This document shows positions 1-64,000 of a stretch of DNA of 64,000 bases, piece after piece. The stretch spans positions 2,353 through 66,352 of the forward strand of contig DAOUBT010000033.1 in assembly GCA_034432595.1 (NCBI GenBank). The letters run 5' to 3'. This DNA is from Anaerolineae bacterium (GTDB lineage Bacteria; Chloroflexota; Anaerolineae; B4-G1; SLSP01). How positions within the stretch are numbered: the stretch's first letter is position 1; the number at the start of each line of letters is the position of its first letter. The notes beneath the pieces were generated by a model. That model saw only the letters and a list, made by a program, of their open reading frames with translations. It was not told the origin of the DNA and did not search any database. The translations under genes and the position numbers were made by a program.

Positions 1-74
1 AAACCCGCACCAAAGTTGTGGAGCACTGCCTCCTCATGACCACCGACCCCGGCGACCTGGTGTTCGACCCGACG

Positions 75-1178
75 TGTGTCCGCAAAGGGACGCGGGTATG
101 GCGGATGGATGAGCCGGATAGCAGCACCTCTGCCGTCCCCCCGCGGGGAGAATACCCCCCTGTCGTTCCCCCGCTTGCGGGGGGACACAACCCTCCCTCC
201 CCGCGCGCGGGGATGGCCGGGGAGGGGACTGCCCCCTCTCAAAAGGCGGTGAGGGCCGGGGAAGGGACTGCCCCCTCTCAAAAGGCGGGGAGGGCCGGGG
301 AGGGGACTGCCTCCTCTCAAAAGGCGGGGAGGGCCGGGGAGAGGACTACTCCCTCTCAACAAGCGGGGAGGGCCGGGGAGGGGACTACACCCTCCCAGCA
401 AGCGGGGAGGGCCGGGGAGGGGCTTACGCCCGTCCCCATCGAAACCCTCCAGCCCGGGACCTGCGTGCTTGGTCACGACGGTCTGCCTCACCGTGTTCTG
501 CGTGTCATTCGACGAACCTATAACGGAACGATGGTTGGCATTCGCCATACCCTGTGTGACCAAACGTTGTGGCTCACAGCCGATCACAAGGTATTGGCCC
601 ACAAGCGGCCGCACAACCTGGGAGGCCATGCCGACTGGTCGGGCATTCCGCCGTTCCTGCGAGGGCGCAGTCGCGAACTACGCAAGAACATGACACCTCC
701 GGAGCGAAAATTGTGGGCCGTCCTGCGCCGCGACAGCACAGGTTTCACCTTCAGACGCCAACACCCCATCGGTCGGTACATCGCCGATTTCTACTGCCGT
801 GAAGCAGCCCTGGTGGTGGAAGTGGACGGCGCTATGGCCCATAGCCATCCCGCCGCCATCGAACACGACCGAGTCCGCGACGAATTCCTGCGCTCCCTGA
901 ACCTGAGGACGCTGCGTTTTCCCGCCGTAGAGGTGGAGCGCAATCTTGAAGGGGTTTTCACGGCTATTCAGGAAGCCTGCCGGGAGCAGTTTTCACCCGA
1001 ACATGCCCAATGGATCGAGGCGGAACAGCTAGAAAAGGGGGACATCGTGTTTTACGGCCCCCATCGTTCACCGGTGCGCGTCGAAGAAGTTGTGAGAATC
1101 CCTTCTGAAGAAGAAGTCTACGACCTGGAAGTCGAAGGAGTGCACTCGTTCATCACCGAAGTCTGCGCCGTGCACAAC
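75..1178 (+). mobile_element. Intein (368 aa) with an internal DUF559/Vsr-like endonuclease domain
   Basis: Starts with Cys (CVRKGTRVW), has block B LTADH and block F VYDLEVEGVHSFIT, and ends VHN followed by Cys+1. The central RKNMTPPERKLW..FRRQHPIGRYIADFYC..VVEVDG..H..RD segment is DUF559-like. Removing it restores DPT-CGS. Confidence 0.92.
137..423. repeat. GC-rich palindromes followed by ~5.3 tandem 39-bp repeats (13-aa RAGEGTAPSQKAG) inside the intein
   Basis: Unit GGGCCGGGGAGGGGACTGCCCCCTCTCAAAAGGCGGGGA repeats from ~214 to 423. Upstream palindromes include CCCCCGCTTGCGGGGG. Confidence 0.9.
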
Positions 1179-1605
1179 TGCGGCTCCGACACCACCGCCT
1201 ACGTGGCCGAGCAGTGGGGCCGGCGCTGGATCACCTGCGATACCTCGCGTGTCGCTTTAGCCATCGCTCGTCAGCGGCTGATGACCGCCGTCTTCGATTA
1301 CTACGAACTGGCGCATTCCGAAGAGGGCGTCGGCTCCAGCTTCAAGTCCAAGACCGTGCCGCACGTGACGCTCAAGTCCATCGCCAACAATCAGGAGATT
1401 GACTGCATTTACGCCCGCTGGCAGACCAAACTTGAACCGCTTCGGGAGGAGAGGAAGTCAAACGCCTGCTCACGGAGTTGGCGGTTGCGCCGCAAGCGTC
1501 AGGAGGAGATAAACGCCGCCATCGCCCGCCTCTGCGCAGCCCGCCGCTGAGCCTGACCGTCAGGCAAGTTTAATACAAAAAGAAGCCCCCTTGCAAAAGG
1601 CGAAA

Positions 1606-1633
1606 TTGAAAAATCCCCTAAAGCCATTATAAT
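1606..1633 (+). promoter_or_regulatory. Sigma70-type promoter of pstS, probably leaderless
   Basis: TTGAAA(1606-1611)-16 bp-TATAAT(1628-1633). The ATG is 7 nt downstream and there is no Shine-Dalgarno. Confidence 0.6.
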
Positions 1634-1640
1634 ATTTCCC

Positions 1641-2531
1641 ATGAGCGTCAAGAAAACGATCACAGGTTTCATCATCCTGTTCCTGCTCCTGACGGGCTGT
1701 GCGGCGCCTGTTCAGGGCACAACGCCTACCCCCGAAGCCGTCATCACCCTGCAGAACAAAGGCTCGGATACGATGGTCAACCTGGCCTTAGCCTGGGCCG
1801 AGCGCTATCAGGAAATCAATCCGCAGGTGCGTTTAGCCGTCACCGGCGGCGGATCGGGGACGGGCATTGCCGCCCTGCTTAACGGCACGGTGGACATCGC
1901 CAACGCCTCGCGTGCCATCAAGCCGGAAGAAATCGCCGAAGCTGAAAAGCAGGGCATCACGCCGGTGGAATTCGTCGTCGCTCGCGATGCTATCGCCGTC
2001 ATCGTGCACCCCGACAACCCGGTGGATCACCTCACCCTGCAGCAAATTTCAGATATCTATCAGGGCAAAATCACCAACTGGCGTGAAGTCGGTGGAGAAG
2101 ACCGCCCCATCGTGCTGCTCTCCCGCGAGACCAACTCCGGCACCCACGTCTACTTCCTGGAAGAAGTGGTGCGCCTGGGCAACGCAAAAGCCACCGACAT
2201 CCTTTTCTCACCGGAGACCCTGCTCATGCCCTCGTCCGAAGGCATCACGGCGGAAGTGCGGCAAAACCCCAATGCTATCGGCTATGATGGTTTGGGCTAT
2301 GTCACGCCTGATGTTAAGACCGTCGCCGTTGGCCTCGATCCCGCCGGTCCGTTCTACCCACCCTCGGTGGAAACCGTGAACAGCGGCCAATACCCTATCG
2401 CCCGCGACCTGTACATGTACACGGCGGGAGAGCCGACCGGAGCGCTGCAAGCTTACCTGGAGTGGATTTTGAGTCCCGAAGCGCAAGGGATTGTCAAAGA
2501 CTTGGGATTCGTTCCCATCATCAGCAAGTAA
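1641..2531 (+). CDS. pstS: Phosphate ABC transporter substrate-binding lipoprotein
   Basis: Lipobox LLTGC, motifs KGSDTM and GGGSGTGI, and position upstream of pstCAB. Confidence 0.93.
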   Translation: MSVKKTITGFIILFLLLTGCAAPVQGTTPTPEAVITLQNKGSDTMVNLALAWAERYQEINPQVRLAVTGGGSGTGIAALLNGTVDIANASRAIKPEEIAEAEKQGITPVEFVVARDAIAVIVHPDNPVDHLTLQQISDIYQGKITNWREVGGEDRPIVLLSRETNSGTHVYFLEEVVRLGNAKATDILFSPETLLMPSSEGITAEVRQNPNAIGYDGLGYVTPDVKTVAVGLDPAGPFYPPSVETVNSGQYPIARDLYMYTAGEPTGALQAYLEWILSPEAQGIVKDLGFVPIISK

Positions 2532-2540
2532 CGAGGGGCC

Positions 2541-3434
2541 ATGCAACGTAAGCGAGCTTTTGAATTCATCATCGAGCGCGGCATTCAGGCTTCCGGCATT
2601 TCCGCCATCGTCCTGGTCGCGCTCATTTTTATGTTCCTCATCCGGGAAGGCGCACCTGCGTTCTTCGAAGTACCGATCGCCAAACTCTTCTCCACGCGCT
2701 GGTATCCTATCGAAAGCCATTTCGGCCTTTTGCCGCTCATTTTGGGGTCGTTGATGGTGACCCTCGGTGCAGCGCTGGTCGCCCTTCCCACCGGGCTACT
2801 GACCGCCATCTTCATCGCCGAAATCGCCCCCGAATGGGCACGCGACCTGCTCAAACCCATGGTGGAAGTCCTGGCGGGCATTCCTTCCGTCGTCCTGGGC
2901 TTTTTCGGCATGGTCGCCATCGCGCCCTTAGTGCGGGAAACCCTGAACATCCCTACCGGCCTGACCGCTTTCACCGGCGCTTTGCTCCTGGCCTGGATGG
3001 CGCTGCCTACCATCGTCAGCGTAGCCGAGGACGCCATTGATGCTGTTCCCAACACCTACCGCGACGCGGGCCTGGCCTTAGGCCTCACCCACTGGCAAAC
3101 CATCTGGCGTATCGTCATCCCTGCGGCGCGCTCTGGCATTCTTACTGCGATGATGCTCGGCATCGGGCGCGCCATCGGCGAGACCATGACCGTGATGATG
3201 GTAACGGGCAACGCGGCGCGTATGCCGCTCACGGCGGATAGCTTCTTCCGTCCGGTGCGCACCATGACCGCCACCATCGCCGCCGAAATGGGCGAGGTCG
3301 CCAGCGGAAGCACCCATTACCATGTGCTCTTTGCCGTTGGCCTGGCCCTGTTCGTCATCACCTTTATCATCAACATGCTCGCAGCGGCGTTCGTCTTCCG
3401 GCAAGTGCGCCGTTCAGAACGCATCATGTCCTGA
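2541..3434 (+). CDS. pstC: Phosphate ABC transporter permease
   Basis: Hydrophobic; motifs LAGIPSVVLG and GIGRAIGETM. Confidence 0.93.
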   Translation: MQRKRAFEFIIERGIQASGISAIVLVALIFMFLIREGAPAFFEVPIAKLFSTRWYPIESHFGLLPLILGSLMVTLGAALVALPTGLLTAIFIAEIAPEWARDLLKPMVEVLAGIPSVVLGFFGMVAIAPLVRETLNIPTGLTAFTGALLLAWMALPTIVSVAEDAIDAVPNTYRDAGLALGLTHWQTIWRIVIPAARSGILTAMMLGIGRAIGETMTVMMVTGNAARMPLTADSFFRPVRTMTATIAAEMGEVASGSTHYHVLFAVGLALFVITFIINMLAAAFVFRQVRRSERIMS

Positions 3435-3443
3435 GGTGACGCC

Positions 3444-4289
3444 ATGAGCCGTCAAGTCCAACAACGCCTGGGTTTCTTCTTCGTCTCCCTTGTGGCCGTG
3501 CTGGTCATCGTGCCCATCTTCTTCATCGTCGGTTCAATCGCGTGGCAGGGCCTGCCCGCCATTTCCTGGTCCTTCCTCACTGACTACCCCTACCATGGGA
3601 TGAAGGAGGGGGGCATTTTGCCGGCGCTGGTCGGCACCTTCTGGCTGACGCTGGGCACGGCGATCGTCAGCGTGCCCATCGGCGTGGGGGCGGGCATCTA
3701 TCTTTCGGAATATGCCAAAGACACCCCGCTGACGCGCGCCATTCGCATCGCTATCATCAACCTGGCGGGCATCCCCTCCGTGGTGTACGGTCTGTTTGGC
3801 CTGGGCCTGTTCGTGCTGTTCCTGGGCTTTGGCACCTCGATTCTGGCCGGCTCGCTGACCCTGGGCATTATGACCCTGCCGGTCATCATCAGCACCACCG
3901 AGGAAGCGGTGCGCGCCGTACCGCAGGCCTTCCGCGCCATCAGCATCAGCTTAGGCGGCACGCGCTGGCAGACCATCTACCGCATCGTGCTACCGCAGGC
4001 CTTGCCGGGCATCATGACCGGCGTCATCCTGGGCCTGGAGCGCGCCGCGGGCGAGACCGCGCCCATTCTGTTCACCGTAGCGGCGTTTTTCCTGCCACGC
4101 CTGCCTCACTCCATCTTTGATCAAACCATGGCGCTGCCCTACCACCTTTTCGTCATCAGCACGCAGGTGCCGGGCATGCCGGTTAAAATCCAATACGGGA
4201 CGGCGTTAGTCCTGCTGGTCTTCGTGCTCTCGATGAACTTCATCGCCACGATGATCCGCCGTCGTTACCGTCGCAATCGAGCGTGGTAA
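3444..4289 (+). CDS. pstA: Phosphate ABC transporter permease
   Basis: Motifs NLAGIPSVVYGLFG and ERAAGETAP. Confidence 0.93.
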   Translation: MSRQVQQRLGFFFVSLVAVLVIVPIFFIVGSIAWQGLPAISWSFLTDYPYHGMKEGGILPALVGTFWLTLGTAIVSVPIGVGAGIYLSEYAKDTPLTRAIRIAIINLAGIPSVVYGLFGLGLFVLFLGFGTSILAGSLTLGIMTLPVIISTTEEAVRAVPQAFRAISISLGGTRWQTIYRIVLPQALPGIMTGVILGLERAAGETAPILFTVAAFFLPRLPHSIFDQTMALPYHLFVISTQVPGMPVKIQYGTALVLLVFVLSMNFIATMIRRRYRRNRAW

Positions 4290-4291
4290 GC

Positions 4292-5056
4292 ATGGAACTC
4301 CAAATCAAAATCCAGATTGAGGATTTCTCCCTGCGTTATTCGGATGGCGTCGAAAGCCTGCGCCACATTACGCTTCCCATTTACAGCAATCAAATTAACG
4401 TCCTTTTTGGGCCGGCGGGCGGCGGCAAAAGCTCCCTCTTGCGTGCTATCAATCGCTTAAATGATCTGGTGGATGTGGCCGAGCGTAGCGGGCGCATCCT
4501 GCTCGATGGGGAAGATGTCTACGCCCCCGGTTATGATGTCATCGCCTTGCGCCGAAGGGTGGGGATTGTCTTTGCGCGTCCCGTCTCCCTGCCTTTGAGC
4601 GTGTATCGCAACATCACTTACGGCCTGGAGCTGGCCGGAGTGCGCGATAAAACCGTGCTCGATGAAGCCGTCGAACGCAGCCTGCGTCAGGCAGCCTTGT
4701 GGGATGAAATGAAAGACCGCCTGCACGATCCCGCCTATGCCCTTTCGGGCGGGCAGCAGCAGCGCCTGTCCCTGGCGCGGACGCTGGCCCTCCAACCGGA
4801 AGTCATCATGCTGGATGAACCCACATCGGCCTTAGATCCCATTTCTACGGCCAAAATCGAAGATACACTGCAAGAGCTCAAGCAGACCTACACCATCATT
4901 GTCGTGCCCCACAATGTGCAGCAGGCCGCGCGGTTAGCGGATTGGGCGAGCTTTTTCCTGCAGAGCGAACTCATCGAACACGGACCGGGACGCACCTTGT
5001 TCCTCACACCCCAGGACAAACGCACCGAGGACTACGTCGCAGGCCGTTTTGGGTAA
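4292..5056 (+). CDS. pstB: Phosphate ABC transporter ATPase
   Basis: Walker A GPAGGGKS, signature LSGGQQQRL, Walker B MLDEPTSALDP, and C-terminal RTEDYVAGRFG. Confidence 0.92.
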   Translation: MELQIKIQIEDFSLRYSDGVESLRHITLPIYSNQINVLFGPAGGGKSSLLRAINRLNDLVDVAERSGRILLDGEDVYAPGYDVIALRRRVGIVFARPVSLPLSVYRNITYGLELAGVRDKTVLDEAVERSLRQAALWDEMKDRLHDPAYALSGGQQQRLSLARTLALQPEVIMLDEPTSALDPISTAKIEDTLQELKQTYTIIVVPHNVQQAARLADWASFFLQSELIEHGPGRTLFLTPQDKRTEDYVAGRFG

Positions 5057-5131
5057 GATTGAGCAACTTCGCACAGCCCATGAGAAAACAAGCTCATGCA
5101 CCTGCCGGGCCATGGCAAACGGCTGGGAAGT

Positions 5132-5261
5132 GTAACGGCTTCCATCCCCTATCGGAGCCGTGTTGAACTTGCGCTGCTGTGTTTTCAGCCAGGTACCTGA
5201 GGAGCCAAAGTGGGGCAGGCTAAAGCCATGCCTCGCCTGCCCTGAGGAGGTAAGCCGTTAC
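5132..5261. mobile_element. MITE-like element with ~13-bp terminal inverted repeats and an internal palindrome
   Basis: Left end GTAACGGCTTCC, right end GGTAAGCCGTTAC, internal hairpin GGGCAGGC...GCCTGCCC (5213-5242). A further right end GAGCCGTTAC lies at 5367-5376. Confidence 0.6.
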
Positions 5262-5527
5262 GGGAAAGGTCTTTTTTTCAATAGCATGTTCAGCCACCCA
5301 GAACCCTGGGAAAGCGGCTTGTTTTCGCCGTTTTCCTGTGACAGATCACAACGGCCCTGCTCTCACGAGCCGTTACAGAAAAGCCGTTCAGCCCGGAAAA
5401 ACAGGCCCATGCCCAATTATAAAGAAAAAATTCGCTCTTTATTCTACGCACACCTGATGTATAATTGGGCCGGTCAAGTAAGGCTTTGCGCTTATGATCC
5501 AAGCTTATTTTCAACAAGGAGGCACAC

Positions 5528-9088
<3,561 letters not shown>

Positions 9089-9105
9089 CCCCTTGCTGCA
9101 ACGCG

Positions 9106-9140
9106 CAGGCGCCGGTCATCCGACCGGCGCCTGTTTTGTT
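9106..9140 (+). terminator. Intrinsic terminator after PFOR
   Basis: CAGGCGCCGGTC-ATCC-GACCGGCGCCTG followed by TTTTGTT. Confidence 0.85.
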
Positions 9141-9231
9141 ATAAGCAGGAAACGGGTATGCGCGTTCGAGGGTACCGTGGCGTCCCCCCACCGGCGCATC
9201 CAGGCCGGGAAATAGAAAAAGCGGACCCGAT

Positions 9232-10002
9232 CTACGCCTCCAGGACCACCACGTGACGGTCGTCCACCTCGATGACCGTGATGGGTACCCCATAGGTCGC
9301 CGTGAGCCGTTCCGCCGTCAGGGCCGTGCCGTTCTCTCCCGCGGCCAACACCTGTCCATCGCGCATCAGCACCACGTAGTCGGCCACCAGCGCTGCCGCG
9401 CTAGGGTCGTGCGTGGTAAAGATCACCGTTGTCCCCTGCGCCGCCAGGGTCCGCATGAGCTGCAAAACGCGCTTTTGATTGCCCAGGTCCAGGTGCGAAG
9501 TCGGCTCATCCAGCAGCAGGATGCGGGGCTCTTGCGCCAGCGCGCGCGCTACGGTGACCAGTTGCCGCTCTCCGCCGCTGAGGGTGGTGACGGGGCGCGC
9601 GCGCAAATGGACAGCCCCCACCGTCTCCAAAGCCCGGCACGCGACCTGACGGTCAGCTTCGCGCGGCGTCTCCAGCAATTCCAGATAGGGCGCTCGCCCC
9701 AACAACACGTACTCCAGCACGGTAAAATCGAAGGGGATGTACTCATCCTGCGGCACCAGGCCCACCAGACGCCCCATCTCACGCCGTCCATAGGCCTGAC
9801 GAGGCCGACCGTCCAGCCAAATCTGCCCGCTGCGCGGCGTCAACAACCCAACCATCAGGTGCAGCAAGGTGCTCTTCCCTGCGCCATTCGGCCCCAGGAT
9901 GGCAGTCACCTTTCCCGCGGGGAAATCCAACGTGAACCCCTCCAGCACAGGCCGGGCATCATAACCAAAACATAACGCCTCTAACGTGATGATGGGTTTC
10001 AT
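9232..10002 (-). CDS. Iron-siderophore/cobalamin-class ABC transporter ATPase
   Basis: Motifs GPNGAGKST, LSGGERQ and LLDEPTSHLD. Confidence 0.9.
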   Translation of the reverse strand: MKPIITLEALCFGYDARPVLEGFTLDFPAGKVTAILGPNGAGKSTLLHLMVGLLTPRSGQIWLDGRPRQAYGRREMGRLVGLVPQDEYIPFDFTVLEYVLLGRAPYLELLETPREADRQVACRALETVGAVHLRARPVTTLSGGERQLVTVARALAQEPRILLLDEPTSHLDLGNQKRVLQLMRTLAAQGTTVIFTTHDPSAAALVADYVVLMRDGQVLAAGENGTALTAERLTATYGVPITVIEVDDRHVVVLEA

Positions 10003-10982
10003 CGCAACCGCTCCGGAGCTTTGTGCACCATCAGGCCGATAAACACCAGCGCGCCCACCAGGGAGGTGAGAATGCCCAGTGGAATCTCACCGGGAAGGAG
10101 GGTGCGGGCCAGGTCGTCGCAAATCACCACGAAAATCGCGCCCATCAACAGGGAGGCGGGGAGCGCGCGCTGCGCGTCCGCACCGAGCAACCGCCGCGCC
10201 AGATGGGGCACAATCAACCCAACCCAACCGACAATGCCCGACACCGAGACCACGGCCGCCGTAGCCGCCACCGCTGCGACCAATAAGACCGTCCGCTCGC
10301 GCGCCGGTTGCGTGCCCAGAGAGAAAACCGTCTCATCCTGCAACGCCAGGAGATTGAGCCGCCAGCGCATCAACACCAGCAGCACCAGCGCCGGCAAAGC
10401 CATGGGCACCACCATCCCCAGTTTCGTCCAGGTGATGCCGGATAGCCCGCCCAACGTCCAGAAAACGATATCCTGAAGCTGCGTCAGCGGATCGGCCATG
10501 TATTTGAGGATGCCCACCCCGGACGAGAATAACGCCGAAACAGCAATGCCGGCCAACACCAGCCGCAACACCCACCCGCCATAACGAATGCGCCGCGCCA
10601 GAAAATACGAAAGAGCCAGGCCCAGGCAGGCAAACAGCGCCGCGCTGACCTGCAACGTTCCGGCCTGCGGACCGATGACGATGATGCTGAAAGCCGCGCC
10701 AAAAGCCGCTCCCTGAGAGATGCCCAGGAAGCCCGGTTCCACCAGCGGGTTGCGGAAAATCATCTGTAACACGGTGCCGGAAGCTGCCAGCGCCATCCCC
10801 AGAAGACAGGCCGTCAGGATACGCGGCAAACGCAGCATGAGCACCAGCCGCTGCGCCGTGGCATCGTGGAACAAACGGAAGGGAGACATGCCGTAAGGCG
10901 CGGGGTACCTTCCTACCAGCAAGGAAAGCCCCAACACCACCAGCAAAACCAGCGTAAGCCCCCAGACAATGCGTCGTTTCAT
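9999..10982 (-). CDS. FecCD/BtuC-family ABC permease
   Basis: Motifs LRLPRI, IFRNPLVEP and GIVGWVGLIVPH. Confidence 0.92.
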   Translation of the reverse strand: MKRRIVWGLTLVLLVVLGLSLLVGRYPAPYGMSPFRLFHDATAQRLVLMLRLPRILTACLLGMALAASGTVLQMIFRNPLVEPGFLGISQGAAFGAAFSIIVIGPQAGTLQVSAALFACLGLALSYFLARRIRYGGWVLRLVLAGIAVSALFSSGVGILKYMADPLTQLQDIVFWTLGGLSGITWTKLGMVVPMALPALVLLVLMRWRLNLLALQDETVFSLGTQPARERTVLLVAAVAATAAVVSVSGIVGWVGLIVPHLARRLLGADAQRALPASLLMGAIFVVICDDLARTLLPGEIPLGILTSLVGALVFIGLMVHKAPERLR

Positions 10983-10997
10983 AGGCGTAAAGCCATA

Positions 10998-11024
10998 GGG
11001 GCAGGGTTAAAGCAACCCTGCCCC
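10998..11024. repeat. REP-like GC hairpin between SBP and permease genes
   Basis: GGGGCAGGGTT-AAAGC-AACCCTGCCCC, preceded by ATAG (GTAG-type REP-like). Confidence 0.6.
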
Positions 11025-11033
11025 ACCATGGAC

Positions 11034-12131
11034 TCAGGGCACCACAACATCGCCCTGCACGGACGGGATGATGTGCTGCCGAACCGCGGCTTCATCTATC
11101 CCGTAGAGTTTCCCGTAGAAGTCCACCAACTCCTGTTGCAAATCGGGCTTGAATTGATCGGGATGCAAACGCCCGGCAAGCCAGGTCAGGCCGAGGATCC
11201 AACGGGGATCCGGCTGATCCCAACTGTAAAAATCTTTGGGGAAGCCGTAGATGCGGCCCTGTTGCACGGCGGGGAGTGCCTGCCATTGCGGGTCGGCTTT
11301 CAAGCTCGCAACAACCTGATTGGGGTCGCCCTGATAGACAATCACCATAACTGCATCGGGATTCCAGGCGAGGATTTGCTCCAGGTTCACCGTAGCCCAA
11401 CCGCCGCCGGTCGCTGCCTCTTTCCACACCGGGATGCCCCCAGCCAACTCGACCATCTGCGTTTGAATCCAGGCCGCCGGTGGAACCTTCAACGCCACCG
11501 CACCATCCTTTTCCGTGTACTGACAAACGAGCACGCGCGGACGTTGGGCTTCCGGCACGCTGCTGACGGCCTGCGTCACCTGCGCAGTCTTCTCCGTGTA
11601 GAAACGGCTGAGCATCTCCGCGCGCGCCACGTCCCCGAAAAGCTGCCCCAGGGTGAGCAAATCCCGCTGATACTGCTCCGGCGTCTCCAGATCCACATAG
11701 ACCACCTTAATGCCCAACTGTTCCAGCGGTTGCCCCAGGCTTTCGGCCATGTAGCTCTTCAGCACCACAACATCGGGATTCAGCGGCGCAATCTGCTCTA
11801 CCCCGGCATCCGGCTCCAGCGTCAGCTTCTGGGCAAAATCGGCGTCCACCAGGGATAAGAAAGCCGCGCTGGCCTGTGCGCCGCGGCCCGTAGCCAGGAC
11901 CCGCTCCACCGCCTGCGGGAAGAGATAAAGCGCATCGGTCACGATAAAGACTGCCTTACCGGCCACCACAATCCGCTGCGGCGGGGTAGAAAAGGTCACC
12001 GTGCGCCCCAGGGCATCCGTCACCACCGTCTCGGCAGAGGTGGGCATGGACGTGGGGGTCGGCGTGGTCCGGCACCCGGTCAAAGCTAACACGGTCACCA
12101 ACAATAGGCTGATTACAAGCTTGAAACGCAT
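11034..12131 (-). CDS. Fe/B12-class ABC transporter substrate-binding lipoprotein
   Basis: Lipobox LALTGC; motifs VTDALGRTVT..PPQRIV, EQILAWNPD and WDQPDPR. Confidence 0.88.
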   Translation of the reverse strand: MRFKLVISLLLVTVLALTGCRTTPTPTSMPTSAETVVTDALGRTVTFSTPPQRIVVAGKAVFIVTDALYLFPQAVERVLATGRGAQASAAFLSLVDADFAQKLTLEPDAGVEQIAPLNPDVVVLKSYMAESLGQPLEQLGIKVVYVDLETPEQYQRDLLTLGQLFGDVARAEMLSRFYTEKTAQVTQAVSSVPEAQRPRVLVCQYTEKDGAVALKVPPAAWIQTQMVELAGGIPVWKEAATGGGWATVNLEQILAWNPDAVMVIVYQGDPNQVVASLKADPQWQALPAVQQGRIYGFPKDFYSWDQPDPRWILGLTWLAGRLHPDQFKPDLQQELVDFYGKLYGIDEAAVRQHIIPSVQGDVVVP

Positions 12132-12301
12132 AGACCCTCCTCAAGGAAGTGATGACATAGCGGTTTGCTCCGCGCCCCGTCAAAAAGCACAGAGCGCCAA
12201 CCCCAACCCAGGCAGGTTGAGCAGTTACCCAAGGAATGAGAATCGCTCACGATAGACTTTCAGCCGAACGGCGACCGCTATGGCGGTGAGTTCCCCATGC
12301 T

Positions 12302-12847
12302 TCAAGCGGTATAAATGGCCTCGCAAGTGTCCAGCCAGGCCAGCATCGCTTCAATCTGTCCGCTGCGGAAGCGATAAACGAGCCAGGCATAACTATCCTT
12401 GCCTTCCACCGAAGCCGCCTGCTGCCGTTGCTCGGCCAGCCACTGTTCGCACATGGCACGCTGCCGGGCGAGCAGTCGGGCCACCACCTCCGATGAAACG
12501 CGCCGCGCAAAGTACAGCTTGGCCAAAAATTCCAGGCGGAAGGCACGTCCGCGTGCCACCGGTTGTTCCACCCAGGTGCGGAAAGTCGCCGCGCCTTGAT
12601 CGGTCAAACGGAACACCTTGCGCGCCGGACGCCCTTCCTGCGCCTCCAGGGTAGAGGTCACATACCCTTCCTGCTCAAGCCGATCCAGCAGCGCGTAAAG
12701 TTGCCCTGGCTTGAGCCGCCAGACCACGCCCAGCTCCGCTGGCCGGCTGAGAAACTGATACATCTCATAGCCGTGCATAGGCCGTTCGTACAAAAAGCCC
12801 AGCAAGGCCTGCTCAACGGTTAGAGGAACCCGTGTCGTGTGGCTCAT
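12302..12847 (-). CDS. PadR-family transcriptional regulator
   Basis: LLGFL..RPMHGYE...QLYALLDRLEQEG..RPARKVFRLTDQG and a C-terminal helical dimerisation region. The start was reassigned to ATG 12847 because the longer ORF overlaps the promoter. Confidence 0.9.
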   Translation of the reverse strand: MSHTTRVPLTVEQALLGFLYERPMHGYEMYQFLSRPAELGVVWRLKPGQLYALLDRLEQEGYVTSTLEAQEGRPARKVFRLTDQGAATFRTWVEQPVARGRAFRLEFLAKLYFARRVSSEVVARLLARQRAMCEQWLAEQRQQAASVEGKDSYAWLVYRFRSGQIEAMLAWLDTCEAIYTA

Positions 12848-12877
12848 CGTATTATCGCTTTCATGTTCACGGTGTAA

Positions 12878-12934
12878 ATATTCAAAAATTGAATATGCGG
12901 GAAAAATTATACCCACCTGAGGAGGAAATGTCAA
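12878..12934 (-). promoter_or_regulatory. Consensus sigma70 promoter plus palindromic operator of padR
   Basis: Minus strand TTGACA(12934-12929)-17 bp-TATAAT(12911-12906). Perfect inverted repeat ATATTCA-N5-TGAATAT at 12878-12896. Confidence 0.8.
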
Positions 12935-12947
12935 GGGTGGTTTATCG

Positions 12948-13019
12948 GTAACGGCTTACCACGCTAAAACTAAGGGTCGCTTGGGGGGAATGGGCAAAGG
13001 CATGGCCTTCACCTGCCCA
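12948..13019. repeat. Partial copy of the GTAACGGCTTACC/palindrome element
   Basis: GTAACGGCTTACC at 12948-12960 and hairpin TGGGCAAAGGCATGGCCTTCACCTGCCCA at 12991-13019. No right end was seen. Confidence 0.6.
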
Positions 13020-13065
13020 AAACCCAACCAGAAGGAAACAGCGGGGCGCCTGAAAAGCGCTCCCC

Positions 13066-13974
13066 TTATCCCAGCCGCGCACGCGCCTCGGCCACGTCCC
13101 GTTCCATCTGTGCGCACAGCTCCGCCGCCGAAGTGAAGCGCAGTTCCGGACGCAAATAGGCTTCCAGTTCCAACGTGAGGATAGCGCCGTATAAATCGCC
13201 GGCAAAATCGAGGAGATAGGCTTCTACTGTGGGACGCGCGCTGGGATAGGTGGGACGCACGCCGATGTTCACCAGCGCCGTGTACACGCCCATCGGCGTG
13301 TGCGCGCGCGCCAGATAGACGCCATACGCGGGCAGCAGGCGCTCCGGCGGCACCTGCACATTCGCTGTCGGGAACCCCAACTGCCGGCCCCGCCCATCCC
13401 CGTGGATGACCGGGCCGCGCAAGCGATAGGCGTAGCCCAGACAGGCGTTCGCCTCTTGCAGCTTGCCCGCCAGCAGTGCGCGGCGGATGCGGCTGCTGTG
13501 AATCGGCTCCCCTTCCCACATCACCGGCGGTACTATGTTGACCTGATAGCCGTGATGGGCCGCATGCGCGCGCAAAAAAGCCACGTTGCCGCGCCGCTCG
13601 CGTCCAAAAGCGAAATCCTCACCCACCCACAGCGCACAGACCGGCACATAACGCAAGAGCTGCGCCAGGAACGCTTCCGGCTCCTGTTGCGCGAAAGCAC
13701 GGTCAAAACGCAACACCAGCGCCCCGGCGAGGCCCTGATCAGCCAAAAGCTCCAACCGCTCTGCTAACGTGGTGAGCAAGCCTTCGCCATTGCCCCCCAA
13801 CACCTGCCGTGGCAACGGATCAAAGGTGAGCGCCCAGGCCGCGCAACCCGTGCTCAGCGCGCCTTGCAGCAGGGCCTGATGACCGCGATGCACGCCGTCG
13901 AAGGCGCCGATGGCCAGCGCTACCGGCCCCCGCGCCGTAAAATCGGCAAGCGCCCGCACGACCTGAAAACTCAT
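13066..13974 (-). CDS. ribF: Bifunctional riboflavin kinase/FAD synthetase
   Basis: Motifs IGAFDGVHRGHQ, GDGRGRQLGFPTAN, NIGVRPT and LRPELRF. The start ATG overlaps the truB stop (ATGA). Confidence 0.94.
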   Translation of the reverse strand: MSFQVVRALADFTARGPVALAIGAFDGVHRGHQALLQGALSTGCAAWALTFDPLPRQVLGGNGEGLLTTLAERLELLADQGLAGALVLRFDRAFAQQEPEAFLAQLLRYVPVCALWVGEDFAFGRERRGNVAFLRAHAAHHGYQVNIVPPVMWEGEPIHSSRIRRALLAGKLQEANACLGYAYRLRGPVIHGDGRGRQLGFPTANVQVPPERLLPAYGVYLARAHTPMGVYTALVNIGVRPTYPSARPTVEAYLLDFAGDLYGAILTLELEAYLRPELRFTSAAELCAQMERDVAEARARLG

Positions 13975-14849
13975 GCCGGCTCCCACACCAGCTCCGGTTG
14001 CCACAGCCCCGTCCCGGTGGGGACGAGCAACGCCAGCCAGCGCCCATCCGGGGCGAAGGCGCGCAGGGGTGGCGCCGCTTCCACGGCGGGGAGGGCGATG
14101 CGCATCCCGTGCTGCACCGCGCGTGCCTGTTCCGCATCCAGCTCTACGCGCGGCAGATGTGCCAGCGCCTCCGCGGGTGGGATAAGCGCCTCGGATAGCG
14201 TTCCGGCCTCGGCCAGCACCTGCACGCGCTCCAGCGGCAGACACGCCTCCACGCGGAAACGCCCGGCGGCCACGCGCCGCAGCTCGCGCACGTGCCCGCC
14301 GCAGCCCAAACGCGCCCCCCAATCGCGCGCCAGACTGCGCACATAGGTCCCCGCCGAACACGTCAGCGCAATCAGGGCGTCGGGGGGCGTCCATTCCAGC
14401 AACTCCAGCGCGTGAAACACCACGCGGCGGGTGGGGATCGTGACCGTCTCCCCACGGCGCGCGCGCCGATACAGAGGCACGCCGTTCTGCTTGATGGCGG
14501 AAAAAGCGGGTGGCGTCTGCTCCTGTTCGCCCAGGAAGCCCGCCAGCGTAGCCGCGAGCGTAGCCGCGTCGCAGGTCACCGGCGCGGTGCTCAACACCTC
14601 GCCTTCGGCGTCATCGGTGGACGTGGTCACGCCGAGGCGGATGCGCGCAAGGTAACTTTTTGTATCGTGCATGAGGTAAGAAGCGAGGCGCGTAGCGCGC
14701 CCCAGCAACAAAACCAGCACCCCCGTCGCCAGCGGATCGAGCGTACCGGCATGACCGATCCGCCGCTCCCCGCTCCAGCGCCGCACGCGCGCCACCACGT
14801 CATGCGAGGTCATGCCCGCAGGCTTATCAACCAGCAACAGACCGTCCAT
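13971..14849 (-). CDS. truB: tRNA pseudouridine(55) synthase
   Basis: Motifs DKPAGMTSHD, GHAGTLDPLATG and CSAGTYVRSL. Confidence 0.96.
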   Translation of the reverse strand: MDGLLLVDKPAGMTSHDVVARVRRWSGERRIGHAGTLDPLATGVLVLLLGRATRLASYLMHDTKSYLARIRLGVTTSTDDAEGEVLSTAPVTCDAATLAATLAGFLGEQEQTPPAFSAIKQNGVPLYRRARRGETVTIPTRRVVFHALELLEWTPPDALIALTCSAGTYVRSLARDWGARLGCGGHVRELRRVAAGRFRVEACLPLERVQVLAEAGTLSEALIPPAEALAHLPRVELDAEQARAVQHGMRIALPAVEAAPPLRAFAPDGRWLALLVPTGTGLWQPELVWEPA

Positions 14850-15810
14850 CTGTCCCTTTCAAGGCGCGCAACTGTGCCACAATCTCCTGCGCCGCAGCTT
14901 CCAGCGGGCCGGGCAGAGAAAAACCTGCCGCCTGCGCGTGACCACCTCCGTGGTAACGCAGCACAATCGGCGTCAGGTCGTAACCCTGACGCGCGCGCAA
15001 GCTCACCTTGACGCTGCCGTCGCGCATCTCAATGAGCGCGGCCATGAGCTGTGCTCCGCCCGTCTGCGCCACCAGATTGCCGATCTCCAAATCCTCGTAA
15101 TCTTCCACGCCCAGGCGCAGCTTCTCCACCAGCGGGACGGTCGTCCAGGCGATGCCGTCCTCCAACTGCAGGCGGCTGAGGGCCACACCGTGCAGCCGCA
15201 TGACCACGTAGGGTTTCGAATCGAGCGCCTGCGCGGTCACCAGCGCGTAATCCCCGCCGGCGCGCATCAGCCGCGTCACCAGCGTCAGCACCTCCGGCGT
15301 CACGTTGGGGGTCCGCAGTCCGCGCGTGTCGGTGAGGATGCCGGTGAGCAGCGCCGTGGCGATAGGGCCGGCAGGCGAAACGCCCAAAGCGGCAATCACG
15401 CGCGCCATCACACAGGCGGTGGCCACAGCGGTTTCTTCGACGAGGTTCACGTCACCAAAACCGGCGTTCGTTTTGTGATGGTCAATCACCAGCAAGGGAA
15501 CGGAGCCGCGCCATGCGGGCTGATAGAGGCCGCCCATGCGCGCCGGGTCGCTCTGATCCACCGCCACCACGAGATCGGGGCGGAATGTCGGCGGGAGGGT
15601 TTGCAGGAAACTTGCCGCGCCGGGCAGAAAGGAGAAGCTTTCCGGCACGGGATCGGCGCAAGCGACGACGGGGGCTTTCCCCAACGCCATGAGCGCCAGG
15701 CGCAAAGCCAAAGCCGACCCGATGGTATCGCCATCGGGTCGGGGGTGGGCAATCAGCAGCGGATGCTCACTCTTTTGGAGCAGGCGTTTCGCTTGCGTCA
15801 GCGCTTTCAT
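14827..15810 (-). CDS. nrnA: DHH/DHHA1 oligoribonuclease / pAp phosphatase
   Basis: Motifs HPRPDGDTIGS, VIDHH and GGGHAQAAG; usual position between rbfA and truB. Start could be ATG 15810 or 15816. Confidence 0.85.
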   Translation of the reverse strand: MKALTQAKRLLQKSEHPLLIAHPRPDGDTIGSALALRLALMALGKAPVVACADPVPESFSFLPGAASFLQTLPPTFRPDLVVAVDQSDPARMGGLYQPAWRGSVPLLVIDHHKTNAGFGDVNLVEETAVATACVMARVIAALGVSPAGPIATALLTGILTDTRGLRTPNVTPEVLTLVTRLMRAGGDYALVTAQALDSKPYVVMRLHGVALSRLQLEDGIAWTTVPLVEKLRLGVEDYEDLEIGNLVAQTGGAQLMAALIEMRDGSVKVSLRARQGYDLTPIVLRYHGGGHAQAAGFSLPGPLEAAAQEIVAQLRALKGTDGRSVAG

Positions 15811-16261
15811 TCTCATCCTCAAAGAGCAACGCTGTTTCCTCGTCCAGGTCGGTCCAGTCCTCTTCTTCCTCTTCCTCGTCCGTGAGCGAAACCCCAGCAG
15901 CTTCGTCCTCCGCGGGCAGGGTGGCGCGCAGGCGTTGCAACAGCTCCTCGATGTGCGCGCCCTGCGCGAGTGAAGGGTCGTAGCGGAAGACCAGTTGCGG
16001 GATATTGCGCAGGCGCAACACGGGCACAAGGCTGTTGCGCAGCCAGCCCGCGGCTTTATCGAGCGCGCGCTGCGTCTCGACAACCTCATCCGCCGTACCA
16101 ACCAGGCTATAGTAAACCACGGCGCGGGTGGTATCGCGATTGATTTCCACGCCGGTAAGGGTAATGCGCGTCAGGCGTGGGTCGTTACTCTCTTCCAACA
16201 AAATCTGACTTAAATGACGCAGAATGAGCGCGTTCATGCGCCCCTGAAATTTCTTGCTCAT
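15767..16261 (-). CDS. rbfA: 30S ribosome-binding factor A with an acidic tail
   Basis: Motifs NDPRL and LRLRNIPQLVFRYDPS; directly follows infB. Confidence 0.9.
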   Translation of the reverse strand: MSKKFQGRMNALILRHLSQILLEESNDPRLTRITLTGVEINRDTTRAVVYYSLVGTADEVVETQRALDKAAGWLRNSLVPVLRLRNIPQLVFRYDPSLAQGAHIEELLQRLRATLPAEDEAAGVSLTDEEEEEEDWTDLDEETALLFEDENESADASETPAPKE

Positions 16262-16267
16262 GCTCCT

Positions 16268-18046
16268 TTACTCCGTCTTTTCACGTTCCATGGCGTAGAA
16301 CTCCAGGCGGTCCCCCACCTGAACTTCGTTGAAATTGTGGATGCGCACGCCACACTCGAAGTTCTCGCGCACCTCACGCATGTCCTTATCGAAGCGACGC
16401 AAGGAAGCCACCTCGCCCTGAAAGACCAGCGTATCGCCACGCAGCACACGCACTTTGGCGTTGCGGCGCACCACGCCATCGGTCACGAAACAGCCAGCCA
16501 CGCGCCCAACGCTGGGGATGTCGAAGATCTGCCGCACCTCGGCATGGCCGATGACAGCTTCGACGTAAGTGGGGGCGAGCAGGCCCTTCATCGCCTTTTC
16601 GATATCATCCACCAACTCGTAAATCACATCGTAGAGCTGAATCTGCAGATGCTCCATTTCCGCTGCGCGATGTCCAGCAGGGTCAATATCCACGCGGAAC
16701 CCGACGATAATGGCGTTTGAAGCCACGGCCAGGTTGACATCAGATTCGGTAATGTTGCCAGTGCCGGTGTGGATGATGTTCAGGCGCACTTCAGGGACTT
16801 TAAGCTGTTTGAGCGAGTCCACAATGGGTTCGATGGACCCCTGCACATCGGCTTTGAGGACCAGGGCCAGCTCGGTGGCCTGACCCTCCCGGACGCGCGC
16901 CGCCCAATCATCCAGGGACAGGACGCGCCGCTGCGCCGCCTGCGCCTGTTCACGCGCTTCTTCCTGACGCTTCTGCGTGATGGCGCGCGCGGTGCGCTCA
17001 TCGGCGACCCCCTCCAGGTGGTCACCGGGGCGGGCCACCTCGCTCAGGCCGACGATAACCACCGGCGTACCCGGTCCGGCCTCCTTGAGGCGACGTCCAT
17101 TTTCATCGTAAAGCGCGCGCACACGCCCATACGTGAGGCCCATGCAAAAATGATCGCCCACGTGCAGCGTCCCATTCTGGACCAGCACCGTAGCCACCGG
17201 TCCCATGCGCTTATCGAGCTTGCTTTCCAACACGGTGCCGTAAGCCATGCGATCCGGGTTCGCACAAACGCCCATTTCATCCGCTACGAGCAAAATGGCC
17301 TCCAGCAAGTCTTCGATGCCGATTTTCTGCTTGGCCGAAACCGGAATGAGCATGGTATTGCCGCCCCACTCGTCGGGCACCAGGCCGTTCTCGGCGAGCT
17401 GCTGTTTCACGAAATCGGGGCGCGCGTTAGGTTTGTCAATCTTGTTCAGCGCCACAATGATGGGGACGTGCGCCGCGCGCGCATGATTGAGCGCTTCAAT
17501 CGTCTGCGGCATCACGCCGTCATCCGCAGCGACGACCAGCACGGCAATATCGGTGATGTGCGCCCCGCGCGCGCGCATGGCGGTGAAGGCTTCGTGCCCC
17601 GGCGTGTCGAGGAAGGTGATGCGGCGTCCGTTGTGCACCACCTGATACGCGCCGATGTGCTGCGTAATGCCCCCCGATTCCTGCGCCACGACGTTGGTGC
17701 GGCGGATAGCGTCCAACAGCGAGGTTTTGCCGTGGTCAACGTGTCCCAAAATCGTCACCACCGGCGGACGCGGCTTGAGTTTGCTTGCATCTTCACCCTG
17801 CGTGAGAATCTGCCAGGGGGCAAGCTGCTCACTCTCGCTCACCTCCGGCTCGCTGAAGGGCAGCTGGGCCTCAAAACCAAATTCACTCGCCACAAAGGCA
17901 GCCGTGTCAAAGTCAATTTGCTGATTGATATTGGCAATAACCCCGTTCTTAATCAGGGTCTTGATGACGTTAATCGGCGTGACCCCCAACAAGTCAGCCA
18001 GGTCACGCACGGTGATAATCTCTGGTATCGTCACTTTCTTATCCAT
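16268..18046 (-). CDS. infB: Translation initiation factor IF-2 (short N-terminus)
   Basis: Motifs [28 protein letters not shown] and NKID. Confidence 0.97.
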
Positions 18047-18049
18047 ACT

Positions 18050-18379
18050 CTACACCTCCTCGGTTTGCACCGCCGGCTCTGTGTCCGACGTTTCGGGTAA
18101 TTGCTGCGCGTAAGCCTGCAACGCAGCGAGGGTTTCCGCGCTCAAGGTTGTTTTGAGCGCGCGCGCCAGGGCGCCGGTTTTGAGCGCTTTTTGCCAACAC
18201 GTGCGTTGCGGGCAAAGATAGGCCCCGCGTCCGTTCAGTTTGCCACTCGCATCCACGACAACCTGTCCTTCAGCGACGCGCACCAGCCGGATAAGCGCGC
18301 GCTTCGCATCCGTGCTGCGACAGGCTACGCAGGTGCGAATCGGCACGTGTTTTTTGCGCCCTGTTTTTGCTTGCGCCAC
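18050..18379 (-). CDS. ylxR: YlxR/RnpM-family RNA-binding protein (DUF448)
   Basis: Motifs HVPIRTCVAC and GRGAYLCP; RBS GGAGGTG before the GTG start. Confidence 0.92.
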   Translation of the reverse strand: MAQAKTGRKKHVPIRTCVACRSTDAKRALIRLVRVAEGQVVVDASGKLNGRGAYLCPQRTCWQKALKTGALARALKTTLSAETLAALQAYAQQLPETSDTEPAVQTEEV

Positions 18380-18416
18380 CTCATCACCTCCTCTCTAAGC
18401 CCCGGCCTGACCGGGC

Positions 18417-18451
18417 GAAAAAACGGACGCCAGAAGTGCTCTGGCGTCCGT
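18417..18451 (-). terminator. Intrinsic terminator between nusA and ylxR
   Basis: Minus strand ACGGACGCCAGA-GCACT-TCTGGCGTCCGT followed by a T run. Confidence 0.75.
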
Positions 18452-18555
18452 CAGTCATCACGCAATGAGGGGGAGGCAGGATTAAACCCGACGTTTCATC
18501 CCCAACGCCTCACTCCCGCACCCAGGCCAGAGCCAATAAGCTGTTCATCTTCAAA

Positions 18556-20571
18556 CTAATCCAGGAAATCCTCGTCCCAGTCCGCCTTTCCAGGACGTCG
18601 GACCACATACTTGCCATCGTCATCGTCGTAGAAGATCGGGCGTGCCTTGCGCTTACCCTTGACTTTCGGACGCGCCTTCTTGCCGCGATCGCGAGGCAGC
18701 TCTTCTTCCTCTTCATCCTCGTCAACCACTTCCACCACGGCTTCAAAGCGCCGCTTGTCGAAGAGTTCCGAAAGGTCGGAGATTTCTTCAGTCTCGGCTT
18801 CGGCAGGAGCAACCGCGGCGACTTCGGGTTCAGTCGCGCTGGCTTCCACCGGCGCGGCTTCGGCCACGACGGGTTCCACTGGCGCAGCTTCGGCCACAGC
18901 GGGTTCCACCGGCGCAGCTTCGGGAGCGGCGGTCTCTTTACGGGACGCAGGCGCCACCTCGACCCCGGTTGCGACCGCAGGCGCTTCTTCCACGGCAGGA
19001 GCTGCCACGGCTGCGGCGCCTTCGTCCAACAGAGCAAAACCGCTTGCCTTGAGAGCATCTTTGATTTCGGCCAGCACGCGGCTGCCAAAGCCATCCAGCA
19101 TGAGCAAGGATTCATCGCCCTGCGCGAGCCGTTCCAATATATCGCCCACGGTGAGCAGGCGATGGCGGAACAGGTGCGCGCGGGTCTTGCTGGAAATATC
19201 CAGGGTTTCAACCGAACGCTGATAGGCCTGCGCCGGCACGCGCGCGCGGGCGCTTTTGCGCGCCGCCTCGGCTTTGCTTTCCTCACGCGCTTGCGCAGGC
19301 TTCGCCTCCGCGGTAGCCGGAGCGCCACCGTGCTCGCGGCGGTTCCAGGCGTTGCGCACCAGTTCAATGAAAGTCTTCAAATGGTGCTTCTCTTCGTCCG
19401 TGTAGGGATAGGTTTCCTGCTGATGGGCACGGATGATGTCCTGCACGCGCTCAAGGAGCGCCTGCCGTTCGCGTCCGCCCAGCAGGGATGGGTCGGCTTC
19501 TACTTGCTGCAACGCCCAGGTGAGGGCTTCGTTCAGGCCCTGAATGTCCACGCGCCAACCGGTGAGCTTGGCCGTCAAGCGCGCATTCTGCCCGTTCTTA
19601 CCAATCGCCAGCGAAAGGTGCTCATCGAGTACCACGAGGGACGCGGTGCGCCCGCCGGGGTGCTTCTCATCGAGCACGATGCTCAAAACATACGGCACGC
19701 TCAGGGCGTTGACGATGTAACGCGCCGGGTCTTCGCTCCATTCGATAACGTCAATACGTTCGCCGTTGAGTTCGCGCGTAAGGCTCTGAATGCGCACCCC
19801 GCGCGGTCCAATGCACGCGCCAACCGGATCGAGACCGGCCTGACGCGAAGAGACGGCGACTTTGGCGCGGCTGCCAGCTTCGCGCACGATGTTGCGAATT
19901 TCCACGCTGCCATTGCGGATTTCAGGCACTTCCAGCTCCAACAGGCGCTTGAGCATGTTGGGATGGCTGCGCGAGACGATGATTTCCGGTCCGCGCCCGG
20001 AACGCCGCACTTCCAGCACGTAGACGCGCACTTTGCTGTGAATCGTGTAACGTTCACCCGGAATCTGCTCGGCGCGCGGCAGTTGGGCTTCTTCGTTGCG
20101 ATCCAGATGCAGAATGACCGCCTGCGCACTGACCGATTGCACGGTGCCGATGATGATCTCGCCGATTTGCCGGGTGAGGCGCGTGTGTTGACTTTCGCGC
20201 TCCGCTTCGCGCAGGCGCTGCGTAATCACCTGTTTGGCTGTCTGCGCAGCGATGCGTCCGAAGTTCTCAGGCGTGACATCGAGCATGACCGTTTCCCCCA
20301 GATGTACGCGCGGGTTGATACGCCGCGCTTCTTCGAGGGTGATGTCCTGATTCGGATCCTCCACCTTCTCCACCACCTGCTTGGTGACGAAGATACGCGC
20401 CACGCCGGTATCGAGATTGATGTCGGCGGTGACACTGATGCCCTGCGGCACGTTCCAATCGCGCCGATAAGCCGTCACCAACGCCGCCCGGACAGCCTCC
20501 AATACCACCTCCCGCGAGAGGCGGTATTCAGAGCAGATTTGATTGAAAGCCAGCGCAAATTCGCTTTTCAT
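18556..20571 (-). CDS. nusA: Transcription termination factor NusA with a long C-terminal extension
   Basis: Motifs FGRIAAQTAKQVI, S1/KH domains, REAGSRAKVAV and LAIGKNGQNARL; about 320 extra C-terminal residues. Confidence 0.95.
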   Translation of the reverse strand: MKSEFALAFNQICSEYRLSREVVLEAVRAALVTAYRRDWNVPQGISVTADINLDTGVARIFVTKQVVEKVEDPNQDITLEEARRINPRVHLGETVMLDVTPENFGRIAAQTAKQVITQRLREAERESQHTRLTRQIGEIIIGTVQSVSAQAVILHLDRNEEAQLPRAEQIPGERYTIHSKVRVYVLEVRRSGRGPEIIVSRSHPNMLKRLLELEVPEIRNGSVEIRNIVREAGSRAKVAVSSRQAGLDPVGACIGPRGVRIQSLTRELNGERIDVIEWSEDPARYIVNALSVPYVLSIVLDEKHPGGRTASLVVLDEHLSLAIGKNGQNARLTAKLTGWRVDIQGLNEALTWALQQVEADPSLLGGRERQALLERVQDIIRAHQQETYPYTDEEKHHLKTFIELVRNAWNRREHGGAPATAEAKPAQAREESKAEAARKSARARVPAQAYQRSVETLDISSKTRAHLFRHRLLTVGDILERLAQGDESLLMLDGFGSRVLAEIKDALKASGFALLDEGAAAVAAPAVEEAPAVATGVEVAPASRKETAAPEAAPVEPAVAEAAPVEPVVAEAAPVEASATEPEVAAVAPAEAETEEISDLSELFDKRRFEAVVEVVDEDEEEEELPRDRGKKARPKVKGKRKARPIFYDDDDGKYVVRRPGKADWDEDFLD
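18841..18930. repeat. Three tandem 30-bp repeats in the nusA linker (AEAAPVEPxV)
   Basis: GG(C/G)TTCCACYGGCGCRGCTTCGG... repeats with a 30-bp period. Confidence 0.8.
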
Positions 20572-20628
20572 GTACCTTTACTTCCTGTGTTATCCTTTTG
20601 AGAACAGCGTGTCGTAAGCGACTTACAA

Positions 20629-20657
20629 AGAAAAGTGGGGTGATGCCCCACTTTTCT
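20629..20657 (-). terminator. Leader terminator/attenuator upstream of nusA (rimP-leader-like)
   Basis: AGAAAAGTGGGG-CATCA-CCCCACTTTTCT followed by TT, lying between the promoter and the start codon. Confidence 0.7.
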
Positions 20658-20688
20658 CAACGAACCCAAACTGTATGCGACGCCCTAG

Positions 20689-20717
20689 ATTATAACACAG
20701 AGAAAAGGTTTGTGCAA
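20689..20717 (-). promoter_or_regulatory. Sigma70 promoter of the nusA operon
   Basis: TTGCAC-17 bp-TATAAT with an extended -10 TG. Confidence 0.75.
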
Positions 20718-20747
20718 GAGCCGCTCACTCGGACGGGCTACGAGCTA

Positions 20748-20775
20748 TTGACACTTTCAGGAAATGCCCTACAAT
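20748..20775 (+). promoter_or_regulatory. Divergent sigma70 promoter
   Basis: TTGACA-16 bp-TACAAT. Confidence 0.6.
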
Positions 20776-20822
20776 GAAATGTGTAGTTTATTTCCCTCTT
20801 TCTGAGATGAAAGGAGTTGCAA

Positions 20823-21158
20823 ATGACTGAAATGTCCTACACGTCGCCGGAGATTACGCCCGATGATAAGCTTTGGGCTCTGTTGAGCTGGCTGCTTTCT
20901 CCGCTCGTTCCCATCATCGTTTTGCTCCTTGAGGATAAGAAGGCCCGGCCCTTTATCAAGTACAATGCGATGCAGGCGCTGCTTTACGGAGTGGTGGGGT
21001 ACATCGTGGCCTCGGTTCTCTCCGCCGTAATCATCGGCTGCTTTGTTGGCGTTGGCTTGTTCATTTACCAGATTGTGCTCGCGCTGCAGGCCAATCAGGG
21101 TAAATGGGTGACGGTGCCTTTCCTCACCGATTTCTGTAAGAAGCAGGGCTGGATTTAA
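20823..21158 (+). CDS. Small membrane protein, DUF4870/Tic20-like
   Basis: DDKLWALLSW..PIIVLL..RPFIKYNAMQAL and a second hydrophobic hairpin; RBS AAGGAG. Confidence 0.75.
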   Translation: MTEMSYTSPEITPDDKLWALLSWLLSPLVPIIVLLLEDKKARPFIKYNAMQALLYGVVGYIVASVLSAVIIGCFVGVGLFIYQIVLALQANQGKWVTVPFLTDFCKKQGWI

Positions 21159-21172
21159 TCACTCCATGCCGG

Positions 21173-21205
21173 GTGCCCCCTCATCACGAGGGGGCGCTTT
21201 TTTTT
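21173..21205 (+). terminator. Intrinsic terminator
   Basis: GTGCCCCCTC-ATCAC-GAGGGGGCGC followed by T8. Confidence 0.9.
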
Positions 21206-21434
21206 GTAACGGCTTACCCTTGCCCATATTCCGCACTTTCAAATCCAAGACTATAGCCATGCGTTGAGTTTCCAAATATTACAGGATTCCGCCAATTTGG
21301 GGAGCGGAATGTGGGTTCAGCATCAGGACAGTGATTGAACTCGCCACGGACGCAATGCTAACCGCCCGCCTGCCGAGGGTACCCGCTGATTTCAACACGT
21401 TGTGGGTGGGCGAAGGTAAGGCCTTCGTCCACCC
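21206..21434. repeat. Copy of the dispersed element (left end plus palindrome)
   Basis: GTAACGGCTTACC at 21206-21218 and GGGTGGGCGAAGGTAAGGCCTTCGTCCACCC at 21404-21434. Confidence 0.55.
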
Positions 21435-21526
21435 CTGCCCGGCCTGCACGTTCTTTGCCCCCCGGTTCAGGGTGAATCCTGCGCCACGCTCCTGCATGGC
21501 CCCGCCGGGCCGATCAGCTACTTTTT

Positions 21527-21554
21527 TTGACGCCATCCCTCGCTGTGGTATACT
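21527..21554 (+). promoter_or_regulatory. Sigma70 promoter upstream of recJ
   Basis: TTGACG-16 bp-TATACT with an extended TG. Confidence 0.65.
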
Positions 21555-21564
21555 TCCTGTAAAA

Positions 21565-21647
21565 TTCGACGGAACAGGGTGGAACCGATGAGCGGCATAG
21601 CGTAAGGCTGTAGCCGCGTGGTCTGTTTTACCCTGCTCCCGGCTGAA
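21565..21647 (+). other. Long irregular RNA hairpin in the recJ leader (candidate structured RNA)
   Basis: GGAACAGGGTGGAAC pairs with GTTTTACCCTGCTCC; inner GCGGC/GCCGC and ATAGC/GCTGT helices. Confidence 0.45.
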
Positions 21648-21657
21648 ACGGGTGTAG

Positions 21658-23415
21658 ATGCAGGCTCAAAAACGCTGGCTGATTGCTCCTGCCGCGCCAC
21701 CGGAGTTTGTGGCGCAGCTTGCTTCTGTGCCACCTCTGGTGGCGCAAGTGTTGTTTAATCGCGGTTTTGTTCGTCCACAGGAGGCCCTGCGTTTCCTCGC
21801 CGGTGAGGAACAGGACGACAATCCCTTTCTGCTGGCCGGTTTGGAACGCGCGGTGCGTGTCCTGCGTGATGCGCTGCGTCGTCATCAACGCATCGCCGTG
21901 TATGGGGACTACGACGCGGACGGCGTCACCGCGACCGCGGTACTGGTGGACGTGTTACGCGCGCTCGGCGGCGATGTTATCCCCTACATTCCTAACCGCA
22001 ACGCTGAAGGCTATGGCCTGAACGCCGAAGCGATTGACTTTCTCGCGGCACAGGGGGTGCGCGTCCTGGTCACGGTGGATTGCGGCAGCCGCTCCCTAGC
22101 CGAAGTGGCTATGGCACAGCGGCGCGGGATGCGCGTCATCGTTACGGATCATCACCACCTGGGACCGGCGTTACCCGTGTGCGAGGCGGTTGTTGTCCCC
22201 CGCCGTGAGGATAGCGCCTATCCCTGCCGCGATCTGGCCGGGGTGGGGGTGGCCTATAAGGTGGCGCAGGCCCTGTTGCGCACCAATGCGCGCGTGCCCC
22301 TGCCGGGAACGTGCGCCGAGCTTTCCGAGCGGGATTTGTTAGACCTGGTGGCGCTGGGCACGGTGGCGGATATGGTGCCCCTGTTTGGGGAAAATCATCG
22401 CCTGGTGCGCGCGGGGCTGCTGGAATTGAATGCCGCGCGACGTCCGGGGATTAACGCCCTGCTGCAGGTGGCCGGTGTGCAGCCCGGCACGGTGAACGCG
22501 AACACTATCAGCTTTGTCCTGGCGCCACGCATCAACGCGGCGGGGCGGATTGGAAAAGCGCACACGGCCCTGGATTTGCTCCTGGCGCGGGATGTGGCCA
22601 CCGCCTTGCCACTGGCCGAGATGCTGGAGCAGATGAACCGCGAGCGGCAGGACTTAACGCTTATCGCCTATCAACAGGCGCGCGAGCTGGTGCGGGCACA
22701 GGTCGAAGCGGATGCGGCGCTGCTCTTTGCTGCCGCGCGCAATTTCCCGGCGGGCATTATCGGGCTGGCTGCGGCGCGGCTGATGGATGAGTTCTATCGC
22801 CCGGTGGTCGTGGTGGAGATGGGGGATCCGTATAGCCGCGGCTCGGCGCGTTCGATCCCCGGTTTCCACATCACGGAAGCTTTAGAGCAGGTGTCGGATG
22901 TGCTGATACAGTTTGGCGGTCACGCTGCAGCAGCGGGGTTCACCGTCGAAACAGCGCGCCTTTCGGAATTGCAGGCGCGGCTGCAGGCGATAGCCGCCTC
23001 GCAGCTACACCCTGAGGCGCTGGAGCGCGTGCTGTTGGCCGATGCGCAAATCCCTTTGAGCGCACTTTCGTGGGATGTGTACAACGCGCTCATGCAGTTG
23101 GAACCTTTTGGGTACGGAAATCCGCAGCCGGTTTTTGTCAGCCCCCATGTCAAGGTGGCGAACGCGCGCGCCGTGGGGACGCAGGGGCAACATCTCAAAC
23201 TAACCCTGGAAGATGAGACCGGTCTGTTGTGGGATGCCATCGCTTTTCGCATGGGGGATTGGATCGAGCGGATGCCGCGCTATGTGGATGTGGCTTACAT
23301 CCTGGATCGCAACGAGTGGAACGGGCGCGTCAGCCTGCAGTTGCTGGTGCAGGATTTGCGTTTCCCGGAGGCCACACCGGCAGCTTCGCGCGCGTCGCGG
23401 GCGGCTTACCGCTAA
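21658..23415 (+). CDS. recJ: Single-stranded-DNA-specific exonuclease
   Basis: Motifs YGDYDADG, TVDCG, TDHH, GTVADMV, APRINAAGR, GGHAAAAG and LEPFGYGNPQP. Confidence 0.95.
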   Translation: MQAQKRWLIAPAAPPEFVAQLASVPPLVAQVLFNRGFVRPQEALRFLAGEEQDDNPFLLAGLERAVRVLRDALRRHQRIAVYGDYDADGVTATAVLVDVLRALGGDVIPYIPNRNAEGYGLNAEAIDFLAAQGVRVLVTVDCGSRSLAEVAMAQRRGMRVIVTDHHHLGPALPVCEAVVVPRREDSAYPCRDLAGVGVAYKVAQALLRTNARVPLPGTCAELSERDLLDLVALGTVADMVPLFGENHRLVRAGLLELNAARRPGINALLQVAGVQPGTVNANTISFVLAPRINAAGRIGKAHTALDLLLARDVATALPLAEMLEQMNRERQDLTLIAYQQARELVRAQVEADAALLFAAARNFPAGIIGLAAARLMDEFYRPVVVVEMGDPYSRGSARSIPGFHITEALEQVSDVLIQFGGHAAAAGFTVETARLSELQARLQAIAASQLHPEALERVLLADAQIPLSALSWDVYNALMQLEPFGYGNPQPVFVSPHVKVANARAVGTQGQHLKLTLEDETGLLWDAIAFRMGDWIERMPRYVDVAYILDRNEWNGRVSLQLLVQDLRFPEATPAASRASRAAYR

Positions 23416-23575
23416 GGCATCCGCTTGGTTTGCACGGTCTTAATCATGGGGGCCGGCGCTTAAAACCGCGCCTGATGGGCGCTGTGCGTCGGGCGACCGC
23501 GGAGGCGGTCGCGTCTGGCTTCATCATCATCATGCAACGCGGCGACCTGCGCCGACGTGATAACAGGATTGTGGC

Positions 23576-25111
23576 ATGGAAACCATCATCATCACCGGTG
23601 AGCATTTAACGATGGAGGATGTGGCCGCGGTGGCACAGGGGGCGACGGTTGCCCTGGCCCCGCAGGCTGTGCAGGCGATGGAACGTTCCTGGCAGGGCGT
23701 GCTCAAGCTGCTGGAGCGCGGTGAAATCGCTTACGGCATCACCACTGGCTTTGGTGCCTTCAAAGGGCGCATCATCCCCCGCCACGAGGTGGAGGCGCTG
23801 CAGCGCAATCTCGTGCTCAGTCACGCGGCGGGGAGCGGGCCGCTGCTGGATGAGGCGGACGTGCGCGCGGTGATGCTTGTGCGCGCCAACACCCTGGCCA
23901 TGGGGCATTCCGGCATCCGCCCGCAGGTGGTGGAGCGTCTGATTCAGTTGCTCAACGCCGGGGTCGTGCCCTGCGTGCCGCGGTATGGCTCGGTAGGGGC
24001 CAGCGGCGATCTGGCGCCTCTGGCGCATCTGGCGCTGGTGCTTTTGGGGGAAGGGGAAGCCTGGTATCGGGGGGCGCGTCTGCCTGGCGCGGAAGCGCTC
24101 CGGCGTGCCGGTCTGGAACCCATCGCCTTGCAGGCGAAAGAGGGCCTCGCGCTCATCAACGGGACAGCGGTCATCACGGCGCACGGGACGCTGACCACCC
24201 TGCGCGCCGAAAACCTGGTGCGCGCTGTGGACATCGCCGCGGCGCTCTCGCTCGAAGCGCTGCGCGGCACCCCCGCTGCTTTTGATGCACGCATCCATCA
24301 GTTGCGCCCGCATCCCCGGCAGGTGGACGCGGCGGCCTTTATCCGCCGGCTGATCGAGGGGAGCACCTTCTTGCGTCCCCATGACCCGCGCGACATTCAG
24401 GATGCGTATAGTTTGCGCTGCATTCCTCAGGTGCACGGCGCGGTCCGGGATACGGTGGCCTATGCGCGTTGGGCCCTGGAAATCGAACTCAACGCTGTGA
24501 CCGATAACCCCCTCATCTTCTTTGAAGGCGAACAGCCGGTGGTGCTTTCCGGCGGCAATTTCCACGCCGAGCCGCTGGGCCTGGCGTTAGATTACCTCAA
24601 ACTCGGCCTCACGGATTTGGGCAATATCAGCGAACGGCGCACGGCGCGCTTGCTGGATGAGGCGCTCAATCGTGGGCTGCCGCCCTTCCTCACGCGCCAC
24701 GGCGGCCTGGAAAGCGGCTTGATGATTGCCCAATACACCGCCGCGGCCCTGGCTTCCGAGAACAAGGTGCTGGCGCACCCGGCTACGGCGGACTCCATCC
24801 CCACCTCCGCCAACACGGAGGACCACGTGAGCATGGCCGCGCACGCGGCGCAGCACGCGCGGCAGGTGCTGGAGAATGTGGAAACGATCGCGGCGATTGA
24901 GCTGCTGGCCGCAACACAGGGCATTGACTTCCGCCGCGAACAGCTCGGCGCGGCGGCACGCTTGGGACACGGTACGCAGGTGGCTTACGAGCTGGTCCGT
25001 GCGCGCGTGCCCTTCATCGAGCACGATCAGCCCCTGGCTCCTCACATCGAGGCGTTGCGTCAGCTCATCGCCAGCGGGGAGCTGGTGGCCGCGGTGGAGG
25101 AGGTGGCCTGA
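23576..25111 (+). CDS. hutH: Histidine ammonia-lyase
   Basis: MIO-forming ASG in GSVGASGDLAPL, plus YGITTGFG and QDAYSLRC; His-type LVLSH specificity residues. Confidence 0.9.
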   Translation: METIIITGEHLTMEDVAAVAQGATVALAPQAVQAMERSWQGVLKLLERGEIAYGITTGFGAFKGRIIPRHEVEALQRNLVLSHAAGSGPLLDEADVRAVMLVRANTLAMGHSGIRPQVVERLIQLLNAGVVPCVPRYGSVGASGDLAPLAHLALVLLGEGEAWYRGARLPGAEALRRAGLEPIALQAKEGLALINGTAVITAHGTLTTLRAENLVRAVDIAAALSLEALRGTPAAFDARIHQLRPHPRQVDAAAFIRRLIEGSTFLRPHDPRDIQDAYSLRCIPQVHGAVRDTVAYARWALEIELNAVTDNPLIFFEGEQPVVLSGGNFHAEPLGLALDYLKLGLTDLGNISERRTARLLDEALNRGLPPFLTRHGGLESGLMIAQYTAAALASENKVLAHPATADSIPTSANTEDHVSMAAHAAQHARQVLENVETIAAIELLAATQGIDFRREQLGAAARLGHGTQVAYELVRARVPFIEHDQPLAPHIEALRQLIASGELVAAVEEVA

Positions 25112-26091
25112 TGCGGGCACTGGTCACGGGAGCGACGGGGTGTGTTGGGGCGAACATCGTCGAAGCCCTGCTCGCGCAAGGGCACGAGGTGCGGGCCTTG
25201 CGCCGGAGCACCTCCCGCCTGGATGCGCTGGACGGTTTGCAGCCGGCCTTCGTGCTGGGCGATGTCAATGATTACGCCTCCCTGGAAGCGGCGATGCGGG
25301 GGTGCGATTGGGTCTTCCACGCTGCGGCGATTTCGCAGTACTGGCGCAACAAGCCGGAGACGATTTTCCGCGTTAACGTCGAGGGGACCAAAAATGTGTT
25401 GCGCGCTGCTCAGGCTTGCGGCGTGCGGCGCGTGGTCTTCACCAGCTCCGCGGGGGCGCTGGGCGTGCCGGCGCGCACGGGTGAGTGGATTGACGAAACC
25501 CATCCTTTCAATCAGCCGCCGGAGCGCTTCCCCTATGGCTACAGCAAGGTCCTGGCCGAACAGGAAGTGCAGGCAGCGGTGGCCTCCGGTCTGGATGTGG
25601 TGATCGTTAATCCGGTGAGCGTGATTGGACAGCGCGATGTGTACTTTGTGGGCGGCGAAATCATCCGTCAGGCGCGGCGCGGGCGCTTGCTGGCCGTGCC
25701 GCCGGGCGGGACGAGCTTTGTGTCGGCGCGCGCGGTGGGCCTGGGCCACGTCCTGGCCGCCGAGCGCGGGCTGAGCGGCGAGCGCTATCTCCTGGCCGGG
25801 GATAACGTCACCTACATGGAGCTGGCGCAGACCATCGCCGAGGTGATTGGATGCAAGCCGCCGCGTTACGTCATCCCGCCGCGCTGGATCGAACCTCTGG
25901 CGCGCGTCCTGGACGGCCTGGCGCGGGCTGGCATCCACGTGGGGATAGAGGGCAATCAGTTGCGCCTGAGCGCATTGCCTTTATACTTCGATGGCAGCAA
26001 GGCCGAACGCGAGCTGGGCTTCCCGCACGTGCCGCTGCGTGCCGCCGTCGAAGAGGCCTGGACGTGGTACCGCGCCCACGGTCTGTTGTAG
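25111..26091 (+). CDS. Extended SDR, NAD-dependent epimerase/dehydratase (dihydroflavonol-reductase-like)
   Basis: Motifs TGATGCVG, FHAAA and YGYSK (YxxSK); start overlaps the hutH stop. Confidence 0.88.
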   Translation: MRALVTGATGCVGANIVEALLAQGHEVRALRRSTSRLDALDGLQPAFVLGDVNDYASLEAAMRGCDWVFHAAAISQYWRNKPETIFRVNVEGTKNVLRAAQACGVRRVVFTSSAGALGVPARTGEWIDETHPFNQPPERFPYGYSKVLAEQEVQAAVASGLDVVIVNPVSVIGQRDVYFVGGEIIRQARRGRLLAVPPGGTSFVSARAVGLGHVLAAERGLSGERYLLAGDNVTYMELAQTIAEVIGCKPPRYVIPPRWIEPLARVLDGLARAGIHVGIEGNQLRLSALPLYFDGSKAERELGFPHVPLRAAVEEAWTWYRAHGLL

Positions 26092-26128
26092 AAGGGAGCG
26101 TCGGATGACGGTCGAGTTGTTACCAGGT

Positions 26129-26315
26129 GTAATGGCTTACCTTCAGCACCAGAACTGCGTTTGAAAGCGTCGCTGGTGCGATTTTACCCGCCAGCCTGGA
26201 TAGGGTATCCGATGATGGCAACACCCTTGGGGTGGGCGAGAAGGCATTGCTTCGCCTCTCCCTACCTCGCCTGAAGGTGCTATTGGACCGTCATCCGGAC
26301 AGGGTGAGCCGTTAC
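26129..26315. mobile_element. MITE-like element, 187 bp
   Basis: Left end GTAATGGCTTACC, right end GGTGAGCCGTTAC, subterminal ACCTTCAG/CTGAAGGT, and internal palindrome at 26230-26262. Confidence 0.68.
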
Positions 26316-26347
26316 TGTCAGTTTTGAGTTCGAATGAAGAGGAGCGT

Positions 26348-27889
26348 ATGCCCCGGCGTAGATACAGAGATGATTGGTATCGCAAATACGACGCTTATGG
26401 CTATCGTAAGCGCACATCCTGGCCGCGTGTCCTGGTCCTGTTGGTGTTGATTGCGGCGGGCCTGTATGTGCTGCGCGAGCGCTTCAAGCAGGAGGAGGCG
26501 CTGCCGCTGCCTGTGTTGACCAGCGCCGCCACGCCGCCCACCCCGACCCCTTCCGCGCTTTCCTATAGCTTGCAAGCAGAGGAAGCTACCGATCGTGGCG
26601 AACTGAGCGCGGCCATCAAGGCGTATGAGCAGCTCATCGCGCTTGAACCGGCCAACTACGACGCCTATCTCGCCCTGGCGCGGCTGTATAGCCTGACCGG
26701 TCGTCCGGAACGCGCCTACGACCTGACGCGCTACGTCTTACAAATGGACCCGAACAACGCCCACGCCTGGGGGACGCTGGCGCTGGCTTACGATTGGATG
26801 TACGTCCTGGAGGATGCCATCCGCGCCGGGCAGAAGGCCGTGGCCTTAGCGCCCGATGCTGCCAGTGCCTATGCCCATCTGGCCGAGGCTTATGCCGACA
26901 ACAAGGACTGGTACAATGCCGCGCAGGCGGCGCAAACTGCCCTCACGCTCAATCCGCAGGATGTGGATGCGCTGCGCGCCAACGCTTACGCTTTGGAGTT
27001 GCAAGGCTTCTTCAACGACGCTCTGGACGGGTACGCGCAGGCCTTGCAAATTGCTCCCTCTTTCGGGCCGCTCCTCATTGCACAGGGACGGGTCGCCACC
27101 TCCATGGGAGACTATGTGACCGCGCAGGAAAGCTATCAGAAGGCGGTGGATGCTGACCCGCTCAACGCGGAAGCGTTAGACCTGTTGGGCTGGACTTACC
27201 TGGTCAACGGGGAGTACGAGCAGGCGGAAATCTACTTCCGCCGTGCCCTGGAAGCGGTCCCCACCTACTTCCAGGCGCATGGGCACATGGGGACGCTCTA
27301 TTTCCAGCGCCGCAACTACGAGGAGGCCATCCCCGCCTATCGGCAGGCGGTGCGCTACGGCGAGGCGGAAAGCCGCCGCAAAACCGCTTACATCCTTATT
27401 ACCCTGGAAAGCGCCGATGCCATCGGTGATCAGCCGGCGGGGGAGCGCATTGCCCGCGGCGATTTTTCCCATCCGCGCAATCCCGAAGGTCCCTTGCGCG
27501 CGGCGATTTCCGGCAGCGAGGAAGCCGTGGCTACCGTGCGCGGCGCGGCAAGGCTGGACGTGATGACCGGTCTCTACAGTCTACGGCTGACGGGCCTGCC
27601 GTCCGCGCCGGCGGGTAAGGCCTACGTGGCCTGGTTCGTGCGCCTGCGCACCCCCTCGCGCGCTATCGTGCACAGCGAGCCTTTTTATCCCGATGCCGAA
27701 GGGCGCGTCACGCTGAACGGCGAGACCGGCGCCGTGCGCGGGGTTCCGATCGAATACTACTACACCCTGGCTCTGTGTCACTACTTCCTGGCACAGTGCG
27801 AGCAGGCTGACCCTTACTTGAACGTTGCTTTAGCCATTGATGCTGAAGATGCCAATGCCCTGCAAATCTGGAAGCTTTGCCACCCGTAA
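26348..27889 (+). CDS. Membrane-anchored TPR protein with an inserted beta-rich domain
   Basis: N-terminal TM VLVLLVLIAAGLYVL and ~8 TPR-like repeats (AxxxYxxAxxxxP); non-TPR insert near the C-terminus. Confidence 0.8.
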   Translation: MPRRRYRDDWYRKYDAYGYRKRTSWPRVLVLLVLIAAGLYVLRERFKQEEALPLPVLTSAATPPTPTPSALSYSLQAEEATDRGELSAAIKAYEQLIALEPANYDAYLALARLYSLTGRPERAYDLTRYVLQMDPNNAHAWGTLALAYDWMYVLEDAIRAGQKAVALAPDAASAYAHLAEAYADNKDWYNAAQAAQTALTLNPQDVDALRANAYALELQGFFNDALDGYAQALQIAPSFGPLLIAQGRVATSMGDYVTAQESYQKAVDADPLNAEALDLLGWTYLVNGEYEQAEIYFRRALEAVPTYFQAHGHMGTLYFQRRNYEEAIPAYRQAVRYGEAESRRKTAYILITLESADAIGDQPAGERIARGDFSHPRNPEGPLRAAISGSEEAVATVRGAARLDVMTGLYSLRLTGLPSAPAGKAYVAWFVRLRTPSRAIVHSEPFYPDAEGRVTLNGETGAVRGVPIEYYYTLALCHYFLAQCEQADPYLNVALAIDAEDANALQIWKLCHP

Positions 27890-28020
27890 GCGTTCATGCT
27901 GTTCATGAGACGGCTCAGCCTGATGCGTTTAACCGTCGGGATGCCTGAACGTAGCAACGGTGTGTTTCCTGCGGTTAACAGGTCAGACAGAGTCATTACC
28001 TTGCAATAAAGGGGGGATTT

Positions 28021-29826
28021 ATGGCTGGGCCATCGCGAATGTATCTGGTTCGAGGAGTAGCCGCGGCGAAAGCCGGTGACATAACCGAGGCGCGTCTCTA
28101 TCTGGAAAAACTTCTCGCGCTTGGCCCGACACCCGACGAAGAGGAAAAGGCCAAGCTCTGGCTGGCGCGTATTGAGACCGATCCGGCGAAAAAACGCGAT
28201 TGGTTTGAGACCCTGGCGGTTGAGTTTCCGTTCAATCCGGAGATCCAACGCGAGCTGGCGCTGCTCAAAGGTGAACTGAAACCCGATGAGCTGATCAATC
28301 CTGACAGCCTGGAGTCTGTTGCAGCTACAGCTCCGCGCTGCCCACGCTGCGGAAGTGAGCTGGGGGTGGAAGAAGGGGCGACGGAGCGGCGCTGTCCGTT
28401 GTGCGGCTGGTACGCCGCCCTGGTGCCGGAAGCGATTCCCGCCGCCGATGCGGAGACGCTGCTCCGTCAGGGCATGGCGGCGGCACGCGGTGGGGATAAG
28501 GAGCGCGCGCGGCAGGCATTCACCCGCATCCTGCAGGCTAAGCCGGATACGGTGCCGCAGGAGACGGTGATTCAGGCGTGGTTGTGGCTGAGCGGTTTGA
28601 CCACCTCGGTGGAAGAGCGCCGCCGTTGCCTGGAGGCGGTGCTGCGCCTTAACCCGGACCATGCGATTGCTAAGCAGGGCCTGGCGTTATTGGACGCGCA
28701 GACTCCCCCTCAGCCCACCGCTACGCCGGACGAAGCGCCCGCAGACCCGGTGGCCATGCTCAAAGCACGACGCATCACTTGTCCAAAGTGTGGAGGGAGC
28801 ATGACCGCGCGCGGAAACAATTTGGAATGCGATTACTGCGGCTATAAGCGCCCGATCCTGTATGCATTACACGAAAGTTCCGTTGCCGGGGAACAGAATT
28901 TTACGGTAGCGCTTGCTACGGCGAAAGGTCACCGTCTCCCCATTGGCATGGGGGTGCTGAAATGTCAGGCCTGTGGCGCGCAGTACCTGCTGCTGGCGAC
29001 GCAGATGTCGGTTAAATGCGCTTACTGCGGCTCGCCCCATGTGGTTGAGGCTGGGCAGATGTCCCTCATCTCACCGCACGGAGTGGTGCCCATGGAGGTG
29101 ACTGCCGGGCAGGCGGAACTGGCTCTGCGGGCCTGGCTGGAGGAGAAAAAGCTTCAGGATGCTGTGTACATCGTCTCGTTGCAGGGGGCTTTTGTGCCGG
29201 TATGGACGTTCGATGTGGGCGGTGAGGTGGCCTGGCAAGCTACGGTTGTCGTAAATGAGAGGGGTCGCAATAATAGCATGGTTCGCTATGATGTTTCGGG
29301 TGCATATCCGCTGATGGAAGATGATGTGCGCGTGCCGGCGAGCCACACGCTCCCCATGAAATTGAGCGGTGTTGTGGATACCTTTGACACAAATCAGGCC
29401 AAACCTTTTATGCCGGAATTTGTGGCAAGTTGGCCGGTGGAAATCTATAGCGTTACGGTTTCCGACGCTTCAATTGTGGCGCGTTCCAAGGCACTTTCCA
29501 ACAAGCAAAGTGCGATAGACTTTCAGATTCGTATGCAAACCCAGGGTGGGTCAGTGCACAATCTCCGTGTTAACACCGCACGTGTGGCGATTCAATCCTA
29601 CAAGCTGGTGTTGATTCCTCTGTGGGTAGCGCGTTACAAACCGGTCACCGGCGTAGAAGAGGACGCGAAGCCGGGTTACATCGTCATTCAGGGACAGACC
29701 GGCACGGTATACGAGCCACCGCGACACAGCCTGATGGGTGACCAACTCGGCACTGCTCTGGACGAGCTCCTGGACGACGTGAGTGATTTCCTGGGTGGGT
29801 TGTTCGGGCGGCGCAAGAAAAGCTGA
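28021..29826 (+). CDS. TPR-like and multi zinc-ribbon protein
   Basis: Three CxxC..CxxC pairs (CPRC/CPLC, CPKC/CDYC, CQAC/CAYC) and two similar helical modules; RBS GGGGG. Confidence 0.75.
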   Translation: MAGPSRMYLVRGVAAAKAGDITEARLYLEKLLALGPTPDEEEKAKLWLARIETDPAKKRDWFETLAVEFPFNPEIQRELALLKGELKPDELINPDSLESVAATAPRCPRCGSELGVEEGATERRCPLCGWYAALVPEAIPAADAETLLRQGMAAARGGDKERARQAFTRILQAKPDTVPQETVIQAWLWLSGLTTSVEERRRCLEAVLRLNPDHAIAKQGLALLDAQTPPQPTATPDEAPADPVAMLKARRITCPKCGGSMTARGNNLECDYCGYKRPILYALHESSVAGEQNFTVALATAKGHRLPIGMGVLKCQACGAQYLLLATQMSVKCAYCGSPHVVEAGQMSLISPHGVVPMEVTAGQAELALRAWLEEKKLQDAVYIVSLQGAFVPVWTFDVGGEVAWQATVVVNERGRNNSMVRYDVSGAYPLMEDDVRVPASHTLPMKLSGVVDTFDTNQAKPFMPEFVASWPVEIYSVTVSDASIVARSKALSNKQSAIDFQIRMQTQGGSVHNLRVNTARVAIQSYKLVLIPLWVARYKPVTGVEEDAKPGYIVIQGQTGTVYEPPRHSLMGDQLGTALDELLDDVSDFLGGLFGRRKKS

Positions 29827-29865
29827 GGGGGGATGAAAAGGGCAGGAGACTTTGTGACTGATTGA

Positions 29866-29949
29866 GGGTGGGCGAAGGCGTTTCCCTCGGCTACCCCAAA
29901 CCTACCCCCTGGGTGTTGCAATCAACGGATGCCCTATCCAGGCTGGCGG
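29866..29949. repeat. Inverted partial copy of the 26129-26315 element
   Basis: Palindrome at 29866-29896. 29911-29949 is the reverse complement of 26188-26226 (36/39 identical). Confidence 0.8.
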
Positions 29950-30194
29950 TTGAACCCGCGCCATAAGGGCCCTTTCTGTGCCCTGCGGGTATCTACGACT
30001 TACACGGTCGCGACCTGAGGACGCGCAAGTCCGCTTGCACGTCCCTAGCGGCAAGCTCAATCGCTGTTTGGGTGCTGGAGGTAAGTAGCTACCTCGAAAA
30101 AACCGGATTCGTTTTCCTTCCCACAGGTCCATTGGGGTCGCTGTGGTTATTTAAACGCGATGCATGGTGTTTATCCCCGTTCCCCGGAGGTGTT

Positions 30195-32906
30195 ATGAAA
30201 CTCTCTTTCACACTCAACGGCAATCCGATGACGCTTGAGGTGGACGAATCCCTCACCTTGCTCCGTCTATTGCGCGATCATTTGGGCCTGCTGGGCACCA
30301 AAGTTGGCTGCGAGATCGGCGTATGCGGTGCGTGTTCGGTGTTGGTGGATGACCGCCTGACGCGCGCGTGCCGCACGCCGGTCCGCGCGGTGGAGGGGCG
30401 CGCGGTGGTCACCATCGAGGGGCTGCTCGGTCCGGATGGCGAGCCTTCCGACCTGCAGCGCAATTTTCTCCGCTACAGCGCGGTGCAGTGCGGTTACTGC
30501 ACGCCGGGGATGATTATGGCCGCGGAGGCGTTGCTGCGGCGCACCCTCACCCCCACGCGCGAGGAAATCCGTCAGGCCCTGCGCGGTAACCTGTGCCGCT
30601 GCACCGGTTATCAACAAATTTTTGAAGCGATTGAGGCCACAGCACGCGAACGGCGTAGCGGTGTGGCCGCCACGCCGCCGCCGGGACCGGTGCATGTGGA
30701 TGGCGTCGCCAAGGTGACGGGGCAGGCGCGCTTTGTGGGCGACATCCGCCTGCCGGGGATGCTCTACGCGCGCGTGTTGCGCAGCCCGCTACCCCATGCG
30801 CGCATCGTGCGGTTGGATACCTCGCCGGCGTTGCAGGTGCCGGGTGTGCTGGCCGTCATCACGGCGGAGGATTTTGTGGATAAGGGACGCTTCGGCTGGC
30901 CCGTGGCGGATGCGTATGTGCTTACCCCGGATAAGGTGCGCATGGTGGGCGACCCCATCGCCGCGGTGGCAGCGACCTCGCGCGAGGCGGCGCAGGCTGG
31001 AGTCGCGGCTATCCTGGTGGAGTACGAGCCGTTGCCGGTGGTGACGGATGTGAGCGACGCGCTCAAGCCCGAAGCGCCGTGCATCCCCTCCCATCCGGAA
31101 GCCGTGGATAATCTCTGCGTGACCCACATCGTGCGTTACAATGACCCGCAGCCGTGGCTGGAGCAGGCCGATGTGACGCTGGAGGCGACTTACGAGCTGC
31201 CGCGGCAGGAGCACGCCTACATCGAGACCGAGGCGGCGCTGGCCGTGCCCGAACCCGATGGCGGGGTGACGGTGTACGCCAACTGTCAGAGTCCGTTTAT
31301 CGCGCGGGATGTGCTGGTGCGCGTGTTGGGACTGCCACCGGAGCAGGTGCGCGTGATTCAGCCTTTTGTGGGCGGGGCGTTTGGCGGCAAGGACGACGGG
31401 GTCTATCAGACGGCGGCGCAGGCGGCGCGTCTGGCTTTGGTGACGGGCAAGCCGGTCCAACTCTGGCTTTCGCGCGAGGAGTCCATGGCCGCTTCCTACA
31501 AGCGCGAGGCGATGCGCATCCACTGGCGCGCGGGGGCGACGCGCGCGGGCGAATTGTTGGGGGCCCACATCGAGGTGCTGGTGGATAACGGCGCCTATTC
31601 CGCAGCCACGCCGCTTTCCTCCTGGCGCGCCACGGTGCACGCGGCCGGTGCCTATCGCTACAAGGCGGTGCACATCAACACCCACGTCATCTACACCAAC
31701 AACGGCTATGGCGGCGCTTTCCGCGGCTTTGGCAATCCGCCGGTGACTTTCGCCGCCGAAGTGGCTATAGATGAGCTGGCCCATGCGGTGGGCATGGACC
31801 CGTTGGCGTTCCGCCTGCAAAACGCGCTGCGCGCCGGGGATCGCACCTGCGCGGGCAACGCGCTGGAATATCCCCCCGGCCTGGTGGAGTGTCTGCGTTG
31901 GGTGCGCGAGCATTCGGATTGGGAGCGCAAACGCGCGGCTTACGCACAACAGCCCGACGATGCGCCCGTGCGGCGCGGCATCGGCGTGGCGTGCTACTTC
32001 CATGGCATCGGCCTGGGCAGCGAGGGACGGGACTACGCTGCCATCACGTTGCGCATTGGCGAGGATAACAGCGTCGTTCTGCAGGCCGGTCTCACGGATT
32101 ACGGGCAGGGCAGTCGCACCGTCTTCAGTGCGTTGGCGGCGCAGGCTCTGGGCGTAAAGCTGGAGCGCGTGCAGATGCCGCGTCCCGATACGGATACGGC
32201 CCTGGAATCCGGTCCCACGGTAGCCTCACGCGCCTCCGTGGTGGGCGGCAACGCCGTGCTGGTGGCCGCGCGCAAGCTGGAAGGGATGTTGCGCCTTGCC
32301 GCGGCGGAAGCGTTCCACTGCGCACCGGAAGACGTGCAGCGCGTCGGCGAGGATTTCCTGGGGCCGGGCGAGGATTTGCTGCGCTTCGAGGAGGTGGTAC
32401 GGCACGCGCGCGCTTTGGGGCTGCAGCTCTTTGCGCAGGGACGCTGGGAGGTGCCGCACAAGCATTGGGATTTTGCCAGTGGCACGGGTGTGCCCTATTT
32501 CGCCTACACGTTCGGCGCGGAAGTGGTGGAGGTGGAAGTCGAAGGCAAGACGATTCGTCCCGTGCGCCTGTGGATGGCCCACGACGGGGGGAAAATCCTC
32601 TTCCCCATGGGCGCTTACGGGCAAATGTACGGTGGCATCGCGCAGGGATTGGGCTATGCGCTGATGGAGGACTTTTCCTACACGGACGGCGTGCCCGATA
32701 AGCTCAACTTCAACCGCTACCGTATCCCGCGCGCCGGGGACATGCCGGACATGGAGGGGGTGTTCCTGGAATTCCCGGCGAGCTTTGGCCCGCTGGGGGC
32801 GAAGAACCTGGCCGAGCCGATGTTGCTGGGCACGGCGCCCGCCCTGGCGAATGCCGTCTTTCACGCCACCGGCGTGCGCCTGCGCAAACTTCCGCTCAAA
32901 CTGTGA
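30195..32906 (+). CDS. Xanthine dehydrogenase-family protein, fused 2x[2Fe-2S] and molybdopterin-binding subunits
   Basis: Motifs CEIGVCGAC, QCGYC, CRCTGY, GGAFGGK, AFRGFG and GAKNLAEP; RBS GGAGG before ATG 30195. Confidence 0.9.
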   Translation: MKLSFTLNGNPMTLEVDESLTLLRLLRDHLGLLGTKVGCEIGVCGACSVLVDDRLTRACRTPVRAVEGRAVVTIEGLLGPDGEPSDLQRNFLRYSAVQCGYCTPGMIMAAEALLRRTLTPTREEIRQALRGNLCRCTGYQQIFEAIEATARERRSGVAATPPPGPVHVDGVAKVTGQARFVGDIRLPGMLYARVLRSPLPHARIVRLDTSPALQVPGVLAVITAEDFVDKGRFGWPVADAYVLTPDKVRMVGDPIAAVAATSREAAQAGVAAILVEYEPLPVVTDVSDALKPEAPCIPSHPEAVDNLCVTHIVRYNDPQPWLEQADVTLEATYELPRQEHAYIETEAALAVPEPDGGVTVYANCQSPFIARDVLVRVLGLPPEQVRVIQPFVGGAFGGKDDGVYQTAAQAARLALVTGKPVQLWLSREESMAASYKREAMRIHWRAGATRAGELLGAHIEVLVDNGAYSAATPLSSWRATVHAAGAYRYKAVHINTHVIYTNNGYGGAFRGFGNPPVTFAAEVAIDELAHAVGMDPLAFRLQNALRAGDRTCAGNALEYPPGLVECLRWVREHSDWERKRAAYAQQPDDAPVRRGIGVACYFHGIGLGSEGRDYAAITLRIGEDNSVVLQAGLTDYGQGSRTVFSALAAQALGVKLERVQMPRPDTDTALESGPTVASRASVVGGNAVLVAARKLEGMLRLAAAEAFHCAPEDVQRVGEDFLGPGEDLLRFEEVVRHARALGLQLFAQGRWEVPHKHWDFASGTGVPYFAYTFGAEVVEVEVEGKTIRPVRLWMAHDGGKILFPMGAYGQMYGGIAQGLGYALMEDFSYTDGVPDKLNFNRYRIPRAGDMPDMEGVFLEFPASFGPLGAKNLAEPMLLGTAPALANAVFHATGVRLRKLPLKL

Positions 32907-32982
32907 GACGACAGGGCCCTGGACGTTGCCCGGACGACCGGGTAATCCGGCGAAACTTGATTGAACCATGGGAGGCAGAAGA

Positions 32983-34716
32983 ATGGAGCGCGAAACTTTG
33001 TTGCGTGTTTTGGCCGTTGCACGCGGGGATGAACCCGCCGACCTGATCTTGCGCGGCGGGCGTGTGCTGAACGTCTTCACCGGCGAAGTGCTGGAAGCGG
33101 ATGTGGTCATCGCCGCCGGCCTGATAGCCGCCGTTGGCAAGGGCTATCGCGGCGAGGTCGAAGTGGATGTGCAGGGCCACTATCTGGTCCCCGGCCTGAT
33201 AGACGGCCACGTCCACATCGAGTCCTCGATGGTCAGTCCCTACGCTTTTGCGCGCGGCGTTGTGCCGCACGGCACCACCACGGTGATTGCCGATCCGCAT
33301 GAAATTGCCAACGTCGCCGGTGCGGAGGGGATCCGCTACATGCTGGATGCGACAGAAGCCCTGCCGCTTTCGGTGTTTGTGATGTTGCCCTCGTGTGTGC
33401 CGGCCACGTCCATGGGGACGGCGGGCGCAACCCTGGAGGCTGATGACCTGCGCGCCCTGGCCAATCATCCGCGGGTGTTGGGCCTGGGTGAGTTCATGAA
33501 TGTGCCGGGCGCGGTGTTGGGATTGCCGGGTGCGCTGGAGAAGCTGCTCGCGTTTCAAGGGCGGCTCATAGATGGCCACGCGCCGGGCGTGAGTGGCGCC
33601 TGGTTGCAGGCTTACATGGCCGCCGGGCCACGCACCGATCACGAAAGCCTTACAGCGGAGGAGGCGCTGGAAAAGGTGCGCGCGGGCATGACCATCCTGG
33701 TGCGCGAAGCGACCGCTGCCAAAAACTTGCGCGCCCTCCTGCCGGCGATAACCCCATCCAACAGCCGCCGCTTTGCCTTCGCCACGGATGACCGCCACCC
33801 GGCGGATTTGCTCGATGAGGGCCACATTGACCATCTGGTGCGTCTGGCCATACGCCACGGCCTTGACCCCATCACGGCGTTGCAGATGGCCACCTTGAAC
33901 GCCGCCGACGCTTTTGGTTTGCGCGACCGCGGCGCCCTGGCGCCGGGACGCCGCGCCGATGTGGTCGTTACGCCGTCGCTGGAAGCCTTCCGCGCCGCGC
34001 AGGTGTACGTCGCCGGTCGTCTGGTCGCGCAGGAGGGGCAGCCGGTGGGGACATGGCCTGCGCCTGCCCCCGTCCCCGACGCGGTGCGCGGCAGTGTCCA
34101 CCTCACGGCGGCGCAGTTCGACTTTCGCATCCCCGCAGTGGGCGAGCGCCTGCGCGTCATCGGCATCGTGCCGGAGCAAATCATCACCGAGGCCCTGGTC
34201 ATGGAACCCACCGTGCAGGGGGATGAGGTTGTCGCGGATGTGACGCGCGACGTGTTGAAGTTGGCGGTGCTGGAGCGTCACCATGGGACGGGGCGCGTCG
34301 GCCTGGGGTTGGTGCACGGCATCGGCTTGCGGCGCGGCGCTCTGGCCGGCAGCGTGGGCCACGATGCGCACAATATCACCGTGGTGGGGGTGGATGATGA
34401 CTCCATGCGCACGGCGGTGCGTGCCGTCGCGGAGCTGGGGGGCGGCCTGGTGGCGGCGTGCGGCACGGAGGTGCTCGCCGCGGTCCCGCTTCCCCTGGCC
34501 GGTTTGATGTCCGATCAGGCATTGGAAGTCGTGCGCGGGCAGATGGACGCGCTGCTTGGCACGGCGCGGGCGCTGGGTTCTCCGTTGCACGATCCCTTCA
34601 TGCATTTGGGCTTCCTGGCGCTGGAGGTGATCCCGGCGCTAAAACTGACCGATCAGGGCCTGGTGGATGTGACGCAATTTAAGTTTGTGCCTTTGTGGGA
34701 GTTGGCAAGTTCGTGA
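32983..34716 (+). CDS. ade: Adenine deaminase
   Basis: Motifs DGHVHIESS, ADPHEIANV, IDGHAP, ATDDRHP and SVGHDAHN. Confidence 0.93.
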   Translation: MERETLLRVLAVARGDEPADLILRGGRVLNVFTGEVLEADVVIAAGLIAAVGKGYRGEVEVDVQGHYLVPGLIDGHVHIESSMVSPYAFARGVVPHGTTTVIADPHEIANVAGAEGIRYMLDATEALPLSVFVMLPSCVPATSMGTAGATLEADDLRALANHPRVLGLGEFMNVPGAVLGLPGALEKLLAFQGRLIDGHAPGVSGAWLQAYMAAGPRTDHESLTAEEALEKVRAGMTILVREATAAKNLRALLPAITPSNSRRFAFATDDRHPADLLDEGHIDHLVRLAIRHGLDPITALQMATLNAADAFGLRDRGALAPGRRADVVVTPSLEAFRAAQVYVAGRLVAQEGQPVGTWPAPAPVPDAVRGSVHLTAAQFDFRIPAVGERLRVIGIVPEQIITEALVMEPTVQGDEVVADVTRDVLKLAVLERHHGTGRVGLGLVHGIGLRRGALAGSVGHDAHNITVVGVDDDSMRTAVRAVAELGGGLVAACGTEVLAAVPLPLAGLMSDQALEVVRGQMDALLGTARALGSPLHDPFMHLGFLALEVIPALKLTDQGLVDVTQFKFVPLWELASS

Positions 34717-34999
34717 GATGTGCTAAACTCTAACCAACAGCACGATAACTTGGGGTCATGCATAGGCGATGAGAGCGGTTGAGGCGTTGGCGTGAACAGG
34801 CGCGCTTGAAAGCGGTCGGACGTTTCCCCCATACGCCTCATGACTCTCTATCCATAACAGGCACAGGCGAACGGAGTCGGTTCGCCCTGGGCAAGAATAC
34901 GAAGCCGGCAGGTGACCTTTCGGGAGCACACGAAAAGCCGGTTGTAACACAGCGCTGTCCTTTCTGGGACGAGCAGAGGCGGTCAGGTAGGGTGTGAGC

Positions 35000-37900
35000 A
35001 TGAAGCACATCTGGGTGGTGGATCATCATACGCCATGTACAGAGACGGTGATGGCAGCTCTGGAGGGGAGCTATCGCCTGACGCGCCTGGCACGCCTGAC
35101 GGAAGCTGATGGGACGCAGGTACCGCCGCCGGACGTGGTGTTGCTGTGCGGTCTCAGCCCGGATGAGAGCGGGTTGGAGGCACTCCCCTGCCCCGTCTTG
35201 CTGGTTTACGAAGGCGCCGCGCCTCAAGTGCTTCCCCTGGGTGTAGATGGTCTGTTACCTTTCCCACGCCATCATCCCGAACTGCTGCCTGAACTGCTGG
35301 AGATGAGTCTGCACACCCTGGAAGGCTCTTACACCTTCCGCTCCGAGCGGTGGCGGCGCGGCCAGGATGTTGCGCAACAGCTTCTGCAACACCGGGATTG
35401 GACGCACGTTTTTCAGGTCATCACCGCAAAGCTGGCGCAACATTTTTCCTATGAGCACATGGGCATCTTTCTGCGGGAAGGTGATGAACTGGTGCTGGTG
35501 GCGGAAGGCGGAAAGGCCATGGATGTGCGCGTCGGCTATCGGCAGCCCCTGTCTCTGGGCCTGGTCGGGTGGGTGGCACGGGAAGGAAAGCCCCTGATCG
35601 TGCCGGATGTCCGTCAAGATCCGCGTTATTACGCTCCTGGTGACGAAGGCGATGCCGGGATGGTTGCCGCGGCGCTCTATCCCATTCGCGTTGGGGAGTT
35701 GACCGCGGGGGTGGTGGGCGCGGAAAGCGCGCGTGCGGATGCCTTCCCACCCGAAGCCTGCCTGACGCTGGAAATCCTGGCCGATCTTTTGGGCGCCGTG
35801 GTGCAACAGGTACAGGATTTCCGCTTGCAGGCAAAGCAGGTGGAGATCCTGAGCGCTCTGGTTGAGCTGGTGCCGGGATTGCTGAGCGAGGAAGCGCCGG
35901 ATGCGCTGTTGCAGCGCGTGGCGCAAATGGCCGTGGACCTCATCCCGGCGGCGCAGGCGGGCAGCGTGTTGCTGTTGGAATCCGATGGCTTTCACTTCCG
36001 CGCTGTGGCAGGCTACGACGAGGCCCTGAAAGCGCTGGTTCTGCCCCGTGACAACCACTTTGTGGCGGATTTGCTGCGTGGGCGGCTCATTCATGTTCAC
36101 CATATTGCACGCATAGACGAGGCGCTGCTTCCCCGCGACGTGACGGGAACCTTGCATGAGCTGGGCCGTACTTCGGATATCGAGGAAACTTTAGTGGCGC
36201 CTTTTCTGGTGCGCGGGGAGTTGCTGGGCTACCTCACCGTGGATAGCTTTGATAAGCGCCGCGCCTTCACCCCGGAGGATGAACTGGCGCTGGGCCTGTT
36301 CGCTTCGATGGCGGCGGTCGCCGTCCATCAGGCACGCCTGCGTCAGACAGAACGGGAATGGCAGGCCCTGGTACAGACCTTGCAAGAGTTGGGAATGCGG
36401 CTTTCGGGCACGCTCGACGAGACGGAAATTATTCAGAGCCTGGGCAAAAATCTGCAGAGCGTGATTCCCGCCCACACCATCATCATCAGCATGTTTGAGG
36501 ATGATATTTTATATCTGCGCTACAGCCACGGCCTGTTGCCGCACGTCGAGGAAGAGTTGCGGCGCGGGATGCCCTTGCGGCGCTATCCCCTGGCGATGGA
36601 AGCCTTTCAGACGCGCAGCGGGTTGCTGATTGCCGATTCGACGCAGGAGCCGCGTTGGGTGGTCATGAACGGGGCGCAGGAGCTTTCGGTGCTGATTGTG
36701 CCCTTCCGAACGCAGGACGCCGTGTTGGGTTTTCTCACCCTCACGCTGGACCACCCGTATGGCTATACGGAGCAGCATCTGAGCCTTCTGCAATCCCTGG
36801 CGGATGTGGTTGCTTCGGCGCTGGATAACGCGCGCAATTATGCCGCCTCCCGCCGGCGTGCGGAGTACCTGGACGCGCTGCGCCGTCTGGCCTTGCAGAC
36901 CGGCACGCATCTCGACCCCGATGCTATTATCGCGGCGGCGCTACAGCAGGTGATGACGCTCACCACGGCAAGTGGAGCCTTGTTCTATACCTACGATCCG
37001 CAAAATCAAGTGCTCTATCCCATCCATACTGTGGGAAAGGGCGAAGTTTTCAAGGATTTGCGCATCAAGCCGGGAGAGGGCATTGTGGGCCGTGTCTGGG
37101 AGCAGCGGCACATGATGCTGGTGGATGATTATGCGCAGTGGCCCGAACGCATCGAACATCCGGCTATGTCACGCGCCCACATGACCATTGGCCTGCCGGT
37201 GGTATGGCAGGAGCAGGCTTTAGGGGTGTTGTTGGTTTTTCAGGAGGAAATAGGGCGTAAATATTCGGCAGCGGATTTGAATGTGCTGGTCTTGTTGGCC
37301 CAGCAGTTCGCCGGTTCACTCTACGCGGCGCAGCTCTATCAGGGGTTGCGCGAACAGCGTGACCGGCTGGCCGCTCTGGCTCAGATTGACCAGAAAATTA
37401 TTGCGCAGGCGGATAATTCCACCGAAGCGATTCGCGTCATCCTGGATCAGGCGCTGGACCTGCTGCATTTGCCCCTGGGTCTGGTGGCATTGATGGAGCT
37501 TTTCACCGCGCCGGTGGTGTATGCGCAGGGTTTCGAGCACGGCGGGGATTTGATGCAGGCCGTACAGCATTGCTGGGCGGATAAGCGCCTGGTGTATTAC
37601 CGCTTGGGGCCGGATGGGTATCAGGCTTTTGACGATCTGACGCACAGCGAGTGTGAGATGGGCTTTGTGGAGGCTGAGGACGCGCGCGCGGCCCTGATTA
37701 TCCCGTTGTGGATTCGGCAACACTGTGCCGGGGCGCTTTATCTGCTGGATCGCAAGGCACATGGCTGGAGCCTGGAGGAAATCGAGCTGGCGCGCATGTT
37801 GGGACGGCAGGCCTCTATTGCCCTTGAAAAGGCGTTGCTGGTGGGAGAGTTGCAGCGGCGTCTGGCCGAAACGCAGCTCCTCAACCGCCTGGGGCAGATG

Positions 37901-39106
37901 GCTACGGCGACGCTGGAGCCGGAAACGATTATGCAGCAAACCTGCGCCGAAATTCGTCAGTTCTTGCGCGCCGATGCCGTGTTCATCGGCAAGCTGGAGT
38001 CGGATGGGGTGCGGCTGCTGGTTTCCGAACGGGCGCCGGGCGTGCCCAACACCATTGGGGATTTCCTGGGCCTCAAGGGGATGCTTTCGTTAGGGGAGGC
38101 GCTGAGCGAACGGCGGAGCTTTGTTTTTGCGGATGTGCAGGTGGAAAACCCGGCGCTGGCGAAGCTGCTGGAAAAAACGCGCACGCGCAGTCTGCTCCTG
38201 GTACCGATGATGTTGCGCGGGGAGCTACAGTGGGTGTTGATTGCGGCCTCATTGAAGCCGGGGCACTTCCGGCAGCGCGACCTGGCTTTGTTGGAGGCTG
38301 TGGCGAACACGATCGCGCCGCCGCTGGATAACGCGCGCCTGTATCAGGAGGCGCAGGAGGCGCGGCTGCGCATCGAAGAGGCGTATGCGTCTTTGCAGGA
38401 ACTCGATGCCCTTAAATCGCAGTTCATCCAGAACGTTTCGCACGAGTTACGCACGCCACTTTCGATTGTGAAGGGCTATCTGGATATTGCGCTGGATCGC
38501 TCCTCCGGTTTGGCCTTGCCGGATGATGTGGCACATGTGTTGGCGGCGATGAACACGTACACGGAGCGCCTGGTCAGCCTGGTCGAGTCCATCACGGCGA
38601 TTGAGGACATGATGGTTGGACAACTGGACTTGCGTCCGCAATCCGTGGTGGCGGTGTTGAACACCGTGGTGCAGGCGGTGAGACAGCTTGCTTTTCGCCG
38701 AAAGATCACGCTGGACTTTCAGGTGGAAGGCGAGTTGCCGCCGGTGGCTCTGGACGCGACACAGTTGGCGCGCGCGTTCGAGCATCTCCTGGATAATGCC
38801 ATCAAGTTCAACCATGAGGGCGGCCATATCTGGCTGCGCGCCTGGCGACAGGGCGAACAGGTCTGGATCGAGGTGCGCGATGATGGCATCGGCATTCCCC
38901 CTGCTGAGTTGGAGCGCATCTTCGAGCGCTTCTATCAGATAGATGGCAGTTCGACGCGGCGTTACGGCGGATTGGGTCTGGGATTAGCGGTGGCGCGCGA
39001 GGTCATTGCCCGCCACGGTGGGCGGGTCTGGGCTACGAGCGACGGTCCGCAACGCGGGGCTACCTTCACGGTGGTGCTGCCGGCGTATGGGAGTGAGCTT
39101 GCGTAA
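35000..39106 (+). CDS. Multi-GAF sensor histidine kinase with an N-terminal degenerate receiver-like domain
   Basis: About six GAF-like repeats; H-box SHELRTPL, N-box LLDNAIKF, and G boxes DDGIGIP and GLGLGL. Confidence 0.9.
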   Translation: MKHIWVVDHHTPCTETVMAALEGSYRLTRLARLTEADGTQVPPPDVVLLCGLSPDESGLEALPCPVLLVYEGAAPQVLPLGVDGLLPFPRHHPELLPELLEMSLHTLEGSYTFRSERWRRGQDVAQQLLQHRDWTHVFQVITAKLAQHFSYEHMGIFLREGDELVLVAEGGKAMDVRVGYRQPLSLGLVGWVAREGKPLIVPDVRQDPRYYAPGDEGDAGMVAAALYPIRVGELTAGVVGAESARADAFPPEACLTLEILADLLGAVVQQVQDFRLQAKQVEILSALVELVPGLLSEEAPDALLQRVAQMAVDLIPAAQAGSVLLLESDGFHFRAVAGYDEALKALVLPRDNHFVADLLRGRLIHVHHIARIDEALLPRDVTGTLHELGRTSDIEETLVAPFLVRGELLGYLTVDSFDKRRAFTPEDELALGLFASMAAVAVHQARLRQTEREWQALVQTLQELGMRLSGTLDETEIIQSLGKNLQSVIPAHTIIISMFEDDILYLRYSHGLLPHVEEELRRGMPLRRYPLAMEAFQTRSGLLIADSTQEPRWVVMNGAQELSVLIVPFRTQDAVLGFLTLTLDHPYGYTEQHLSLLQSLADVVASALDNARNYAASRRRAEYLDALRRLALQTGTHLDPDAIIAAALQQVMTLTTASGALFYTYDPQNQVLYPIHTVGKGEVFKDLRIKPGEGIVGRVWEQRHMMLVDDYAQWPERIEHPAMSRAHMTIGLPVVWQEQALGVLLVFQEEIGRKYSAADLNVLVLLAQQFAGSLYAAQLYQGLREQRDRLAALAQIDQKIIAQADNSTEAIRVILDQALDLLHLPLGLVALMELFTAPVVYAQGFEHGGDLMQAVQHCWADKRLVYYRLGPDGYQAFDDLTHSECEMGFVEAEDARAALIIPLWIRQHCAGALYLLDRKAHGWSLEEIELARMLGRQASIALEKALLVGELQRRLAETQLLNRLGQMATATLEPETIMQQTCAEIRQFLRADAVFIGKLESDGVRLLVSERAPGVPNTIGDFLGLKGMLSLGEALSERRSFVFADVQVENPALAKLLEKTRTRSLLLVPMMLRGELQWVLIAASLKPGHFRQRDLALLEAVANTIAPPLDNARLYQEAQEARLRIEEAYASLQELDALKSQFIQNVSHELRTPLSIVKGYLDIALDRSSGLALPDDVAHVLAAMNTYTERLVSLVESITAIEDMMVGQLDLRPQSVVAVLNTVVQAVRQLAFRRKITLDFQVEGELPPVALDATQLARAFEHLLDNAIKFNHEGGHIWLRAWRQGEQVWIEVRDDGIGIPPAELERIFERFYQIDGSSTRRYGGLGLGLAVAREVIARHGGRVWATSDGPQRGATFTVVLPAYGSELA

Positions 39107-39107
39107 G

Positions 39108-39767
39108 ATGACCCGGCTGCGATCCATGCTTCTGGCCTGCGTGACGGCGGCGCTGCTCATCCTGAGCGGTTGCGGTGGTGAGGTGCAACCCACACCGCAG
39201 CCCCTTACGCCGGTGCCCAACCTCATCCTCTTTGATACCTTTTCTCCCCCCGACCCGCGTTGGGCGACCTTTGACACGGCGGACGGCGCGGCTTATGCTC
39301 TGGAAGGCGAGTTTTATGTGGAGGATCGCGGCAAGGGCGTGGCGGTGTATGCTCCTCTGGTGGGCGAGTCGTTGCGCAATGTGGCGGTGGATGTGGAGCT
39401 GCGGCAGGTGGATGGCAGTTTCGATAATTGGGCGGGCGTCATCTGCCGCTTGCAGGATGAGGCGAATTATTATTTTCTGGGCATCAGCGCGGACCGCTAT
39501 TATTTGATTTTGACGGTGAAGGATGGCGTGGCGGAGGCTCTGGCCGGGCCGACGTATTCAACCTCCATCCTGCCCGCGCCCGCGACGAATCGCATTCAGG
39601 TGCGTTGTCAGGGTGGGGCGCTTTCGTTGATGATTAACAATCAGCTCCTCATCATGCGCACGGACACGAGTTTTGAGGAAGGGGAGCTGGCTTTGATGGC
39701 GGATGCGGTTGCCACGGGCGAGACGACGGCCGTCGCTTTTGATAATCTGGTGGTGTACAGACCGTAG
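39108..39767 (+). CDS. Lipoprotein with a concanavalin/DUF1080-like beta-sandwich
   Basis: Lipobox LSGC; motifs WAGVICR..NYYFLGIS, LSLMINNQ and VAFDNLVV. Confidence 0.65.
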   Translation: MTRLRSMLLACVTAALLILSGCGGEVQPTPQPLTPVPNLILFDTFSPPDPRWATFDTADGAAYALEGEFYVEDRGKGVAVYAPLVGESLRNVAVDVELRQVDGSFDNWAGVICRLQDEANYYFLGISADRYYLILTVKDGVAEALAGPTYSTSILPAPATNRIQVRCQGGALSLMINNQLLIMRTDTSFEEGELALMADAVATGETTAVAFDNLVVYRP

Positions 39768-39788
39768 CAACGCGCCGCCCACGGCGCA

Positions 39789-40715
39789 CTAATGCGGCGG
39801 GTGGGCGGCGATGAACTCCAGGATGTCCGTCAGGATGGGCGCGCGCGGGTTACGCAGGGCTTCGAAGAGGTAATCCACGTGGCCCGCTTGCGCGTAACGT
39901 TTGAAGGTGCTTGTCGCGCCTGCCTGCTGCAGGGCGGCGTGGAAGGCTTCCCCGATGGCGTAGGGGACCACATCATCCGCATCCCCGTGGATGAGGAGCA
40001 CCGGAGGCAGGTCGGCGCGCACGTATTGCTCAGGTGAGGCGTAGGCAAAGTGTTTATCCCCCTCAAAAACGCCGCGCAGGAGCCGTTCCGCCGCGCGCTG
40101 ATGCGCGAAAAAGCGATATTCCGCTTCCACGTTGTACACCCCGCTCATGCCAATCAGGCCGCACAGCTCGCGCACCTCGTGCCCGACTTCGGCCAGATAG
40201 CGCGGGTCGCAGGCGACGAGGCCGGCTAAATGTCCGCCGGCGGAGTGCCCGGCCAGGAAGACGTGCCGCGGATTGCCCCCATAGTCGGCGATGTGCTCCA
40301 GCGTCCAGGCGATGGCGGCGGCGACTTCGTGCGCCATCTGCCGATAGGTGGCGTGCGGGTAGAGCGTGTAATCCGGGATGACGGTGACGATGTTGTGCGT
40401 TTGCAGGATGAGGCCGAGGGGCGCAAACCAGGGCCTGGGATAGCTCGTCCAGCTCCCGCCGTGGATGAAGATCAGCACGGGGTGCGGGCCGGGGGTGGTG
40501 GGTTGATAGACATCCAGCCGTGGCGCAAGGCGCGCATCGAAGACGATGTCGCGGTGGATGGCAGGGTCGGTGAGGTAGCGCCGGTGGGAGGTGAGGTAGA
40601 CCCGCATCAGGTTGGCGTAGAAGCTCAGGCGTTCCCGGTAGCGCGTGTAAGCCCACAGGCCAACTCCCACTGCGCCTAAAGCACCCGTCATCAGCATCAG
40701 GTTTCGCCTTCGCAT
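39789..40715 (-). CDS. Alpha/beta hydrolase (carboxylesterase-like), N-terminal membrane anchor
   Basis: Motifs FIHGGSW, GHSAGG and HGDADDVV; RBS AAGGAGG. Confidence 0.88.
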   Translation of the reverse strand: MRRRNLMLMTGALGAVGVGLWAYTRYRERLSFYANLMRVYLTSHRRYLTDPAIHRDIVFDARLAPRLDVYQPTTPGPHPVLIFIHGGSWTSYPRPWFAPLGLILQTHNIVTVIPDYTLYPHATYRQMAHEVAAAIAWTLEHIADYGGNPRHVFLAGHSAGGHLAGLVACDPRYLAEVGHEVRELCGLIGMSGVYNVEAEYRFFAHQRAAERLLRGVFEGDKHFAYASPEQYVRADLPPVLLIHGDADDVVPYAIGEAFHAALQQAGATSTFKRYAQAGHVDYLFEALRNPRAPILTDILEFIAAHPPH

Positions 40716-40856
40716 GAGTTCCTCCTTGTTTTCCCCTGGATTGGTAACTTCTGGGTAACCGCTCTCTGGTATTATACACTCATCCCACATAGGGGGAGTC
40801 CTTTAGCCTGCCAACAGCACGGCAAACCACATTTTTTAACCACACAGGAGGTCAAG

Positions 40857-41621
40857 ATGCGTCTGAAGGATAAGGTTGCGCTCATTACCGGCGGTGCCGC
40901 GGGTATTGGTAAGGCCACGGCTCTGGTGTTCGCGCGCGAGGGCGCGAAGGTGGTCATTTGCGATGTGAACGAGGAAGCCGGGCGGGAGCTGGTCGCTCAG
41001 CTTGGTCCGGATGCCGCCTTCTACAAGGTCAACGTCACGGACCGGCAGGAGGTGCAGGCCTGGGTGGATGATGTGATTGCGCGTTACGGGCGCGTGGATG
41101 TGCTGGTCAATAATGCCGGCATCACGCGCGATGGCCTGTTCGTCAAGATGAAGGATGGTGAGCTGGTCAAGCAGATGGAGGAAGCGGCCTTCGATAGCGT
41201 GGTGGCGGTTAACTTGAAGGGGGTCTTCAATTGCGCGCAGGCGGTGACGCCTTACATGATTCGGCAGGGCGGCGGGGTCATCATCAACGTGTCCTCGGTG
41301 GTGGCGCTGTACGGGAACTTCGGTCAGACCAACTATGTGGCCACCAAGGCGGGCGTGATTGGGATGACGAAGGTGTGGGCGCGCGAGCTGGGCCGCTACG
41401 GGATTCGCGTCAACGCCGTGGCGCCGGGCTTCATCGCTACCGAGATGGTGCAGAAGATGCCCGAAAAGGTGCTGGAGGATATGAAGGCGCACACGCCGCT
41501 GGGTCGTCTGGGGCAGCCGGAGGACATCGCCAACGCTTTCCTCTGGCTGGCCAGTGATGAGGCTTCTTTCGTCCATGGGGCCACCATCAGCGTGGATGGT
41601 GGGATTGTCATCGGTTCGTAG
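40857..41621 (+). CDS. fabG: 3-oxoacyl-ACP/acetoacetyl-CoA reductase (classical SDR)
   Basis: Motifs TGGAAGIG, NNAGITRD, NFGQTNYVATKAG and VAPGFI. Confidence 0.85.
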   Translation: MRLKDKVALITGGAAGIGKATALVFAREGAKVVICDVNEEAGRELVAQLGPDAAFYKVNVTDRQEVQAWVDDVIARYGRVDVLVNNAGITRDGLFVKMKDGELVKQMEEAAFDSVVAVNLKGVFNCAQAVTPYMIRQGGGVIINVSSVVALYGNFGQTNYVATKAGVIGMTKVWARELGRYGIRVNAVAPGFIATEMVQKMPEKVLEDMKAHTPLGRLGQPEDIANAFLWLASDEASFVHGATISVDGGIVIGS

Positions 41622-41630
41622 GAGGGAAAG

Positions 41631-42635
41631 ATGAGCCGCTACGCTAAGATTATCGCCACCGGGCGTTATGTCCCGGAAATCGAAATGACCAATGCCCATT
41701 TTGCCGAGCTGATGGGCAAGGTCAATCCGAAGCTTGCAGAAGTGGTGGGCAAGTTTGAGGAGAGCAGCAACATCAAAACGCGCTGGTACGCTCCCGATGA
41801 CTGGGTCACGTCTGACCTGGCGGTGCGCGCGGCGCAGGATGCGCTGGAAGAGGCCGGGATGAAGCCGGAAGACCTCGACCTTATCATTCTGGGCACGGAT
41901 AGCCCGGATTACATCACGCCGGCAACCTCGGTGGTGGTGCAGCACAAACTGGGCGCGAAGCGCGCCGGGACGTTTGATGTGGGCTGCGCCTGCGCTTCTT
42001 TCCCCACCGGTCTGAACATTGCCGCGGGCCTGCTGGCTTCTAACCCCCACATGAAGTATGTCATGGTCATCGGCGCGTACATGATGCACAAGCTTTCCGA
42101 TTGGCAGCATGACGTGATGGCCTTCTTCTACGGTGACGGCGCGGGGGCGGCTATCCTCACCGCCGACGAGAAACCCGGTTTCGTCAGCTCGACCTTCTTT
42201 GCGGATGGCTCCTATCACAAGTATTGGGGGATTTATTCCGGCGGCACGTATGAACCGGCAACGGTGGAGAGTGTGCAGGCCGGACGGACGCAGGTGCGCT
42301 TCATCACGCCCTTCCCGCCGGAGGTGAATAACGCCGGCTGGCCGCAGCGCGTGCGCGAGCTGGCGGCGAACGGCGGTTTCGCCCTGGAGGATATTGACCT
42401 GATTATCTTCACGCAGGTGCGGTACAACAGCATTGAAATCGTGATGAACGATCTTGGGCTGCCCATGACGAAGGCGCACTGGATCATGGATAAGTGGGGC
42501 TACACCGGTTCCGCCTGCCTGCCCATGGCTTTTGATGATGCGCGCGAGCAGGGCAAGGTCAAGCCGGGTGATCTGGTGCTCTTCATCGGTTCTGGCGTGG
42601 GCTACAATCAGGCCGGCGCAGCTTTCATCATGTAG
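41631..42635 (+). CDS. KAS III (FabH-like) protein with a non-canonical active site
   Basis: FDVGCACASF (Cys121) and GDGAGA. FTQVR replaces HQAN and GYTGSA replaces GNTSAA. Confidence 0.85.
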   Translation: MSRYAKIIATGRYVPEIEMTNAHFAELMGKVNPKLAEVVGKFEESSNIKTRWYAPDDWVTSDLAVRAAQDALEEAGMKPEDLDLIILGTDSPDYITPATSVVVQHKLGAKRAGTFDVGCACASFPTGLNIAAGLLASNPHMKYVMVIGAYMMHKLSDWQHDVMAFFYGDGAGAAILTADEKPGFVSSTFFADGSYHKYWGIYSGGTYEPATVESVQAGRTQVRFITPFPPEVNNAGWPQRVRELAANGGFALEDIDLIIFTQVRYNSIEIVMNDLGLPMTKAHWIMDKWGYTGSACLPMAFDDAREQGKVKPGDLVLFIGSGVGYNQAGAAFIM

Positions 42636-42737
42636 CATGGGGCAAGGGGATAAGAGTCCGCTCGTCCTGATTCGTCACGGCGGGCGATGGGACGGGCGGC
42701 GCTTGGTCCCGCATGCGAGGCAAGGGGCGGTGAAACG

Positions 42738-44036
42738 ATGAACGTCAAATCCATGTATGCCGAAAAGTTGATTTCCATCCCCGAAGCGGTGGGGATGGTG
42801 CAATCGCATCAACGCATTGCTGCGGCGATGTGCGCCTCGGAGCCGGTGGGGTTGCTTTCCGAGCTGGAGAAGCACGCTGACCGGTTAGAGGATGTGCATG
42901 TCTTCATGTGCCTGCCGATGCGCGAGTACGGCTTCTACACGAAGCCGGAGATGAAGGGGCATTTCTTCCTGGAAAACTGGTTCTACGGCGTGGCCGATCG
43001 CAAAGCGCATTCGCTGGGGATGGTATCCTACATTCCCAACAATTTGCACCGCGCGGGCACGGATCGCATCCACGCGGGCGGGGTGAATATCTTCTGGGGG
43101 ACGGCGACCCCGCCCAACAGCCGCGGCATCATGTCGCTTTCGACCTCGCTGGTGTTCGAGCGGCAATTGCTCGATGCTGCTGACCTCGTCATCCTGGAAA
43201 TCAATCCAAATCTGCCCTGGACCCTGGGGGATACGCAAATCAGCGTGCGGGATGTGGATTACGTGGTGGAGTGCGAGACGCCGCTGGTTGAGTTGCAACC
43301 CATTGCACCGACCGACGTGGAAGCAACCATTGGACAGTACATTGCCGACCTCATCGAGGACGGCAGCACCATTCAGCTTGGCATCGGCGGTATCCCCAAC
43401 GCCATCGCGCAGAGCCTGTACGGCAAGCATGACCTGGGCGTGCATACCGAAATGTTCACCGATGGCATGGTGGATTTGTTCGAGGCGGGCGTCATCACCG
43501 GGCGCAAGAAGACGCTGTGGCCGAACAAAATGGTGGGTGCTTTTGCCCTGGGCACGCGCAAGCTCTACGACTTCATCCATAACAACGTGGCGGTGGAATT
43601 CCAGCAGGGCAAAGTGACGAACAATCCCTACATCATGGGGCAAAACGCAAAGATGGTGAGCATCAACACCGCGCTACAGGTGGATGTGTTGGGGCAGGTG
43701 TGCTCGCAAAGCATCGGCTCGATGCACTTCAGCGGCACGGGAGGGCAACTCGATACGCATCGCGGCGCGCAGATGTCCGCCGGTGGCCGCGGCATCATCG
43801 CCTTGCGCTCAACCGCGCGCAACGGCACGGTCTCCACGATTGTGCCGCAGCTCACGCCCGGCGCCGAGGTCACCGTGCCGAGTCAGGACGTGGATACGGT
43901 TGTCACCGAGTTTGGCGTGGCGGAGCTGCGTGGGCGCTGCCTCAAGGACCGCGTGGCGGCGCTCATCAACATTGCGCATCCCGATTTCAGGCCCTGGCTG
44001 TGGGAAGAAGTAAAGCGGCTGGGGATTATCGCTTAA
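42738..44036 (+). CDS. Acetyl-CoA hydrolase/4-hydroxybutyrate CoA-transferase family
   Basis: Motifs TIQLGIGGIPNA, LGVHTEMF, SGTGGQLD and DTVVTEFGVA. Confidence 0.9.
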   Translation: MNVKSMYAEKLISIPEAVGMVQSHQRIAAAMCASEPVGLLSELEKHADRLEDVHVFMCLPMREYGFYTKPEMKGHFFLENWFYGVADRKAHSLGMVSYIPNNLHRAGTDRIHAGGVNIFWGTATPPNSRGIMSLSTSLVFERQLLDAADLVILEINPNLPWTLGDTQISVRDVDYVVECETPLVELQPIAPTDVEATIGQYIADLIEDGSTIQLGIGGIPNAIAQSLYGKHDLGVHTEMFTDGMVDLFEAGVITGRKKTLWPNKMVGAFALGTRKLYDFIHNNVAVEFQQGKVTNNPYIMGQNAKMVSINTALQVDVLGQVCSQSIGSMHFSGTGGQLDTHRGAQMSAGGRGIIALRSTARNGTVSTIVPQLTPGAEVTVPSQDVDTVVTEFGVAELRGRCLKDRVAALINIAHPDFRPWLWEEVKRLGIIA

Positions 44037-44059
44037 GTCTTTACGTTCAGGAGGTGGAT

Positions 44060-44371
44060 ATGTCCGAGCTTCTGGGAAAATGGGAACAGCCGGAGGGGCA
44101 ACCCTATCCGGGTTTGTGGTTTGAATTCCGCCCGGATGGGACGTTCCGCGCCGAATTGCCTTCCATGGGGATTACGTCCGGCGGGACCTATCGCGCCGCG
44201 CAGGGCGAGATTGACATCGAGCAGACTGAACACACCTTTGGCATTGTCGGCACGTTCCTGGGGCGCTATCAGGTCGAGGGCGATACGCTCGTGATGACTC
44301 TGGGGGACCCCGGCGCGCCGCGTCCGGAGTTGGAGCATCGCAACAAGCGCCTTTACAAAAAAGTGAGGTAG
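44060..44371 (+). CDS. Small hypothetical beta-barrel-like protein (103 aa)
   Basis: Strong RBS GGAGGTG; LLGKW..FEFRPDGTF..GTY..G.Y.VEGDTL pattern typical of lipocalin-like barrels. Confidence 0.7.
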   Translation: MSELLGKWEQPEGQPYPGLWFEFRPDGTFRAELPSMGITSGGTYRAAQGEIDIEQTEHTFGIVGTFLGRYQVEGDTLVMTLGDPGAPRPELEHRNKRLYKKVR

Positions 44372-44374
44372 GGC

Positions 44375-45544
44375 GTGTTGAGGCTGTTCCGGCGTGCTCA
44401 ACCGACCCCCAAATCGCTTGCGCCGTTGCGCATCGGCGTGGTGGCGGCGCGCAGCGGGATGTGGGCCGTCTATGGGGAAGCGGCTGTGCGCGGCCTTGAG
44501 CTGGGTCTGGATTATGCCACCGCCGGCACGTACAGCGTGGCCGGGCGCGCCTTGCGCCTCCTCATCGAGGATGATGGTGGCAAAGAGCAGAAAGCGCAGG
44601 AGCTGGCAACGCGCCTGTTGAAGGATGAGGGCTGCGAGCTGCTGGTGGGATGCACCATCAGTCAGACGAGTTTGCAGTTGGTGCGCGTGGCGCAGTCCCT
44701 GGAGCGCCTGGTGCTCATCAGTGTGGCGGCGACGGACGTGCTCACGGCGGAGTGGTTCACGCCCTACATGTTCCGCACCGCCGCCACAACCGCTCAGGAT
44801 GCAGCCGCGGGCGGGCGTTATGCGGCGCAGCACCTGGGTCGGCGGGTGGCCTTCATTTCGCCCGATTCGCTGTGGGGGCAGCAGAGCCGCGCGGCGTGGT
44901 GGAAAGTGCTCGCGCAACAGGGCGCCGACATTGTCGGAGATGTGCTTGTCCCCCCACAAACCACGGATTTCCGTCCCTTTTTGCACGACATCCTGTCCCA
45001 ACGCCCGGATGTGCTCATCGCCTTTTGGGCGGGCAGCCTGACGCGCTATCTGCTGACGCAGATGCGCGAGGTGGGCCTCTTTGAAGCGATGCACGTCGCC
45101 GGAAATCTGGTGGATCGAGAGACGCTGCACGCGGTCGGCCTGGCTCCGGCAGGGATGGTGTGCGCGGCGAAATACCGCTACTCGTTCCCGCAGAACCCCA
45201 TCAATAGCTGGTTGGTGCTGCGTCATCAGGAACGGTACGGCGAACCGCCCGACCTGTTCAGCGAAAGTGGTTTCACGGCGGGTGTGGCACTGGTCGAGGC
45301 GCTCAAGCGCAGCAATGGCGACGCGCGCGCCGACGTGCTGATTCCGGTGCTCGAAGGGCTGACCTTCGAGGGTCCCAAAGGTCAGTACACCTTGCGCGCA
45401 CAGGATCATCAGGCGCTGCAGCCCATGTACGTGGCGGAGTTGCGGCCTGCACTGGAGGGCACTGTGTGCGAACCCTACCTGCTGACCGAAATCAGCGCGG
45501 AACAGGCCGCTCCGCCGGTGGCGGTGGAATCTCGTCATTCATAG
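44375..45544 (+). CDS. Liv/AmiC-class substrate-binding-fold protein lacking a signal peptide
   Basis: Similar to 49255..50622 (PPDLF, LEGLxFEGPKG, DH..QP). No hydrophobic leader, and an in-frame stop lies just upstream. Confidence 0.8.
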   Translation: MLRLFRRAQPTPKSLAPLRIGVVAARSGMWAVYGEAAVRGLELGLDYATAGTYSVAGRALRLLIEDDGGKEQKAQELATRLLKDEGCELLVGCTISQTSLQLVRVAQSLERLVLISVAATDVLTAEWFTPYMFRTAATTAQDAAAGGRYAAQHLGRRVAFISPDSLWGQQSRAAWWKVLAQQGADIVGDVLVPPQTTDFRPFLHDILSQRPDVLIAFWAGSLTRYLLTQMREVGLFEAMHVAGNLVDRETLHAVGLAPAGMVCAAKYRYSFPQNPINSWLVLRHQERYGEPPDLFSESGFTAGVALVEALKRSNGDARADVLIPVLEGLTFEGPKGQYTLRAQDHQALQPMYVAELRPALEGTVCEPYLLTEISAEQAAPPVAVESRHS

Positions 45545-45558
45545 AAAGGAGTTAACTC

Positions 45559-46605
45559 ATGGAAAAGCCTCAACCTTTACCCGGTGTGACCACGGCGCTG
45601 GTGAGTACGCCGCGCCTGACGCAGCACGTTTACTTCACCGGCCCGGATGATGGCATTCCCGTGATTTTCCTGCACGGCAATTTTTCCGCGGCGCTCTATT
45701 GGGAAGAGACAATGCTGGCGCTGCCCGCAGGCTTTCGCGGTATCGCTCCCGATTTGCGCGGCTACGGTTGGACGGAGGATAAACTGATTGACGCCACGCG
45801 CGGGCTGCGCGACTGGAGCGATGATGTGCTGGCTCTGATGGACGTGCTGGGCCTGGAACGCGCGCACGTGGTGGGGTGGTCCATGGGGGGCGGCATCGTC
45901 TATCAGCTCCTCACGGATGCGCCGCAGCGGTTTTTGAGCGCTGTGCTCATTGCGCCGGTTTCGCCTTACGGCTTCGGCGGGACTAAGGACGTGGCCGGGA
46001 CGCCCTGTTACGAGGATTTCGCCGGGTCCGGGGGCGGGGTGGTCAATCCGGTTTTCGTGCAGCGCATTCAGATGCAGGATCGCGGCACGGATGACCCCAA
46101 CTCGCCGCGGAACGTCATCAACGCCTTCTACTACAAGCCGCCTTTCCGCGCCGCCCGCGAGGAGGATTTCCTCACCGCCTCTTTAGCGGAAAAGACTGGC
46201 CCTCAGCAATATCCGGGCGACTCCGTGCCCTCGCCGAACTGGCCCCATGTGGCGCCGGGGGTGTGGGGACCGGTCAATGCCTGGTCGCCCAGGTACGTGG
46301 CGGCGGACGTGGCGCGCTTCATCGCTGCCGAACCCAAGGTGCCCATCCTGTGGATTCGCGGCGATAGTGACATGATTGTGAGCGATATGTCCATGTTCGA
46401 TTTTGGCGCTTTGGGCAAACTGGGGTTTGTGCCCGGCTGGCCTGGGGATGAGGTCTATCCGCCGCAGCCGATGATCGCGCAGACGCGCGCCGTGCTGGAG
46501 CAATATGGGCCTTTTGAGGAGCGCGTCCTGGCCGACTGCGCCCACAGTCCGCACATCGAGAAGCCCGAAGCGTTCAACGCGCTTTTCCATGCTTTTTTGA
46601 AGTAG
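45559..46605 (+). CDS. Alpha/beta hydrolase, PhaZ-like (GWSMG lipase box)
   Basis: Motifs FLHGN, DLRGYG, VGWSMGG and CAHSPH. Confidence 0.8.
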   Translation: MEKPQPLPGVTTALVSTPRLTQHVYFTGPDDGIPVIFLHGNFSAALYWEETMLALPAGFRGIAPDLRGYGWTEDKLIDATRGLRDWSDDVLALMDVLGLERAHVVGWSMGGGIVYQLLTDAPQRFLSAVLIAPVSPYGFGGTKDVAGTPCYEDFAGSGGGVVNPVFVQRIQMQDRGTDDPNSPRNVINAFYYKPPFRAAREEDFLTASLAEKTGPQQYPGDSVPSPNWPHVAPGVWGPVNAWSPRYVAADVARFIAAEPKVPILWIRGDSDMIVSDMSMFDFGALGKLGFVPGWPGDEVYPPQPMIAQTRAVLEQYGPFEERVLADCAHSPHIEKPEAFNALFHAFLK

Positions 46606-46611
46606 GCCGCC

Positions 46612-47409
46612 ATGCCGCAGATTGAAGTCAATGGGACTCGTTTGTACTACGAATGGCACGGCCCGGAGGGCGCGCCTGTGGTGGTGCTCATCAACGGGGT
46701 GCTGATGAGCACGGGAAGTTGGGCTTTCCAGACACCGGTGCTGGCGCAGCGCTACCGCGTCCTGCTTTACGATTGCCGGGGACAGGGGCAATCCGCGCAT
46801 CCGAACGGGCCGTACTCCATGGCCCAGCATGGCGAGGACCTGGCCGCCCTGTTGGAGGCGCTGGGTGTCCCCGCCGCACATCTGGCGGGCATTTCCTATG
46901 GCGGCGAAATTGCGCAGTGGATGGGAATCCACATCCCTGAAAAAGTGCGTTCTTTGTTCCTTTCCTCGACGGTCAGTGAAGTGCGCCCGCTGCTACGGGC
47001 CAGGGTTGAAGCCTGGATGGCGGCAGCGCAACGCCGCGACGGGGAGTTGCTCTTCCGCGCGTCGGTGGCGGATAACTTCAGCGAGCCGTGGTTGCGCGCG
47101 CATCCCGATTGGGCCGCGTTGTCCATTCCGCGCTATCAGCAGTTGGATTTCGACGCGGTTATGGCGCTGTGTGAGGCGTTTTTGGCGATAGACTGGACGG
47201 CGGAGCTGCGCGCCATCAAAGCGCCGACGCTGGTGGTGGTCGGCGAGCTGGACACGCTCAAGCCACTTACGCCTTACGCGCGCCTGCTGGTGGAGCACAT
47301 TCCGGGCGCGGAGCTGATGGTGCTGGGCGGAGCCGGTCATGCCTGCTGCATCGAGACGCCGCGCGCCTGGAATGCCGCCCTGCTGGGCTGGCTGGCTTTG
47401 CAAGCTTGA
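46612..47409 (+). CDS. Alpha/beta hydrolase (enol-lactonase-like)
   Basis: Motifs YDCRGQG, GISYGG and GAGHA. Confidence 0.85.
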   Translation: MPQIEVNGTRLYYEWHGPEGAPVVVLINGVLMSTGSWAFQTPVLAQRYRVLLYDCRGQGQSAHPNGPYSMAQHGEDLAALLEALGVPAAHLAGISYGGEIAQWMGIHIPEKVRSLFLSSTVSEVRPLLRARVEAWMAAAQRRDGELLFRASVADNFSEPWLRAHPDWAALSIPRYQQLDFDAVMALCEAFLAIDWTAELRAIKAPTLVVVGELDTLKPLTPYARLLVEHIPGAELMVLGGAGHACCIETPRAWNAALLGWLALQA

Positions 47410-47490
47410 GAAAACGGCCACGCGCAGGCCGTTGTGGCTAAACAAGCGGCAAGTAGGTACAACTAAACTTTTTACTTGAAGGAGGACACG

Positions 47491-48747
47491 ATGCGTCACA
47501 AACGACCCGGTGTGGCGATTGTCGGTGCGGGGATGACGAAGTTCGGCGCTTTCCCCGGTCTGGCATCGCGCGACCTGTTTGTTGAGGCCTATCAAGAGAT
47601 GCTGGCCTCGGTGGATAAGGGCTTCGATCCACAGGAGATTGAAGCGATTTACGTGGGGAACTTCAGCAACGAGTTGCTGGAGGGACAGGGGCACCTGGCG
47701 CCGCTCATGGCGGACTGGGTGGGCCTGACCCCGCGCCCGGCGACGCGCGTCGAGGATGCGTGCGCGAGTGGCAGCGCTGCCCTGCGGCAGGGCATCCTGG
47801 CTATCGCCTCCGGCCTCTACGATGTGGTGCTGGTGGGAGGTGTGGAGAAGATGACCGACCTGCCCACCGCGCGCGTGACGGATACGTTAGCCACAGCGGC
47901 GGACGTGACCTATGAGGTGAGCGCCGGTTTTACTTTCCCCGGCCTGTACGCCGCGTTGGCTACCGCGTACATGCACGCTTACGGCGCGACGCCGGACGTG
48001 TTCTTGCAGGTGGGCATCAAGAATCACAACAACGGTGCCCTCAATCCCAAGGCGCAATTCGGACAGCGCATCACCGACATTATGGAAGCGCGCAAAGCGG
48101 CGGCCATCAAGAAGGGTAAGCCCGCGCCAACCTGGGCGAGCGAGTGGGACTTCCTCACCGACGACCGTGCCAATCCCATGATTGCCTGGCCTTTGCGCCT
48201 GTACGACTGCTCGCCCATCTCCGACGGTGCGGCCACGGTGCTGTTGGTGCGTGAGGACCTGGCCTCGCGCTTCACCGACAAGCCGATTCACATCATCGGC
48301 AGTGGGCAGGCAAGCGATACGGCCACGCATGACCGTCCGACGCTCACCGGTCTGCCTGCTGCGCGCAAGGCGGCGGAGCTGGCTTATGCTATGGCCGGTG
48401 TTACCCCTGCTGACATTCAGTTGGCCGAAGTGCACGATTGCTTTACTATCGCTGAGATCATCGCTTCAGAGGATTTGGGCTTCTTTGCGCCGGGTGAGGG
48501 CTGGCGCGCAGCGCAGGAAGGGCGCACAGCACGCAATGGCGATCATCCCATCAACACCTCCGGCGGCCTCAAATCCAAGGGCCATCCCGTTGGCGCGACG
48601 GGCATCGGACAGGTCATCGAAATCTGGAAGCAGTTGCGCGGTGAAGCGGGCGAGCGACAATTGCCGGGCGAACCGCACCTGGGCCTGACGCACAACGTCG
48701 GGGGCACGGGACAGACCTGCATTGTGCACATTTTCGAGCGGAGGTAA
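47491..48747 (+). CDS. Thiolase, SCP2/archaeal type
   Basis: Motifs VEDACASG, AEVHDCF, GHPVGATG and HNVGG. Confidence 0.9.
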   Translation: MRHKRPGVAIVGAGMTKFGAFPGLASRDLFVEAYQEMLASVDKGFDPQEIEAIYVGNFSNELLEGQGHLAPLMADWVGLTPRPATRVEDACASGSAALRQGILAIASGLYDVVLVGGVEKMTDLPTARVTDTLATAADVTYEVSAGFTFPGLYAALATAYMHAYGATPDVFLQVGIKNHNNGALNPKAQFGQRITDIMEARKAAAIKKGKPAPTWASEWDFLTDDRANPMIAWPLRLYDCSPISDGAATVLLVREDLASRFTDKPIHIIGSGQASDTATHDRPTLTGLPAARKAAELAYAMAGVTPADIQLAEVHDCFTIAEIIASEDLGFFAPGEGWRAAQEGRTARNGDHPINTSGGLKSKGHPVGATGIGQVIEIWKQLRGEAGERQLPGEPHLGLTHNVGGTGQTCIVHIFERR

Positions 48748-48749
48748 GC

Positions 48750-49178
48750 ATGAACACGGCACCTTTTACGGCGACGAGTTTTTACACGTTTTTGCAGGAG
48801 CATAAACTCATGGCCGCGCGCTGCACGCGCTGTGGTGCGCTTTACCTGCCGCCGCGCCCCCTGTGCCCGCATTGTGTGGATGCGCCCATGGAGTGGGTGG
48901 AACTCTCCGGCAAGGGCGAGGTGGTGGCTTACAGCGTCATCGCCATTGGGTTAACCATGATGCTGGAAGCGGGCTATAGCCGCGAGAATCCCTACGTCTC
49001 GGCTATGGTGCGCTTAGCCGAAGGACCGGTCATCAGCGCGCAGCTTGTTGGGGTGGACGTGCAGCACCCCGAAAGCATCAAGATCGGAATGCCGGTGCGC
49101 ATGACATTTGTCGAGCGCGGTCCGCAGGAGGCGCGCAAGGTGTATCTGGCGTTTGAGCCTTGGGAAGGAGGTGAGTAG
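48750..49178 (+). CDS. DUF35 Zn-ribbon/OB-fold protein
   Basis: CTRC..PRPLCPHC, then LSGKGEVVAYS and IGMPV. Confidence 0.92.
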   Translation: MNTAPFTATSFYTFLQEHKLMAARCTRCGALYLPPRPLCPHCVDAPMEWVELSGKGEVVAYSVIAIGLTMMLEAGYSRENPYVSAMVRLAEGPVISAQLVGVDVQHPESIKIGMPVRMTFVERGPQEARKVYLAFEPWEGGE

Positions 49179-49254
49179 TCTCTCTGGCTCAAGGATGAAT
49201 CCCGACGTACCCTTAAGTCCATTGGTTTAACCATTTCAGAACAGGAGGAAACCC

Positions 49255-50622
49255 ATGAAACAGTTGTCACGTTTGTTCCTTTTGGTGATGGTGGCCGCGC
49301 TGGTCTTGAGCGGCTGCGTCCAGAAAGCGACGCCCACCGCAACCCCGACCCCCACAGAGGCTCCGACGGAGAAGCCGACGGAGCCGCCGACCGAGCAGCC
49401 GACGGCGGAACCGACTCAGGAGACGTATGGCCCCGTTCTCAAAATCGGCATGATCTCGATGCAGTCGGGGGTGATGGCCCTCTACGGTCAGCAGCAGTAT
49501 CGCGGCTTCATGTTGGGCCTGGAATACATGTCCGGCGGCAAGACGGACGATCAGGGACGCTACATCATTGCCGGGCGTCCGGTGGAAGTGCTGCTGCGCG
49601 ACGATGAAGGCAATCCCGAAAAGGGCGTGGCCCTGGCGCGGGAGCTGATTGAAAAGGACGGCGTCGAGCTGCTGCAGGGGCCGGTTAGCTCCGCGGTGGC
49701 GGTGGCGCTGACCACGGTGGCGCAGGAAAACAAGATCATCCTCATGATTGACCCGGCGGCTTCGGCGTTCCCGACCGGCCCGAACTTCAATCCTTACGTC
49801 TTCCGCACCAGCCGCACCAACTACGATGATGTGCTGGTCATTGCCAAGTATCTGGTGGAAAACGTGGGCAAGAAGTTCGCGCATATCGGCATTGACAACG
49901 CCTTTGGGCGTGGTAGTGGCGCTGCTCTGGCTTACGCCGTGGGCAAGTACGGTGGTGAGGTGGTCGCCGACATCTACGCGCCTTTCGACACCACCGATTT
50001 CACCCCCTACATTCAGCAGGCGATGGATTCCGGCGCTGACTGCCTGTTCCTGACCTGGGCGGGCACGGGCTACGTCACTCTCTTCCAGCAGCTCGGCGAC
50101 CTGGGCGCGTTGGAGAAGATGCGCGTGGCGACGGGGTACGGCGATAACGCCTCCTTCGCTGCAGTTTACGGCACGGCGCTGGGGCAGATTGGTCTCAACG
50201 TCTATCACTACACCGTCCCCAAGAACCCCATCAACGATTGGCTGACGCAGCGCCACCTGGAGCTGTACAAGGAGCCGCCGGATCTCTTCACCGCGGGCGG
50301 TATGGCTTCGGCGATTGCCCTGGCTACGGCGCTGGAGAAGACGGGTGGCGACACGAACGCCGACAAGATGATTGCCGCGCTCGAAGGCCTCAAGTTTGAG
50401 GGTCCCAAGGGCACTTACTACATCCGCCCGGAGGATCACGTCTGCGAGCAGCCGATGAACATCCTCAAGCTGGTGAACCTCGATCCTGACCTGGATGACG
50501 ACGGCATTCCGGAGTACAAGTTCTTTGAGACCGTGTACGTGAGCGAGTACAACGAGTTGGGCGTGCCCTGCACTCTGACCGGCGAGTACGCTGCACGCTG
50601 CGGCAACCTGCCCAAGCCGTAA
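49255..50622 (+). CDS. Liv-class ABC transporter substrate-binding lipoprotein
   Basis: Lipobox LSGC, Pro/Thr/Glu linker, and Liv SBP fold. Confidence 0.9.
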   Translation: MKQLSRLFLLVMVAALVLSGCVQKATPTATPTPTEAPTEKPTEPPTEQPTAEPTQETYGPVLKIGMISMQSGVMALYGQQQYRGFMLGLEYMSGGKTDDQGRYIIAGRPVEVLLRDDEGNPEKGVALARELIEKDGVELLQGPVSSAVAVALTTVAQENKIILMIDPAASAFPTGPNFNPYVFRTSRTNYDDVLVIAKYLVENVGKKFAHIGIDNAFGRGSGAALAYAVGKYGGEVVADIYAPFDTTDFTPYIQQAMDSGADCLFLTWAGTGYVTLFQQLGDLGALEKMRVATGYGDNASFAAVYGTALGQIGLNVYHYTVPKNPINDWLTQRHLELYKEPPDLFTAGGMASAIALATALEKTGGDTNADKMIAALEGLKFEGPKGTYYIRPEDHVCEQPMNILKLVNLDPDLDDDGIPEYKFFETVYVSEYNELGVPCTLTGEYAARCGNLPKP

Positions 50623-50635
50623 GGGCAAGACACGG

Positions 50636-50665
50636 GGGAGACAGGCCCACGCAGGCCTGTCTCCC
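50636..50665 (+). terminator. Stable hairpin after the SBP gene (terminator or mRNA stabiliser)
   Basis: GGGAGACAGGCC-CACGCA-GGCCTGTCTCCC; weak U tract. Confidence 0.6.
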
Positions 50666-51029
50666 TTCATCCACGGATGCCTCAACGCGAATTTTCAGGC
50701 CTTGACGGGTTAACATGGATGGCTTTACGCAAGCAGTGGAAACCCGTCCAACCTGAGTTAATCCGCGTCCTGAACATCCAGGGCTGAACGTATACGGTAA
50801 GAGAAACAGGACCGGTTCGGTCCGCTTTTACTTGTGATAAAGCATCAACGCAGGCAGGACCTGGGCTTTTTAACCGTCAGGGATGGGTACGTGGACAGCC
50901 TGGAGGGGTAGCCCGGCTGTGGCTGGACCGCTGCGCTTTCTACTTTCCGGGCGTTTTTCCTGTGCAAGCTCAATTCCGGCGATGCATGGGCGCAAAGAAG
51001 CCGTTACGATTTTTGCTTTCGGAGAAGCT

Positions 51030-51821
51030 ATGACGACAGAGACAAAGCCCGACATTATTTTAGAAGGCCGCCATCTGACCAAGGTTTTTGGGGGGCTGGT
51101 GGCCGTGGATCAGGTGAGTTGTCAAATCCGTGCCGGTACCCTCCATGCTATTATCGGTCCCAATGGCGCGGGTAAGACGACGCTGTTTAATCTGTTGAGC
51201 CGAACGTTTCCGCCCACGTCGGGGCAGGTGTTTTTCCGTGGGCGCGATATTACCCACCTCCCCACGCATCGCGTGGCGCATCTGGGATTGGGACGCTCGT
51301 TTCAGATTACCAATATCTTCCCCAATTTGACCGTGCTGGAGAATATTCGCCTTGCTGCGCAGGCGCGGGGTGGGGATAACTTCAAGTTCTGGCGGCCTTA
51401 TACGCATTTTCAGACCTACATCGAAAAAGCCCTTGCTATTGCGGCGCTGGTTGGCCTGCAGGGACGCGAAGGGGCCTTAGCGCGCAATCTGGCGCACGGC
51501 GAGAAGCGCAAATTAGAGCTGGGCATCATGCTGGCGAGCGATCCCGAAGTCCTGCTGCTGGACGAGCCGACCGCTGGCATGTCTTCGGAGCAGGTCCCGG
51601 AGCTGATTGAGGTCATCCGCGCCATTATGGCGCAGGGGGGGAAGACCGTCGTGCTCGTTGAACACCGCATGGACGTGGTGATGAACGTCTCCGATGTCAT
51701 CACGGTGATGCATCAGGGGCGCGTGCTGGCCGAAGGTACGCCACAGGAGGTGGCGCGCAATGAGCTGGTGCAGAAGGCCTATTTGGGCGCGCTGTACGGC
51801 GACTTTGGCGCTTCGGCATAG
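51030..51821 (+). CDS. Liv-class ABC ATPase (LivG-like)
   Basis: Motifs GPNGAGKTT, SFQITNIF and LLDEPTAG. Confidence 0.9.
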   Translation: MTTETKPDIILEGRHLTKVFGGLVAVDQVSCQIRAGTLHAIIGPNGAGKTTLFNLLSRTFPPTSGQVFFRGRDITHLPTHRVAHLGLGRSFQITNIFPNLTVLENIRLAAQARGGDNFKFWRPYTHFQTYIEKALAIAALVGLQGREGALARNLAHGEKRKLELGIMLASDPEVLLLDEPTAGMSSEQVPELIEVIRAIMAQGGKTVVLVEHRMDVVMNVSDVITVMHQGRVLAEGTPQEVARNELVQKAYLGALYGDFGASA

Positions 51822-51830
51822 GGAGGGGAT

Positions 51831-52577
51831 ATGGCACAACCGGATTCCAATGACATCATCCTGTCCGTGGAGGGCATTCACACCTACATCGGACAGTTTC
51901 ACATTCTGGAGGGGATTTCGCTTCAGGTGCGGCGAGGCAGTATCACGGTTTTGCTGGGACGCAATGGCGCGGGCAAGACCACCACGCTCAAATCCATTTT
52001 GGGCCTCACCCCGCCGCGTTCAGGGCGCGTGCTACTGGATGGAGCTGAGATTCAGGGCAAACACGCTTATGACATCGCGGCCATGGGTATCGGGTATGTT
52101 CCGGAGCACCGCGCCATTTTCCGCAATCTGAGCGTGGGCGAGAACCTGCGCATTGCCGAGCGCAAAAAGGGCGACCTGGAGCGCAAAGCCGATTTCATCT
52201 TTCGCCTGTTCCCCGACCTCAAGCGTCTCTACAAATTGAGCGGCTATCAACTTTCGGGTGGGCAGCAGCAGATGCTGGCTATTGCCCGCGCCATGGTGGC
52301 GGATAACAAACTGCTCTTGATTGACGAGCCTAGCGAGGGCCTGGCGCCGGTCATCATTGAGCAGATGATGGACGCGATCCGCGAGCTGAGTGCTACTACT
52401 ACCGTGCTTCTGGTGGAACAAAATTTTCTCATGGCCAGCCGTTTAGGCCAGGATTACTACATCATTGACGACGGCAAAACCGTGCATCAAGGGCGCATGG
52501 AGGACCTGGTGCATGATGAGGCCCTCATCCACCAATATCTGGGCGCAAGCGTCCGCCGGGCAGGAGGTGCAGCATGA
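51831..52577 (+). CDS. Liv-class ABC ATPase (LivF-like)
   Basis: Motifs GRNGAGKTT, LSGGQQQMLAIARA and IDEPSEGLAP. Confidence 0.9.
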   Translation: MAQPDSNDIILSVEGIHTYIGQFHILEGISLQVRRGSITVLLGRNGAGKTTTLKSILGLTPPRSGRVLLDGAEIQGKHAYDIAAMGIGYVPEHRAIFRNLSVGENLRIAERKKGDLERKADFIFRLFPDLKRLYKLSGYQLSGGQQQMLAIARAMVADNKLLLIDEPSEGLAPVIIEQMMDAIRELSATTTVLLVEQNFLMASRLGQDYYIIDDGKTVHQGRMEDLVHDEALIHQYLGASVRRAGGAA

Positions 52578-54067
52578 GAAAATCGTCCGTATGGCGGGAG
52601 TATCAGGCGTTGTGGATAGGGTTGGGCCTGGTCCTTGTGCTGATTGGCCTGGCCTGGCGCGTCATCGGCACGCAGGCTTTCATCCGCACCACGCTTTCGG
52701 GCCTGACGCTGAGTGCGCTTTTCTTCATGGTGGCAGCGGGTCTGACCCTGGTGTTTGGCCTGATGGATGTCCTGAACTTCGCGCAGGGTTCCATGTTTAT
52801 GGTGGGCGCTTACATAGGCTGGCAGTTTTACACCAACCCCACCTTCCTTTTTGGCCTGGCGCCGCTGGCGCTGGTGTTCATCGCGGGTTTGACGGGCATG
52901 GCGCTTTTCTATCCCGTGGTGCACACGCTGCGCCTCACGCCGGAGCAGCAAAAAGGGCTGCGTGCGGCCCTCATCACCCTGGCCTTGGCCCTGGTAGTGG
53001 CGGGGCTGTGGGGCTACGACGTGCGTGACCTGGCCAAAACGGCGATGGTCTCTTCCATGGTGGCCTCCAATCTCCTGGCTGAAGCTTCGCCGCAGGAACC
53101 TCTGGCGCGCTTCTGGCTGCGTCCCCTGTTGGTTTTTCTGGGCGGATTGGCGTTCGCCGTGGCGCAGGCCCGTCCTGGGGATGAGACACACGTGGTGTCG
53201 CGCAGCGCGACACGACGCAGCGCCCTCATCTTGCCCGGCCTGCTGCTGCTCACGGCGCTGAGCGTGCTCGTGCGCGAATCCGGGCCGATTGCCGTGCTGC
53301 TGTTGAACGGGAACGTGCGCTTTGTCCTGGCGCTGCTCACGAGTTTGTTGGTCGGGTTTGGACTGGGGGTGCTCATCGAAAATCTTTTCATCAGCCCCCT
53401 TTACACCCGTCCCCTGTATCAGATTATCATCACCATGGGCCTGGCGTATGTCATCGGCGAGCTGGTGCAGTTGCTCTGGGATCCGCTCCCTTACGCCATG
53501 GACCGTCCGCCGCTGTTCGCGCAGCCGGGCAAGGCCGCCAACGTGGCCGAGTGGCTGCAGAAGGGTAGCTCGACGCTGGATATTTTCGGCGTGACCTTCC
53601 CCACCTATCGCCTGTTCATTATTGTCCTGGGCGTGCTGATGTTCCTGGCCCTCACGGCGGTGATGAAGTACACGCGCCTGGGCATGATTATCCGCGCGGG
53701 CGTGCAGGATCGCGAGATGGTGGAGGCGCTGGGCATCAACGTCAAGCGCGTTTTCACCTTTGTGTTCGCTTTGGGGACTGCGCTGGCCGCGTTGGGTGGC
53801 ATCGGTGCGGCGCCGTTTATGCCGGTGGAGCCGGTGATGGGTGACCGTTTCCTCATGCAGGGCTTCATCACGGTGGTCATCGGCGGCATGGGCAGCACGA
53901 GCGGCGCGGCCATTGGTGCCCTGCTGTTGGGCCTGGCGCGCGCCTTTGGTGACTATCTCGCGCTCAAATACGGCCTCACCCCCTCCATTTCCGAGGCTTC
54001 GACCGTGGTGATCATGGCAATTGTGTTGCTGGCGCGCCCAACCGGGCTGCTGGGCAAGAAGGAGTAG
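52574..54067 (+). CDS. Liv-class permease (LivH-like) with a large internal insertion
   Basis: Motifs GLTLVFGLMDVLNFAQG, TRLGMIIRA and VVIGGMGS; 497 aa. Confidence 0.88.
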   Translation: MRKSSVWREYQALWIGLGLVLVLIGLAWRVIGTQAFIRTTLSGLTLSALFFMVAAGLTLVFGLMDVLNFAQGSMFMVGAYIGWQFYTNPTFLFGLAPLALVFIAGLTGMALFYPVVHTLRLTPEQQKGLRAALITLALALVVAGLWGYDVRDLAKTAMVSSMVASNLLAEASPQEPLARFWLRPLLVFLGGLAFAVAQARPGDETHVVSRSATRRSALILPGLLLLTALSVLVRESGPIAVLLLNGNVRFVLALLTSLLVGFGLGVLIENLFISPLYTRPLYQIIITMGLAYVIGELVQLLWDPLPYAMDRPPLFAQPGKAANVAEWLQKGSSTLDIFGVTFPTYRLFIIVLGVLMFLALTAVMKYTRLGMIIRAGVQDREMVEALGINVKRVFTFVFALGTALAALGGIGAAPFMPVEPVMGDRFLMQGFITVVIGGMGSTSGAAIGALLLGLARAFGDYLALKYGLTPSISEASTVVIMAIVLLARPTGLLGKKE

Positions 54068-54071
54068 GCGT

Positions 54072-55163
54072 ATGCGGACCTCATTCAAGCATGTGTGGGA
54101 AAAGCTCTCAACCTGGGCCGGGCAGCAAAAGGTGCCGCTGCTGGTGCTGGCCGGTTTCATTCTCTTCCCCTACCTGTTTGCTCTGTTTACCGGTACCCCA
54201 CCGGCGGAAGGGGCCAACAAGTTCTGGCAGGGGCATTTCATCTCCATGTTTATCCTGGCTGTTTATGCCATGAGCTATGATTTGCTGCTGGGCTACACGG
54301 GGATTTTGACCTTCGGTCATGCGGCGTTCTTCGGCAGCGGGGCCTACGCCATGGCGTTATTCCTCAAGCACGTGGCGCCGCAGTTCAGCGCGAATTACCA
54401 GATTGTGCTGGGACCGTGGAACATCACGGACGGGATGTTGCTGTTGGTGGGCTTTTTGCTGGCGATGCTGGTGGCCTCTTTGATAGGGGTGCTCTTCAGC
54501 GTGGTGTCGGCGCGCGTGCACGGCGCTTATTTCGCCATGATTACCCTGGCCATGGCGCAGGCCTTGCACATCCTTTCCAAGAGTGCGGATTTTGTGAAGT
54601 GGACCGGCGCGGATGAGGGTCTGCACGGGGTGCCCGTGCCCGCTTTCCTCAATCCCACGCAATATCGTTTGCGCTTCTACTTTGTCGCTTTGGCCTTTGC
54701 GCTGGTGATGTACGTCATCACGCAGCGATTGGTCAACTCGCCCACGGGGCGCGTCTTTGTGGCGCTGCGCGAAAACGAAAGCCGCGTGCTGATGATTGGC
54801 TACAATCCGCGCACCTATCGCCGCATCGCTTTCACCGCCGCGGCGCTCCTTGCTGGCATGGCGGGCGCGCTCTACGCGGTGTGGACGATGAGCGCCACGC
54901 CCACCATGACCGGCATGGGCATGACGGTGAACGCGCTCATTATGACCATTCTCGGTGGCATTGGCACGCTCTACGGGCCGATGTTGGGCGCTGCTCTGAT
55001 GGAATTCCTGGGGCACTACTTCTATCAGTGGTTTGGCGCGCGCTGGCCTCTGGTGTTTGGTGTGCTCTTTATCCTGCTGGTGCTCTTCCTGCCCTACGGC
55101 ATCGTGGGCACGTGGCGTCTGCGCATGGCGGAATGGAAGCTTAAACGTAAGGCGAGGATGTGA
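54072..55163 (+). CDS. Liv-class permease (LivM-like)
   Basis: Motifs LLGYTGILTFGHAAFFG, SPTGRVFVALRENE and ILGGIGT. Confidence 0.9.
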   Translation: MRTSFKHVWEKLSTWAGQQKVPLLVLAGFILFPYLFALFTGTPPAEGANKFWQGHFISMFILAVYAMSYDLLLGYTGILTFGHAAFFGSGAYAMALFLKHVAPQFSANYQIVLGPWNITDGMLLLVGFLLAMLVASLIGVLFSVVSARVHGAYFAMITLAMAQALHILSKSADFVKWTGADEGLHGVPVPAFLNPTQYRLRFYFVALAFALVMYVITQRLVNSPTGRVFVALRENESRVLMIGYNPRTYRRIAFTAAALLAGMAGALYAVWTMSATPTMTGMGMTVNALIMTILGGIGTLYGPMLGAALMEFLGHYFYQWFGARWPLVFGVLFILLVLFLPYGIVGTWRLRMAEWKLKRKARM

Positions 55164-55173
55164 GCTTTTTTCT

Positions 55174-55282
55174 GGGTTGGCGAGGGCATTGCCTTCGCCT
55201 ACCGCCAGCCTTGAGCTGACCAAAGGCCGGTGGTACAGAGGGTTTCAAAAAGGGTGGGCGATGGCATTGCCGTCGCCCACCC
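55174..55282. repeat. Two copies of the GGGTGGGCGA..TCGCCCACCC palindrome between convergent genes (BIME-like)
   Basis: Copies at 55174-55203 and 55252-55282; the linker begins CCGCCAGCCT, as in 26188. Confidence 0.8.
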
Positions 55283-55313
55283 CTTAGTTTAACTGCTCAT
55301 GGGGACGTGCTTT

Positions 55314-58300
55314 CTACCCGACATTGCACCGCCTGAACAGGGCCTGCGTGTCCGGCGAGGGGGCGACTTGCAGCTCGCTCTGCAAGCGCTCCACGCAGCG
55401 CTGATAGACACGCAAGGCCTGTGCGCGCAGGCCTTGCGCCAGATAAGCCTGCATCTGCAACTGATAGGCGCGCTCCCAACAGGGGTCGCGCTCCAACATC
55501 GCCTCGCTTAGCGTGAGCACTTCATCCCAGCGGGCTGCACGCGATAGCAGCAGGGCCGTGCGTTCCGCGCTGCGCAGGTAGAGCGTGCGCAGCCGTTCTC
55601 GTTCCTCCATGCACCAGGGGGCATAAGGGTTATCCTGAAGAAAATCTCCGCTGTAAAGGGCCAGCGCCTGCTGATACGCACTCAGGCTTTCTTGGGGGTC
55701 GCGAGCGTAGCGCGCGTTGGCTTCGCGGATGAAGCGCTCAAATTCGGCCACGTCCAATTCGATATCCGCGTTGGAACGCAGGCCGTAGAGCGTGCCCTCG
55801 CGAACAATGTAGGCCGAAGGGGCATTCGGCGCGCGGCGCGGCTCTAAAGCCTTGAAGAGCGTGCTCAAGGCCACCTTGAAGTCGCGCGCCCCCGTTTCCG
55901 GGTCCTGTTCCGGCCATAACATTTCGATGATTTGTTCCCGCTCAAGGCGCTGCTCGCGGTAGGTGATGAGCACCTGCAAGAGCTGACGCGCGCTCTCACG
56001 CCGCCACTCCGCGGGTGCAATCTCCTCCTTCCCACGCCAGACGCGAAAAGCGCCGAACGTCTGAACGCGCAACTGATAACCGGGATGCGCCTCCACCGTG
56101 CGCAGGCCCAGGTTCCCCAGCAGCGCCTCAGCGAAGGCGCGCTGCCCGGCTTCATCGCGTGCCCACAGCAACAGCGGCACCAGGCGACGCACATCCGGCG
56201 GTCCCAGGAACGTGCGGCGGGTGAAGAGATACCCGTACCCGTGCGTCGTCACCAGGTGCTGCAAGGCCGCAAAATCCCGCTTCAGGCGCAACACATCCCC
56301 ACTTTCCCACCACGTCAGGCACAACCAGAGCCGGGCCAGGGTCTCTCCGTAGCGGTCGCTGCAGTTATGGAAAGCAGCTAACGCCTCGTTGAGGATACTG
56401 CTCGCGTGGGTGGAGCGCCCGGCGAGTGTGTAGCTTGCGCCCAGGGAAAGCTGAATGAGCGCGCCGACCCAGATATCCCCAGCTTGTTGGGTGAGGGCCA
56501 GGCCCTGTTCCGCGGCGCGTTCCGCGGCTTCCAACGCGCCATGGAAGCCGTGCGCGCGGCACAGGCCCCAATAGGCTTCCGCTTTGAGCCGTGGCACAGC
56601 CAACGTATCGCTAATTTTGATGGTCTCGCGGTAGCACTGACAGGCGCGTTCATACGCCTCCGGCATATCCTTCAGCAGCCAGGCGTGACCCTGTCGCATC
56701 AGCCCCACGCCGGTGATGAAGGGCGAGTTGAGCATCTGTCCGCGTTCTGTGCCGGCGACGGCACAGCGATAAGCTGCCTCGGCGTCACCTTCAAAGGCGT
56801 GGATCAGGGCCAGCAGGAGCAGGGTCTCCCGGTGAGCGCGTGGGCGCAGCACCGGCATCTCTTGTTCGAGAGCAGCGCGCGCCTCCAGAATGCGGCGCGC
56901 CTGTTCTAACTGACCGGTGCGTAAAAGCACCCGCACCGGCAGTTCCTCTTCGTTCGGACCTTCTTCGCGCAAGGCCTGTGCCTGTGCGCGCAGCGTTTCC
57001 GCTTCTTCCGGGCGGCCCAGATTGAGCCGGTTCTCGGCGAGCATCTCCAGCAAGGTGGCTCGTGCCTGCCGGTCGGCCAGCCCGTCCGTGATACGGAGAG
57101 CTTCCTCCAGCAGGGCCTCAGCCTGCGCCGGGTTGACCGTGTCCAGGTAGACGCGCGCCTGTCCGCGCAGTGCCTGCGCCACCGCCTCCACCTGTCCCAA
57201 CCGTTGCGCGTGATGTTGCGCTTGCTGATACCAGCTCAGGGCCTCCTCGAACTGACTGCGCAAACGGCGCACATCGCCAAGGTAGGATAACAGCCGGGGA
57301 TGGGAAGCCAGCAGGTCCGGCGGGAATTGATGTAGCCAGCGCTCCAGCCGGTCCAGTTGACCGTTGCGTACCAGCGCTGCGCCCAGCTCTTCCAGTAGAT
57401 GGGCGGCAGCTTCGTGGTCACCCGCGCGGAAGAGATGCTCCAGCGCCATCTCACGCTCGCCGCGCTGCTGTAAGCAGGCCGCTGCCTGCCGATGAGCGGC
57501 GCGCTCCTCTTCCGGCGTGAGGCTGTTCAGGAGAAACTTGCGGAAGAGGGGCTGGTAGTGCATGCGCCCCCGTCCCATTTCGCTGATAAACAACCCGTGG
57601 TTGATGAGGTCGCGCAGGATGTCGGCGCTGTTCTGAACCCCCAGCAGGGCATCGCACAGGGCCGCGTCAAATTCGCGCAGCACAGCCGTGCGTTTGAGAA
57701 AATGTTGCCAGGCTACGGGCAATTGCTCCATGACTTCTTGCGCCAGATAAGTAAAAAATTGCGCGTCGGGGGCGGGAAGCCGCTCCAGCGCCTGTGCGAC
57801 GCTCTCCACGGCGCGGCTGCGCACCATCTGCCAGACCAGTTGCAGCGCGATGACCCAGCCTTCGGTCTGTTGCGTCAGGCGCTCGACCTGTTCCGGGGTC
57901 AGGGGTAAGCCGTAGATGTCGGCAAACAGGGCGTCCACCTCCTCTGCGGTGAAAGCCAGCTCGTGTTGCGCGATTTCGAGCACCTCACCCCGCACACGCC
58001 AGGTGACCAGGGAAGGCAGGGGGAGGGTGCGCCGCGTGGCGAGTATCACGTGCAGCCAGGCCGGGCGGTGGGTGATGAAGCGTTCCAACAGGTTCAGGAC
58101 CGCCGGGGCCTGATCGAGATGATGGGCGTCGTTGAGCACGAGAAACGCAGGCTGCGGAGTCGGGCTGGCGCTGAGGGCGTTGAGGAGCAGGGTAAGGAAG
58201 CTCTGCCAGCGATCCACATCGCGGCTGCTCACGTCCTCCAGCACGCTGGTCAATGCCTCCGGCAGGGTGGGGACAATGCGGTGCAGGCTGGCGAACAGGT

Positions 58301-58538
58301 GTAGTAGGAAGACCGTGGCATCGGCATCTTCCCGTTCCAGGGTGTACCAGGCCACGAGGTGACGGGTGAGTTGCAGCGCGGCTAAGGCGGTGCTCTTGCC
58401 GTATCCCGTCCCGGCCTGCACAAGGGTAAGCGGATAGTCCAGCGCCTCCAGCAGGCGCTGTGTCACGCGCGGACGGAGCAGCGTCCGCGCCGTCAGGGGT
58501 GGCGGGGTCAGTTTGGTGTGCAAAATCAGGGCGGACAT
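55314..58538 (-). CDS. MalT-like STAND ATPase-TPR regulator with a C-terminal SARP (wHTH+BTAD) output
   Basis: LHTKLTPP, AGTGYGKST, TEGWVIAL, TPRs, then LRVQTFGAF..LWPE..ALALYSGDFL..ERERLR. Confidence 0.88.
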   Translation of the reverse strand: MSALILHTKLTPPPLTARTLLRPRVTQRLLEALDYPLTLVQAGTGYGKSTALAALQLTRHLVAWYTLEREDADATVFLLHLFASLHRIVPTLPEALTSVLEDVSSRDVDRWQSFLTLLLNALSASPTPQPAFLVLNDAHHLDQAPAVLNLLERFITHRPAWLHVILATRRTLPLPSLVTWRVRGEVLEIAQHELAFTAEEVDALFADIYGLPLTPEQVERLTQQTEGWVIALQLVWQMVRSRAVESVAQALERLPAPDAQFFTYLAQEVMEQLPVAWQHFLKRTAVLREFDAALCDALLGVQNSADILRDLINHGLFISEMGRGRMHYQPLFRKFLLNSLTPEEERAAHRQAAACLQQRGEREMALEHLFRAGDHEAAAHLLEELGAALVRNGQLDRLERWLHQFPPDLLASHPRLLSYLGDVRRLRSQFEEALSWYQQAQHHAQRLGQVEAVAQALRGQARVYLDTVNPAQAEALLEEALRITDGLADRQARATLLEMLAENRLNLGRPEEAETLRAQAQALREEGPNEEELPVRVLLRTGQLEQARRILEARAALEQEMPVLRPRAHRETLLLLALIHAFEGDAEAAYRCAVAGTERGQMLNSPFITGVGLMRQGHAWLLKDMPEAYERACQCYRETIKISDTLAVPRLKAEAYWGLCRAHGFHGALEAAERAAEQGLALTQQAGDIWVGALIQLSLGASYTLAGRSTHASSILNEALAAFHNCSDRYGETLARLWLCLTWWESGDVLRLKRDFAALQHLVTTHGYGYLFTRRTFLGPPDVRRLVPLLLWARDEAGQRAFAEALLGNLGLRTVEAHPGYQLRVQTFGAFRVWRGKEEIAPAEWRRESARQLLQVLITYREQRLEREQIIEMLWPEQDPETGARDFKVALSTLFKALEPRRAPNAPSAYIVREGTLYGLRSNADIELDVAEFERFIREANARYARDPQESLSAYQQALALYSGDFLQDNPYAPWCMEERERLRTLYLRSAERTALLLSRAARWDEVLTLSEAMLERDPCWERAYQLQMQAYLAQGLRAQALRVYQRCVERLQSELQVAPSPDTQALFRRCNVG

Positions 58539-58585
58539 AGCTTCAACGGGTTACTGATTCCTCAATGCCGGAAGCTGGAAACTGG

Positions 58586-60043
58586 TCACGGCAGGCTCAC
58601 CGGCACATAAATCTGGAACGGCAGCACGTCAAAGCGGTAGGTGCGGTTGAGATAGTCACCGTTCCAGCCGCCGACGGCATAGAGCGAGGCGCCGAGCGCG
58701 CTGACGCCGGCATGTCGCCATTCACCCACCAGGGGCGTTTCCACCACTTGCCAGCGCTGCGTCTGTACATCGTAGCGCTCGTTGAACCCCAGGTAGTGTT
58801 GCCAGCCTCCCCCAATGGCATAGAGATGGGCACCGGCTTGAACCAGATTCAGGCCGCCGCGCGGTTGCAGCAAGCGCGGACAGGTATCCCAACGGTCTTG
58901 CGCAGGCGTGTACACTTCGCAGGTGGCCAGCTCGCGCTCCCCATCGTAACCGCCGACGTAGTAAACGCTCTCGCCATACGCTGCCGCCCCGCCAAACCCG
59001 CGCGCCGTGGGAGCGGGGGCAAGGGTTTCCCAAAGATCACGGGCCGGGTCGTACCGATAAGCTGCGGTTGTGTAGCGCGTCCCATCCCAGCCGCCGAAGA
59101 GGTACACCTGCTCCCCCGCCGTCGTTAAGGTGTAGCCGCACAGGGCTTGCGGGAGTGAGGCCACCGCGCGCCAGGTATCCGTGCGCGGATCGTAAAGGTG
59201 CACGTCGGCGTAGGGCCGGCCCTGCGCGTCACAGCCGCCGGGGACGAGGATGCCGCCCTTCAGGCTTGCGGCACTGAGGTTCGCCAGGGCGAGCGGACGC
59301 GGCGTGACACTTGTCCAGCGGTCGCGCTCCGGGTCGTAGCGCTCGGTGAGCGCCGTGACGCCTTCCGCCGTGAGGCCGCCCATGGCGTAAAGCTGGCCTC
59401 CCCAGGCGGCCAGGCCCAGGCGCGCGCGGCGCACGCTCATCGGTGCGCGTTCCTCCCAGCGCGGCACCGTCTCGGTGGCAACGGCACCGGGAATGGAGGG
59501 GGCATCAATCAGGCCCGGCAGGCTTGAGGCGGCGCTGCGGCCCTTGCGCGGCGCGGGCAGAAAGAGAATGAGCAGCATCGCCGCCAATCCCAGCCCCAGC
59601 GCTAACCAGCGGTGACGCGGCCAGGGCGTTGCTGCGCTGGCTTCAGCCTGGGGGAATGCGGCCGGTTGCGCTTCGAGCGGCACGGCTGCGACGGCTTCCG
59701 GCGCAGCGCTGCCTTCCGGCTCTGGGAGCATCGTTGCGGCGGCGCGGTCCGTCCCTGCCGGTGCCGGCGATGCGGGCGCTTCTGTCTGCGGCGCAGCGGT
59801 GGCGAGAGCGGCTTTTTCCTCCTCAGAAGAAATAACCACCCAGCCGGCGCGCACGGCCATCATGGTGAGTTCGGTGCGCGAGGTGACGCCGGTTTTGGTG
59901 AAAATGTTGCGTAGATGGACCTTGACCGTGTTCGGGCTGACGTAAAGCTGCGTGGCGATTTCCTTATTGGAAAGGCCCGCGGCAACTAAACGCACCACCT
60001 CGATTTCGCGTTCGCTCAGGGCTTCACCCGGCTCCGCCGGCAT
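58586..60043 (-). CDS. LuxR-HTH, TM helix and Kelch beta-propeller protein
   Basis: LSEREIEVV..GLSNKEIA..VSPNTVKVHLRNIF, Ala/Pro linker, TM LALGLGLAAMLLILFL, and six Kelch-like GG..Y..W repeats. The start was reassigned to ATG 60043. Confidence 0.85.
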   Translation of the reverse strand: MPAEPGEALSEREIEVVRLVAAGLSNKEIATQLYVSPNTVKVHLRNIFTKTGVTSRTELTMMAVRAGWVVISSEEEKAALATAAPQTEAPASPAPAGTDRAAATMLPEPEGSAAPEAVAAVPLEAQPAAFPQAEASAATPWPRHRWLALGLGLAAMLLILFLPAPRKGRSAASSLPGLIDAPSIPGAVATETVPRWEERAPMSVRRARLGLAAWGGQLYAMGGLTAEGVTALTERYDPERDRWTSVTPRPLALANLSAASLKGGILVPGGCDAQGRPYADVHLYDPRTDTWRAVASLPQALCGYTLTTAGEQVYLFGGWDGTRYTTAAYRYDPARDLWETLAPAPTARGFGGAAAYGESVYYVGGYDGERELATCEVYTPAQDRWDTCPRLLQPRGGLNLVQAGAHLYAIGGGWQHYLGFNERYDVQTQRWQVVETPLVGEWRHAGVSALGASLYAVGGWNGDYLNRTYRFDVLPFQIYVPVSLP

Positions 60044-60695
60044 CGCTCTCCTCCACGTGGGGGAATTCAACCACGTCCTTGCCCGCCAGTTTATCCAGCA
60101 CGCGCTCGGCGATAATTTCCATATGCTGCGGATAGCGCACAAAGTTGAGCTGATCACCCGGCACGGTGAGCACAGGGCACAGATCGAATGTGGCAATCCA
60201 TTCCTGATAGAAGCGGTCGAGCAGGGTCAGGTAATCCGCCGAGATACTGCGTTCGATGTCGCGTCCGCGCTGCGCGATGTGTTGCAGCAGGGTGGGGACG
60301 CCGGCGCGGATGTAGATGAGCAGGTCGGGCCGGGGCAGGCCGCTCACGATCTGGTCGTACAGGCGGCGATAGGAACGGTAATCGCGTTCGGTCATGTTGT
60401 GCATCTCGTACAGCGCGCGCGCAAAAATGTGCGCGTCCTCGTAGATGCTGCGGTCAATGATGGCCGAAATGGGCAGTTCGGCCATTTTACGGTGCTGTTC
60501 TGCGCGATGTCCCAGGAAAAAAATTTGCAGGTGAAAACTCCAGGTGCGCATATCGGCGTAGAAGTCGGCCAGGTAGGGGTTATCGTCCACCGACTCGTAG
60601 GCGATATGCCAGCCCAGGCGTGTGGCCAGGCGCTCCGCTAAGGATGTCTTCCCCGCGCCGATGTTGCCGGCGACTAAGATGAGATGTTTGGCCAT
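60024..60695 (-). CDS. Deoxynucleoside kinase (Dck/Dgk family)
   Basis: Motifs GNIGAGKT, DRSIYED and RGRDIE. Confidence 0.92.
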   Translation of the reverse strand: MAKHLILVAGNIGAGKTSLAERLATRLGWHIAYESVDDNPYLADFYADMRTWSFHLQIFFLGHRAEQHRKMAELPISAIIDRSIYEDAHIFARALYEMHNMTERDYRSYRRLYDQIVSGLPRPDLLIYIRAGVPTLLQHIAQRGRDIERSISADYLTLLDRFYQEWIATFDLCPVLTVPGDQLNFVRYPQHMEIIAERVLDKLAGKDVVEFPHVEESDAGGAG

Positions 60696-62179
60696 GAGCG
60701 CTCCTCCGCTGTTGGATGGTACAGGCTACATTTTACCACAGCGCGCGTGGAAGGGGTGACGCGCGCGCGCTCACTCAGGCGCACGCCGACGACCCAGAGG
60801 ATGGTATCGCCACTGCACAAGAGCGGGATAGCGTCACGCCAGGGGGCGGGCACCTTATGGCGCACGAAGAAATCGCCCAGATTGACCTCCGCCCCCAGGT
60901 TAAGCGGCGCGAAGCGGTCGCCCGCGCGCCGTGTGCGCACGAACAGCGGGGGTTGCAGCGCATCGGCATCCAGGTAGGCGGTCAGGGGGTCGGGGTTGTT
61001 GATGATGGCCGTCAGCTCCCAGGAGTCCAACCGTTCCAGGGTGAGGAGCCAGCCCTGCGGCAGTGGATAAGGACCCGCGCCGCCGAGCGGTATGACATCC
61101 CCGGCGGTCAGCCAGGGACGGTCGGGAGGGAGGAGCAGCGCGTCGGCGTGGGCGAGGGTCAGGCGGTCATAGCCCACCACGAGCTTGAGGTTGCGCGGCA
61201 GGGTGGCCTGCTGTCCGGTGACGCCTTCCACGGCGACGCGCACCGCCGCTTCAACGTGGACGAAGTCCACGTCGCGCAGGGTGGGGCGCAGCGCGTAGGC
61301 GGCGCGGCGGATGAGGGCGCGTTGCAAGCTCAGCGGCAGGGCGCGAAAGCCCACCCGGTCGAAGCTTATCGCGTTTTCGTGCTGTTCCAGCAGCAGCGTA
61401 TCCCAGCTCTGTTGCGTCAGTTCCTCCAGCAGCGCGTAATCCGCGCGCACCACTTCGGCCAGGGCGCACAGGCGCTCCCGAATGCGCGGATTGAGGCGGG
61501 CCAGGTAAGGAATCACCTCGTGGCGCAGGCGGTTACGGAAGAAGGTGGTATCGGCGTTGGAGCTATCGTAGCGCGTGGGGAGGTCCCAGGCGGCGCAGTA
61601 GGCTTCGATGGCGGCGCGCGGGGTAAAAAGCAGCGGGCGGATGAGGAGCAGGTCCCGGCGCGCTTCCGGCGGTAGCGGCAGCACCCGATAAGCGCTCAAG
61701 GGCGTGGCGGGCGCCATGCCGCGCAGGCCAGCCGGGCCGCTGCCGCGCAGCAAGTGCATCAGCACCGTTTCGGCCTGATCGTCGGCGTGATGGGCGACGG
61801 CGATGGTTGTGGCGCCCTGTTGCAGCGCGACGCGCGCCAGAAAGGCGTAGCGGTGACGGCGTGCTGCCTCTTCCAGGGCCAGGTGTTCCTGCCGCGCCAG
61901 GGTGGGCACGTCGAGGCGTTCGATGGTGCAGGGCACGTCCCAGCGCGCGCATAGCTCGGCGACGAACGCCGCATCCGCGTCGGCCTCGGCGCCGCGGATG
62001 CCGTGGTGCAGGTGGGCGGCGTGCAGGGTGAGCTGCCAATCGGCGCGCAGGCGCGTGAAAAGATGCAGCAAGGCCACGGAATCTGGCCCGCCGGAAATGC
62101 CAATGATCACGCGGCTGCCCGGCCTCAGGAGTCTGTAGCGGCGCAAGGTCTCCTGAAACGCTTGCAGCATAGCGCTCAT
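60674..62179 (-). CDS. tilS: tRNA(Ile)-lysidine synthetase
   Basis: Motifs SGGPDSVAL, AHHADDQAET, IRPLL, RNRLRH and RRAGDRF. Confidence 0.95.
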   Translation of the reverse strand: MSAMLQAFQETLRRYRLLRPGSRVIIGISGGPDSVALLHLFTRLRADWQLTLHAAHLHHGIRGAEADADAAFVAELCARWDVPCTIERLDVPTLARQEHLALEEAARRHRYAFLARVALQQGATTIAVAHHADDQAETVLMHLLRGSGPAGLRGMAPATPLSAYRVLPLPPEARRDLLLIRPLLFTPRAAIEAYCAAWDLPTRYDSSNADTTFFRNRLRHEVIPYLARLNPRIRERLCALAEVVRADYALLEELTQQSWDTLLLEQHENAISFDRVGFRALPLSLQRALIRRAAYALRPTLRDVDFVHVEAAVRVAVEGVTGQQATLPRNLKLVVGYDRLTLAHADALLLPPDRPWLTAGDVIPLGGAGPYPLPQGWLLTLERLDSWELTAIINNPDPLTAYLDADALQPPLFVRTRRAGDRFAPLNLGAEVNLGDFFVRHKVPAPWRDAIPLLCSGDTILWVVGVRLSERARVTPSTRAVVKCSLYHPTAEERSWPNISS

Positions 62180-63318
62180 GAACGTCTTGGCAGAGGGACG
62201 ACGGTGCCGCAGTATTCGCAGGTGACCTGCGTCATGCCCTTATAGACGGGCGGGAGCTGTCCCTTACAGCGCGGACACTCGGTGGGCGCGTTCTCGTAGG
62301 CGATGTCGTCCGCTGCGCTCGGCGCGGCGCTTTCGCTGACGTAGGCTTCAATCTGGCCCAGGCGTACCATCTCGATGCGCTGCGCCCAATCCTCGTTGCG
62401 TGCGCCGCCTTCCAGCTTAAGCGTGATGGTGGGCGGGATGTCGCGGTATTCGGCCCGCAGGATGAGCCATTCCTGGTGCGAGAGGAAGGCGGATTTATCC
62501 TGCGTGGTGACTTCGCGCAGCGCGCCGATGGGGAACTGCCACAGCAGTTTCTTCACTTCTTCACTGGCGGTGGTGACGAAGAGCACCTTTTTGGTCGCGA
62601 CCTTTTCCCGCTGCTCGAAGGCTAAACGTGCGTTGGTGAGGAAAAGCAAGCCGCGCGGACCCTCGTCTTTTTGCGTGAGCCAGCGCGCCTCCACGGCAGC
62701 GATAGGCGCCTCATCCGGCAGGGCGGGGAAGCTGGCGGCGGCAAAGGCCTCCAGGACAAAAGCGGCGTCCTTTAGCTCCCGCTCCAGCGCGCTCAGGTCG
62801 CGTTCCAGGTTTTGCGTCAGGTCACGGATGGCTGTTTCCGCCTGAAGAATCATGTTCTCGAAGGTATTGAGGTCATTATCCACGGCGGGAAGGGCGCTGG
62901 CGGACGTGGCGCGTCCCAGCAGTTGCGTGACCTGATCGCCAAACCGGCGCAGTAGCTGACGCTGGTCGTTGATGCGGGTAAGCACGACGGAGCGCTGCGT
63001 ATCCCAGGTTTGTTTGAGGGCCGTGTAGCGTGCAGGCCAGGCTTTGCCGTAGCGATAGCCGCGTTTGTTGAGGTCGTCAATCTGCGTGGGGATAGCCTGC
63101 AGGCGGTTTGTGAGTTTTTCTGCTTCGGCGAGGATGCCATCCAGGGTGGCGCGGGACGTCAGGGATTGCAGGCGGCTGCGGCGGTTGCTGAGTTCGCTTT
63201 GCAGGTCGAGTGGCGCTGCGCCGGGGGTGGGAGCTGGGGTGGGGCGGGTGGCGCCGACGCGCGAGGTCAGCTCGCGCCGATCTTCTTCGGGAAGGGGCTT
63301 TTTCTTCATGTCCGGCAT
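62176..63318 (-). CDS. Hypothetical protein: helical/coiled-coil region, PH/GRAM-like segment, C-terminal Zn ribbon
   Basis: RBS GGAGG; GLLFLTNARLAF; CPRC..CEYC at the C-terminus; stop overlaps the tilS start. Confidence 0.7.
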   Translation of the reverse strand: MPDMKKKPLPEEDRRELTSRVGATRPTPAPTPGAAPLDLQSELSNRRSRLQSLTSRATLDGILAEAEKLTNRLQAIPTQIDDLNKRGYRYGKAWPARYTALKQTWDTQRSVVLTRINDQRQLLRRFGDQVTQLLGRATSASALPAVDNDLNTFENMILQAETAIRDLTQNLERDLSALERELKDAAFVLEAFAAASFPALPDEAPIAAVEARWLTQKDEGPRGLLFLTNARLAFEQREKVATKKVLFVTTASEEVKKLLWQFPIGALREVTTQDKSAFLSHQEWLILRAEYRDIPPTITLKLEGGARNEDWAQRIEMVRLGQIEAYVSESAAPSAADDIAYENAPTECPRCKGQLPPVYKGMTQVTCEYCGTVVPLPRRS

Positions 63319-63399
63319 AGGATAACCTCCTTGGGTTGAATGGAGGATGAGCGTATCACGGTTTGGAGTCGCGGTTGTATCGTGCGACTTCCCTGGGGC

Positions 63400-63422
63400 G
63401 GCGCAGGGGCCACCCCTGCGCC
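63400..63422 (-). terminator. GC hairpin downstream of prfB
   Basis: GGCGCAGGGG-CCA-CCCCTGCGCC; no clear U tract. Confidence 0.4.
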
Positions 63423-63473
63423 GTTCCCTGATTCATGGTGTTAAACTGTCACTGCACCCCAGAGATAGGGACG

Positions 63474-64000
63474 TCAGGCCTGGGCTTGAATCGAGGCGCG
63501 CAGGTAGGCTTCGATGAAGGCGTCTATCTCGCCATCCAGGACAGCCTGCGTGTTGCCCGTTTCGTAATCGGTGCGGTGGTCCTTGACCATCTGGTAGGGA
63601 TGGAGGACGTAGGAACGAATCTGATTGCCCCAGGCGGCGTCGCGGTGTTCGCCTTTAAGCGCGGCGACCTGTTCGCGGCGCTTTTCCTCTTCTATTTCGT
63701 AAAGGCGTGCTTTGAGCACGCGCAGCGCGTTCTCTTTGTTCTGCGTGAGCGAACGCTCATTCTGGCACGAGACGATCAGGCCGCTGGGGATGTGGTGGAT
63801 GCGCACCGCCGTCTCGTTCTTCTGCACGTGCTGCCCACCCGCGGAGGAGGCGCGGAAGGTTTCGATTTCCAGGTCCTCCGGGCGGATGTCTATTTCGATT
63901 TCATCCCCGATGTCAGGCCACACCTCAACCAGGGCAAAGGAGGTGTGTCGCCGATGGGCCGCATCGAAGGGCGAGAGGCGCACCAGGCGATGGACGCCGC
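63474..64000 (-). CDS. prfB: Peptide chain release factor 2, 3' part (5' end outside the window)
   Basis: [11 protein letters not shown] (SPF motif), GGQ, and [13 protein letters not shown]. Confidence 0.95.

What the first reader, a model, noticed from the sequence alone, without database searches (positions are those of the whole stretch)
75..1178. Intein carrying a DUF559/Vsr-like nuclease inserted in the SAM-binding motif of a DNA methyltransferase
Seen: intact splice motifs (Cys1, TADH, HN/C+1) split motif I as DPT|CGS. The homing-endonuclease slot between blocks B and F holds a DUF559-like domain (ADFYC, EVDG..H, RD) instead of LAGLIDADG or HNH. Known: inteins favour conserved motifs, and Vsr-like folds occur in EDxHD homing endonucleases. 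Inference: this is an unusual intein-nuclease pairing that may home into empty mod alleles and may link methylation to splicing.
Basis: partly seen in the sequence, partly recalled or inferred. Interest (0 to 1): 0.7.

Follow-up and report, generated by a model that had tools for sequence, protein, structure and literature searches.

The report
Intein with DUF559 nuclease in methylase
A self-splicing protein insert (intein) carrying a Vsr-like DUF559 nuclease instead of the usual homing endonuclease sits in the cofactor-binding motif of a decaying type III DNA methylase gene; it belongs to a widespread, essentially undescribed intein family, which suggests that DUF559 domains act as homing nucleases.

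Summary
Window 75..1178 (+) encodes a 368-aa class-1 intein (Cys1, TADH, HN, +1 Cys). It splits motif I (DPT|CGS) of a PF01555 type III Mod methyltransferase, and an in-frame DUF559 domain (Pfam E=2.6e-27) fills the endonuclease slot. An AlphaFold model shows a Hint fold plus a Vsr/I-Bth0305I-like nuclease.

It is not a one-off. Relatives occur in 169 species-level genomes across many phyla, always at the same site. At least 25 of 80 loci examined hold intact full-length precursors, and uninterrupted "empty" alleles with a strictly conserved target are abundant.

The papers I could search describe Vsr-like nucleases only for split inteins or antisense ORFs. I therefore rate this a new variant of a known kind.

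The window's own copy sits in a degenerate host gene: motif I reads GSD instead of GSG, about 300 aa of the C-terminus are deleted, and no Res gene follows. The intein core is nevertheless under purifying selection (dN/dS 0.13 against its closest relative). A 39-bp x5.5 in-frame tandem array of GC-rich hairpins expands its first loop.

Nothing supports a link between methylation and splicing.

Seen in passing: orphan Hint-DUF559 ORFs without a host gene, and Hint-less DUF559 cassettes inserted in frame into methylases between palindromic repeats.

The parts
3..74 (+). Last 24 codons of the Mod N-extein ([24 protein letters not shown]). The gene runs off the window's 5' end.
   Evidence: It matches the conserved [17 protein letters not shown] of homologues.
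75..1178 (+). Whole intein, 368 aa, class 1.
75..101 (+). Intein block A / first beta-strand (CVRKGTRVW), with Cys1 at 75-77.
   Evidence: Alignment with 30 homologous inteins. pLDDT is 97 for residues 1-10.
102..431 (+). Low-complexity, GC-rich (73% G+C) loop inserted in the first hairpin of the Hint fold. It is predicted to be disordered and is built of short palindromes.
   Evidence: pLDDT is below 50 for residues 25-29 and 31-112. Hairpins were found and the G+C value. Homologues have a variable stretch at the same place.
207..422 (+). In-frame tandem array, 39 bp x 5.5 copies (13-aa unit AGRAGEGTAPSQK).
   Evidence: TRF score 327, 90% matches. It is the strongest tandem repeat in the window and occurs nowhere else in it. 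It has three more units than in L003/L001.
432..602 (+). N-terminal Hint lobe, including block B TADH (576-587).
   Evidence: W166 and H171 invariant; strands predicted.
663..980 (+). DUF559 (Vsr/EDxHD-like PD-(D/E)xK) nuclease domain. Candidate catalytic residues: D238 (786-788), E249 (819-821), D251 (825-827), H256 (840-842), D265 (867-869) and R268 (876-878).
   Evidence: Pfam. All six residues are invariant in 47 sequences. D238 and D265 align directly with D196 and D222 of I-Bth0305I, and H256 corresponds to H213 after a one-residue shift of the printed alignment.
981..1178 (+). C-terminal Hint lobe with blocks F/G (VYDLEVEGVHSFITEVCAVHN); His-Asn at 1173-1178.
   Evidence: TIGR01443; invariant D350, H357, H367 and N368.
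1179..1550 (+). Remnant of the Mod C-extein. The +1 Cys is at 1179-1181. Motif I reads CGSDTT, with a Gly-to-Asp codon (GAC) at 1188-1190. The tblastn match to the Mod C-extein ends at 1394, and by eye against homologues the similarity runs to about nt 1420, followed by a short patch (WRLRRKRQEEINAAIAR). The stop codon is at 1548-1550. About 300 aa of the normal C-terminal domain are missing.
   Evidence: C-extein match covers only 1-72 of 415; MTase_III model positions 495-615 of 983. pstS starts at 1641.

Best explanation
Window 75..1178 encodes a class-1 intein from a widespread family whose nested endonuclease is an in-frame DUF559 domain. [quoted passage not shown] The family always occupies one site, between Thr and Cys of motif I (DPT|CGSGTT) in beta-class type III Mod DNA methyltransferases.

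Inferred mechanism. After translation, the Hint domain excises itself and rejoins the two halves of motif I. The released, or precursor-embedded, Hint-DUF559 protein nicks or cuts the conserved motif-I coding DNA of intein-free mod alleles. Recombinational repair from an occupied allele then copies the intein in, which is homing.

What is shown: the anatomy, fold, site, family, existence of empty alleles and purifying selection. What is inferred: splicing and site-specific cleavage.

The copy in this window has all splice and nuclease residues intact and has evolved under purifying selection. Its host gene, however, is degenerate: GSG has become GSD in the SAM-binding motif, about 300 aa of the C-terminus are deleted, and there is no Res partner. 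It is therefore an intein outliving its host gene, and may be on the way to the host-less Hint-DUF559 ORFs seen in other genomes.
For: DUF559 is well above Pfam's threshold and the intein C-terminal model is above NCBIfam's threshold. The AF2 model has a Hint horseshoe plus an inserted nuclease, with matches to solved inteins, 3HRL and 3R3P. A DUF559 profile hits I-Bth0305I at E=1.3e-5, with counterparts of its D196, H213 and D222 invariant here. The same insertion site is found in every homologue. The host is type III Mod (MTase_III E=3e-162), with ResIII/REase_III downstream in intact loci. Relatives occur in 169 species genomes from many phyla and in 84 clusters at E<=1e-30. At least 25 of 80 loci have a single ORF spanning N-extein, intein and C-extein. 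Of the top 120 extein hits, 112 are uninterrupted at DPTCGSGTT. The reconstructed target DNA is conserved at codon positions 1-2 over 60 bp. Pairwise intein identity is only weakly coupled to extein identity (r=0.40, against 0.72 between the two exteins), and some pairs have more similar inteins than exteins. The window intein core against L003 gives dN/dS 0.13 at dS 0.20, in all three parts. Host decay is documented.
Against: No activity data exist for any member, whether for splicing or cleavage. A single Vsr-like domain is expected to nick unless it dimerises, and no separate DNA-binding module (NUMOD-like) is present. The 110-aa disordered loop in the first Hint hairpin could impair splicing. 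The host gene here is degenerate, so selection for splicing in this copy is hard to explain, and part of the low dN/dS may date from before the host decayed. No copy was found on phages, plasmids or viral contigs. No closely related empty allele of this lineage was found. The intein/extein decoupling is modest and could reflect rate variation.
Confidence: 0.72

Rival explanations
1. The DUF559 domain is not a homing nuclease. It is a host-beneficial or addiction-type nuclease functionally tied to DNA methyltransferases, for example a restriction- or repair-like activity released stoichiometrically with Mod, and the intein is only its delivery vehicle.
For: DUF559 domains are also inserted in frame, without any Hint domain, in other methyltransferases (P0181, P0209, P0219, P0240, the L004 C-extein, P0374). 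DUF559 stays under purifying selection (dN/dS 0.13) in host-less orphan ORFs. A DUF559 profile also matches the PvuRts1I restriction nuclease domain.
Against: The host is an N6-A/N4-C class enzyme, so a Vsr-type T:G repair role has no obvious substrate (my own knowledge of Vsr/Dcm). The insertion lies exactly in a conserved motif with precise empty alleles, and the taxonomic distribution is patchy across many phyla. Both are the signature of selfish homing elements. The window copy persists although its methylase is degenerate.
Confidence: 0.15
2. The window copy is a dead relic. Neither splicing nor nuclease activity remains, and the ORF is intact only because decay is recent.
For: The host gene is clearly degenerate (GSD, truncated, no Res). 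A 330-nt repeat-laden loop has expanded by three units relative to L003. GC3 of the intein core (0.67) is lower than in neighbouring genes (0.73-0.82).
Against: All 27 family-invariant residues are retained. There is no stop or frameshift in 368 codons. dN/dS is 0.13 overall against the closest relative and 0.09-0.24 in every subdomain. Array expansion is in frame and lies in a loop that varies in all members, including intact ones.
Confidence: 0.2
3. It is not a true intein but a bacterial intein-like (BIL) or other Hint-domain module that does not ligate its flanks.
For: The top Foldseek hits by E-value are BIL domains (6Y75, 2LWY). Pfam Hint/intein models score below their cut-offs.
Against: Cys1, block B TxxH, the terminal His-Asn and a +1 Cys are all present and invariant, and TIGR01443 scores above its cut-off. 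The element interrupts a catalytic motif that is contiguous in thousands of homologues, so the host would be dead without ligation. Yet at least 25 loci keep full-length ORFs. BILs typically lack the +1 nucleophile and sit in variable regions (my own knowledge).
Confidence: 0.03

Closest known systems
Canonical endonuclease-containing inteins (LAGLIDADG, e.g. PI-SceI and PI-MtuI; HNH inteins)
   Same: A class-1 Hint splicing domain with a nuclease nested in frame between blocks B and F. It is inserted in a highly conserved catalytic motif of a DNA-metabolism enzyme, and intein-free alleles exist.
   Different: The nested nuclease is a DUF559 / Vsr-like PD-(D/E)xK domain of about 105 aa, not LAGLIDADG or HNH. 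The host is a type III Mod methyltransferase. A hypervariable, repeat-built disordered loop sits in the first Hint hairpin.
EDxHD homing endonucleases (I-Bth0305I; Vsr-like ORFs of 'fractured genes' with split inteins, Dassa 2009 PMC2677866, Taylor 2011 PMC3239194; antisense VSR-like ORFs in actinophage inteins, bioRxiv 10.1101/2025.01.02.630785)
   Same: Homologous catalytic core (profile E=1.3e-5, TM 0.81) with counterparts of D196, H213 and D222 conserved. Associated with inteins.
   Different: Those nucleases are separate ORFs (free-standing, intron-encoded, between split-intein halves, or antisense) and carry N-terminal NUMOD DNA-binding modules. Here the domain is translated in frame as part of a contiguous intein, and no NUMOD-type family appears among the Pfam hits. 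By sequence it belongs to Pfam DUF559 (about 50% identical to free-standing DUF559 proteins) rather than to the phage EDxHD clade.
Free-standing DUF559 proteins (PF04480; structure 3HRL, NGO0050; E. coli YcjD-type PRK09767)
   Same: 35-52% identity, TM 0.90 to 3HRL, and the same invariant residues.
   Different: Those are ORFs of about 115-140 aa with unknown function. Here the domain is embedded in a Hint domain inside a gene.
HO endonuclease of yeast (an intein-derived, host-less nuclease; my own knowledge)
   Same: Several genomes carry ORFs of about 250-420 aa made of Hint-DUF559-Hint, with degenerate splice residues and no exteins (L022, L071, L073, L079/L082, P0142, P0166, P0211). The window copy, with its decaying host, looks like an intermediate.
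   Different: HO uses LAGLIDADG and has a known cellular role. The function of these orphans is unknown, and only the DUF559 part shows strong constraint.
Vsr very-short-patch repair endonuclease
   Same: Same fold class and the same type of metal-binding Asp and His residues. This rests on the paper's description of I-Bth0305I as Vsr-like and on my own knowledge; no Vsr entry is among the listed matches.
   Different: No zinc site or intercalating Trp residues were checked. Vsr partners with the C5-cytosine methylase Dcm and nicks T:G mismatches, and nothing suggests that activity here.

Membership tests
Intein (class 1) | N-terminal Cys/Ser nucleophile at position 1 | tested here: met
   Cys1 is TGT at 75-77 and is present in every homologue whose N-terminal junction could be located in the same ORF.
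Intein (class 1) | Block B TxxH | tested here: met
   TADH at nt 576-587. H171 is invariant and T168 is at least 90% conserved.
Intein (class 1) | C-terminal His-Asn followed by a Cys/Ser/Thr +1 extein residue | tested here: met
   VHN|C at 1170-1181. H367, N368 and C369 are invariant. TIGR01443 scores 27.9 bits against a cut-off of 15.6.
Intein (class 1) | Hint (horseshoe) fold | tested here: met
   The AF2 model has pLDDT of 90 or more for 234 residues. Foldseek matches gp41-1, MchDnaB-1, Msm DnaB and Mtu RecA inteins at TM(target) 0.69-0.74.
Intein (class 1) | In-frame insertion whose removal restores a contiguous conserved host sequence | tested here: met
   DPT|...|CGS compared with DPTCGSGTT in 112 of 120 intein-free homologues.
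Intein (class 1) | Protein splicing demonstrated | not testable with these tools
   Needs expression of a precursor and detection of ligated exteins.
Pfam DUF559 (PF04480) | Score above the family's gathering threshold | tested here: met
   95.3 bits against 20.6, covering 104 of 109 profile positions. NCBIfam PRK09767 reaches only 74 bits against a cut-off of 218, so it is not that equivalog.
EDxHD / Vsr-like homing endonucleases (I-Bth0305I type) | Vsr-like catalytic core with the metal-binding Asp, general-base His and second Asp | tested here: met
   D238 and D265 align directly with D196 and D222, and H256 corresponds to H213 after a one-residue shift of the printed alignment. All three are invariant. 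TM is 0.81-0.82 to 3R3P.
EDxHD / Vsr-like homing endonucleases (I-Bth0305I type) | N-terminal NUMOD-type DNA-binding modules; separate ORF (free-standing, intron-borne or between split-intein halves) | tested here: not met
   No NUMOD or other DNA-binding family appears in Pfam at E<=1. The domain is in frame inside a contiguous intein.
EDxHD / Vsr-like homing endonucleases (I-Bth0305I type) | Site-specific cleavage of the element-free allele | not testable with these tools
   Needs a cleavage assay on the reconstructed site (consensus).
Type III R-M Mod methyltransferase (host gene) | Homology to type III Mod / PF01555 beta-class methyltransferase | tested here: met
   The window fragment matches PADLOC MTase_III PDLC03632 at E=5.4e-35. 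The spliced homologue P0151 scores E=3e-162.
Type III R-M Mod methyltransferase (host gene) | Intact SAM-binding motif I (FxGxG-type, here CGSGTT) | tested here: not met
   The window has CGSDTT (GAC at 1188-1190). Nearly all homologues have CGSGTT.
Type III R-M Mod methyltransferase (host gene) | Full-length gene with an adjacent Res helicase-nuclease | tested here: not met
   The C-extein matches only residues 1-72 of 415, and pstS follows at 1641. Intact loci have ResIII downstream. The N-extein lies outside the window and could not be retrieved.

The most novel reading that the evidence does not exclude
DUF559, a very large family of unknown function (21,551 clusters at E<=1e-3), may be the nuclease of a class of selfish elements that spreads by in-frame insertion into genes, especially DNA methyltransferases, using two alternative ways of sparing the host protein. 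One is a Hint splicing domain, which gives the intein family found here. The other uses no splicing at all: the nuclease is bracketed by GC-rich palindromic units (CCCTCTCCC-nnn-GGGAGAGGG and relatives) that translate into flexible Pro/Ser/Gly/Glu linkers, so the insert survives as an extra domain in a surface loop. Under this reading the short palindromes that litter these genes, including the intein's own first loop and the window's 39-bp array, would be the non-autonomous relatives or targets of the same nuclease. The host-less Hint-DUF559 ORFs would be HO-like escaped derivatives.
Probability: 0.3. Interest if true: 0.85.

Novelty: new variant of a known kind. Interest (0 to 1): 0.6.

Why it matters
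Inteins are known with LAGLIDADG and HNH nucleases in frame. Vsr-like nucleases have been tied to inteins only as separate ORFs, either between split-intein halves or on the antisense strand. A contiguous intein family with an in-frame DUF559 nuclease adds a new nuclease type to the intein repertoire. This family is found in about 170 species across many phyla and is fixed on one site of type III Mod genes.

It also gives the first concrete functional hypothesis for DUF559, one of the large orphan families: a homing or nicking endonuclease with a defined, testable target of 40-60 bp.

The family offers compact thermophile- and cyanobacteria-derived inteins, plus a small site-specific nuclease scaffold. 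It also provides a natural series for studying what happens to an intein when its host gene dies: intact precursors, decaying hosts like this window, and host-less orphans.

The Hint-less in-frame DUF559 cassettes, if mobile, would be a previously unrecognised way for a selfish nuclease to invade coding sequence without splicing.

Tried and rejected
- **Source contig.** I tried to retrieve it to see the N-extein. P0001 is not on record, and neither is P0006 from Chthonomonas, so the 5' part of the host gene stays unknown.
- **Dispersed repeat.** I asked whether the 39-bp unit is dispersed. There is no other copy in the 64-kb window and no exact match in the metagenome collection.
- **Related empty allele.** An exact-pattern scan of metagenomes for an empty allele of this lineage found nothing. 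This allows no conclusion about recent gain or loss.
- **Inverted repeats.** I looked for terminal inverted repeats around the DUF559 segment of the window intein, as seen in L004, and found none.
- **RNA genes.** Rfam and tRNA scans of the window found nothing, so no RNA element explains the GC-rich hairpins.
- **Mobile carriers.** Phage, plasmid and IMG/VR searches for the whole intein found only free-standing DUF559 genes or nothing. I have no evidence that a known mobile replicon carries it.
- **Atypical split intein.** Many database ORFs start at the conserved Met inside the intein, which suggested a split arrangement. I rejected this as a general explanation because at least 25 genome loci have one continuous ORF, and the broken cases include IS insertions and large insertions (L002, L066).
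- **Methylation-splicing coupling.** I found nothing that bears on it.
Full report
**1. What is in the sequence**

Frame 3 of the + strand is open from the window's first bases to a stop at 1548-1550. It reads [24 protein letters not shown] | CVRKGTRVW ... TADH ... VYDLEVEGVHSFITEVCAVHN | [35 protein letters not shown]....

Cys1 is at 75-77, His-Asn at 1173-1178 and the +1 Cys at 1179-1181, giving a 368-aa insert.

- Pfam finds DUF559 at E=2.6e-27 (95 bits against a cut-off of 20.6) at nt 663-980. It also gives sub-threshold hits to Intein_splicing and to N6_N4_Mtase at the C-terminal junction.
- NCBIfam's intein C-terminal model scores above its cut-off.
- An AlphaFold2 model built on 47 aligned relatives has mean pLDDT 80, with 234 residues at 90 or above.
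- Foldseek matches the split beta-rich part of the model to solved inteins (gp41-1, MchDnaB-1, Msm DnaB, Mtu RecA; TM on target 0.69-0.74).

**2.

(a) A low-complexity stretch of about 110 aa lies between block A (CVRKGTRVW) and the next Hint strand (PVPIETLQPG), at nt about 102-431.
- It has 73% G+C and is predicted to be disordered.
- It is made of short GC-rich palindromes.
- It contains a 39-bp x5.5 in-frame tandem array at 207-422, the strongest tandem repeat in the window, which occurs nowhere else in it.
- The closest relatives (L003 and L001, intein core 94% identical) have three fewer units.

(b) Motif I of the host reads CGSDTT, whereas nearly all homologues have CGSGTT.

(c) The C-extein matches type III Mod only over its first 72 residues by tblastn (about 80 by eye) plus a short patch, and about 300 aa are missing. 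pstSCAB follows at 1641 with no Res gene.

The N-extein lies outside the window, and I could not retrieve the source contig.

**3. The family**

The intein is one of many.
- A protein search gave more than 100 clusters at 90% identity with the same architecture. They come from Planktothrix, Microcystis, Leptolyngbya, Synechococcus, Chthonomonas, Thermochromatium, Nitrospira and many Chloroflexota MAGs, and are annotated only as "DUF559 domain-containing protein" or "very-short-patch-repair endonuclease".
- An exhaustive HMMER search found 84 clusters at 50% identity with E<=1e-30. Below these come free-standing DUF559 proteins of about 120-140 aa that are about 50% identical to the intein's nuclease domain.
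- A scan of one genome per species found 169 genomes with a relative. These include Chloroflexota, Cyanobacteria, Armatimonadota, Planctomycetota, Bacteroidota, Deltaproteobacteria, Nitrospira, Poribacteria, Leptospiraceae, Hydrogenedentota, Latescibacterota, Calditrichota and others.
- The closest is an Anaerolineae MAG (L003), so the window probably comes from an Anaerolineae bacterium.

The junction is ...DP(T/I)T|C...HN|CGSGTT wherever both junctions could be read, and ...HN|CGSGTT wherever only the C-terminal one could.

The host is a type III Mod. Spliced P0151 matches PADLOC MTase_III at E=3e-162, and a ResIII/REase_III protein lies downstream in L075 and L002. A second, more divergent Mod subfamily carries the intein at the same motif (L028, L044, L046, L049, L051, L061, L062, L067).

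**4. Integrity and empty alleles**

- Of the 80 genome loci examined, 25 have a single ORF containing an N-extein of at least 340 aa, the intein and a C-extein of at least 390 aa. About six more are intact in the divergent subfamily.
- P0151 (1166 aa) is a complete precursor.
- The other loci are cut by contig ends, truncated after motif I, split by an IS (L002) or reduced to host-less ORFs.
- A search with a spliced extein segment found 7103 proteins at E<=1e-10. Of the best 120, 112 have the uninterrupted sequence [35 protein letters not shown].
- The DNA target reconstructed from 46 occupied loci is conserved at first and second codon positions over 60 bp.

A conserved empty site for a homing nuclease therefore exists in abundance.

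**5. Is the nuclease likely active, and is the element mobile?**

The 47-sequence alignment has 27 invariant columns, and the window retains all of them.
- Splice residues: H171, H367, N368 and C+1.
- DUF559 residues: D238, E249, D251, H256, D265 and R268.

A profile of the DUF559 segment hits I-Bth0305I at E=1.3e-5. The residues mutated to inactivate that enzyme (D196, H213, D222; PMC3239194) correspond to D238, H256 and D265; D196 and D222 align directly, and H213 after a one-residue shift of the printed alignment.

Against L003, the window's intein core has dN/dS 0.13 at dS 0.20:
- N-terminal Hint lobe: 0.24
- DUF559: 0.11
- C-terminal Hint lobe: 0.09

Across the 25 intact loci, intein identity correlates only weakly with extein identity (r=0.40 and 0.38). 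The two exteins correlate at 0.72, and some pairs have inteins more similar than their exteins. This fits horizontal movement of the intein among mod alleles but is not decisive.

No copy was found on phages, plasmids or viral contigs.

**6. Mechanism**

The best-supported reading is an ordinary homing-intein life cycle with an unusual nuclease. The Hint domain splices motif I back together. The DUF559 domain nicks or cuts the motif-I coding DNA of empty mod alleles, probably with the Hint domain helping DNA binding as in PI-SceI (my own knowledge). Repair then copies the element in.

- Shown: anatomy, fold, site, family, empty alleles and constraint.
- Inferred: splicing, cleavage and the target.

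In this window the host methylase is degenerate, so the copy cannot matter for methylation.

**7. Comparison with what is known**

A 2025 survey (bioRxiv 10.1101/2025.01.02.630785) lists the nucleases reported in inteins:
- LAGLIDADG and HNH in frame.
- Vsr-like nucleases only in split inteins (Dassa 2009), plus the survey's own antisense cases. [quoted passage not shown]

Taylor 2011 defines the EDxHD family on intron-borne and free-standing ORFs with NUMOD domains. The only mention of this architecture I found is one sentence on a "DUF559-containing gene" among the intein-containing genes of two Thermosynechococcus strains (PMC9403480). Twenty-five papers mention DUF559 at all, and none assigns it a function.

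The library lacks most subscription journals and InBase, so a prior listing cannot be excluded. I classify the element as a new variant of a known kind: a member of the intein class and of Pfam DUF559, working like an EDxHD homing endonuclease, but not a member of that family as defined (no NUMOD modules, not a separate ORF).

**8. Leads beyond the finding**

(a) Host-less ORFs of about 250-420 aa consist of Hint-DUF559-Hint with degenerate splice residues (L022, L071, L073, L076, L079, L081, L082; P0142, P0166, P0167, P0175, P0211). In the orphan pair L079/L082, DUF559 is still constrained (dN/dS 0.13), while the Hint parts are more relaxed (0.36-0.46). This resembles the intein-derived HO endonuclease.

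(b) A second intein subfamily at the same site (P0109, P0203, P0217) has a canonical short first hairpin. Its DUF559 is bracketed inside the endonuclease slot by PSPxxGEG-type low-complexity repeats.

(c) DUF559 domains with the same flanking repeats are inserted in frame, without any Hint domain, into other methyltransferases (P0181, P0209, P0219, P0240) and into the Mod C-extein of L004.
- Comparison with the 81%-identical P0003 shows L004 has a 183-aa in-frame insertion between VKSVEELL and ADASIARSGETL, plus three smaller palindrome-derived insertions.
- At the DNA level, the L004 cassette lies between inverted copies of a unit containing the 21-nt palindrome CCCTCTCCC-nnn-GGGAGAGGG.
- P0374 carries the same cassette at the same site in another Mod.
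- The peptide signature of these units is about 13 times more frequent in DUF559-bearing proteins than in empty Mod fragments. This is a crude count without taxonomic control.

These leads suggest, but do not prove, that DUF559 is a mobile nuclease that can ride either in an intein or between linker-encoding palindromes.

**9. Verdict**

The finding is real and correctly described. It is a representative of a widespread, essentially undescribed intein type, although this particular copy sits in a dying host gene. Interest is moderate to high for the intein and homing-endonuclease fields and for annotation of DUF559. The larger claim about in-frame cassettes needs a dedicated survey and biochemistry.

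Noticed in passing
window 207-422 (within 102-431): A 39-bp x5.5 in-frame tandem array of GC-rich hairpin units (13-aa unit AGRAGEGTAPSQK) lies inside the intein's first loop. It has three more units than the 94%-identical inteins of L003/L001, is unique in the window, and has no exact match in the metagenome collection.
   Followed up: yes
window 1188-1190 and 1394-1550: The host Mod gene is degenerate. Motif I has Gly changed to Asp (GAC), the C-extein loses similarity after about 72-80 aa, and the ORF ends at 1550. pstS starts at 1641 and there is no Res gene.
   Followed up: yes
L004 8970-11411 (DUF559 about 9999-10340; palindromes at 9432, 9554, 9960, 10348): A second, Hint-less DUF559 domain is inserted in frame in the Mod C-extein between inverted copies of a unit containing CCCTCTCCC-nnn-GGGAGAGGG. 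Three further palindrome-derived in-frame insertions are seen relative to the 81%-identical P0003. P0374 has the same cassette at the same site.
   Followed up: partly
P0181, P0209, P0219, P0240, P0233, P0237, P0382, P0387 (database proteins): DUF559 domains are inserted in frame in other large methyltransferases, or lie in small ORFs. On both sides they are flanked by repeated PSPxxGEG / LTPALSQRERE-type peptides, which are translations of GC-rich palindromes. Often the same unit of 35-50 aa appears on each side.
   Followed up: partly
L022 7656-8867, L071 7506-8759, L073 7926-8960, L076 7839-9068, L079 4970-5923, L081 1936-2982, L082 7758-8861: Host-less Hint-DUF559-Hint ORFs with degenerate splice residues and no methylase flanks. 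In the pair L079/L082, dN/dS is 0.13 for DUF559 and 0.36-0.46 for the Hint-derived parts.
   Followed up: partly
P0109, P0203, P0217 (database proteins): A second DUF559-intein subfamily at the same Mod site (CFRAGTRVKTESGW...), about 40% identical. It has a short canonical first hairpin, and low-complexity repeats flank the DUF559 inside the endonuclease slot.
   Followed up: no
L002 3925-9454; L066 5181-8744: Occupied mod genes disrupted by other elements. In L002 an IS (DDE_Tnp_1, 6002-6757) lies between the N-terminal Mod ORFs and the intein-bearing ORF. In L066 about 1.2 kb is inserted between the N-extein and the intein core.
   Followed up: no
L075 4323-6279 and 10736-14688: The intact intein-bearing type III R-M (Mod plus a 937-aa ResIII protein) sits in a defence island, next to a CBASS-like pair (DncV-like/SMODS plus patatin) and a DUF1016/SNase protein (PADLOC PDC-S02).
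   Followed up: no
window 432-1178 versus 1641-9088: GC3 of the intein core (0.67) is lower than that of the neighbouring pstS (0.73), pstC (0.76) and pyruvate:ferredoxin oxidoreductase (0.82) genes. This fits a foreign origin or relaxed codon selection.
   Followed up: no
window 1641-5056 and 5528-9088: Ordinary housekeeping context directly downstream: a pstS-pstC-pstA-pstB phosphate transporter operon and a 1186-aa pyruvate:ferredoxin oxidoreductase. No tRNA or Rfam hit was found anywhere in the 64 kb.
   Followed up: no

Follow-up and report, generated by a model that had tools for sequence, protein, structure and literature searches.

NusA of an Anaerolineae bacterium carries a paralogue of the RNA polymerase alphaCTD on its C-terminal arm

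The NusA encoded in the window, by which we mean the whole 64,000-nucleotide stretch of DNA analysed here, carries beyond its second KH domain a small (HhH)2 domain that is a true homologue, and paralogue, of the RNA polymerase alphaCTD, both by sequence profile and by fold. The host bacterium belongs to the Anaerolineae (Chloroflexota), and the protein is its housekeeping NusA. Our explanation taken as a whole, to which we would give an even chance, is that this class has built onto NusA a class-specific arm whose rpoA-derived alphaCTD paralogue acts as a tethered clamp on nucleic acid.

The nusA open reading frame (18556..20571, 671 aa plus the stop codon) lies on the minus strand, as do all of the protein features described below. 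It matches TIGR01953 over aa 5-346 at 375 bits, above the cut-off of 253.4. Its first 345 residues (19537..20571) form a canonical core of NTD, S1, KH1 and KH2 according to Pfam and the AF2 model, with NusA_N at aa 4-126, S1 at 135-194, KH_5 at 232-298 and KH_NusA_C at 317-347, and a pLDDT of 75-95. Directly downstream on the same strand follow ylxR (DUF448; 18050..18379; Pfam YlxR, E 4.7e-27) and infB (16268..18046), which encodes a short IF2 of 592 aa with the Pfam domains IF2_N, GTP_EFTU and IF-2, giving the operon nusA-ylxR-infB. A misassembly or chimeric reading frame was ruled out, as 30 genomes and hundreds of metagenomic clusters show the same NusA architecture.

The earlier note on this DNA had remarked that a segment at about 19036-19218 (NusA aa 452-512) resembled alphaCTD, and had proposed a Pfam scan and structure prediction as checks. 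The domain occupies aa 447-512 (19036..19233), as placed by Pfam, a PDB profile search, Foldseek and VIA. Pfam RNA_pol_A_CTD (PF03118) was the sole family matched there (aa 449-508), the window copy scoring 18.0 bits in the context of full-length NusA and 22.7-23.5 bits when scanned by itself, against a cut-off of 23.8. The domains of 19 of 20 relatives matched the same family (best E 7e-11), and a precomputed PF03118 match exists for 6 of 19 NusA relatives. When aa 430-530 were compared with the PDB as a single sequence (phmmer), designed helical repeat proteins came top and alphaCTDs were ranked weakly (E 0.09-1.6), so a family profile was needed. With a domain profile built from 20 relatives, 1doq was found at E 4.7e-10, and 3ihq/1z3e followed at about 7e-9. 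Some 50 different alphaCTD sequences of known structure outranked every other protein, and NusA chains were absent from the 60 best PDB matches. A longer profile from 20 relatives (aa 350-545), spanning the domain, matched the alphaCTD of the RpoA encoded in the same genome (E 7.9e-17).

The predicted structure gave the same answer. The AF2 model of the domain has a pLDDT of 86-96, and its top 50 Foldseek matches were all alphaCTDs (target TM up to 0.87), with compact alignments of 60-67 residues at an rmsd of 1.0-1.8 A. In VIA, alphaCTDs held ranks 1-4 (Z 9.3-10.8; best 1z3e_B, rmsd 2.0 A over 67/67 residues), whereas the acidic repeat AR1 of NusA (1u9l_B) appeared at rank 38 with a Z of 5.4. 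The resemblance to alphaCTD was upheld by family profile and by fold; the segment is neither an ordinary AR/HhH repeat of NusA nor unstructured, the two outcomes that the earlier note had named as speaking against its reading. The domain shares with alphaCTD (PF03118; 1doq, 1z3e_B, 1lb2) the same two-HhH fold as well as sequence homology, but alphaCTD proper sits on the alpha N-terminal domain and the Anaerolineae copy sits on NusA instead.

All NusA sequence beyond KH2 fell within the span first noted (18556-19520, residues ~351-671), and the other elements described there, a helical segment, an Ala/Pro/Glu repeat linker and an acidic-basic-acidic tail ending DWDEDFLD, were also borne out. 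The arm runs from a helical spacer through the (HhH)2 alphaCTD paralogue and a disordered spacer to acidic and basic blocks and a terminal hairpin-Trp motif. The helical segment (aa 346-444; 19240..19536) is modelled by AF2 as helices at 346-359, 367-385 and 392-413, followed after a short loop by a long helix at 424-444, with a pLDDT of about 90 for aa 350-413. Its three-helix part contains a conserved P-Y-T-x-E-E motif in which P389, E393 and E394 show little or no variation. Pfam returned no match for the segment, and a fold search with aa 350-415 yielded generic helical matches alone (Z <= 6.2) and no nameable fold.

Beyond the alphaCTD-like domain, an Ala/Pro/Glu-rich spacer (aa 513-596; 18784..19035; net charge -16) is predicted to be disordered (pLDDT 34-42) and varies in length in the alignment of relatives. 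Within it, Tandem Repeats Finder identified a 30-bp repeat (18844..18923; 2.7 copies, 90% match, score 132) encoding a repeated 10-residue unit rich in A, P, V and E. An acidic block follows (aa 597-625; 18697..18783; net charge -10), opening with D-L-x-x-L-F-D-K-R-R-F-E, which is conserved in close relatives, and then a basic block (aa 626-645; 18637..18696; net charge +10). The terminal motif (aa 646-671; 18559..18636), delimited by AF2 strands and conservation, contains a predicted beta-hairpin (strands 646-649 and 654-657, pLDDT about 65) with the pattern h-h-Y/F-D-D/E-x-x-G-x-h-V, then basic residues, an invariant Trp665 and acidic residues. W665 was present in 20 of 20 relatives and D649 in at least 90% of alignment rows.

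Pfam had no match for the tail (aa 590-671), and a search of the genome with the tail motif returned NusA alone. A tail profile run against 1.84 billion representatives retrieved 431 cluster representatives. All 14 matches that were read were fragments of NusA-type proteins, and the 26 listed matches of at least 250 aa were all NusA-type except for three unrelated repeat proteins (P0023, P0064, P0111); no second protein family bearing the hairpin-Trp tail was seen among the matches inspected. We think that this tail is a short motif in its own right that binds RNA polymerase, RNA or the core of NusA itself.

The phyletic distribution of the extension was surveyed by profile search in 301 Chloroflexota genomes, 34 of the same class and 267 of other classes. 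The helical-plus-domain extension was present on NusA-sized reading frames in 30 of the 34 Anaerolineae genomes, the NusA copy being missing from four, and was absent among the matches listed from the 267 genomes of other classes. Relatives with names were Anaerolineae, Anaerolineales and Thermoflexales MAGs, and some NusA relatives (P0009, P0070) bore two copies of the domain. A word-indexed search with the domain alone found four close relatives only and is uninformative on other phyla. Sister alphaCTD copies were found on ribosomal protein L31, including that of the window's own genome, on S16 and inside beta' in relatives. Both this class-wide spread and the burst of alphaCTD paralogues onto L31, S16 and beta' had been missed by the earlier note.

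A 3-residue insertion was common to all NusA copies (25/25), L31 copies (14/14) and same-class RpoA CTDs (14/14) but occurred in none of 28 RpoA CTDs from other classes. Because it is shared in this way, the insertion points to an origin of the NusA domain by duplication, within the lineage, of the class's own rpoA CTD. By alignment it would fall between helices of the E. coli alphaCTD, at about residues 283-287. In the tree alone, the fusion copies stood next to the same-class RpoA group and were not nested in it; a clade uniting the two was not rejected by the AU test (p 0.45). The L31 and S16 copies and one beta' copy grouped with the NusA copies (SH-aLRT 91). The modules on L31, S16 and beta' represent recruitment of the same small domain, with different host proteins and different insertion points.

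The surface of the domain retains part of what alphaCTD uses to contact DNA. We take the 265 determinant for UP-element DNA binding to consist of R265, N268, N294, G296, K298 and S299 (E. coli numbering). The equivalent residues of the window copy are K, A, G, G, R and V, an incomplete determinant in which K463 and R500 stand at the 265 and 298 positions. Across 25 NusA copies, the 265-equivalent was always basic (R in 11, K in 7, H in 7), the 298-equivalent was always K or R, and Gly296 was invariant. Asn294 was replaced by Gly in all 25, which yields a canonical G-h-G hairpin. Asn268, present in each of the 42 RpoA CTDs examined, was kept in only 4 of the 25 NusA copies, and Ser299 was mostly Ala or Val; the loss of the one and change of the other make UP-element-type reading by the NusA copies unlikely. 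The NusA copies were also more acidic on average than alphaCTD, with a mean net charge of -3.9 (range -9 to 0) compared with about 0 for the RpoA copies, the window's own copy being near neutral at -1. The NusA copies and alphaCTD have in common the basic 265-equivalent, Gly296, the K/R 298-equivalent and the Anaerolineae RpoA insertion, and differ at Asn268, Asn294, Ser299 and in average charge.

We suggest, at somewhat less than even probability, that the domain, on its flexible tether, clamps the backbone of duplex nucleic acid with low specificity. Such a clamp would keep both HhH hairpins and the basic residues that make contact, minus the Asn that reads UP elements, and its target might be either structured RNA or the DNA close to the elongation complex. 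The domain would then be an extra anchor for NusA that replaces the proteobacterial AR1-AR2 arm, rather than part of an AR2/alphaCTD switch. It might also act as an alphaCTD mimic in a regulatory circuit, the different regulatory logic that the earlier note had put forward.

Some features of the NusA copies speak against a clamp. In their average acidity they are closer to the AR repeats, which bind protein, than to a DNA binder, and the conserved basic 265/298 surface could equally serve protein binding; in E. coli alphaCTD this surface is reportedly also bound by AR2. The domain could instead be a protein-docking module that stands in functionally for the acidic AR repeats, which we consider rather unlikely. 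Its candidate partners would be the polymerase's alphaCTD, another alphaCTD-type copy such as that on L31, the NusA tail (giving autoinhibition) or a regulator that docks on alphaCTD. The drift of the NusA copies towards acidity, like that of the AR repeats, fits such a role, as does the loss of the Asn268 needed to read UP elements. Pairs of (HhH)2 domains are known, and one of them, the AR2-alphaCTD complex 2jzb, was among the VIA structural matches of the domain. In the alignments, the insertion common to RpoA, NusA and L31 also appears to fall at the 287 determinant of E. coli alphaCTD, which we take to be an activator contact, and a common protein partner would explain why sister copies occur on several components of the expression machinery. 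Against docking, the positions conserved in 25/25 copies are exactly the HhH phosphate-contact positions, and the copy in the window has not itself become markedly acidic. A predicted complex of the NusA domain with the class RpoA alphaCTD scored 0.00, giving no support, and is not evidence either way.

It is improbable, in our judgement, that the C-terminal arm is a tolerated lineage-specific appendage without a specific target and the alphaCTD copy an evolutionary passenger. The variable spacer with its recent 30-bp tandem expansion would suit that account, as would the same-class genomes from which the NusA copy is missing and four tail-bearing NusA relatives in which the alphaCTD-like domain was undetectable. 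However, mean column identity within the domain was 59%, a level typical of folded domains, compared with 38% for the whole C-terminal arm; the domain was kept in 30/34 genomes of the class, across several families, and stood in duplicate in some relatives; and charge was invariant at specific surface positions.

That the domain is an ordinary NusA acidic repeat of the AR (HhH)2 type, only superficially like alphaCTD, is hardly credible: AR and alphaCTD do share the (HhH)2 fold class, AR1 was detectable in the structural search, and weak HHH_5 matches occurred in 4 of 20 relatives (best E 0.021), but the alphaCTD structural match was twice as strong, the AR-repeat model TIGR01954 matched nothing at E<=1 in the window NusA or its C-terminal half, the best PDB profile matches were alphaCTDs and not NusA chains, and the lineage-specific insertion is common to the domain and the class's RpoA CTD, so that profile, structure and insertion results already contradict it. 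Genome-wide, in a genome that is 92% complete, TIGR01954 reached at best 14 bits, in other reading frames, against a cut-off of 48. In E. coli, AR2 of NusA binds alphaCTD; with AR repeats undetectable in this NusA and genome, an AR2-alphaCTD switch of the E. coli form is ruled out here.

Compared with AR1 and AR2 of E. coli NusA (TIGR01954; 1u9l, 2jzb), the Anaerolineae domain, our candidate clamp, occupies the same place beyond KH2 on a flexible tether, belongs to the same fold class and shows the same tendency to acidity. AR1 and AR2 form an accessory interaction arm, and by analogy the Anaerolineae arm may plausibly play the same role. The two differ in that E. coli has an AR1-AR2 pair whereas the Anaerolineae NusA has one copy, rarely two; in that the Anaerolineae domain, unlike AR1/AR2, probably had an independent origin from rpoA; and in that E. 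coli AR2 binds alphaCTD whereas the Anaerolineae NusA itself bears an alphaCTD-type domain.

In the literature we found no description of a NusA with an alphaCTD-like domain or of an L31-HhH fusion, and a 2026 review of alpha subunits mentions the classical alphaCTD-NusA contact alone. The Anaerolineae arm would represent a second, independently evolved NusA arm, in which the class has swapped AR1-AR2 for a copy of alphaCTD, the target of AR2 in E. coli. The accessory C-terminal domains of NusA determine both its mode of activation and its choice of partners, and to our knowledge almost all understanding of them comes from E. coli. As the duplicated module also sits on two ribosomal proteins and beta', the class offers a natural experiment on alphaCTD away from the alpha subunit. 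It is a long shot that the modules on NusA, L31, S16 and beta' form one lineage-specific system that binds a common ligand and holds polymerase, NusA and ribosome together; the ligand might be a DNA or RNA that all of them bind, the alphaCTD of the polymerase itself or an adaptor protein common to them. If true, this would be an Anaerolineae-specific form of transcription-translation coupling, or a tethering of both machineries to the nucleoid. In the phylum Chloroflexota, where we know of hardly any transcription biochemistry, the arm and its sister copies provide a testable lead on how the machines of transcription and translation might be linked.

By sequence, the ORF at 18556..20571 (minus strand) unambiguously encodes NusA: TIGR01953 covered residues 5-346 of the 671-residue product with a score of 375 bits (cut-off 253.4), and Pfam placed NusA_N, S1 and KH domains in that order. 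Directly downstream on the same strand lie ylxR and then a short infB (592 aa). No same-strand ORF of at least 60 aa was found directly upstream (20572-20816), so no rimP-sized gene is present there; the nearest ORF beyond is small and on the plus strand (20817-21158). The span flagged in the earlier note corresponds to NusA residues ~351-671, that is, all of the sequence after KH2.

We modelled this C-terminal arm with AlphaFold2, both as the full-length protein on a 20-relative alignment and as residues 350-545, and the two models were concordant. Three helices (346-359, 367-385 and 392-413; pLDDT ~90), with a conserved P-Y-T-x-E-E motif, are followed by a long helix (424-444) and a compact helical domain (447-512; in the shorter model, pLDDT 86-96). 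Disorder was predicted across residues 517-639, a stretch that begins with an Ala/Pro/Glu-rich spacer of net charge -16. The spacer contains a 30-bp tandem repeat (window 18844-18923; 2.7 copies, 90% match) and varies widely in length among relatives, which suggests ongoing slippage-type expansion of a disordered linker. An acidic block (597-625, net -10) and a basic block (626-645, net +10) precede a hairpin-Trp-acidic end, whose short predicted beta-hairpin pairs strands 646-649 and 654-657 (pLDDT ~65). Models, charge and repeat together placed every extension element listed in the earlier note where that note had put it.

The compact domain had been proposed to mimic the C-terminal domain of the RNA polymerase alpha subunit (alphaCTD). 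RNA_pol_A_CTD (PF03118) was the only Pfam family matching residues 449-508; the window copy fell marginally below its cut-off of 23.8 bits (18.0 bits in the whole protein, 22.7-23.5 as an isolated domain), and 19 of 20 relatives matched (best E 7e-11). NCBIfam returned only rpoA models at this segment, and TIGR01954, the NusA AR-repeat model, had no match at E<=1 in the window NusA. When the domain profile was searched against all PDB sequences, approximately 50 distinct alphaCTD sequences ranked ahead of anything else, led by Thermus 1doq (4.7e-10) and Bacillus 3ihq/1z3e (~7e-9), with no NusA chain among the best 60 matches. A profile of residues 350-545, domain included, matched the RpoA CTD of the same genome (E 7.9e-17). 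By structure, all of the 50 best Foldseek matches in the PDB were alphaCTDs, with rmsd 0.9-1.8 A over compact alignments of 57-67 columns, and an exhaustive VIA structure search gave alphaCTDs at Z 10.8, 10.1, 9.4 and 9.3. Evidence from both sequence and predicted fold thus points to the alphaCTD homology family. The alternative, an ordinary AR repeat, was rejected: TIGR01954 did not match, and NusA AR1 reached only Z 5.4 (rank 38) versus 10.8 for alphaCTD. The resemblance held across the Pfam scan, PDB profile search, Foldseek and VIA, and the segment modelled as a structured alphaCTD-like domain, neither an ordinary AR/HhH repeat nor unstructured.

By word-indexed search, part or all of the arm was recovered in 19 NusA relatives, the named ones being Chloroflexi or Anaerolineae MAGs; six of the 19 carried a precomputed PF03118 match, so the NusA-alphaCTD architecture is already visible there. 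The earlier note had called for a phyletic survey, and we scanned 301 Chloroflexota genomes (34 same-class, 267 other) with the residue 350-545 profile. Full-length arm matches in NusA-sized ORFs occurred in 30/34 same-class genomes, own genome counted, whereas each match listed from the 267 others spanned the alphaCTD part only, in ORFs of 142-451 aa. The 32 other-class loci inspected were alphaCTDs belonging to alpha-subunit genes, including two second copies of rpoA. In a scan of species-representative genomes, 39 loci were labelled Anaerolineae, Anaerolineales, Thermoflexales/Thermoflexia or unclassified Chloroflexota, except for two MAGs labelled 'uncultured Chloroflexia bacterium'. Thus, the genome scans indicate that the arm is essentially a class-level Anaerolineae trait and no oddity of this genome.

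Three other-class genomes each had two alphaCTD-ending ORFs (G231, L033/L038; G263, L034/L039; G026, L036/L040), which look like second rpoA copies; L038 is a full-length alpha subunit by Pfam (RNA_pol_L, RNA_pol_A_bac, alphaCTD). Separately, two metagenomic NusA relatives, P0009 and P0070, had two tandem alphaCTD-like domains.

A profile of the last ~35 NusA residues, searched exhaustively against 1.84 billion representatives (E<=0.001), matched 431 proteins, nearly always at the very C-terminus. All 14 sequences read were fragments of NusA-type proteins belonging to this family. Among 26 listed matches of at least 250 aa, 19 carried the alphaCTD-like domain (one with two copies), four did not and three were unrelated repeat proteins; no second protein family with the tail was seen in these two sets. 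The four (P0103, P0113, P0115 and P0119) are NusA proteins with the tail and no detectable alphaCTD-like domain, so the tail can exist without it. Its invariant Trp, near-invariant Asp and predicted hairpin suggest a putative short linear binding motif.

Same-class genomes usually gave three matches to the residue 350-545 profile: NusA, RpoA and a ~160-aa ORF that encodes ribosomal protein L31 fused at its C-terminus to an alphaCTD-like domain. The own-genome L31 fusion lies outside the window (contig C95, L009:2100-2567, minus strand), with Ribosomal_L31 at aa 1-63 followed by the (HhH)2 domain (aa ~90-150). All 13 of the other same-class genomes examined also had the fusion, and of seven fusions scanned, five exceeded the PF03118 threshold. 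Three same-class genomes without the NusA copy carried one elsewhere, all on the minus strand: at the C-terminal end of a 329-aa ribosomal protein S16 in G290 (L048:1495-2481), and inside Rpb1 domain 3 of beta' in G210 (L049:1-3186) and G094 (L050:1-3213). A protein of >745 aa from another Chloroflexota class (G287, L041:1-2235, minus strand) had two to three alphaCTD/HhH repeats, then sigma-70 region 4 and a HARE-HTH domain.

A tree of 86 sequences over 72 columns, with few forks resolved, united NusA, L31, S16 and one beta' copy (SH-aLRT 91), separate from RpoA. Three residues inserted after the third helix and before the second HhH motif were shared by NusA (25/25), L31 (14/14) and same-class RpoA CTDs (14/14), and occurred in 0/28 RpoA CTDs of other Chloroflexota classes. 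The AU test did not reject the fusion copies and same-class RpoA as one group (p 0.45). From this one indel and the non-rejecting test, the simplest reading is that the class's own rpoA CTD was duplicated and that the copies spread to several hosts and diverged faster.

We compared the copies at positions 265, 268, 294, 296, 298, 299 and 302, which we take to be the DNA contacts of E. coli alphaCTD. N268, G296 and E302 were kept in 42/42 RpoA CTDs, and R265, N294, K298 and S299 each in at least 36/42. Among 25 NusA copies, position 265 was always basic (R 11, K 7, H 7), G296 was always kept and position 298 was always K or R; N294 was always Gly, giving a canonical G-h-G hairpin, and N268 was kept in four. 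The complete DNA-reading signature is absent from the NusA domain, and these residues fit retention of phosphate-backbone contact with loss of UP-element reading. No AR-type repeat was found in the own genome (92% complete), which precludes an AR2-alphaCTD switch of the E. coli form there. The arm would functionally occupy the place of AR1-AR2, yet its domain is no AR repeat. We tentatively predict, at somewhat under an even chance, that the domain serves as a tethered, low-specificity nucleic-acid clamp standing in for the AR arm. Its main rival, a predicted protein-docking role, we consider less likely. A simple DNA-binding role is disfavoured by the acidic average of the NusA copies (mean net charge -3.9; near 0 in RpoA copies, +0.7 in L31 copies, -1 in the window copy). 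The basic surface in question is reportedly also the one through which E. coli alphaCTD binds AR2.

Full-text literature searches returned no description of a NusA-alphaCTD or L31-alphaCTD fusion. Most interesting would be the possibility of joint action by the NusA, L31, S16 and beta' copies.

What the first reader, a model, noticed from the sequence alone, without database searches (positions are those of the whole stretch)
40857..55163. 15-gene import-and-activate cluster for an unknown hydroxyacyl ester (PHB-oligomer-like) substrate
Seen: co-oriented, mostly tightly spaced SDR, atypical KAS III, CoA transferase, small barrel protein, signal-less SBP, two hydrolases, thiolase+DUF35, SBP and four Liv-type ABC genes. 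A third esterase is divergent and a MalT/SARP regulator is convergent. No PHA synthase or acyl carrier protein is present. Known: each family acts on short acyl-CoAs or esters. Inference: uptake of 3-/4-hydroxybutyrate oligomers or lactones, then hydrolysis, CoA transfer, oxidation and thiolysis; alternatively, synthesis of a small acyl signal. This is the best candidate for an undescribed metabolic system in the window.
Basis: partly seen in the sequence, partly recalled or inferred. Interest (0 to 1): 0.7.

Follow-up and report, generated by a model that had tools for sequence, protein, structure and literature searches.

The report
Conserved ester-acid uptake and breakdown operon
This is a real 14-gene operon, conserved from Chloroflexota to an archaeon, that most likely imports a small ester, hydrolyses it, attaches CoA and splits it into acetyl-CoA units. 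One of its core genes is a previously undescribed FabH-like enzyme type, and neither that enzyme's reaction nor the substrate is known.

Summary

The cluster is not a chance adjacency.
- In 80 Chloroflexota species genomes, SDR–KAS III-like–CoA-transferase is essentially invariant.
- Thiolase+DUF35, the 265-aa hydrolase and a Liv-type ABC importer follow in about 90% of loci long enough to show them.
- The same module is rebuilt in other gene orders in Caldisericia, Bipolaricaulota, an unclassified bacterium and the archaeon Thermofilum adornatum.
- In some of these, AMP-forming ligases replace the CoA-transferase, and a classical thiolase or no thiolase replaces thiolase/DUF35.

The divergent esterase is not part of the cluster. 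The BTAD/MalT regulator is part of it.

The KAS III-like protein defines a deep subfamily. It has Asp90-Cys121-Thr261-Tyr291-Cys296 in place of FabH's Cys-His-Asn, so it cannot carry out decarboxylative condensation.

Best reading: inducible catabolism. A small carboxylate ester is imported and hydrolysed in the cytoplasm. The acid is activated with CoA, oxidised by an NAD-dependent (R)-3-hydroxyacyl-CoA dehydrogenase and cleaved thiolytically. The KAS III-like enzyme probably performs a pathway-specific C–C or acyl-transfer step.

The PHB-oligomer substrate is plausible but untested. I found no characterised pathway that matches. Moderately novel.

The parts
40857..41621 (+). Classical SDR, predicted NAD(H)-dependent (R)-3-hydroxyacyl-CoA dehydrogenase / acetoacetyl-CoA reductase type
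   Evidence: Pfam adh_short_C2 1e-71. NCBIfam FabG/AcAc-CoA reductase models. Best PDB 4nbw 1e-97 and 4nbu. TGxxxGxG, NNAG and YxxxK are present, with Asp36 at the end of beta2 (sequence). Present in 77/78 loci, median 78% identity. 56% in Caldisericia, 60% in L088, 45% in Thermofilum.
41631..42635 (+). KAS III-fold protein of a new 'Asp-Cys-Thr-Tyr-Cys' subfamily; reaction unknown
   Evidence: Pfam ACP_syn_III + ACP_syn_III_C. FabH fold, TM 0.83-0.87. Cys121 is kept, His->Thr261, Asn->Tyr291, plus invariant Asp90 and Cys296. Median 74% identity over 80 species. Found in at least 564 species genomes.
42687..44036 (+). Family-I CoA-transferase of the 4-hydroxybutyrate / butyryl-CoA:acetate type (start probably 42738)
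   Evidence: Pfam AcetylCoA_hydro + AcetylCoA_hyd_C. PDB 9vag 5e-104 and 3gk7 3.5e-94. The catalytic Glu of AbfT (HSEM) aligns with HTEM, and the GGQLD motif is kept. Present in 53/54 loci. Replaced by AMP-ligases in L087, L089 and L090.
44060..44371 (+). 103-aa cytoplasmic 8-stranded beta-barrel (calycin/lipocalin-like), probable small-ligand binder
   Evidence: No Pfam or PDB sequence hit. 31 homologues in the 5.8-billion-protein search; in the Chloroflexota loci the gene sits in this operon. AlphaFold pLDDT 95. Only weak Foldseek matches to lipocalin-like and FABP barrels, E>=0.01, TM 0.55-0.64. Present in 37/54 loci.
44375..45544 (+). Peripla_BP_6 paralogue without signal peptide (cytoplasmic binder or sensor); accessory
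   Evidence: Pfam 4.9e-67. It starts 4 nt after the preceding stop and has no hydrophobic N-terminus. True orthologues occur only in L010 and L042.
45559..46605 (+). Cytoplasmic alpha/beta hydrolase, 348 aa (esterase or C-C hydrolase type); facultative member
   Evidence: Pfam Abhydrolase_1. GWSMG nucleophile elbow. Weak hits to intracellular scl-PHA depolymerase (89 bits, cut-off 300) and to MCP hydrolases. Present in 24/54 loci, and 65% identical in the paralogous cluster L087.
46612..47409 (+). Cytoplasmic alpha/beta hydrolase, 265 aa (esterase/lactonase, PcaD-like); core member
   Evidence: NCBIfam PcaD 163 bits, below the cut-off of 256. PDB esterases 6eb3 and 5egn, and PcaD 2xua. GISYG elbow, no signal peptide. 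Present in 48/54 loci. Orthologues at 36% in Caldisericia and 35% in Thermofilum.
47476..48747 (+). SCP2-type (archaeal-type) thiolase, catalytically intact (start probably 47491)
   Evidence: Pfam Thiolase_N + Thiolase_C_1. Best PDB 6esq, archaeal acetoacetyl-CoA thiolase, 1.8e-86. CxS (CAS), HDxF (HDCF) and GHP motifs are present (sequence; criteria from PMC12960953). Present in 49/54 loci.
48750..49178 (+). DUF35 zinc-ribbon/OB protein, partner of the thiolase
   Evidence: Pfam zf-ChsH2 + OB_ChsH2_C. PDB 6ok1_B, 6esq_E and PhlB. Present in 49/54 loci, always directly after the thiolase.
49255..50622 (+). Extracytoplasmic lipoprotein SBP of a HAAT (Liv-type) ABC importer
   Evidence: Pfam Peripla_BP_6 7e-69. 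Lipobox LSGC. Nearest solved structures are 3nnd/3n0x 6e-60, then 4ey3, 4f06 and 4evs; LivJ scores only 8e-9. Present in 51/54 loci, in two sequence types. A hairpin at 50634-50665 follows the stop codon.
50883..51821 (+). ABC ATPase (LivG-like); real start probably ATG 51031
   Evidence: Pfam ABC_tran + BCA_ABC_TP_C. Sequence read. Present in 51/54 loci.
51831..52577 (+). ABC ATPase (LivF-like)
   Evidence: Pfam ABC_tran. Present in 51/54 loci.
52574..54067 (+). ABC permease with N-terminal extension (BPD_transp_2)
   Evidence: Pfam. Syntenic in the loci that extend far enough.
54021..55163 (+). ABC permease (BPD_transp_2); start probably ATG 54072
   Evidence: Pfam. Syntenic.
55252..55282 (.). 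Bidirectional terminator hairpin closing the operon and the convergent regulator gene
   Evidence: 14-bp stem with 11 GC pairs.
55314..58538 (-). STAND-type BTAD/MalT-like transcriptional activator, probable substrate-responsive regulator of the operon
   Evidence: Pfam BTAD 2.6e-26 and TPR_MalT. An orthologue lies directly upstream and co-oriented in 30/54 Chloroflexota loci, and also in L087 and L091.

Best explanation
This is an inducible catabolic operon for a small imported carboxylate that carries an ester or lactone bond and a beta-hydroxy (or beta-oxo) acyl unit.

**Proposed steps**
1. The lipoprotein SBP and the Liv-type ABC transporter import the compound. The BTAD/MalT-like activator senses it. 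Both roles are inferred from the protein families.
2. One or two cytoplasmic Ser-Asp-His hydrolases open the ester or lactone (inferred).
3. The free acid is converted to its CoA thioester by a 4-hydroxybutyrate-type CoA-transferase, with acetyl-CoA as the likely donor. This functional slot is shown by its non-orthologous replacement with AMP-forming ligases in other lineages.
4. The NAD-type SDR oxidises the (R)-3-hydroxyacyl-CoA to the 3-oxoacyl-CoA (inferred from its closest relatives and its cofactor motif).
5. C–C cleavage yields acetyl-CoA units. The SCP2-type thiolase/DUF35 pair has all its thiolase motifs and most resembles acetoacetyl-CoA thiolase.

**The KAS III-fold protein**
- It is always next to the SDR or to the CoA-activating enzyme.
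- It has lost the decarboxylation residues but keeps the nucleophilic Cys, an invariant Asp at the position I recall for the HMG-CoA-synthase base, and a second Cys.
- My preferred role is a thiolase-like, non-decarboxylative retro-Claisen (or acyl-transfer) step on the pathway-specific intermediate. Its product is handed to the ordinary thiolase.
- This would explain why clusters lacking a thiolase still keep the KAS III-fold protein.

**Substrate**
3-hydroxyalkanoate oligomers (PHB/PHV fragments) are the leading single candidate but are unproven.
For: **Synteny**
- The module is conserved in 80 Chloroflexota species.
- It is reassembled in different gene orders in Caldisericia, an Anaerolineales paralogous cluster, a Gram-negative contig, Thermofilum adornatum, an unclassified bacterium and Bipolaricaulota.
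- Orthology is supported by tblastn.
- Every fully sampled version has an uptake system and a ligand-type regulator (BTAD, TetR, MarR or HTH_10).

**Individual steps**
- CoA-transferase and AMP-ligase substitute for each other. This marks a carboxylate-activation step.
- No acyl-CoA dehydrogenase is conserved, and a hydratase (MaoC) occurs in only 20/80 loci. The acid should therefore already be oxidised at C3.
- SDR: the closest solved relatives are 4nbw/4nbu-type reductases, and Asp36 indicates NAD(H). In Thermofilum it is fused to a DUF35-like OB segment next to the thiolase. This matches the published KT/DUF35/SDR complex.
- Thiolase: CxS, HDxF and GHP are intact (criteria).
- CoA-transferase: the catalytic Glu is conserved.
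- Hydrolases: no signal peptides, intact nucleophile elbows.

**KAS III-fold protein**
- The signature is conserved down to 34% identity and across domains.
- It is among the most conserved proteins of the operon, at 74% median identity against 47% for DUF35.
- It occurs with a classical thiolase or with none.
Against: - No experiment or curated family assigns any step. All specific NCBIfam hits are below their cut-offs.
- A linear 3-hydroxyacid pathway does not need the KAS III-fold enzyme, so its role is a guess.
- NAD(H) dependence and thiolase/DUF35 complexes are equally compatible with the reductive (condensing) direction.
- The two transporter types among otherwise orthologous operons, and the 24%-identical SBP in Caldisericia, show that the imported ligand may differ between lineages.
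- No extracellular PHB depolymerase is conserved nearby.
- The nearest liganded SBP structures bind aromatic acids (from memory), not hydroxyalkanoates.
Confidence: 0.5

Rival explanations
1. Same catabolic scheme with the specific substrate the first reader proposed: (R)-3-hydroxybutyrate/valerate oligomers released from PHA. The KAS III-fold enzyme would cleave the oxo-ester of a CoA-activated (and possibly oxidised) dimer thiolytically. That would conserve the ester bond as a second thioester instead of hydrolysing it.
For: - The SDR is of the (R)-specific acetoacetyl-CoA reductase/'NADH-FabG' type.
- The thiolase is most like acetoacetyl-CoA thiolase.
- The best specific hit of the 348-aa hydrolase is intracellular scl-PHA depolymerase.
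- A MaoC/PhaJ-like gene occurs in 20/80 loci.
- One genome has prpBCD next to the operon, as expected if 3-hydroxyvalerate yields propionyl-CoA.
- The module occurs in anaerobic heterotrophs of several phyla, where saving one CoA activation per dimer would pay.
Against: - The PHA-depolymerase hit is 89 bits against a cut-off of 300 and covers only the N-terminal third.
- No secreted PHB depolymerase is conserved with the operon.
- The SBP relatives with known ligands bind aromatic acids.
- The thiolytic ester-cleavage role is pure inference.
Confidence: 0.2
2. Catabolism of a cyclic or aromatic-derived beta-dicarbonyl compound, such as a triacetate/phloroglucinol-type, enol-lactone or phenylpropanoid ester. 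A hydrolase would open a ring or lactone, and two successive thiolytic enzymes (the KAS III-fold protein, then the acetoacetyl-CoA thiolase) would dismantle a 3,5-dioxoacyl-CoA.
For: - Two thiolase-superfamily enzymes sit in one operon.
- The 265-aa hydrolase is nearest to 3-oxoadipate enol-lactonase, and the 348-aa one shows weak similarity to C–C (meta-cleavage product) hydrolases.
- The SBP is nearest to R. palustris benzoate-derivative binders (ligand identity from memory).
- Extract enzymology of Pelobacter/Eubacterium proposed hydrolase, dehydrogenase, CoA-transferase and thiolases for phloroglucinol (cited).
Against: - The characterised phloroglucinol cluster uses dihydrophloroglucinol cyclohydrolase and a BKACE-type lyase, and no Pfam family of those types was found in the cluster.
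- There is only one SDR, and it is NAD-type and FabG-like rather than phloroglucinol-reductase-like.
- No ring-reducing or ring-activating enzyme is conserved.
- The adjacent BD-FAE esterase is not conserved.
Confidence: 0.12
3. A biosynthetic, ACP-independent condensing module, either archaeal-FAS-like or OleABCD/beta-lactone-like. An imported or activated acid would be condensed by the KAS III-fold enzyme and/or thiolase/DUF35, reduced by the SDR with NADH and finished by the alpha/beta hydrolases. The product would be a small lipid, signal or storage compound.
For: - The family composition (non-decarboxylating thiolase-fold enzyme + SDR + AMP-ligase + alpha/beta hydrolase) parallels OleA-D (own knowledge).
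- Thiolase/DUF35 + (R)-specific SDR + MaoC is the published archaeal fatty-acid synthase complex, in which DUF35 favours condensation.
- An invariant Asp next to the Cys suggests carbanion chemistry.
Against: - An SBP-dependent importer (or TonB receptor + symporter) and substrate-type regulators accompany every version, with no exporter.
- No enoyl reductase is conserved.
- The SDR is NAD-type, whereas the archaeal FAS reductase is strictly NADPH-dependent.
- OleA's His/Asn are absent.
- A CoA-transferase that consumes acetyl-CoA fits activation of a substrate better than release of a product.
Confidence: 0.12
4. The KAS III-fold protein is a catalytically dead scaffold of a thiolase/DUF35 complex, like PhlA/MucA or the inactive HMGS domain of the P. 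fluorescens complex. All the chemistry would be done by the thiolase.
For: - It has lost His and Asn.
- The gene order thiolase–DUF35–KAS III in Bipolaricaulota copies the ACAT/HMGS/DUF35 operon logic.
- 1,001 orphan bacterial HMGS/ACAT/DUF35 loci have been described, and one tested example has an inactive HMGS domain and an active thiolase.
Against: - It keeps the nucleophilic Cys and an invariant Asp in every lineage.
- It evolves more slowly than the thiolase and far more slowly than DUF35.
- It occurs with a classical thiolase lacking DUF35 or with no thiolase in the cluster.
- It is FabH-like, not HMGS/PhlA-like, by sequence and fold.
Confidence: 0.06

Closest known systems
FabH / KAS III (beta-ketoacyl-ACP synthase III)
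   Same: - Same fold (Foldseek TM 0.83-0.87, 28-30% identity).
- Same position of the nucleophilic Cys and the same GDGAGA loop.
   Different: - His244 and Asn274, which drive malonyl decarboxylation, are Thr and Tyr.
- The ACP-docking Arg249 is Asn.
- Asp90 and Cys296 are added as invariant residues.
- The subfamily also occurs in an archaeal genus. From my own knowledge, Archaea generally lack ACP.
Archaeal ketothiolase/DUF35/ketoacyl-CoA reductase/MaoC fatty-acid synthase complex (Sulfolobus acidocaldarius; bioRxiv 10.1101/2024.07.05.601840) and the thiolase/HMGS/DUF35 complex (6esq)
   Same: - SCP2-type thiolase + DUF35 + (R)-type SDR, plus MaoC in 20/80 loci.
- The thiolase is most similar to the 6esq thiolase.
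- A DUF35-like/SDR fusion in Thermofilum implies the same docking logic.
   Different: - The SDR here is NAD-type, not strictly NADPH-dependent.
- There is no enoyl reductase.
- The module is embedded with an importer, hydrolases and a CoA-activating enzyme, which points to the degradative direction.
- The extra thiolase-fold partner is FabH-like, not HMGS.
Bacterial HMGS/ACAT/DUF35 complexes: PhlACB, MucABC (SmaATase) and orphan loci (PMC12960953)
   Same: - Co-occurrence of a thiolase, a DUF35 protein and a second thiolase-fold protein that has lost canonical catalytic residues.
- The thiolase keeps HDxF, like the thiolytically active P. fluorescens example.
   Different: - The second protein keeps its Cys and is not of the HMGS/PhlA clade.
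- It is not tied to DUF35.
- There is no polyketide or NRPS context.
Bbs-type / peroxisomal-type beta-oxidation modules (CoA-transferase, SDR, SCP2-thiolase+DUF35; e.g. benzylsuccinate BbsA-H)
   Same: The same enzyme families carry out activation, 3-hydroxyacyl-CoA oxidation and thiolysis. BbsB, BbsA and BbsD are all recovered as homologues.
   Different: - No acyl-CoA dehydrogenase or obligatory hydratase.
- The CoA-transferase is family I, not family III.
- Hydrolases, a KAS III-fold enzyme and an ABC importer are added.
OleABCD / beta-lactone synthase clusters
   Same: Same four protein superfamilies: a non-decarboxylating thiolase-fold enzyme, a dehydrogenase, an AMP-ligase (in L087, L089, L090) and an alpha/beta hydrolase. 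This comparison rests on my own knowledge.
   Different: - The OleA catalytic His/Asn are absent, and OleA matches only residues 48-148 at about 1e-17.
- An importer, a CoA-transferase and a thiolase are present.
- The cluster lies in a catabolic regulatory context.

Membership tests
FabH / KAS III condensing enzyme | Cys-His-Asn catalytic triad | tested here: not met
   Cys121 is present, but His244 is Thr261 and Asn274 is Tyr291. The same holds in 17 cluster representatives down to 34% identity.
FabH / KAS III condensing enzyme | Thiolase-fold dimer architecture with ACP_syn_III N- and C-domains | tested here: met
   Pfam PF08545 + PF08541. AlphaFold model pTM 0.83. The top 50 Foldseek hits include FabH, PqsD, BioZ and a priming ketosynthase.
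FabH / KAS III condensing enzyme | Use of malonyl-ACP (ACP docking Arg249) | tested here: not met
   Arg249 aligns with Asn266. Orthologues occur in Thermofilum. From my own knowledge, Archaea generally lack ACP.
HMG-CoA synthase | Glu-Cys-His-Asn tetrad (as defined in PMC12960953) | tested here: not met
   The residues are Asp90-Cys121-Thr261-Tyr291. The equivalence of Asp90 with the HMGS Glu (GTES vs GTDS motif) rests on memory. HMGS NCBIfam models score 64 bits against a cut-off of 244.
OleA | Cys-His-Asn plus trans-acting Glu | tested here: not met
   His and Asn are absent. OleA structures match only residues 48-148 at about 4e-17.
SCP2-type thiolase with DUF35 partner | CxS, HDxF and GHx motifs; adjacent zinc-ribbon/OB DUF35 gene | tested here: met
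   CAS, HDCF and GHP are in the translation. Thiolase_C_1 1e-46. 6esq 1.8e-86. DUF35 lies immediately downstream.
SCP2-type thiolase with DUF35 partner | Physical complex and thiolytic activity | not testable with these tools
   Requires co-purification and an enzyme assay.
Family-I CoA-transferase (4-hydroxybutyrate / butyryl-CoA:acetate type) | Both AcetylCoA_hydro domains and the catalytic Glu | tested here: met
   Pfam. Glu in HTEM aligns with residue 238 (HSEM) of 3gk7, which I recall as the catalytic Glu of AbfT. GGQLD is kept.
Family-I CoA-transferase (4-hydroxybutyrate / butyryl-CoA:acetate type) | Equivalog-level identity with butyryl-CoA:acetate CoA-transferase | tested here: not met
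   TIGR03948 scores 270 bits against a cut-off of 675.
NAD(H)-dependent classical SDR acting on 3-oxo/3-hydroxyacyl thioesters | TGxxxGxG, NNAG, S-YxxxK; acidic residue after beta2 | tested here: met
   All motifs and Asp36 are in the sequence. 4nbw 1e-97. FabG model NF004198 scores 296.5 bits against a cut-off of 296. Substrate and stereospecificity were not testable.
HAAT (Liv-type) ABC importer | Peripla_BP_6 SBP with export signal, two BPD_transp_2 permeases, two ATPases (one with BCA_ABC_TP_C) | tested here: met
HAAT (Liv-type) ABC importer | Branched-chain amino-acid ligand | tested here: inconclusive
   The LivJ model NF011933 scored 46 bits against a cut-off of 477, but that test was on the signal-less paralogue. 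The exported SBP matches E. coli LivJ (1z15) at only 8e-9, against 6e-60 and about 1e-31 for R. palustris SBPs. Ligand binding itself was not testable.
PHA depolymerase / 3HB-oligomer hydrolase | Score above the curated family cut-off | tested here: not met
   NF050089 scores 89 bits (348-aa hydrolase) and 66 bits (265-aa hydrolase) against a cut-off of 300.
3-oxoadipate enol-lactonase PcaD | Score above the curated cut-off | tested here: not met
   TIGR02427 scores 163 bits against a cut-off of 255.85.
Anaerobic phloroglucinol gene cluster (PGR, DPGC, TfD, TAL) | Dihydrophloroglucinol cyclohydrolase and BKACE-type triacetate lyase | tested here: not met
   The cluster's genes map to other Pfam families, and none is a cyclohydrolase or beta-keto-acid-cleavage type. 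The cluster definition comes from PMC10470551.

The most novel reading that the evidence does not exclude
**Enzyme.** The Asp-Cys-Thr-Tyr-Cys KAS III-fold protein is a new enzyme class of the thiolase superfamily. It would perform a CoA-dependent, non-decarboxylative cleavage, of either a C–C bond or an oxo-ester bond, that conserves bond energy as a thioester.

**Pathway.** With its SDR, hydrolases, CoA-activating enzyme and importer it would form a previously unrecognised catabolic pathway. That pathway would have spread horizontally across domains and would let energy-limited anaerobes feed on a common necromass-derived ester such as oligo-hydroxyalkanoates. The anaerobes concerned include Anaerolineae, Caldisericia, Bipolaricaulota and Thermofilum.
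Probability: 0.25. Interest if true: 0.8.

Novelty: new variant of a known kind. Interest (0 to 1): 0.6.

Why it matters
**Ecology.** From my own knowledge, Anaerolineae are among the most abundant yet physiologically obscure heterotrophs in anaerobic digesters, sediments and hot-spring mats. An operon kept in hundreds of their species should mark a substrate that matters in those habitats. It is shared with Caldisericia, Bipolaricaulota and an archaeon.

**Consequences of identifying the substrate.**
- It would assign function to a whole set of genes now annotated 'ketoacyl-ACP synthase III', 'FabG' and 'branched-chain amino acid ABC transporter'.
- It would correct metabolic reconstructions that count those genes as lipid synthesis or amino-acid uptake.

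**Enzymology.** The KAS III-fold protein would add a new reaction type to the thiolase superfamily. It may be useful as an ACP-independent C–C or ester-to-thioester catalyst.

Tried and rejected
- **RNA elements.** An Rfam scan of the whole window found no riboswitch or other RNA family that could name a ligand.
- **Literature.** Searches for the gene combination in Anaerolinea, Anaerolineae or Thermofilum found nothing. A DUF35/thiolase/CoA-transferase search returned only steroid and unrelated papers. The PHB/Anaerolineaceae search was uninformative.
- **The 103-aa protein.** It has no Pfam or PDB sequence match. Foldseek gives only weak calycin-like matches, so nothing beyond 'small ligand-binding barrel' can be said.
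- **Gene fusions.** A search among longer relatives found only frameshifted or chimeric sequences (P0121, P0133, P0153), not informative domain fusions.
- **Flanking genes.** Mining of 80 loci found a single extra recurrent gene, MaoC-like in 20 loci. Other recurrent 'ORFs' were antisense shadows of SDR/KAS III/CoA-transferase.
- **Rejected readings.**
  - Ordinary fatty-acid initiation by FabH+FabG: the triad is lost, there is no ACP, and an archaeal orthologue exists.
  - A mevalonate-pathway HMGS/thiolase/DUF35: the tetrad is absent and the protein is FabH-like.
  - A PhlACB-type Friedel-Crafts acylase: the thiolase keeps HDxF, and there is no PKS.
  - A fortuitous neighbouring Liv amino-acid transporter: the ABC genes are syntenic in five lineages.
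  - The divergent BD-FAE esterase as a member: 0/80 loci.
- **Not possible.** I could not inspect model coordinates, so the spatial proximity of Asp90, Tyr291 and Cys296 to Cys121 is inferred from FabH homology only.

Full report
**1. What is in the window**

Fourteen co-oriented, tightly spaced genes occupy 40857-55163:
- a classical SDR
- a KAS III-like protein
- a 4-hydroxybutyrate-type family-I CoA-transferase
- a 103-aa protein with no family
- a Peripla_BP_6 protein with no signal peptide
- two cytoplasmic alpha/beta hydrolases (348 and 265 aa)
- an SCP2-type thiolase with its DUF35 partner
- a lipoprotein SBP (lipobox LSGC)
- two ABC ATPases and two BPD_transp_2 permeases

Several mechanical ORF starts are too early. 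The likely starts are CoA-transferase 42738, thiolase 47491, ATPase 51031 (read) and second permease 54072.

A hairpin follows the SBP stop codon at 50634-50665. A 14-bp-stem hairpin at 55252-55282 closes the operon against the convergent BTAD/MalT-like regulator gene, 55314-58538.

The neighbours are functionally unrelated. They are a multi-GAF histidine kinase, a xanthine-dehydrogenase-family protein with an adenine deaminase, a LuxR-Kelch protein and TilS. Rfam finds no RNA element in the window.

**2. The cluster is real and conserved**

The KAS III-like protein has very close relatives, all above 73% identity among the 120 best hits. A scan of one genome per GTDB species found at least 564 loci. 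The 80 best are all Chloroflexota, mostly Anaerolineae, and include loci assigned to Bellilinea caldifistulae GOMI-1 (an isolate) and Anaerolinea thermophila (a MAG).

tblastn of the 16 window proteins against these loci gave the following.

| Gene | Loci with the gene / loci long enough to show it |
|---|---|
| SDR | 77/78 |
| CoA-transferase | 53/54 |
| Thiolase | 49/54 |
| DUF35 | 49/54 |
| 265-aa hydrolase | 48/54 |
| SBP and both ATPases | 51/54 each |
| 103-aa protein | 37/54 |
| 348-aa hydrolase | 24/54 |
| BTAD regulator (normally directly upstream, co-oriented) | 30/54 |
| Divergent esterase | 0/80 |
| Signal-less SBP | 2/80 |

De novo clustering of all flanking ORFs found one further recurrent gene, a 142-aa MaoC-like hydratase after DUF35 in 20 loci. 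There was no conserved gene outside these borders.

Median identities are SDR 78%, KAS III-like 74%, thiolase 71%, CoA-transferase 68%, DUF35 47% and regulator 40%.

SBP identity is bimodal: 20 loci at 38-44% and 31 at 66-87%. Two transporter types therefore serve otherwise orthologous operons.

**3. The KAS III-like protein is a distinct subfamily**

- Alignment with E. coli FabH shows Cys112 conserved as Cys121, His244 replaced by Thr261 and Asn274 by Tyr291.
- An exhaustive HMMER search of 1.84 billion cluster representatives gave 360 hits below 1e-30.
- Seventeen of the top-ranking full-length representatives, down to 34% identity, carry Asp90-Cys121-Thr261-Tyr291-Cys296. Below them the hits switch to ordinary x-Cys-His-Asn-Ser FabH proteins.
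- Asp90 and Cys121 are invariant in ten sequences from seven lineages.
- The fold is FabH-like: AlphaFold pTM 0.83, Foldseek TM 0.83-0.87.
- FabH's ACP-docking Arg249 is Asn.
- Loss of His and Asn excludes malonyl decarboxylation. This follows from established FabH mechanism, which is my own knowledge.
- The retained Cys plus an acidic residue at the position I recall for the HMG-CoA-synthase base suggests carbanion or acyl-enzyme chemistry. That is inference.

**4. The module recurs across phyla and domains**

Source names place members of the subfamily in Caldisericia, Saprospiraceae, Bipolaricaulota, Spirochaetia and the archaeal genera Thermofilum and Infirmifilum. Their contexts are as follows.

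| Lineage (locus, call) | Gene content, in order |
|---|---|
| Caldisericia (L085) | two hydrolases – KAS III – SDR – SBP – four ABC genes – TetR – CoA-transferase – classical thiolase without DUF35 |
| Anaerolineales paralogous cluster (L087) | BTAD – small protein – KAS III – AMP-ligase – hydrolase – SDR – AMP-ligase – hydrolase – SBP – ABC |
| Gram-negative contig (L088) | MarR – TonB receptor – SDR – KAS III – SSF symporter – hydrolase |
| Thermofilum adornatum (L089) | thiolase – SDR, then AMP-ligase – two hydrolases – ABC – KAS III – SBP |
| Unclassified bacterium (L091) | SDR – small protein – SBP – ABC – hydrolase – two tandem KAS III – CoA-transferase – BTAD – hydrolase |
| Bipolaricaulota (L092) | TetR – thiolase – DUF35 – KAS III – SDR – hydrolase – two SDRs – crotonase – hydrolase – SBP – ABC |
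| Saprospiraceae (L083) | only the pair CoA-transferase–KAS III |
| Spirochaetia (L090) | only the pair AMP-ligase–KAS III |

tblastn supports orthology.
- Caldisericia: SDR 56%, KAS III 45%, CoA-transferase 54%, 265-aa hydrolase 36%.
- Thermofilum: thiolase 39%, SDR 45%, hydrolase 35%, SBP 35%, KAS III 40%.

The recurring core is therefore KAS III-fold protein + SDR + alpha/beta hydrolase(s) + an uptake system. A CoA-activation slot is filled by either a transferase or a ligase. The thiolase is optional and interchangeable.

The Thermofilum SDR carries an N-terminal OB-like segment and directly follows the thiolase gene. This echoes the published DUF35-mediated docking of ketoacyl-CoA reductase on ketothiolase.

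**5. Evidence on individual steps**

- **SDR.** The best solved relatives are 4nbw (1e-97) and 4nbu/4nbv. From memory these are the NADH-using FabG/acetoacetyl-CoA reductases of Javidpour et al. 2014. Asp36 after beta2 indicates NAD(H) (established SDR rule).
- **Thiolase.** The best match is the archaeal acetoacetyl-CoA thiolase 6esq at 1.8e-86. CxS, HDxF and GHP are intact. PMC12960953 uses these motifs to separate thiolytically active ACATs from Friedel-Crafts acylases.
- **CoA-transferase.** It aligns end to end with C. aminobutyricum AbfT, and the Glu at AbfT residue 238 is conserved.
- **Hydrolases.** Both have intact nucleophile elbows and no signal peptides. Specific models are all below their cut-offs: PHA depolymerase 89/300 bits, PcaD 163/256 bits.
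- **SBP.** The nearest structures are 3nnd/3n0x (6e-60), then 4ey3/4f06/4evs/4evq, with LivJ at only 8e-9. From memory, the second group are the benzoate-derivative binders of Michalska et al. 2012.
- **103-aa protein.** It is a confident 8-stranded barrel with only weak calycin-like structural matches. The 5.8-billion-protein search returned just 31 homologues.

**6. Interpretation**

Three features argue for catabolism of an imported compound:
- an importer and a ligand-type regulator accompany every fully sampled version;
- the hydrolases are cytoplasmic;
- a carboxylate-activation slot is filled by non-orthologous enzymes.

No acyl-CoA dehydrogenase is conserved and a hydratase is usually absent. 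The acid should therefore already carry oxygen at C3, which makes the NAD-SDR-then-thiolysis sequence sufficient.

The KAS III-fold enzyme is not needed for a simple 3-hydroxyacid, yet it is the most faithfully kept partner of the SDR and of the CoA-activating enzyme. It persists where no thiolase is present. I therefore favour a thiolase-like retro-Claisen, or a CoA-dependent acyl-transfer, on the pathway-specific intermediate. The scaffold model drawn from PhlA/MucA is disfavoured by its slow evolution, its retained Cys/Asp and its independence from DUF35.

The substrate remains open.
- Oligo-3-hydroxyalkanoates fit the SDR, thiolase, MaoC and hydrolase affinities. They also fit one prpBCD neighbourhood.
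- Lactone, beta-dicarbonyl or aromatic-ester substrates, and a biosynthetic reading, cannot be excluded.

**7. Comparison with known systems**

The cluster fails a defining test for each of the following.
- FabH, HMGS and OleA: catalytic residues.
- The characterised phloroglucinol cluster: no cyclohydrolase and no BKACE-type lyase.
- The archaeal FAS complex: no enoyl reductase, and an NAD-type SDR.
- PhlACB-type acylases: the thiolase keeps HDxF.

It works most like a Bbs/peroxisomal-type (R)-specific beta-oxidation module. To that module it adds an importer, esterases and a new thiolase-superfamily enzyme. Nine literature searches found no description of it.

**8. Verdict**

- Novelty: a new variant of a known kind. 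This is a CoA-dependent catabolic operon containing an uncharacterised, cross-domain KAS III-fold subfamily.
- Interest: 0.6.

Noticed in passing
window 34994-39106 (+): A 1370-aa sensor histidine kinase with five to six tandem GAF domains lies just upstream of the cluster. It is not conserved next to the operon in other genomes.
   Followed up: partly
window 30072-32906 and 32968-34716 (+): A single-polypeptide xanthine-dehydrogenase-family protein (2Fe-2S + hammerhead + MoCo domains) is followed by an adenine deaminase. This looks like a purine catabolism or salvage pair.
   Followed up: no
window 58586-60196 (-): A protein combines a LuxR/GerE HTH with a five-blade Kelch propeller, an unusual regulator architecture.
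   Followed up: no
window 50634-50665 and 50622-51031: A GC-rich hairpin follows the SBP stop codon, and about 400 nt of non-coding sequence precede the likely ATPase start (ATG 51031). This fits differential expression of the SBP relative to the membrane components.
   Followed up: partly
L089:1282-2256 (Thermofilum adornatum): The SDR orthologue has an N-terminal extension of about 75 aa that resembles the OB part of DUF35, and it directly follows the thiolase gene. This may be a natural DUF35-SDR fusion.
   Followed up: partly
L003-L082 (SBP/permease genes): SBP identity to the window is bimodal (20 loci at 38-44%, 31 at 66-87%), and permease identity tends to be low in the same loci. Two different Liv-type transporters have been swapped into otherwise orthologous operons.
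   Followed up: partly
L091:10001-12026: Two tandem KAS III-fold paralogues. The second is 26% identical to the window protein. It keeps Asp and Cys but has lost Thr, Tyr and the second Cys, which suggests a heterodimer like PqsBC or LstAB.
   Followed up: partly
L001/L020:3906-7459: Methylcitrate-cycle genes (prpB, prpC, prpD) lie immediately upstream of the operon in one Chloroflexota genome. This would suit a propionyl-CoA-yielding substrate.
   Followed up: no
window 44375-45544 (+); L010, L042: A signal-less SBP paralogue is inserted in the operon in only three genomes. By analogy with AmiC it could be a cytoplasmic ligand sensor.
   Followed up: partly
window 39789-40790 (-): The divergent BD-FAE/Abhydrolase_3 esterase has a weak Tat-signal-like N-terminus. 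It is probably a secreted esterase specific to this genome and is absent from all 80 related loci.
   Followed up: partly
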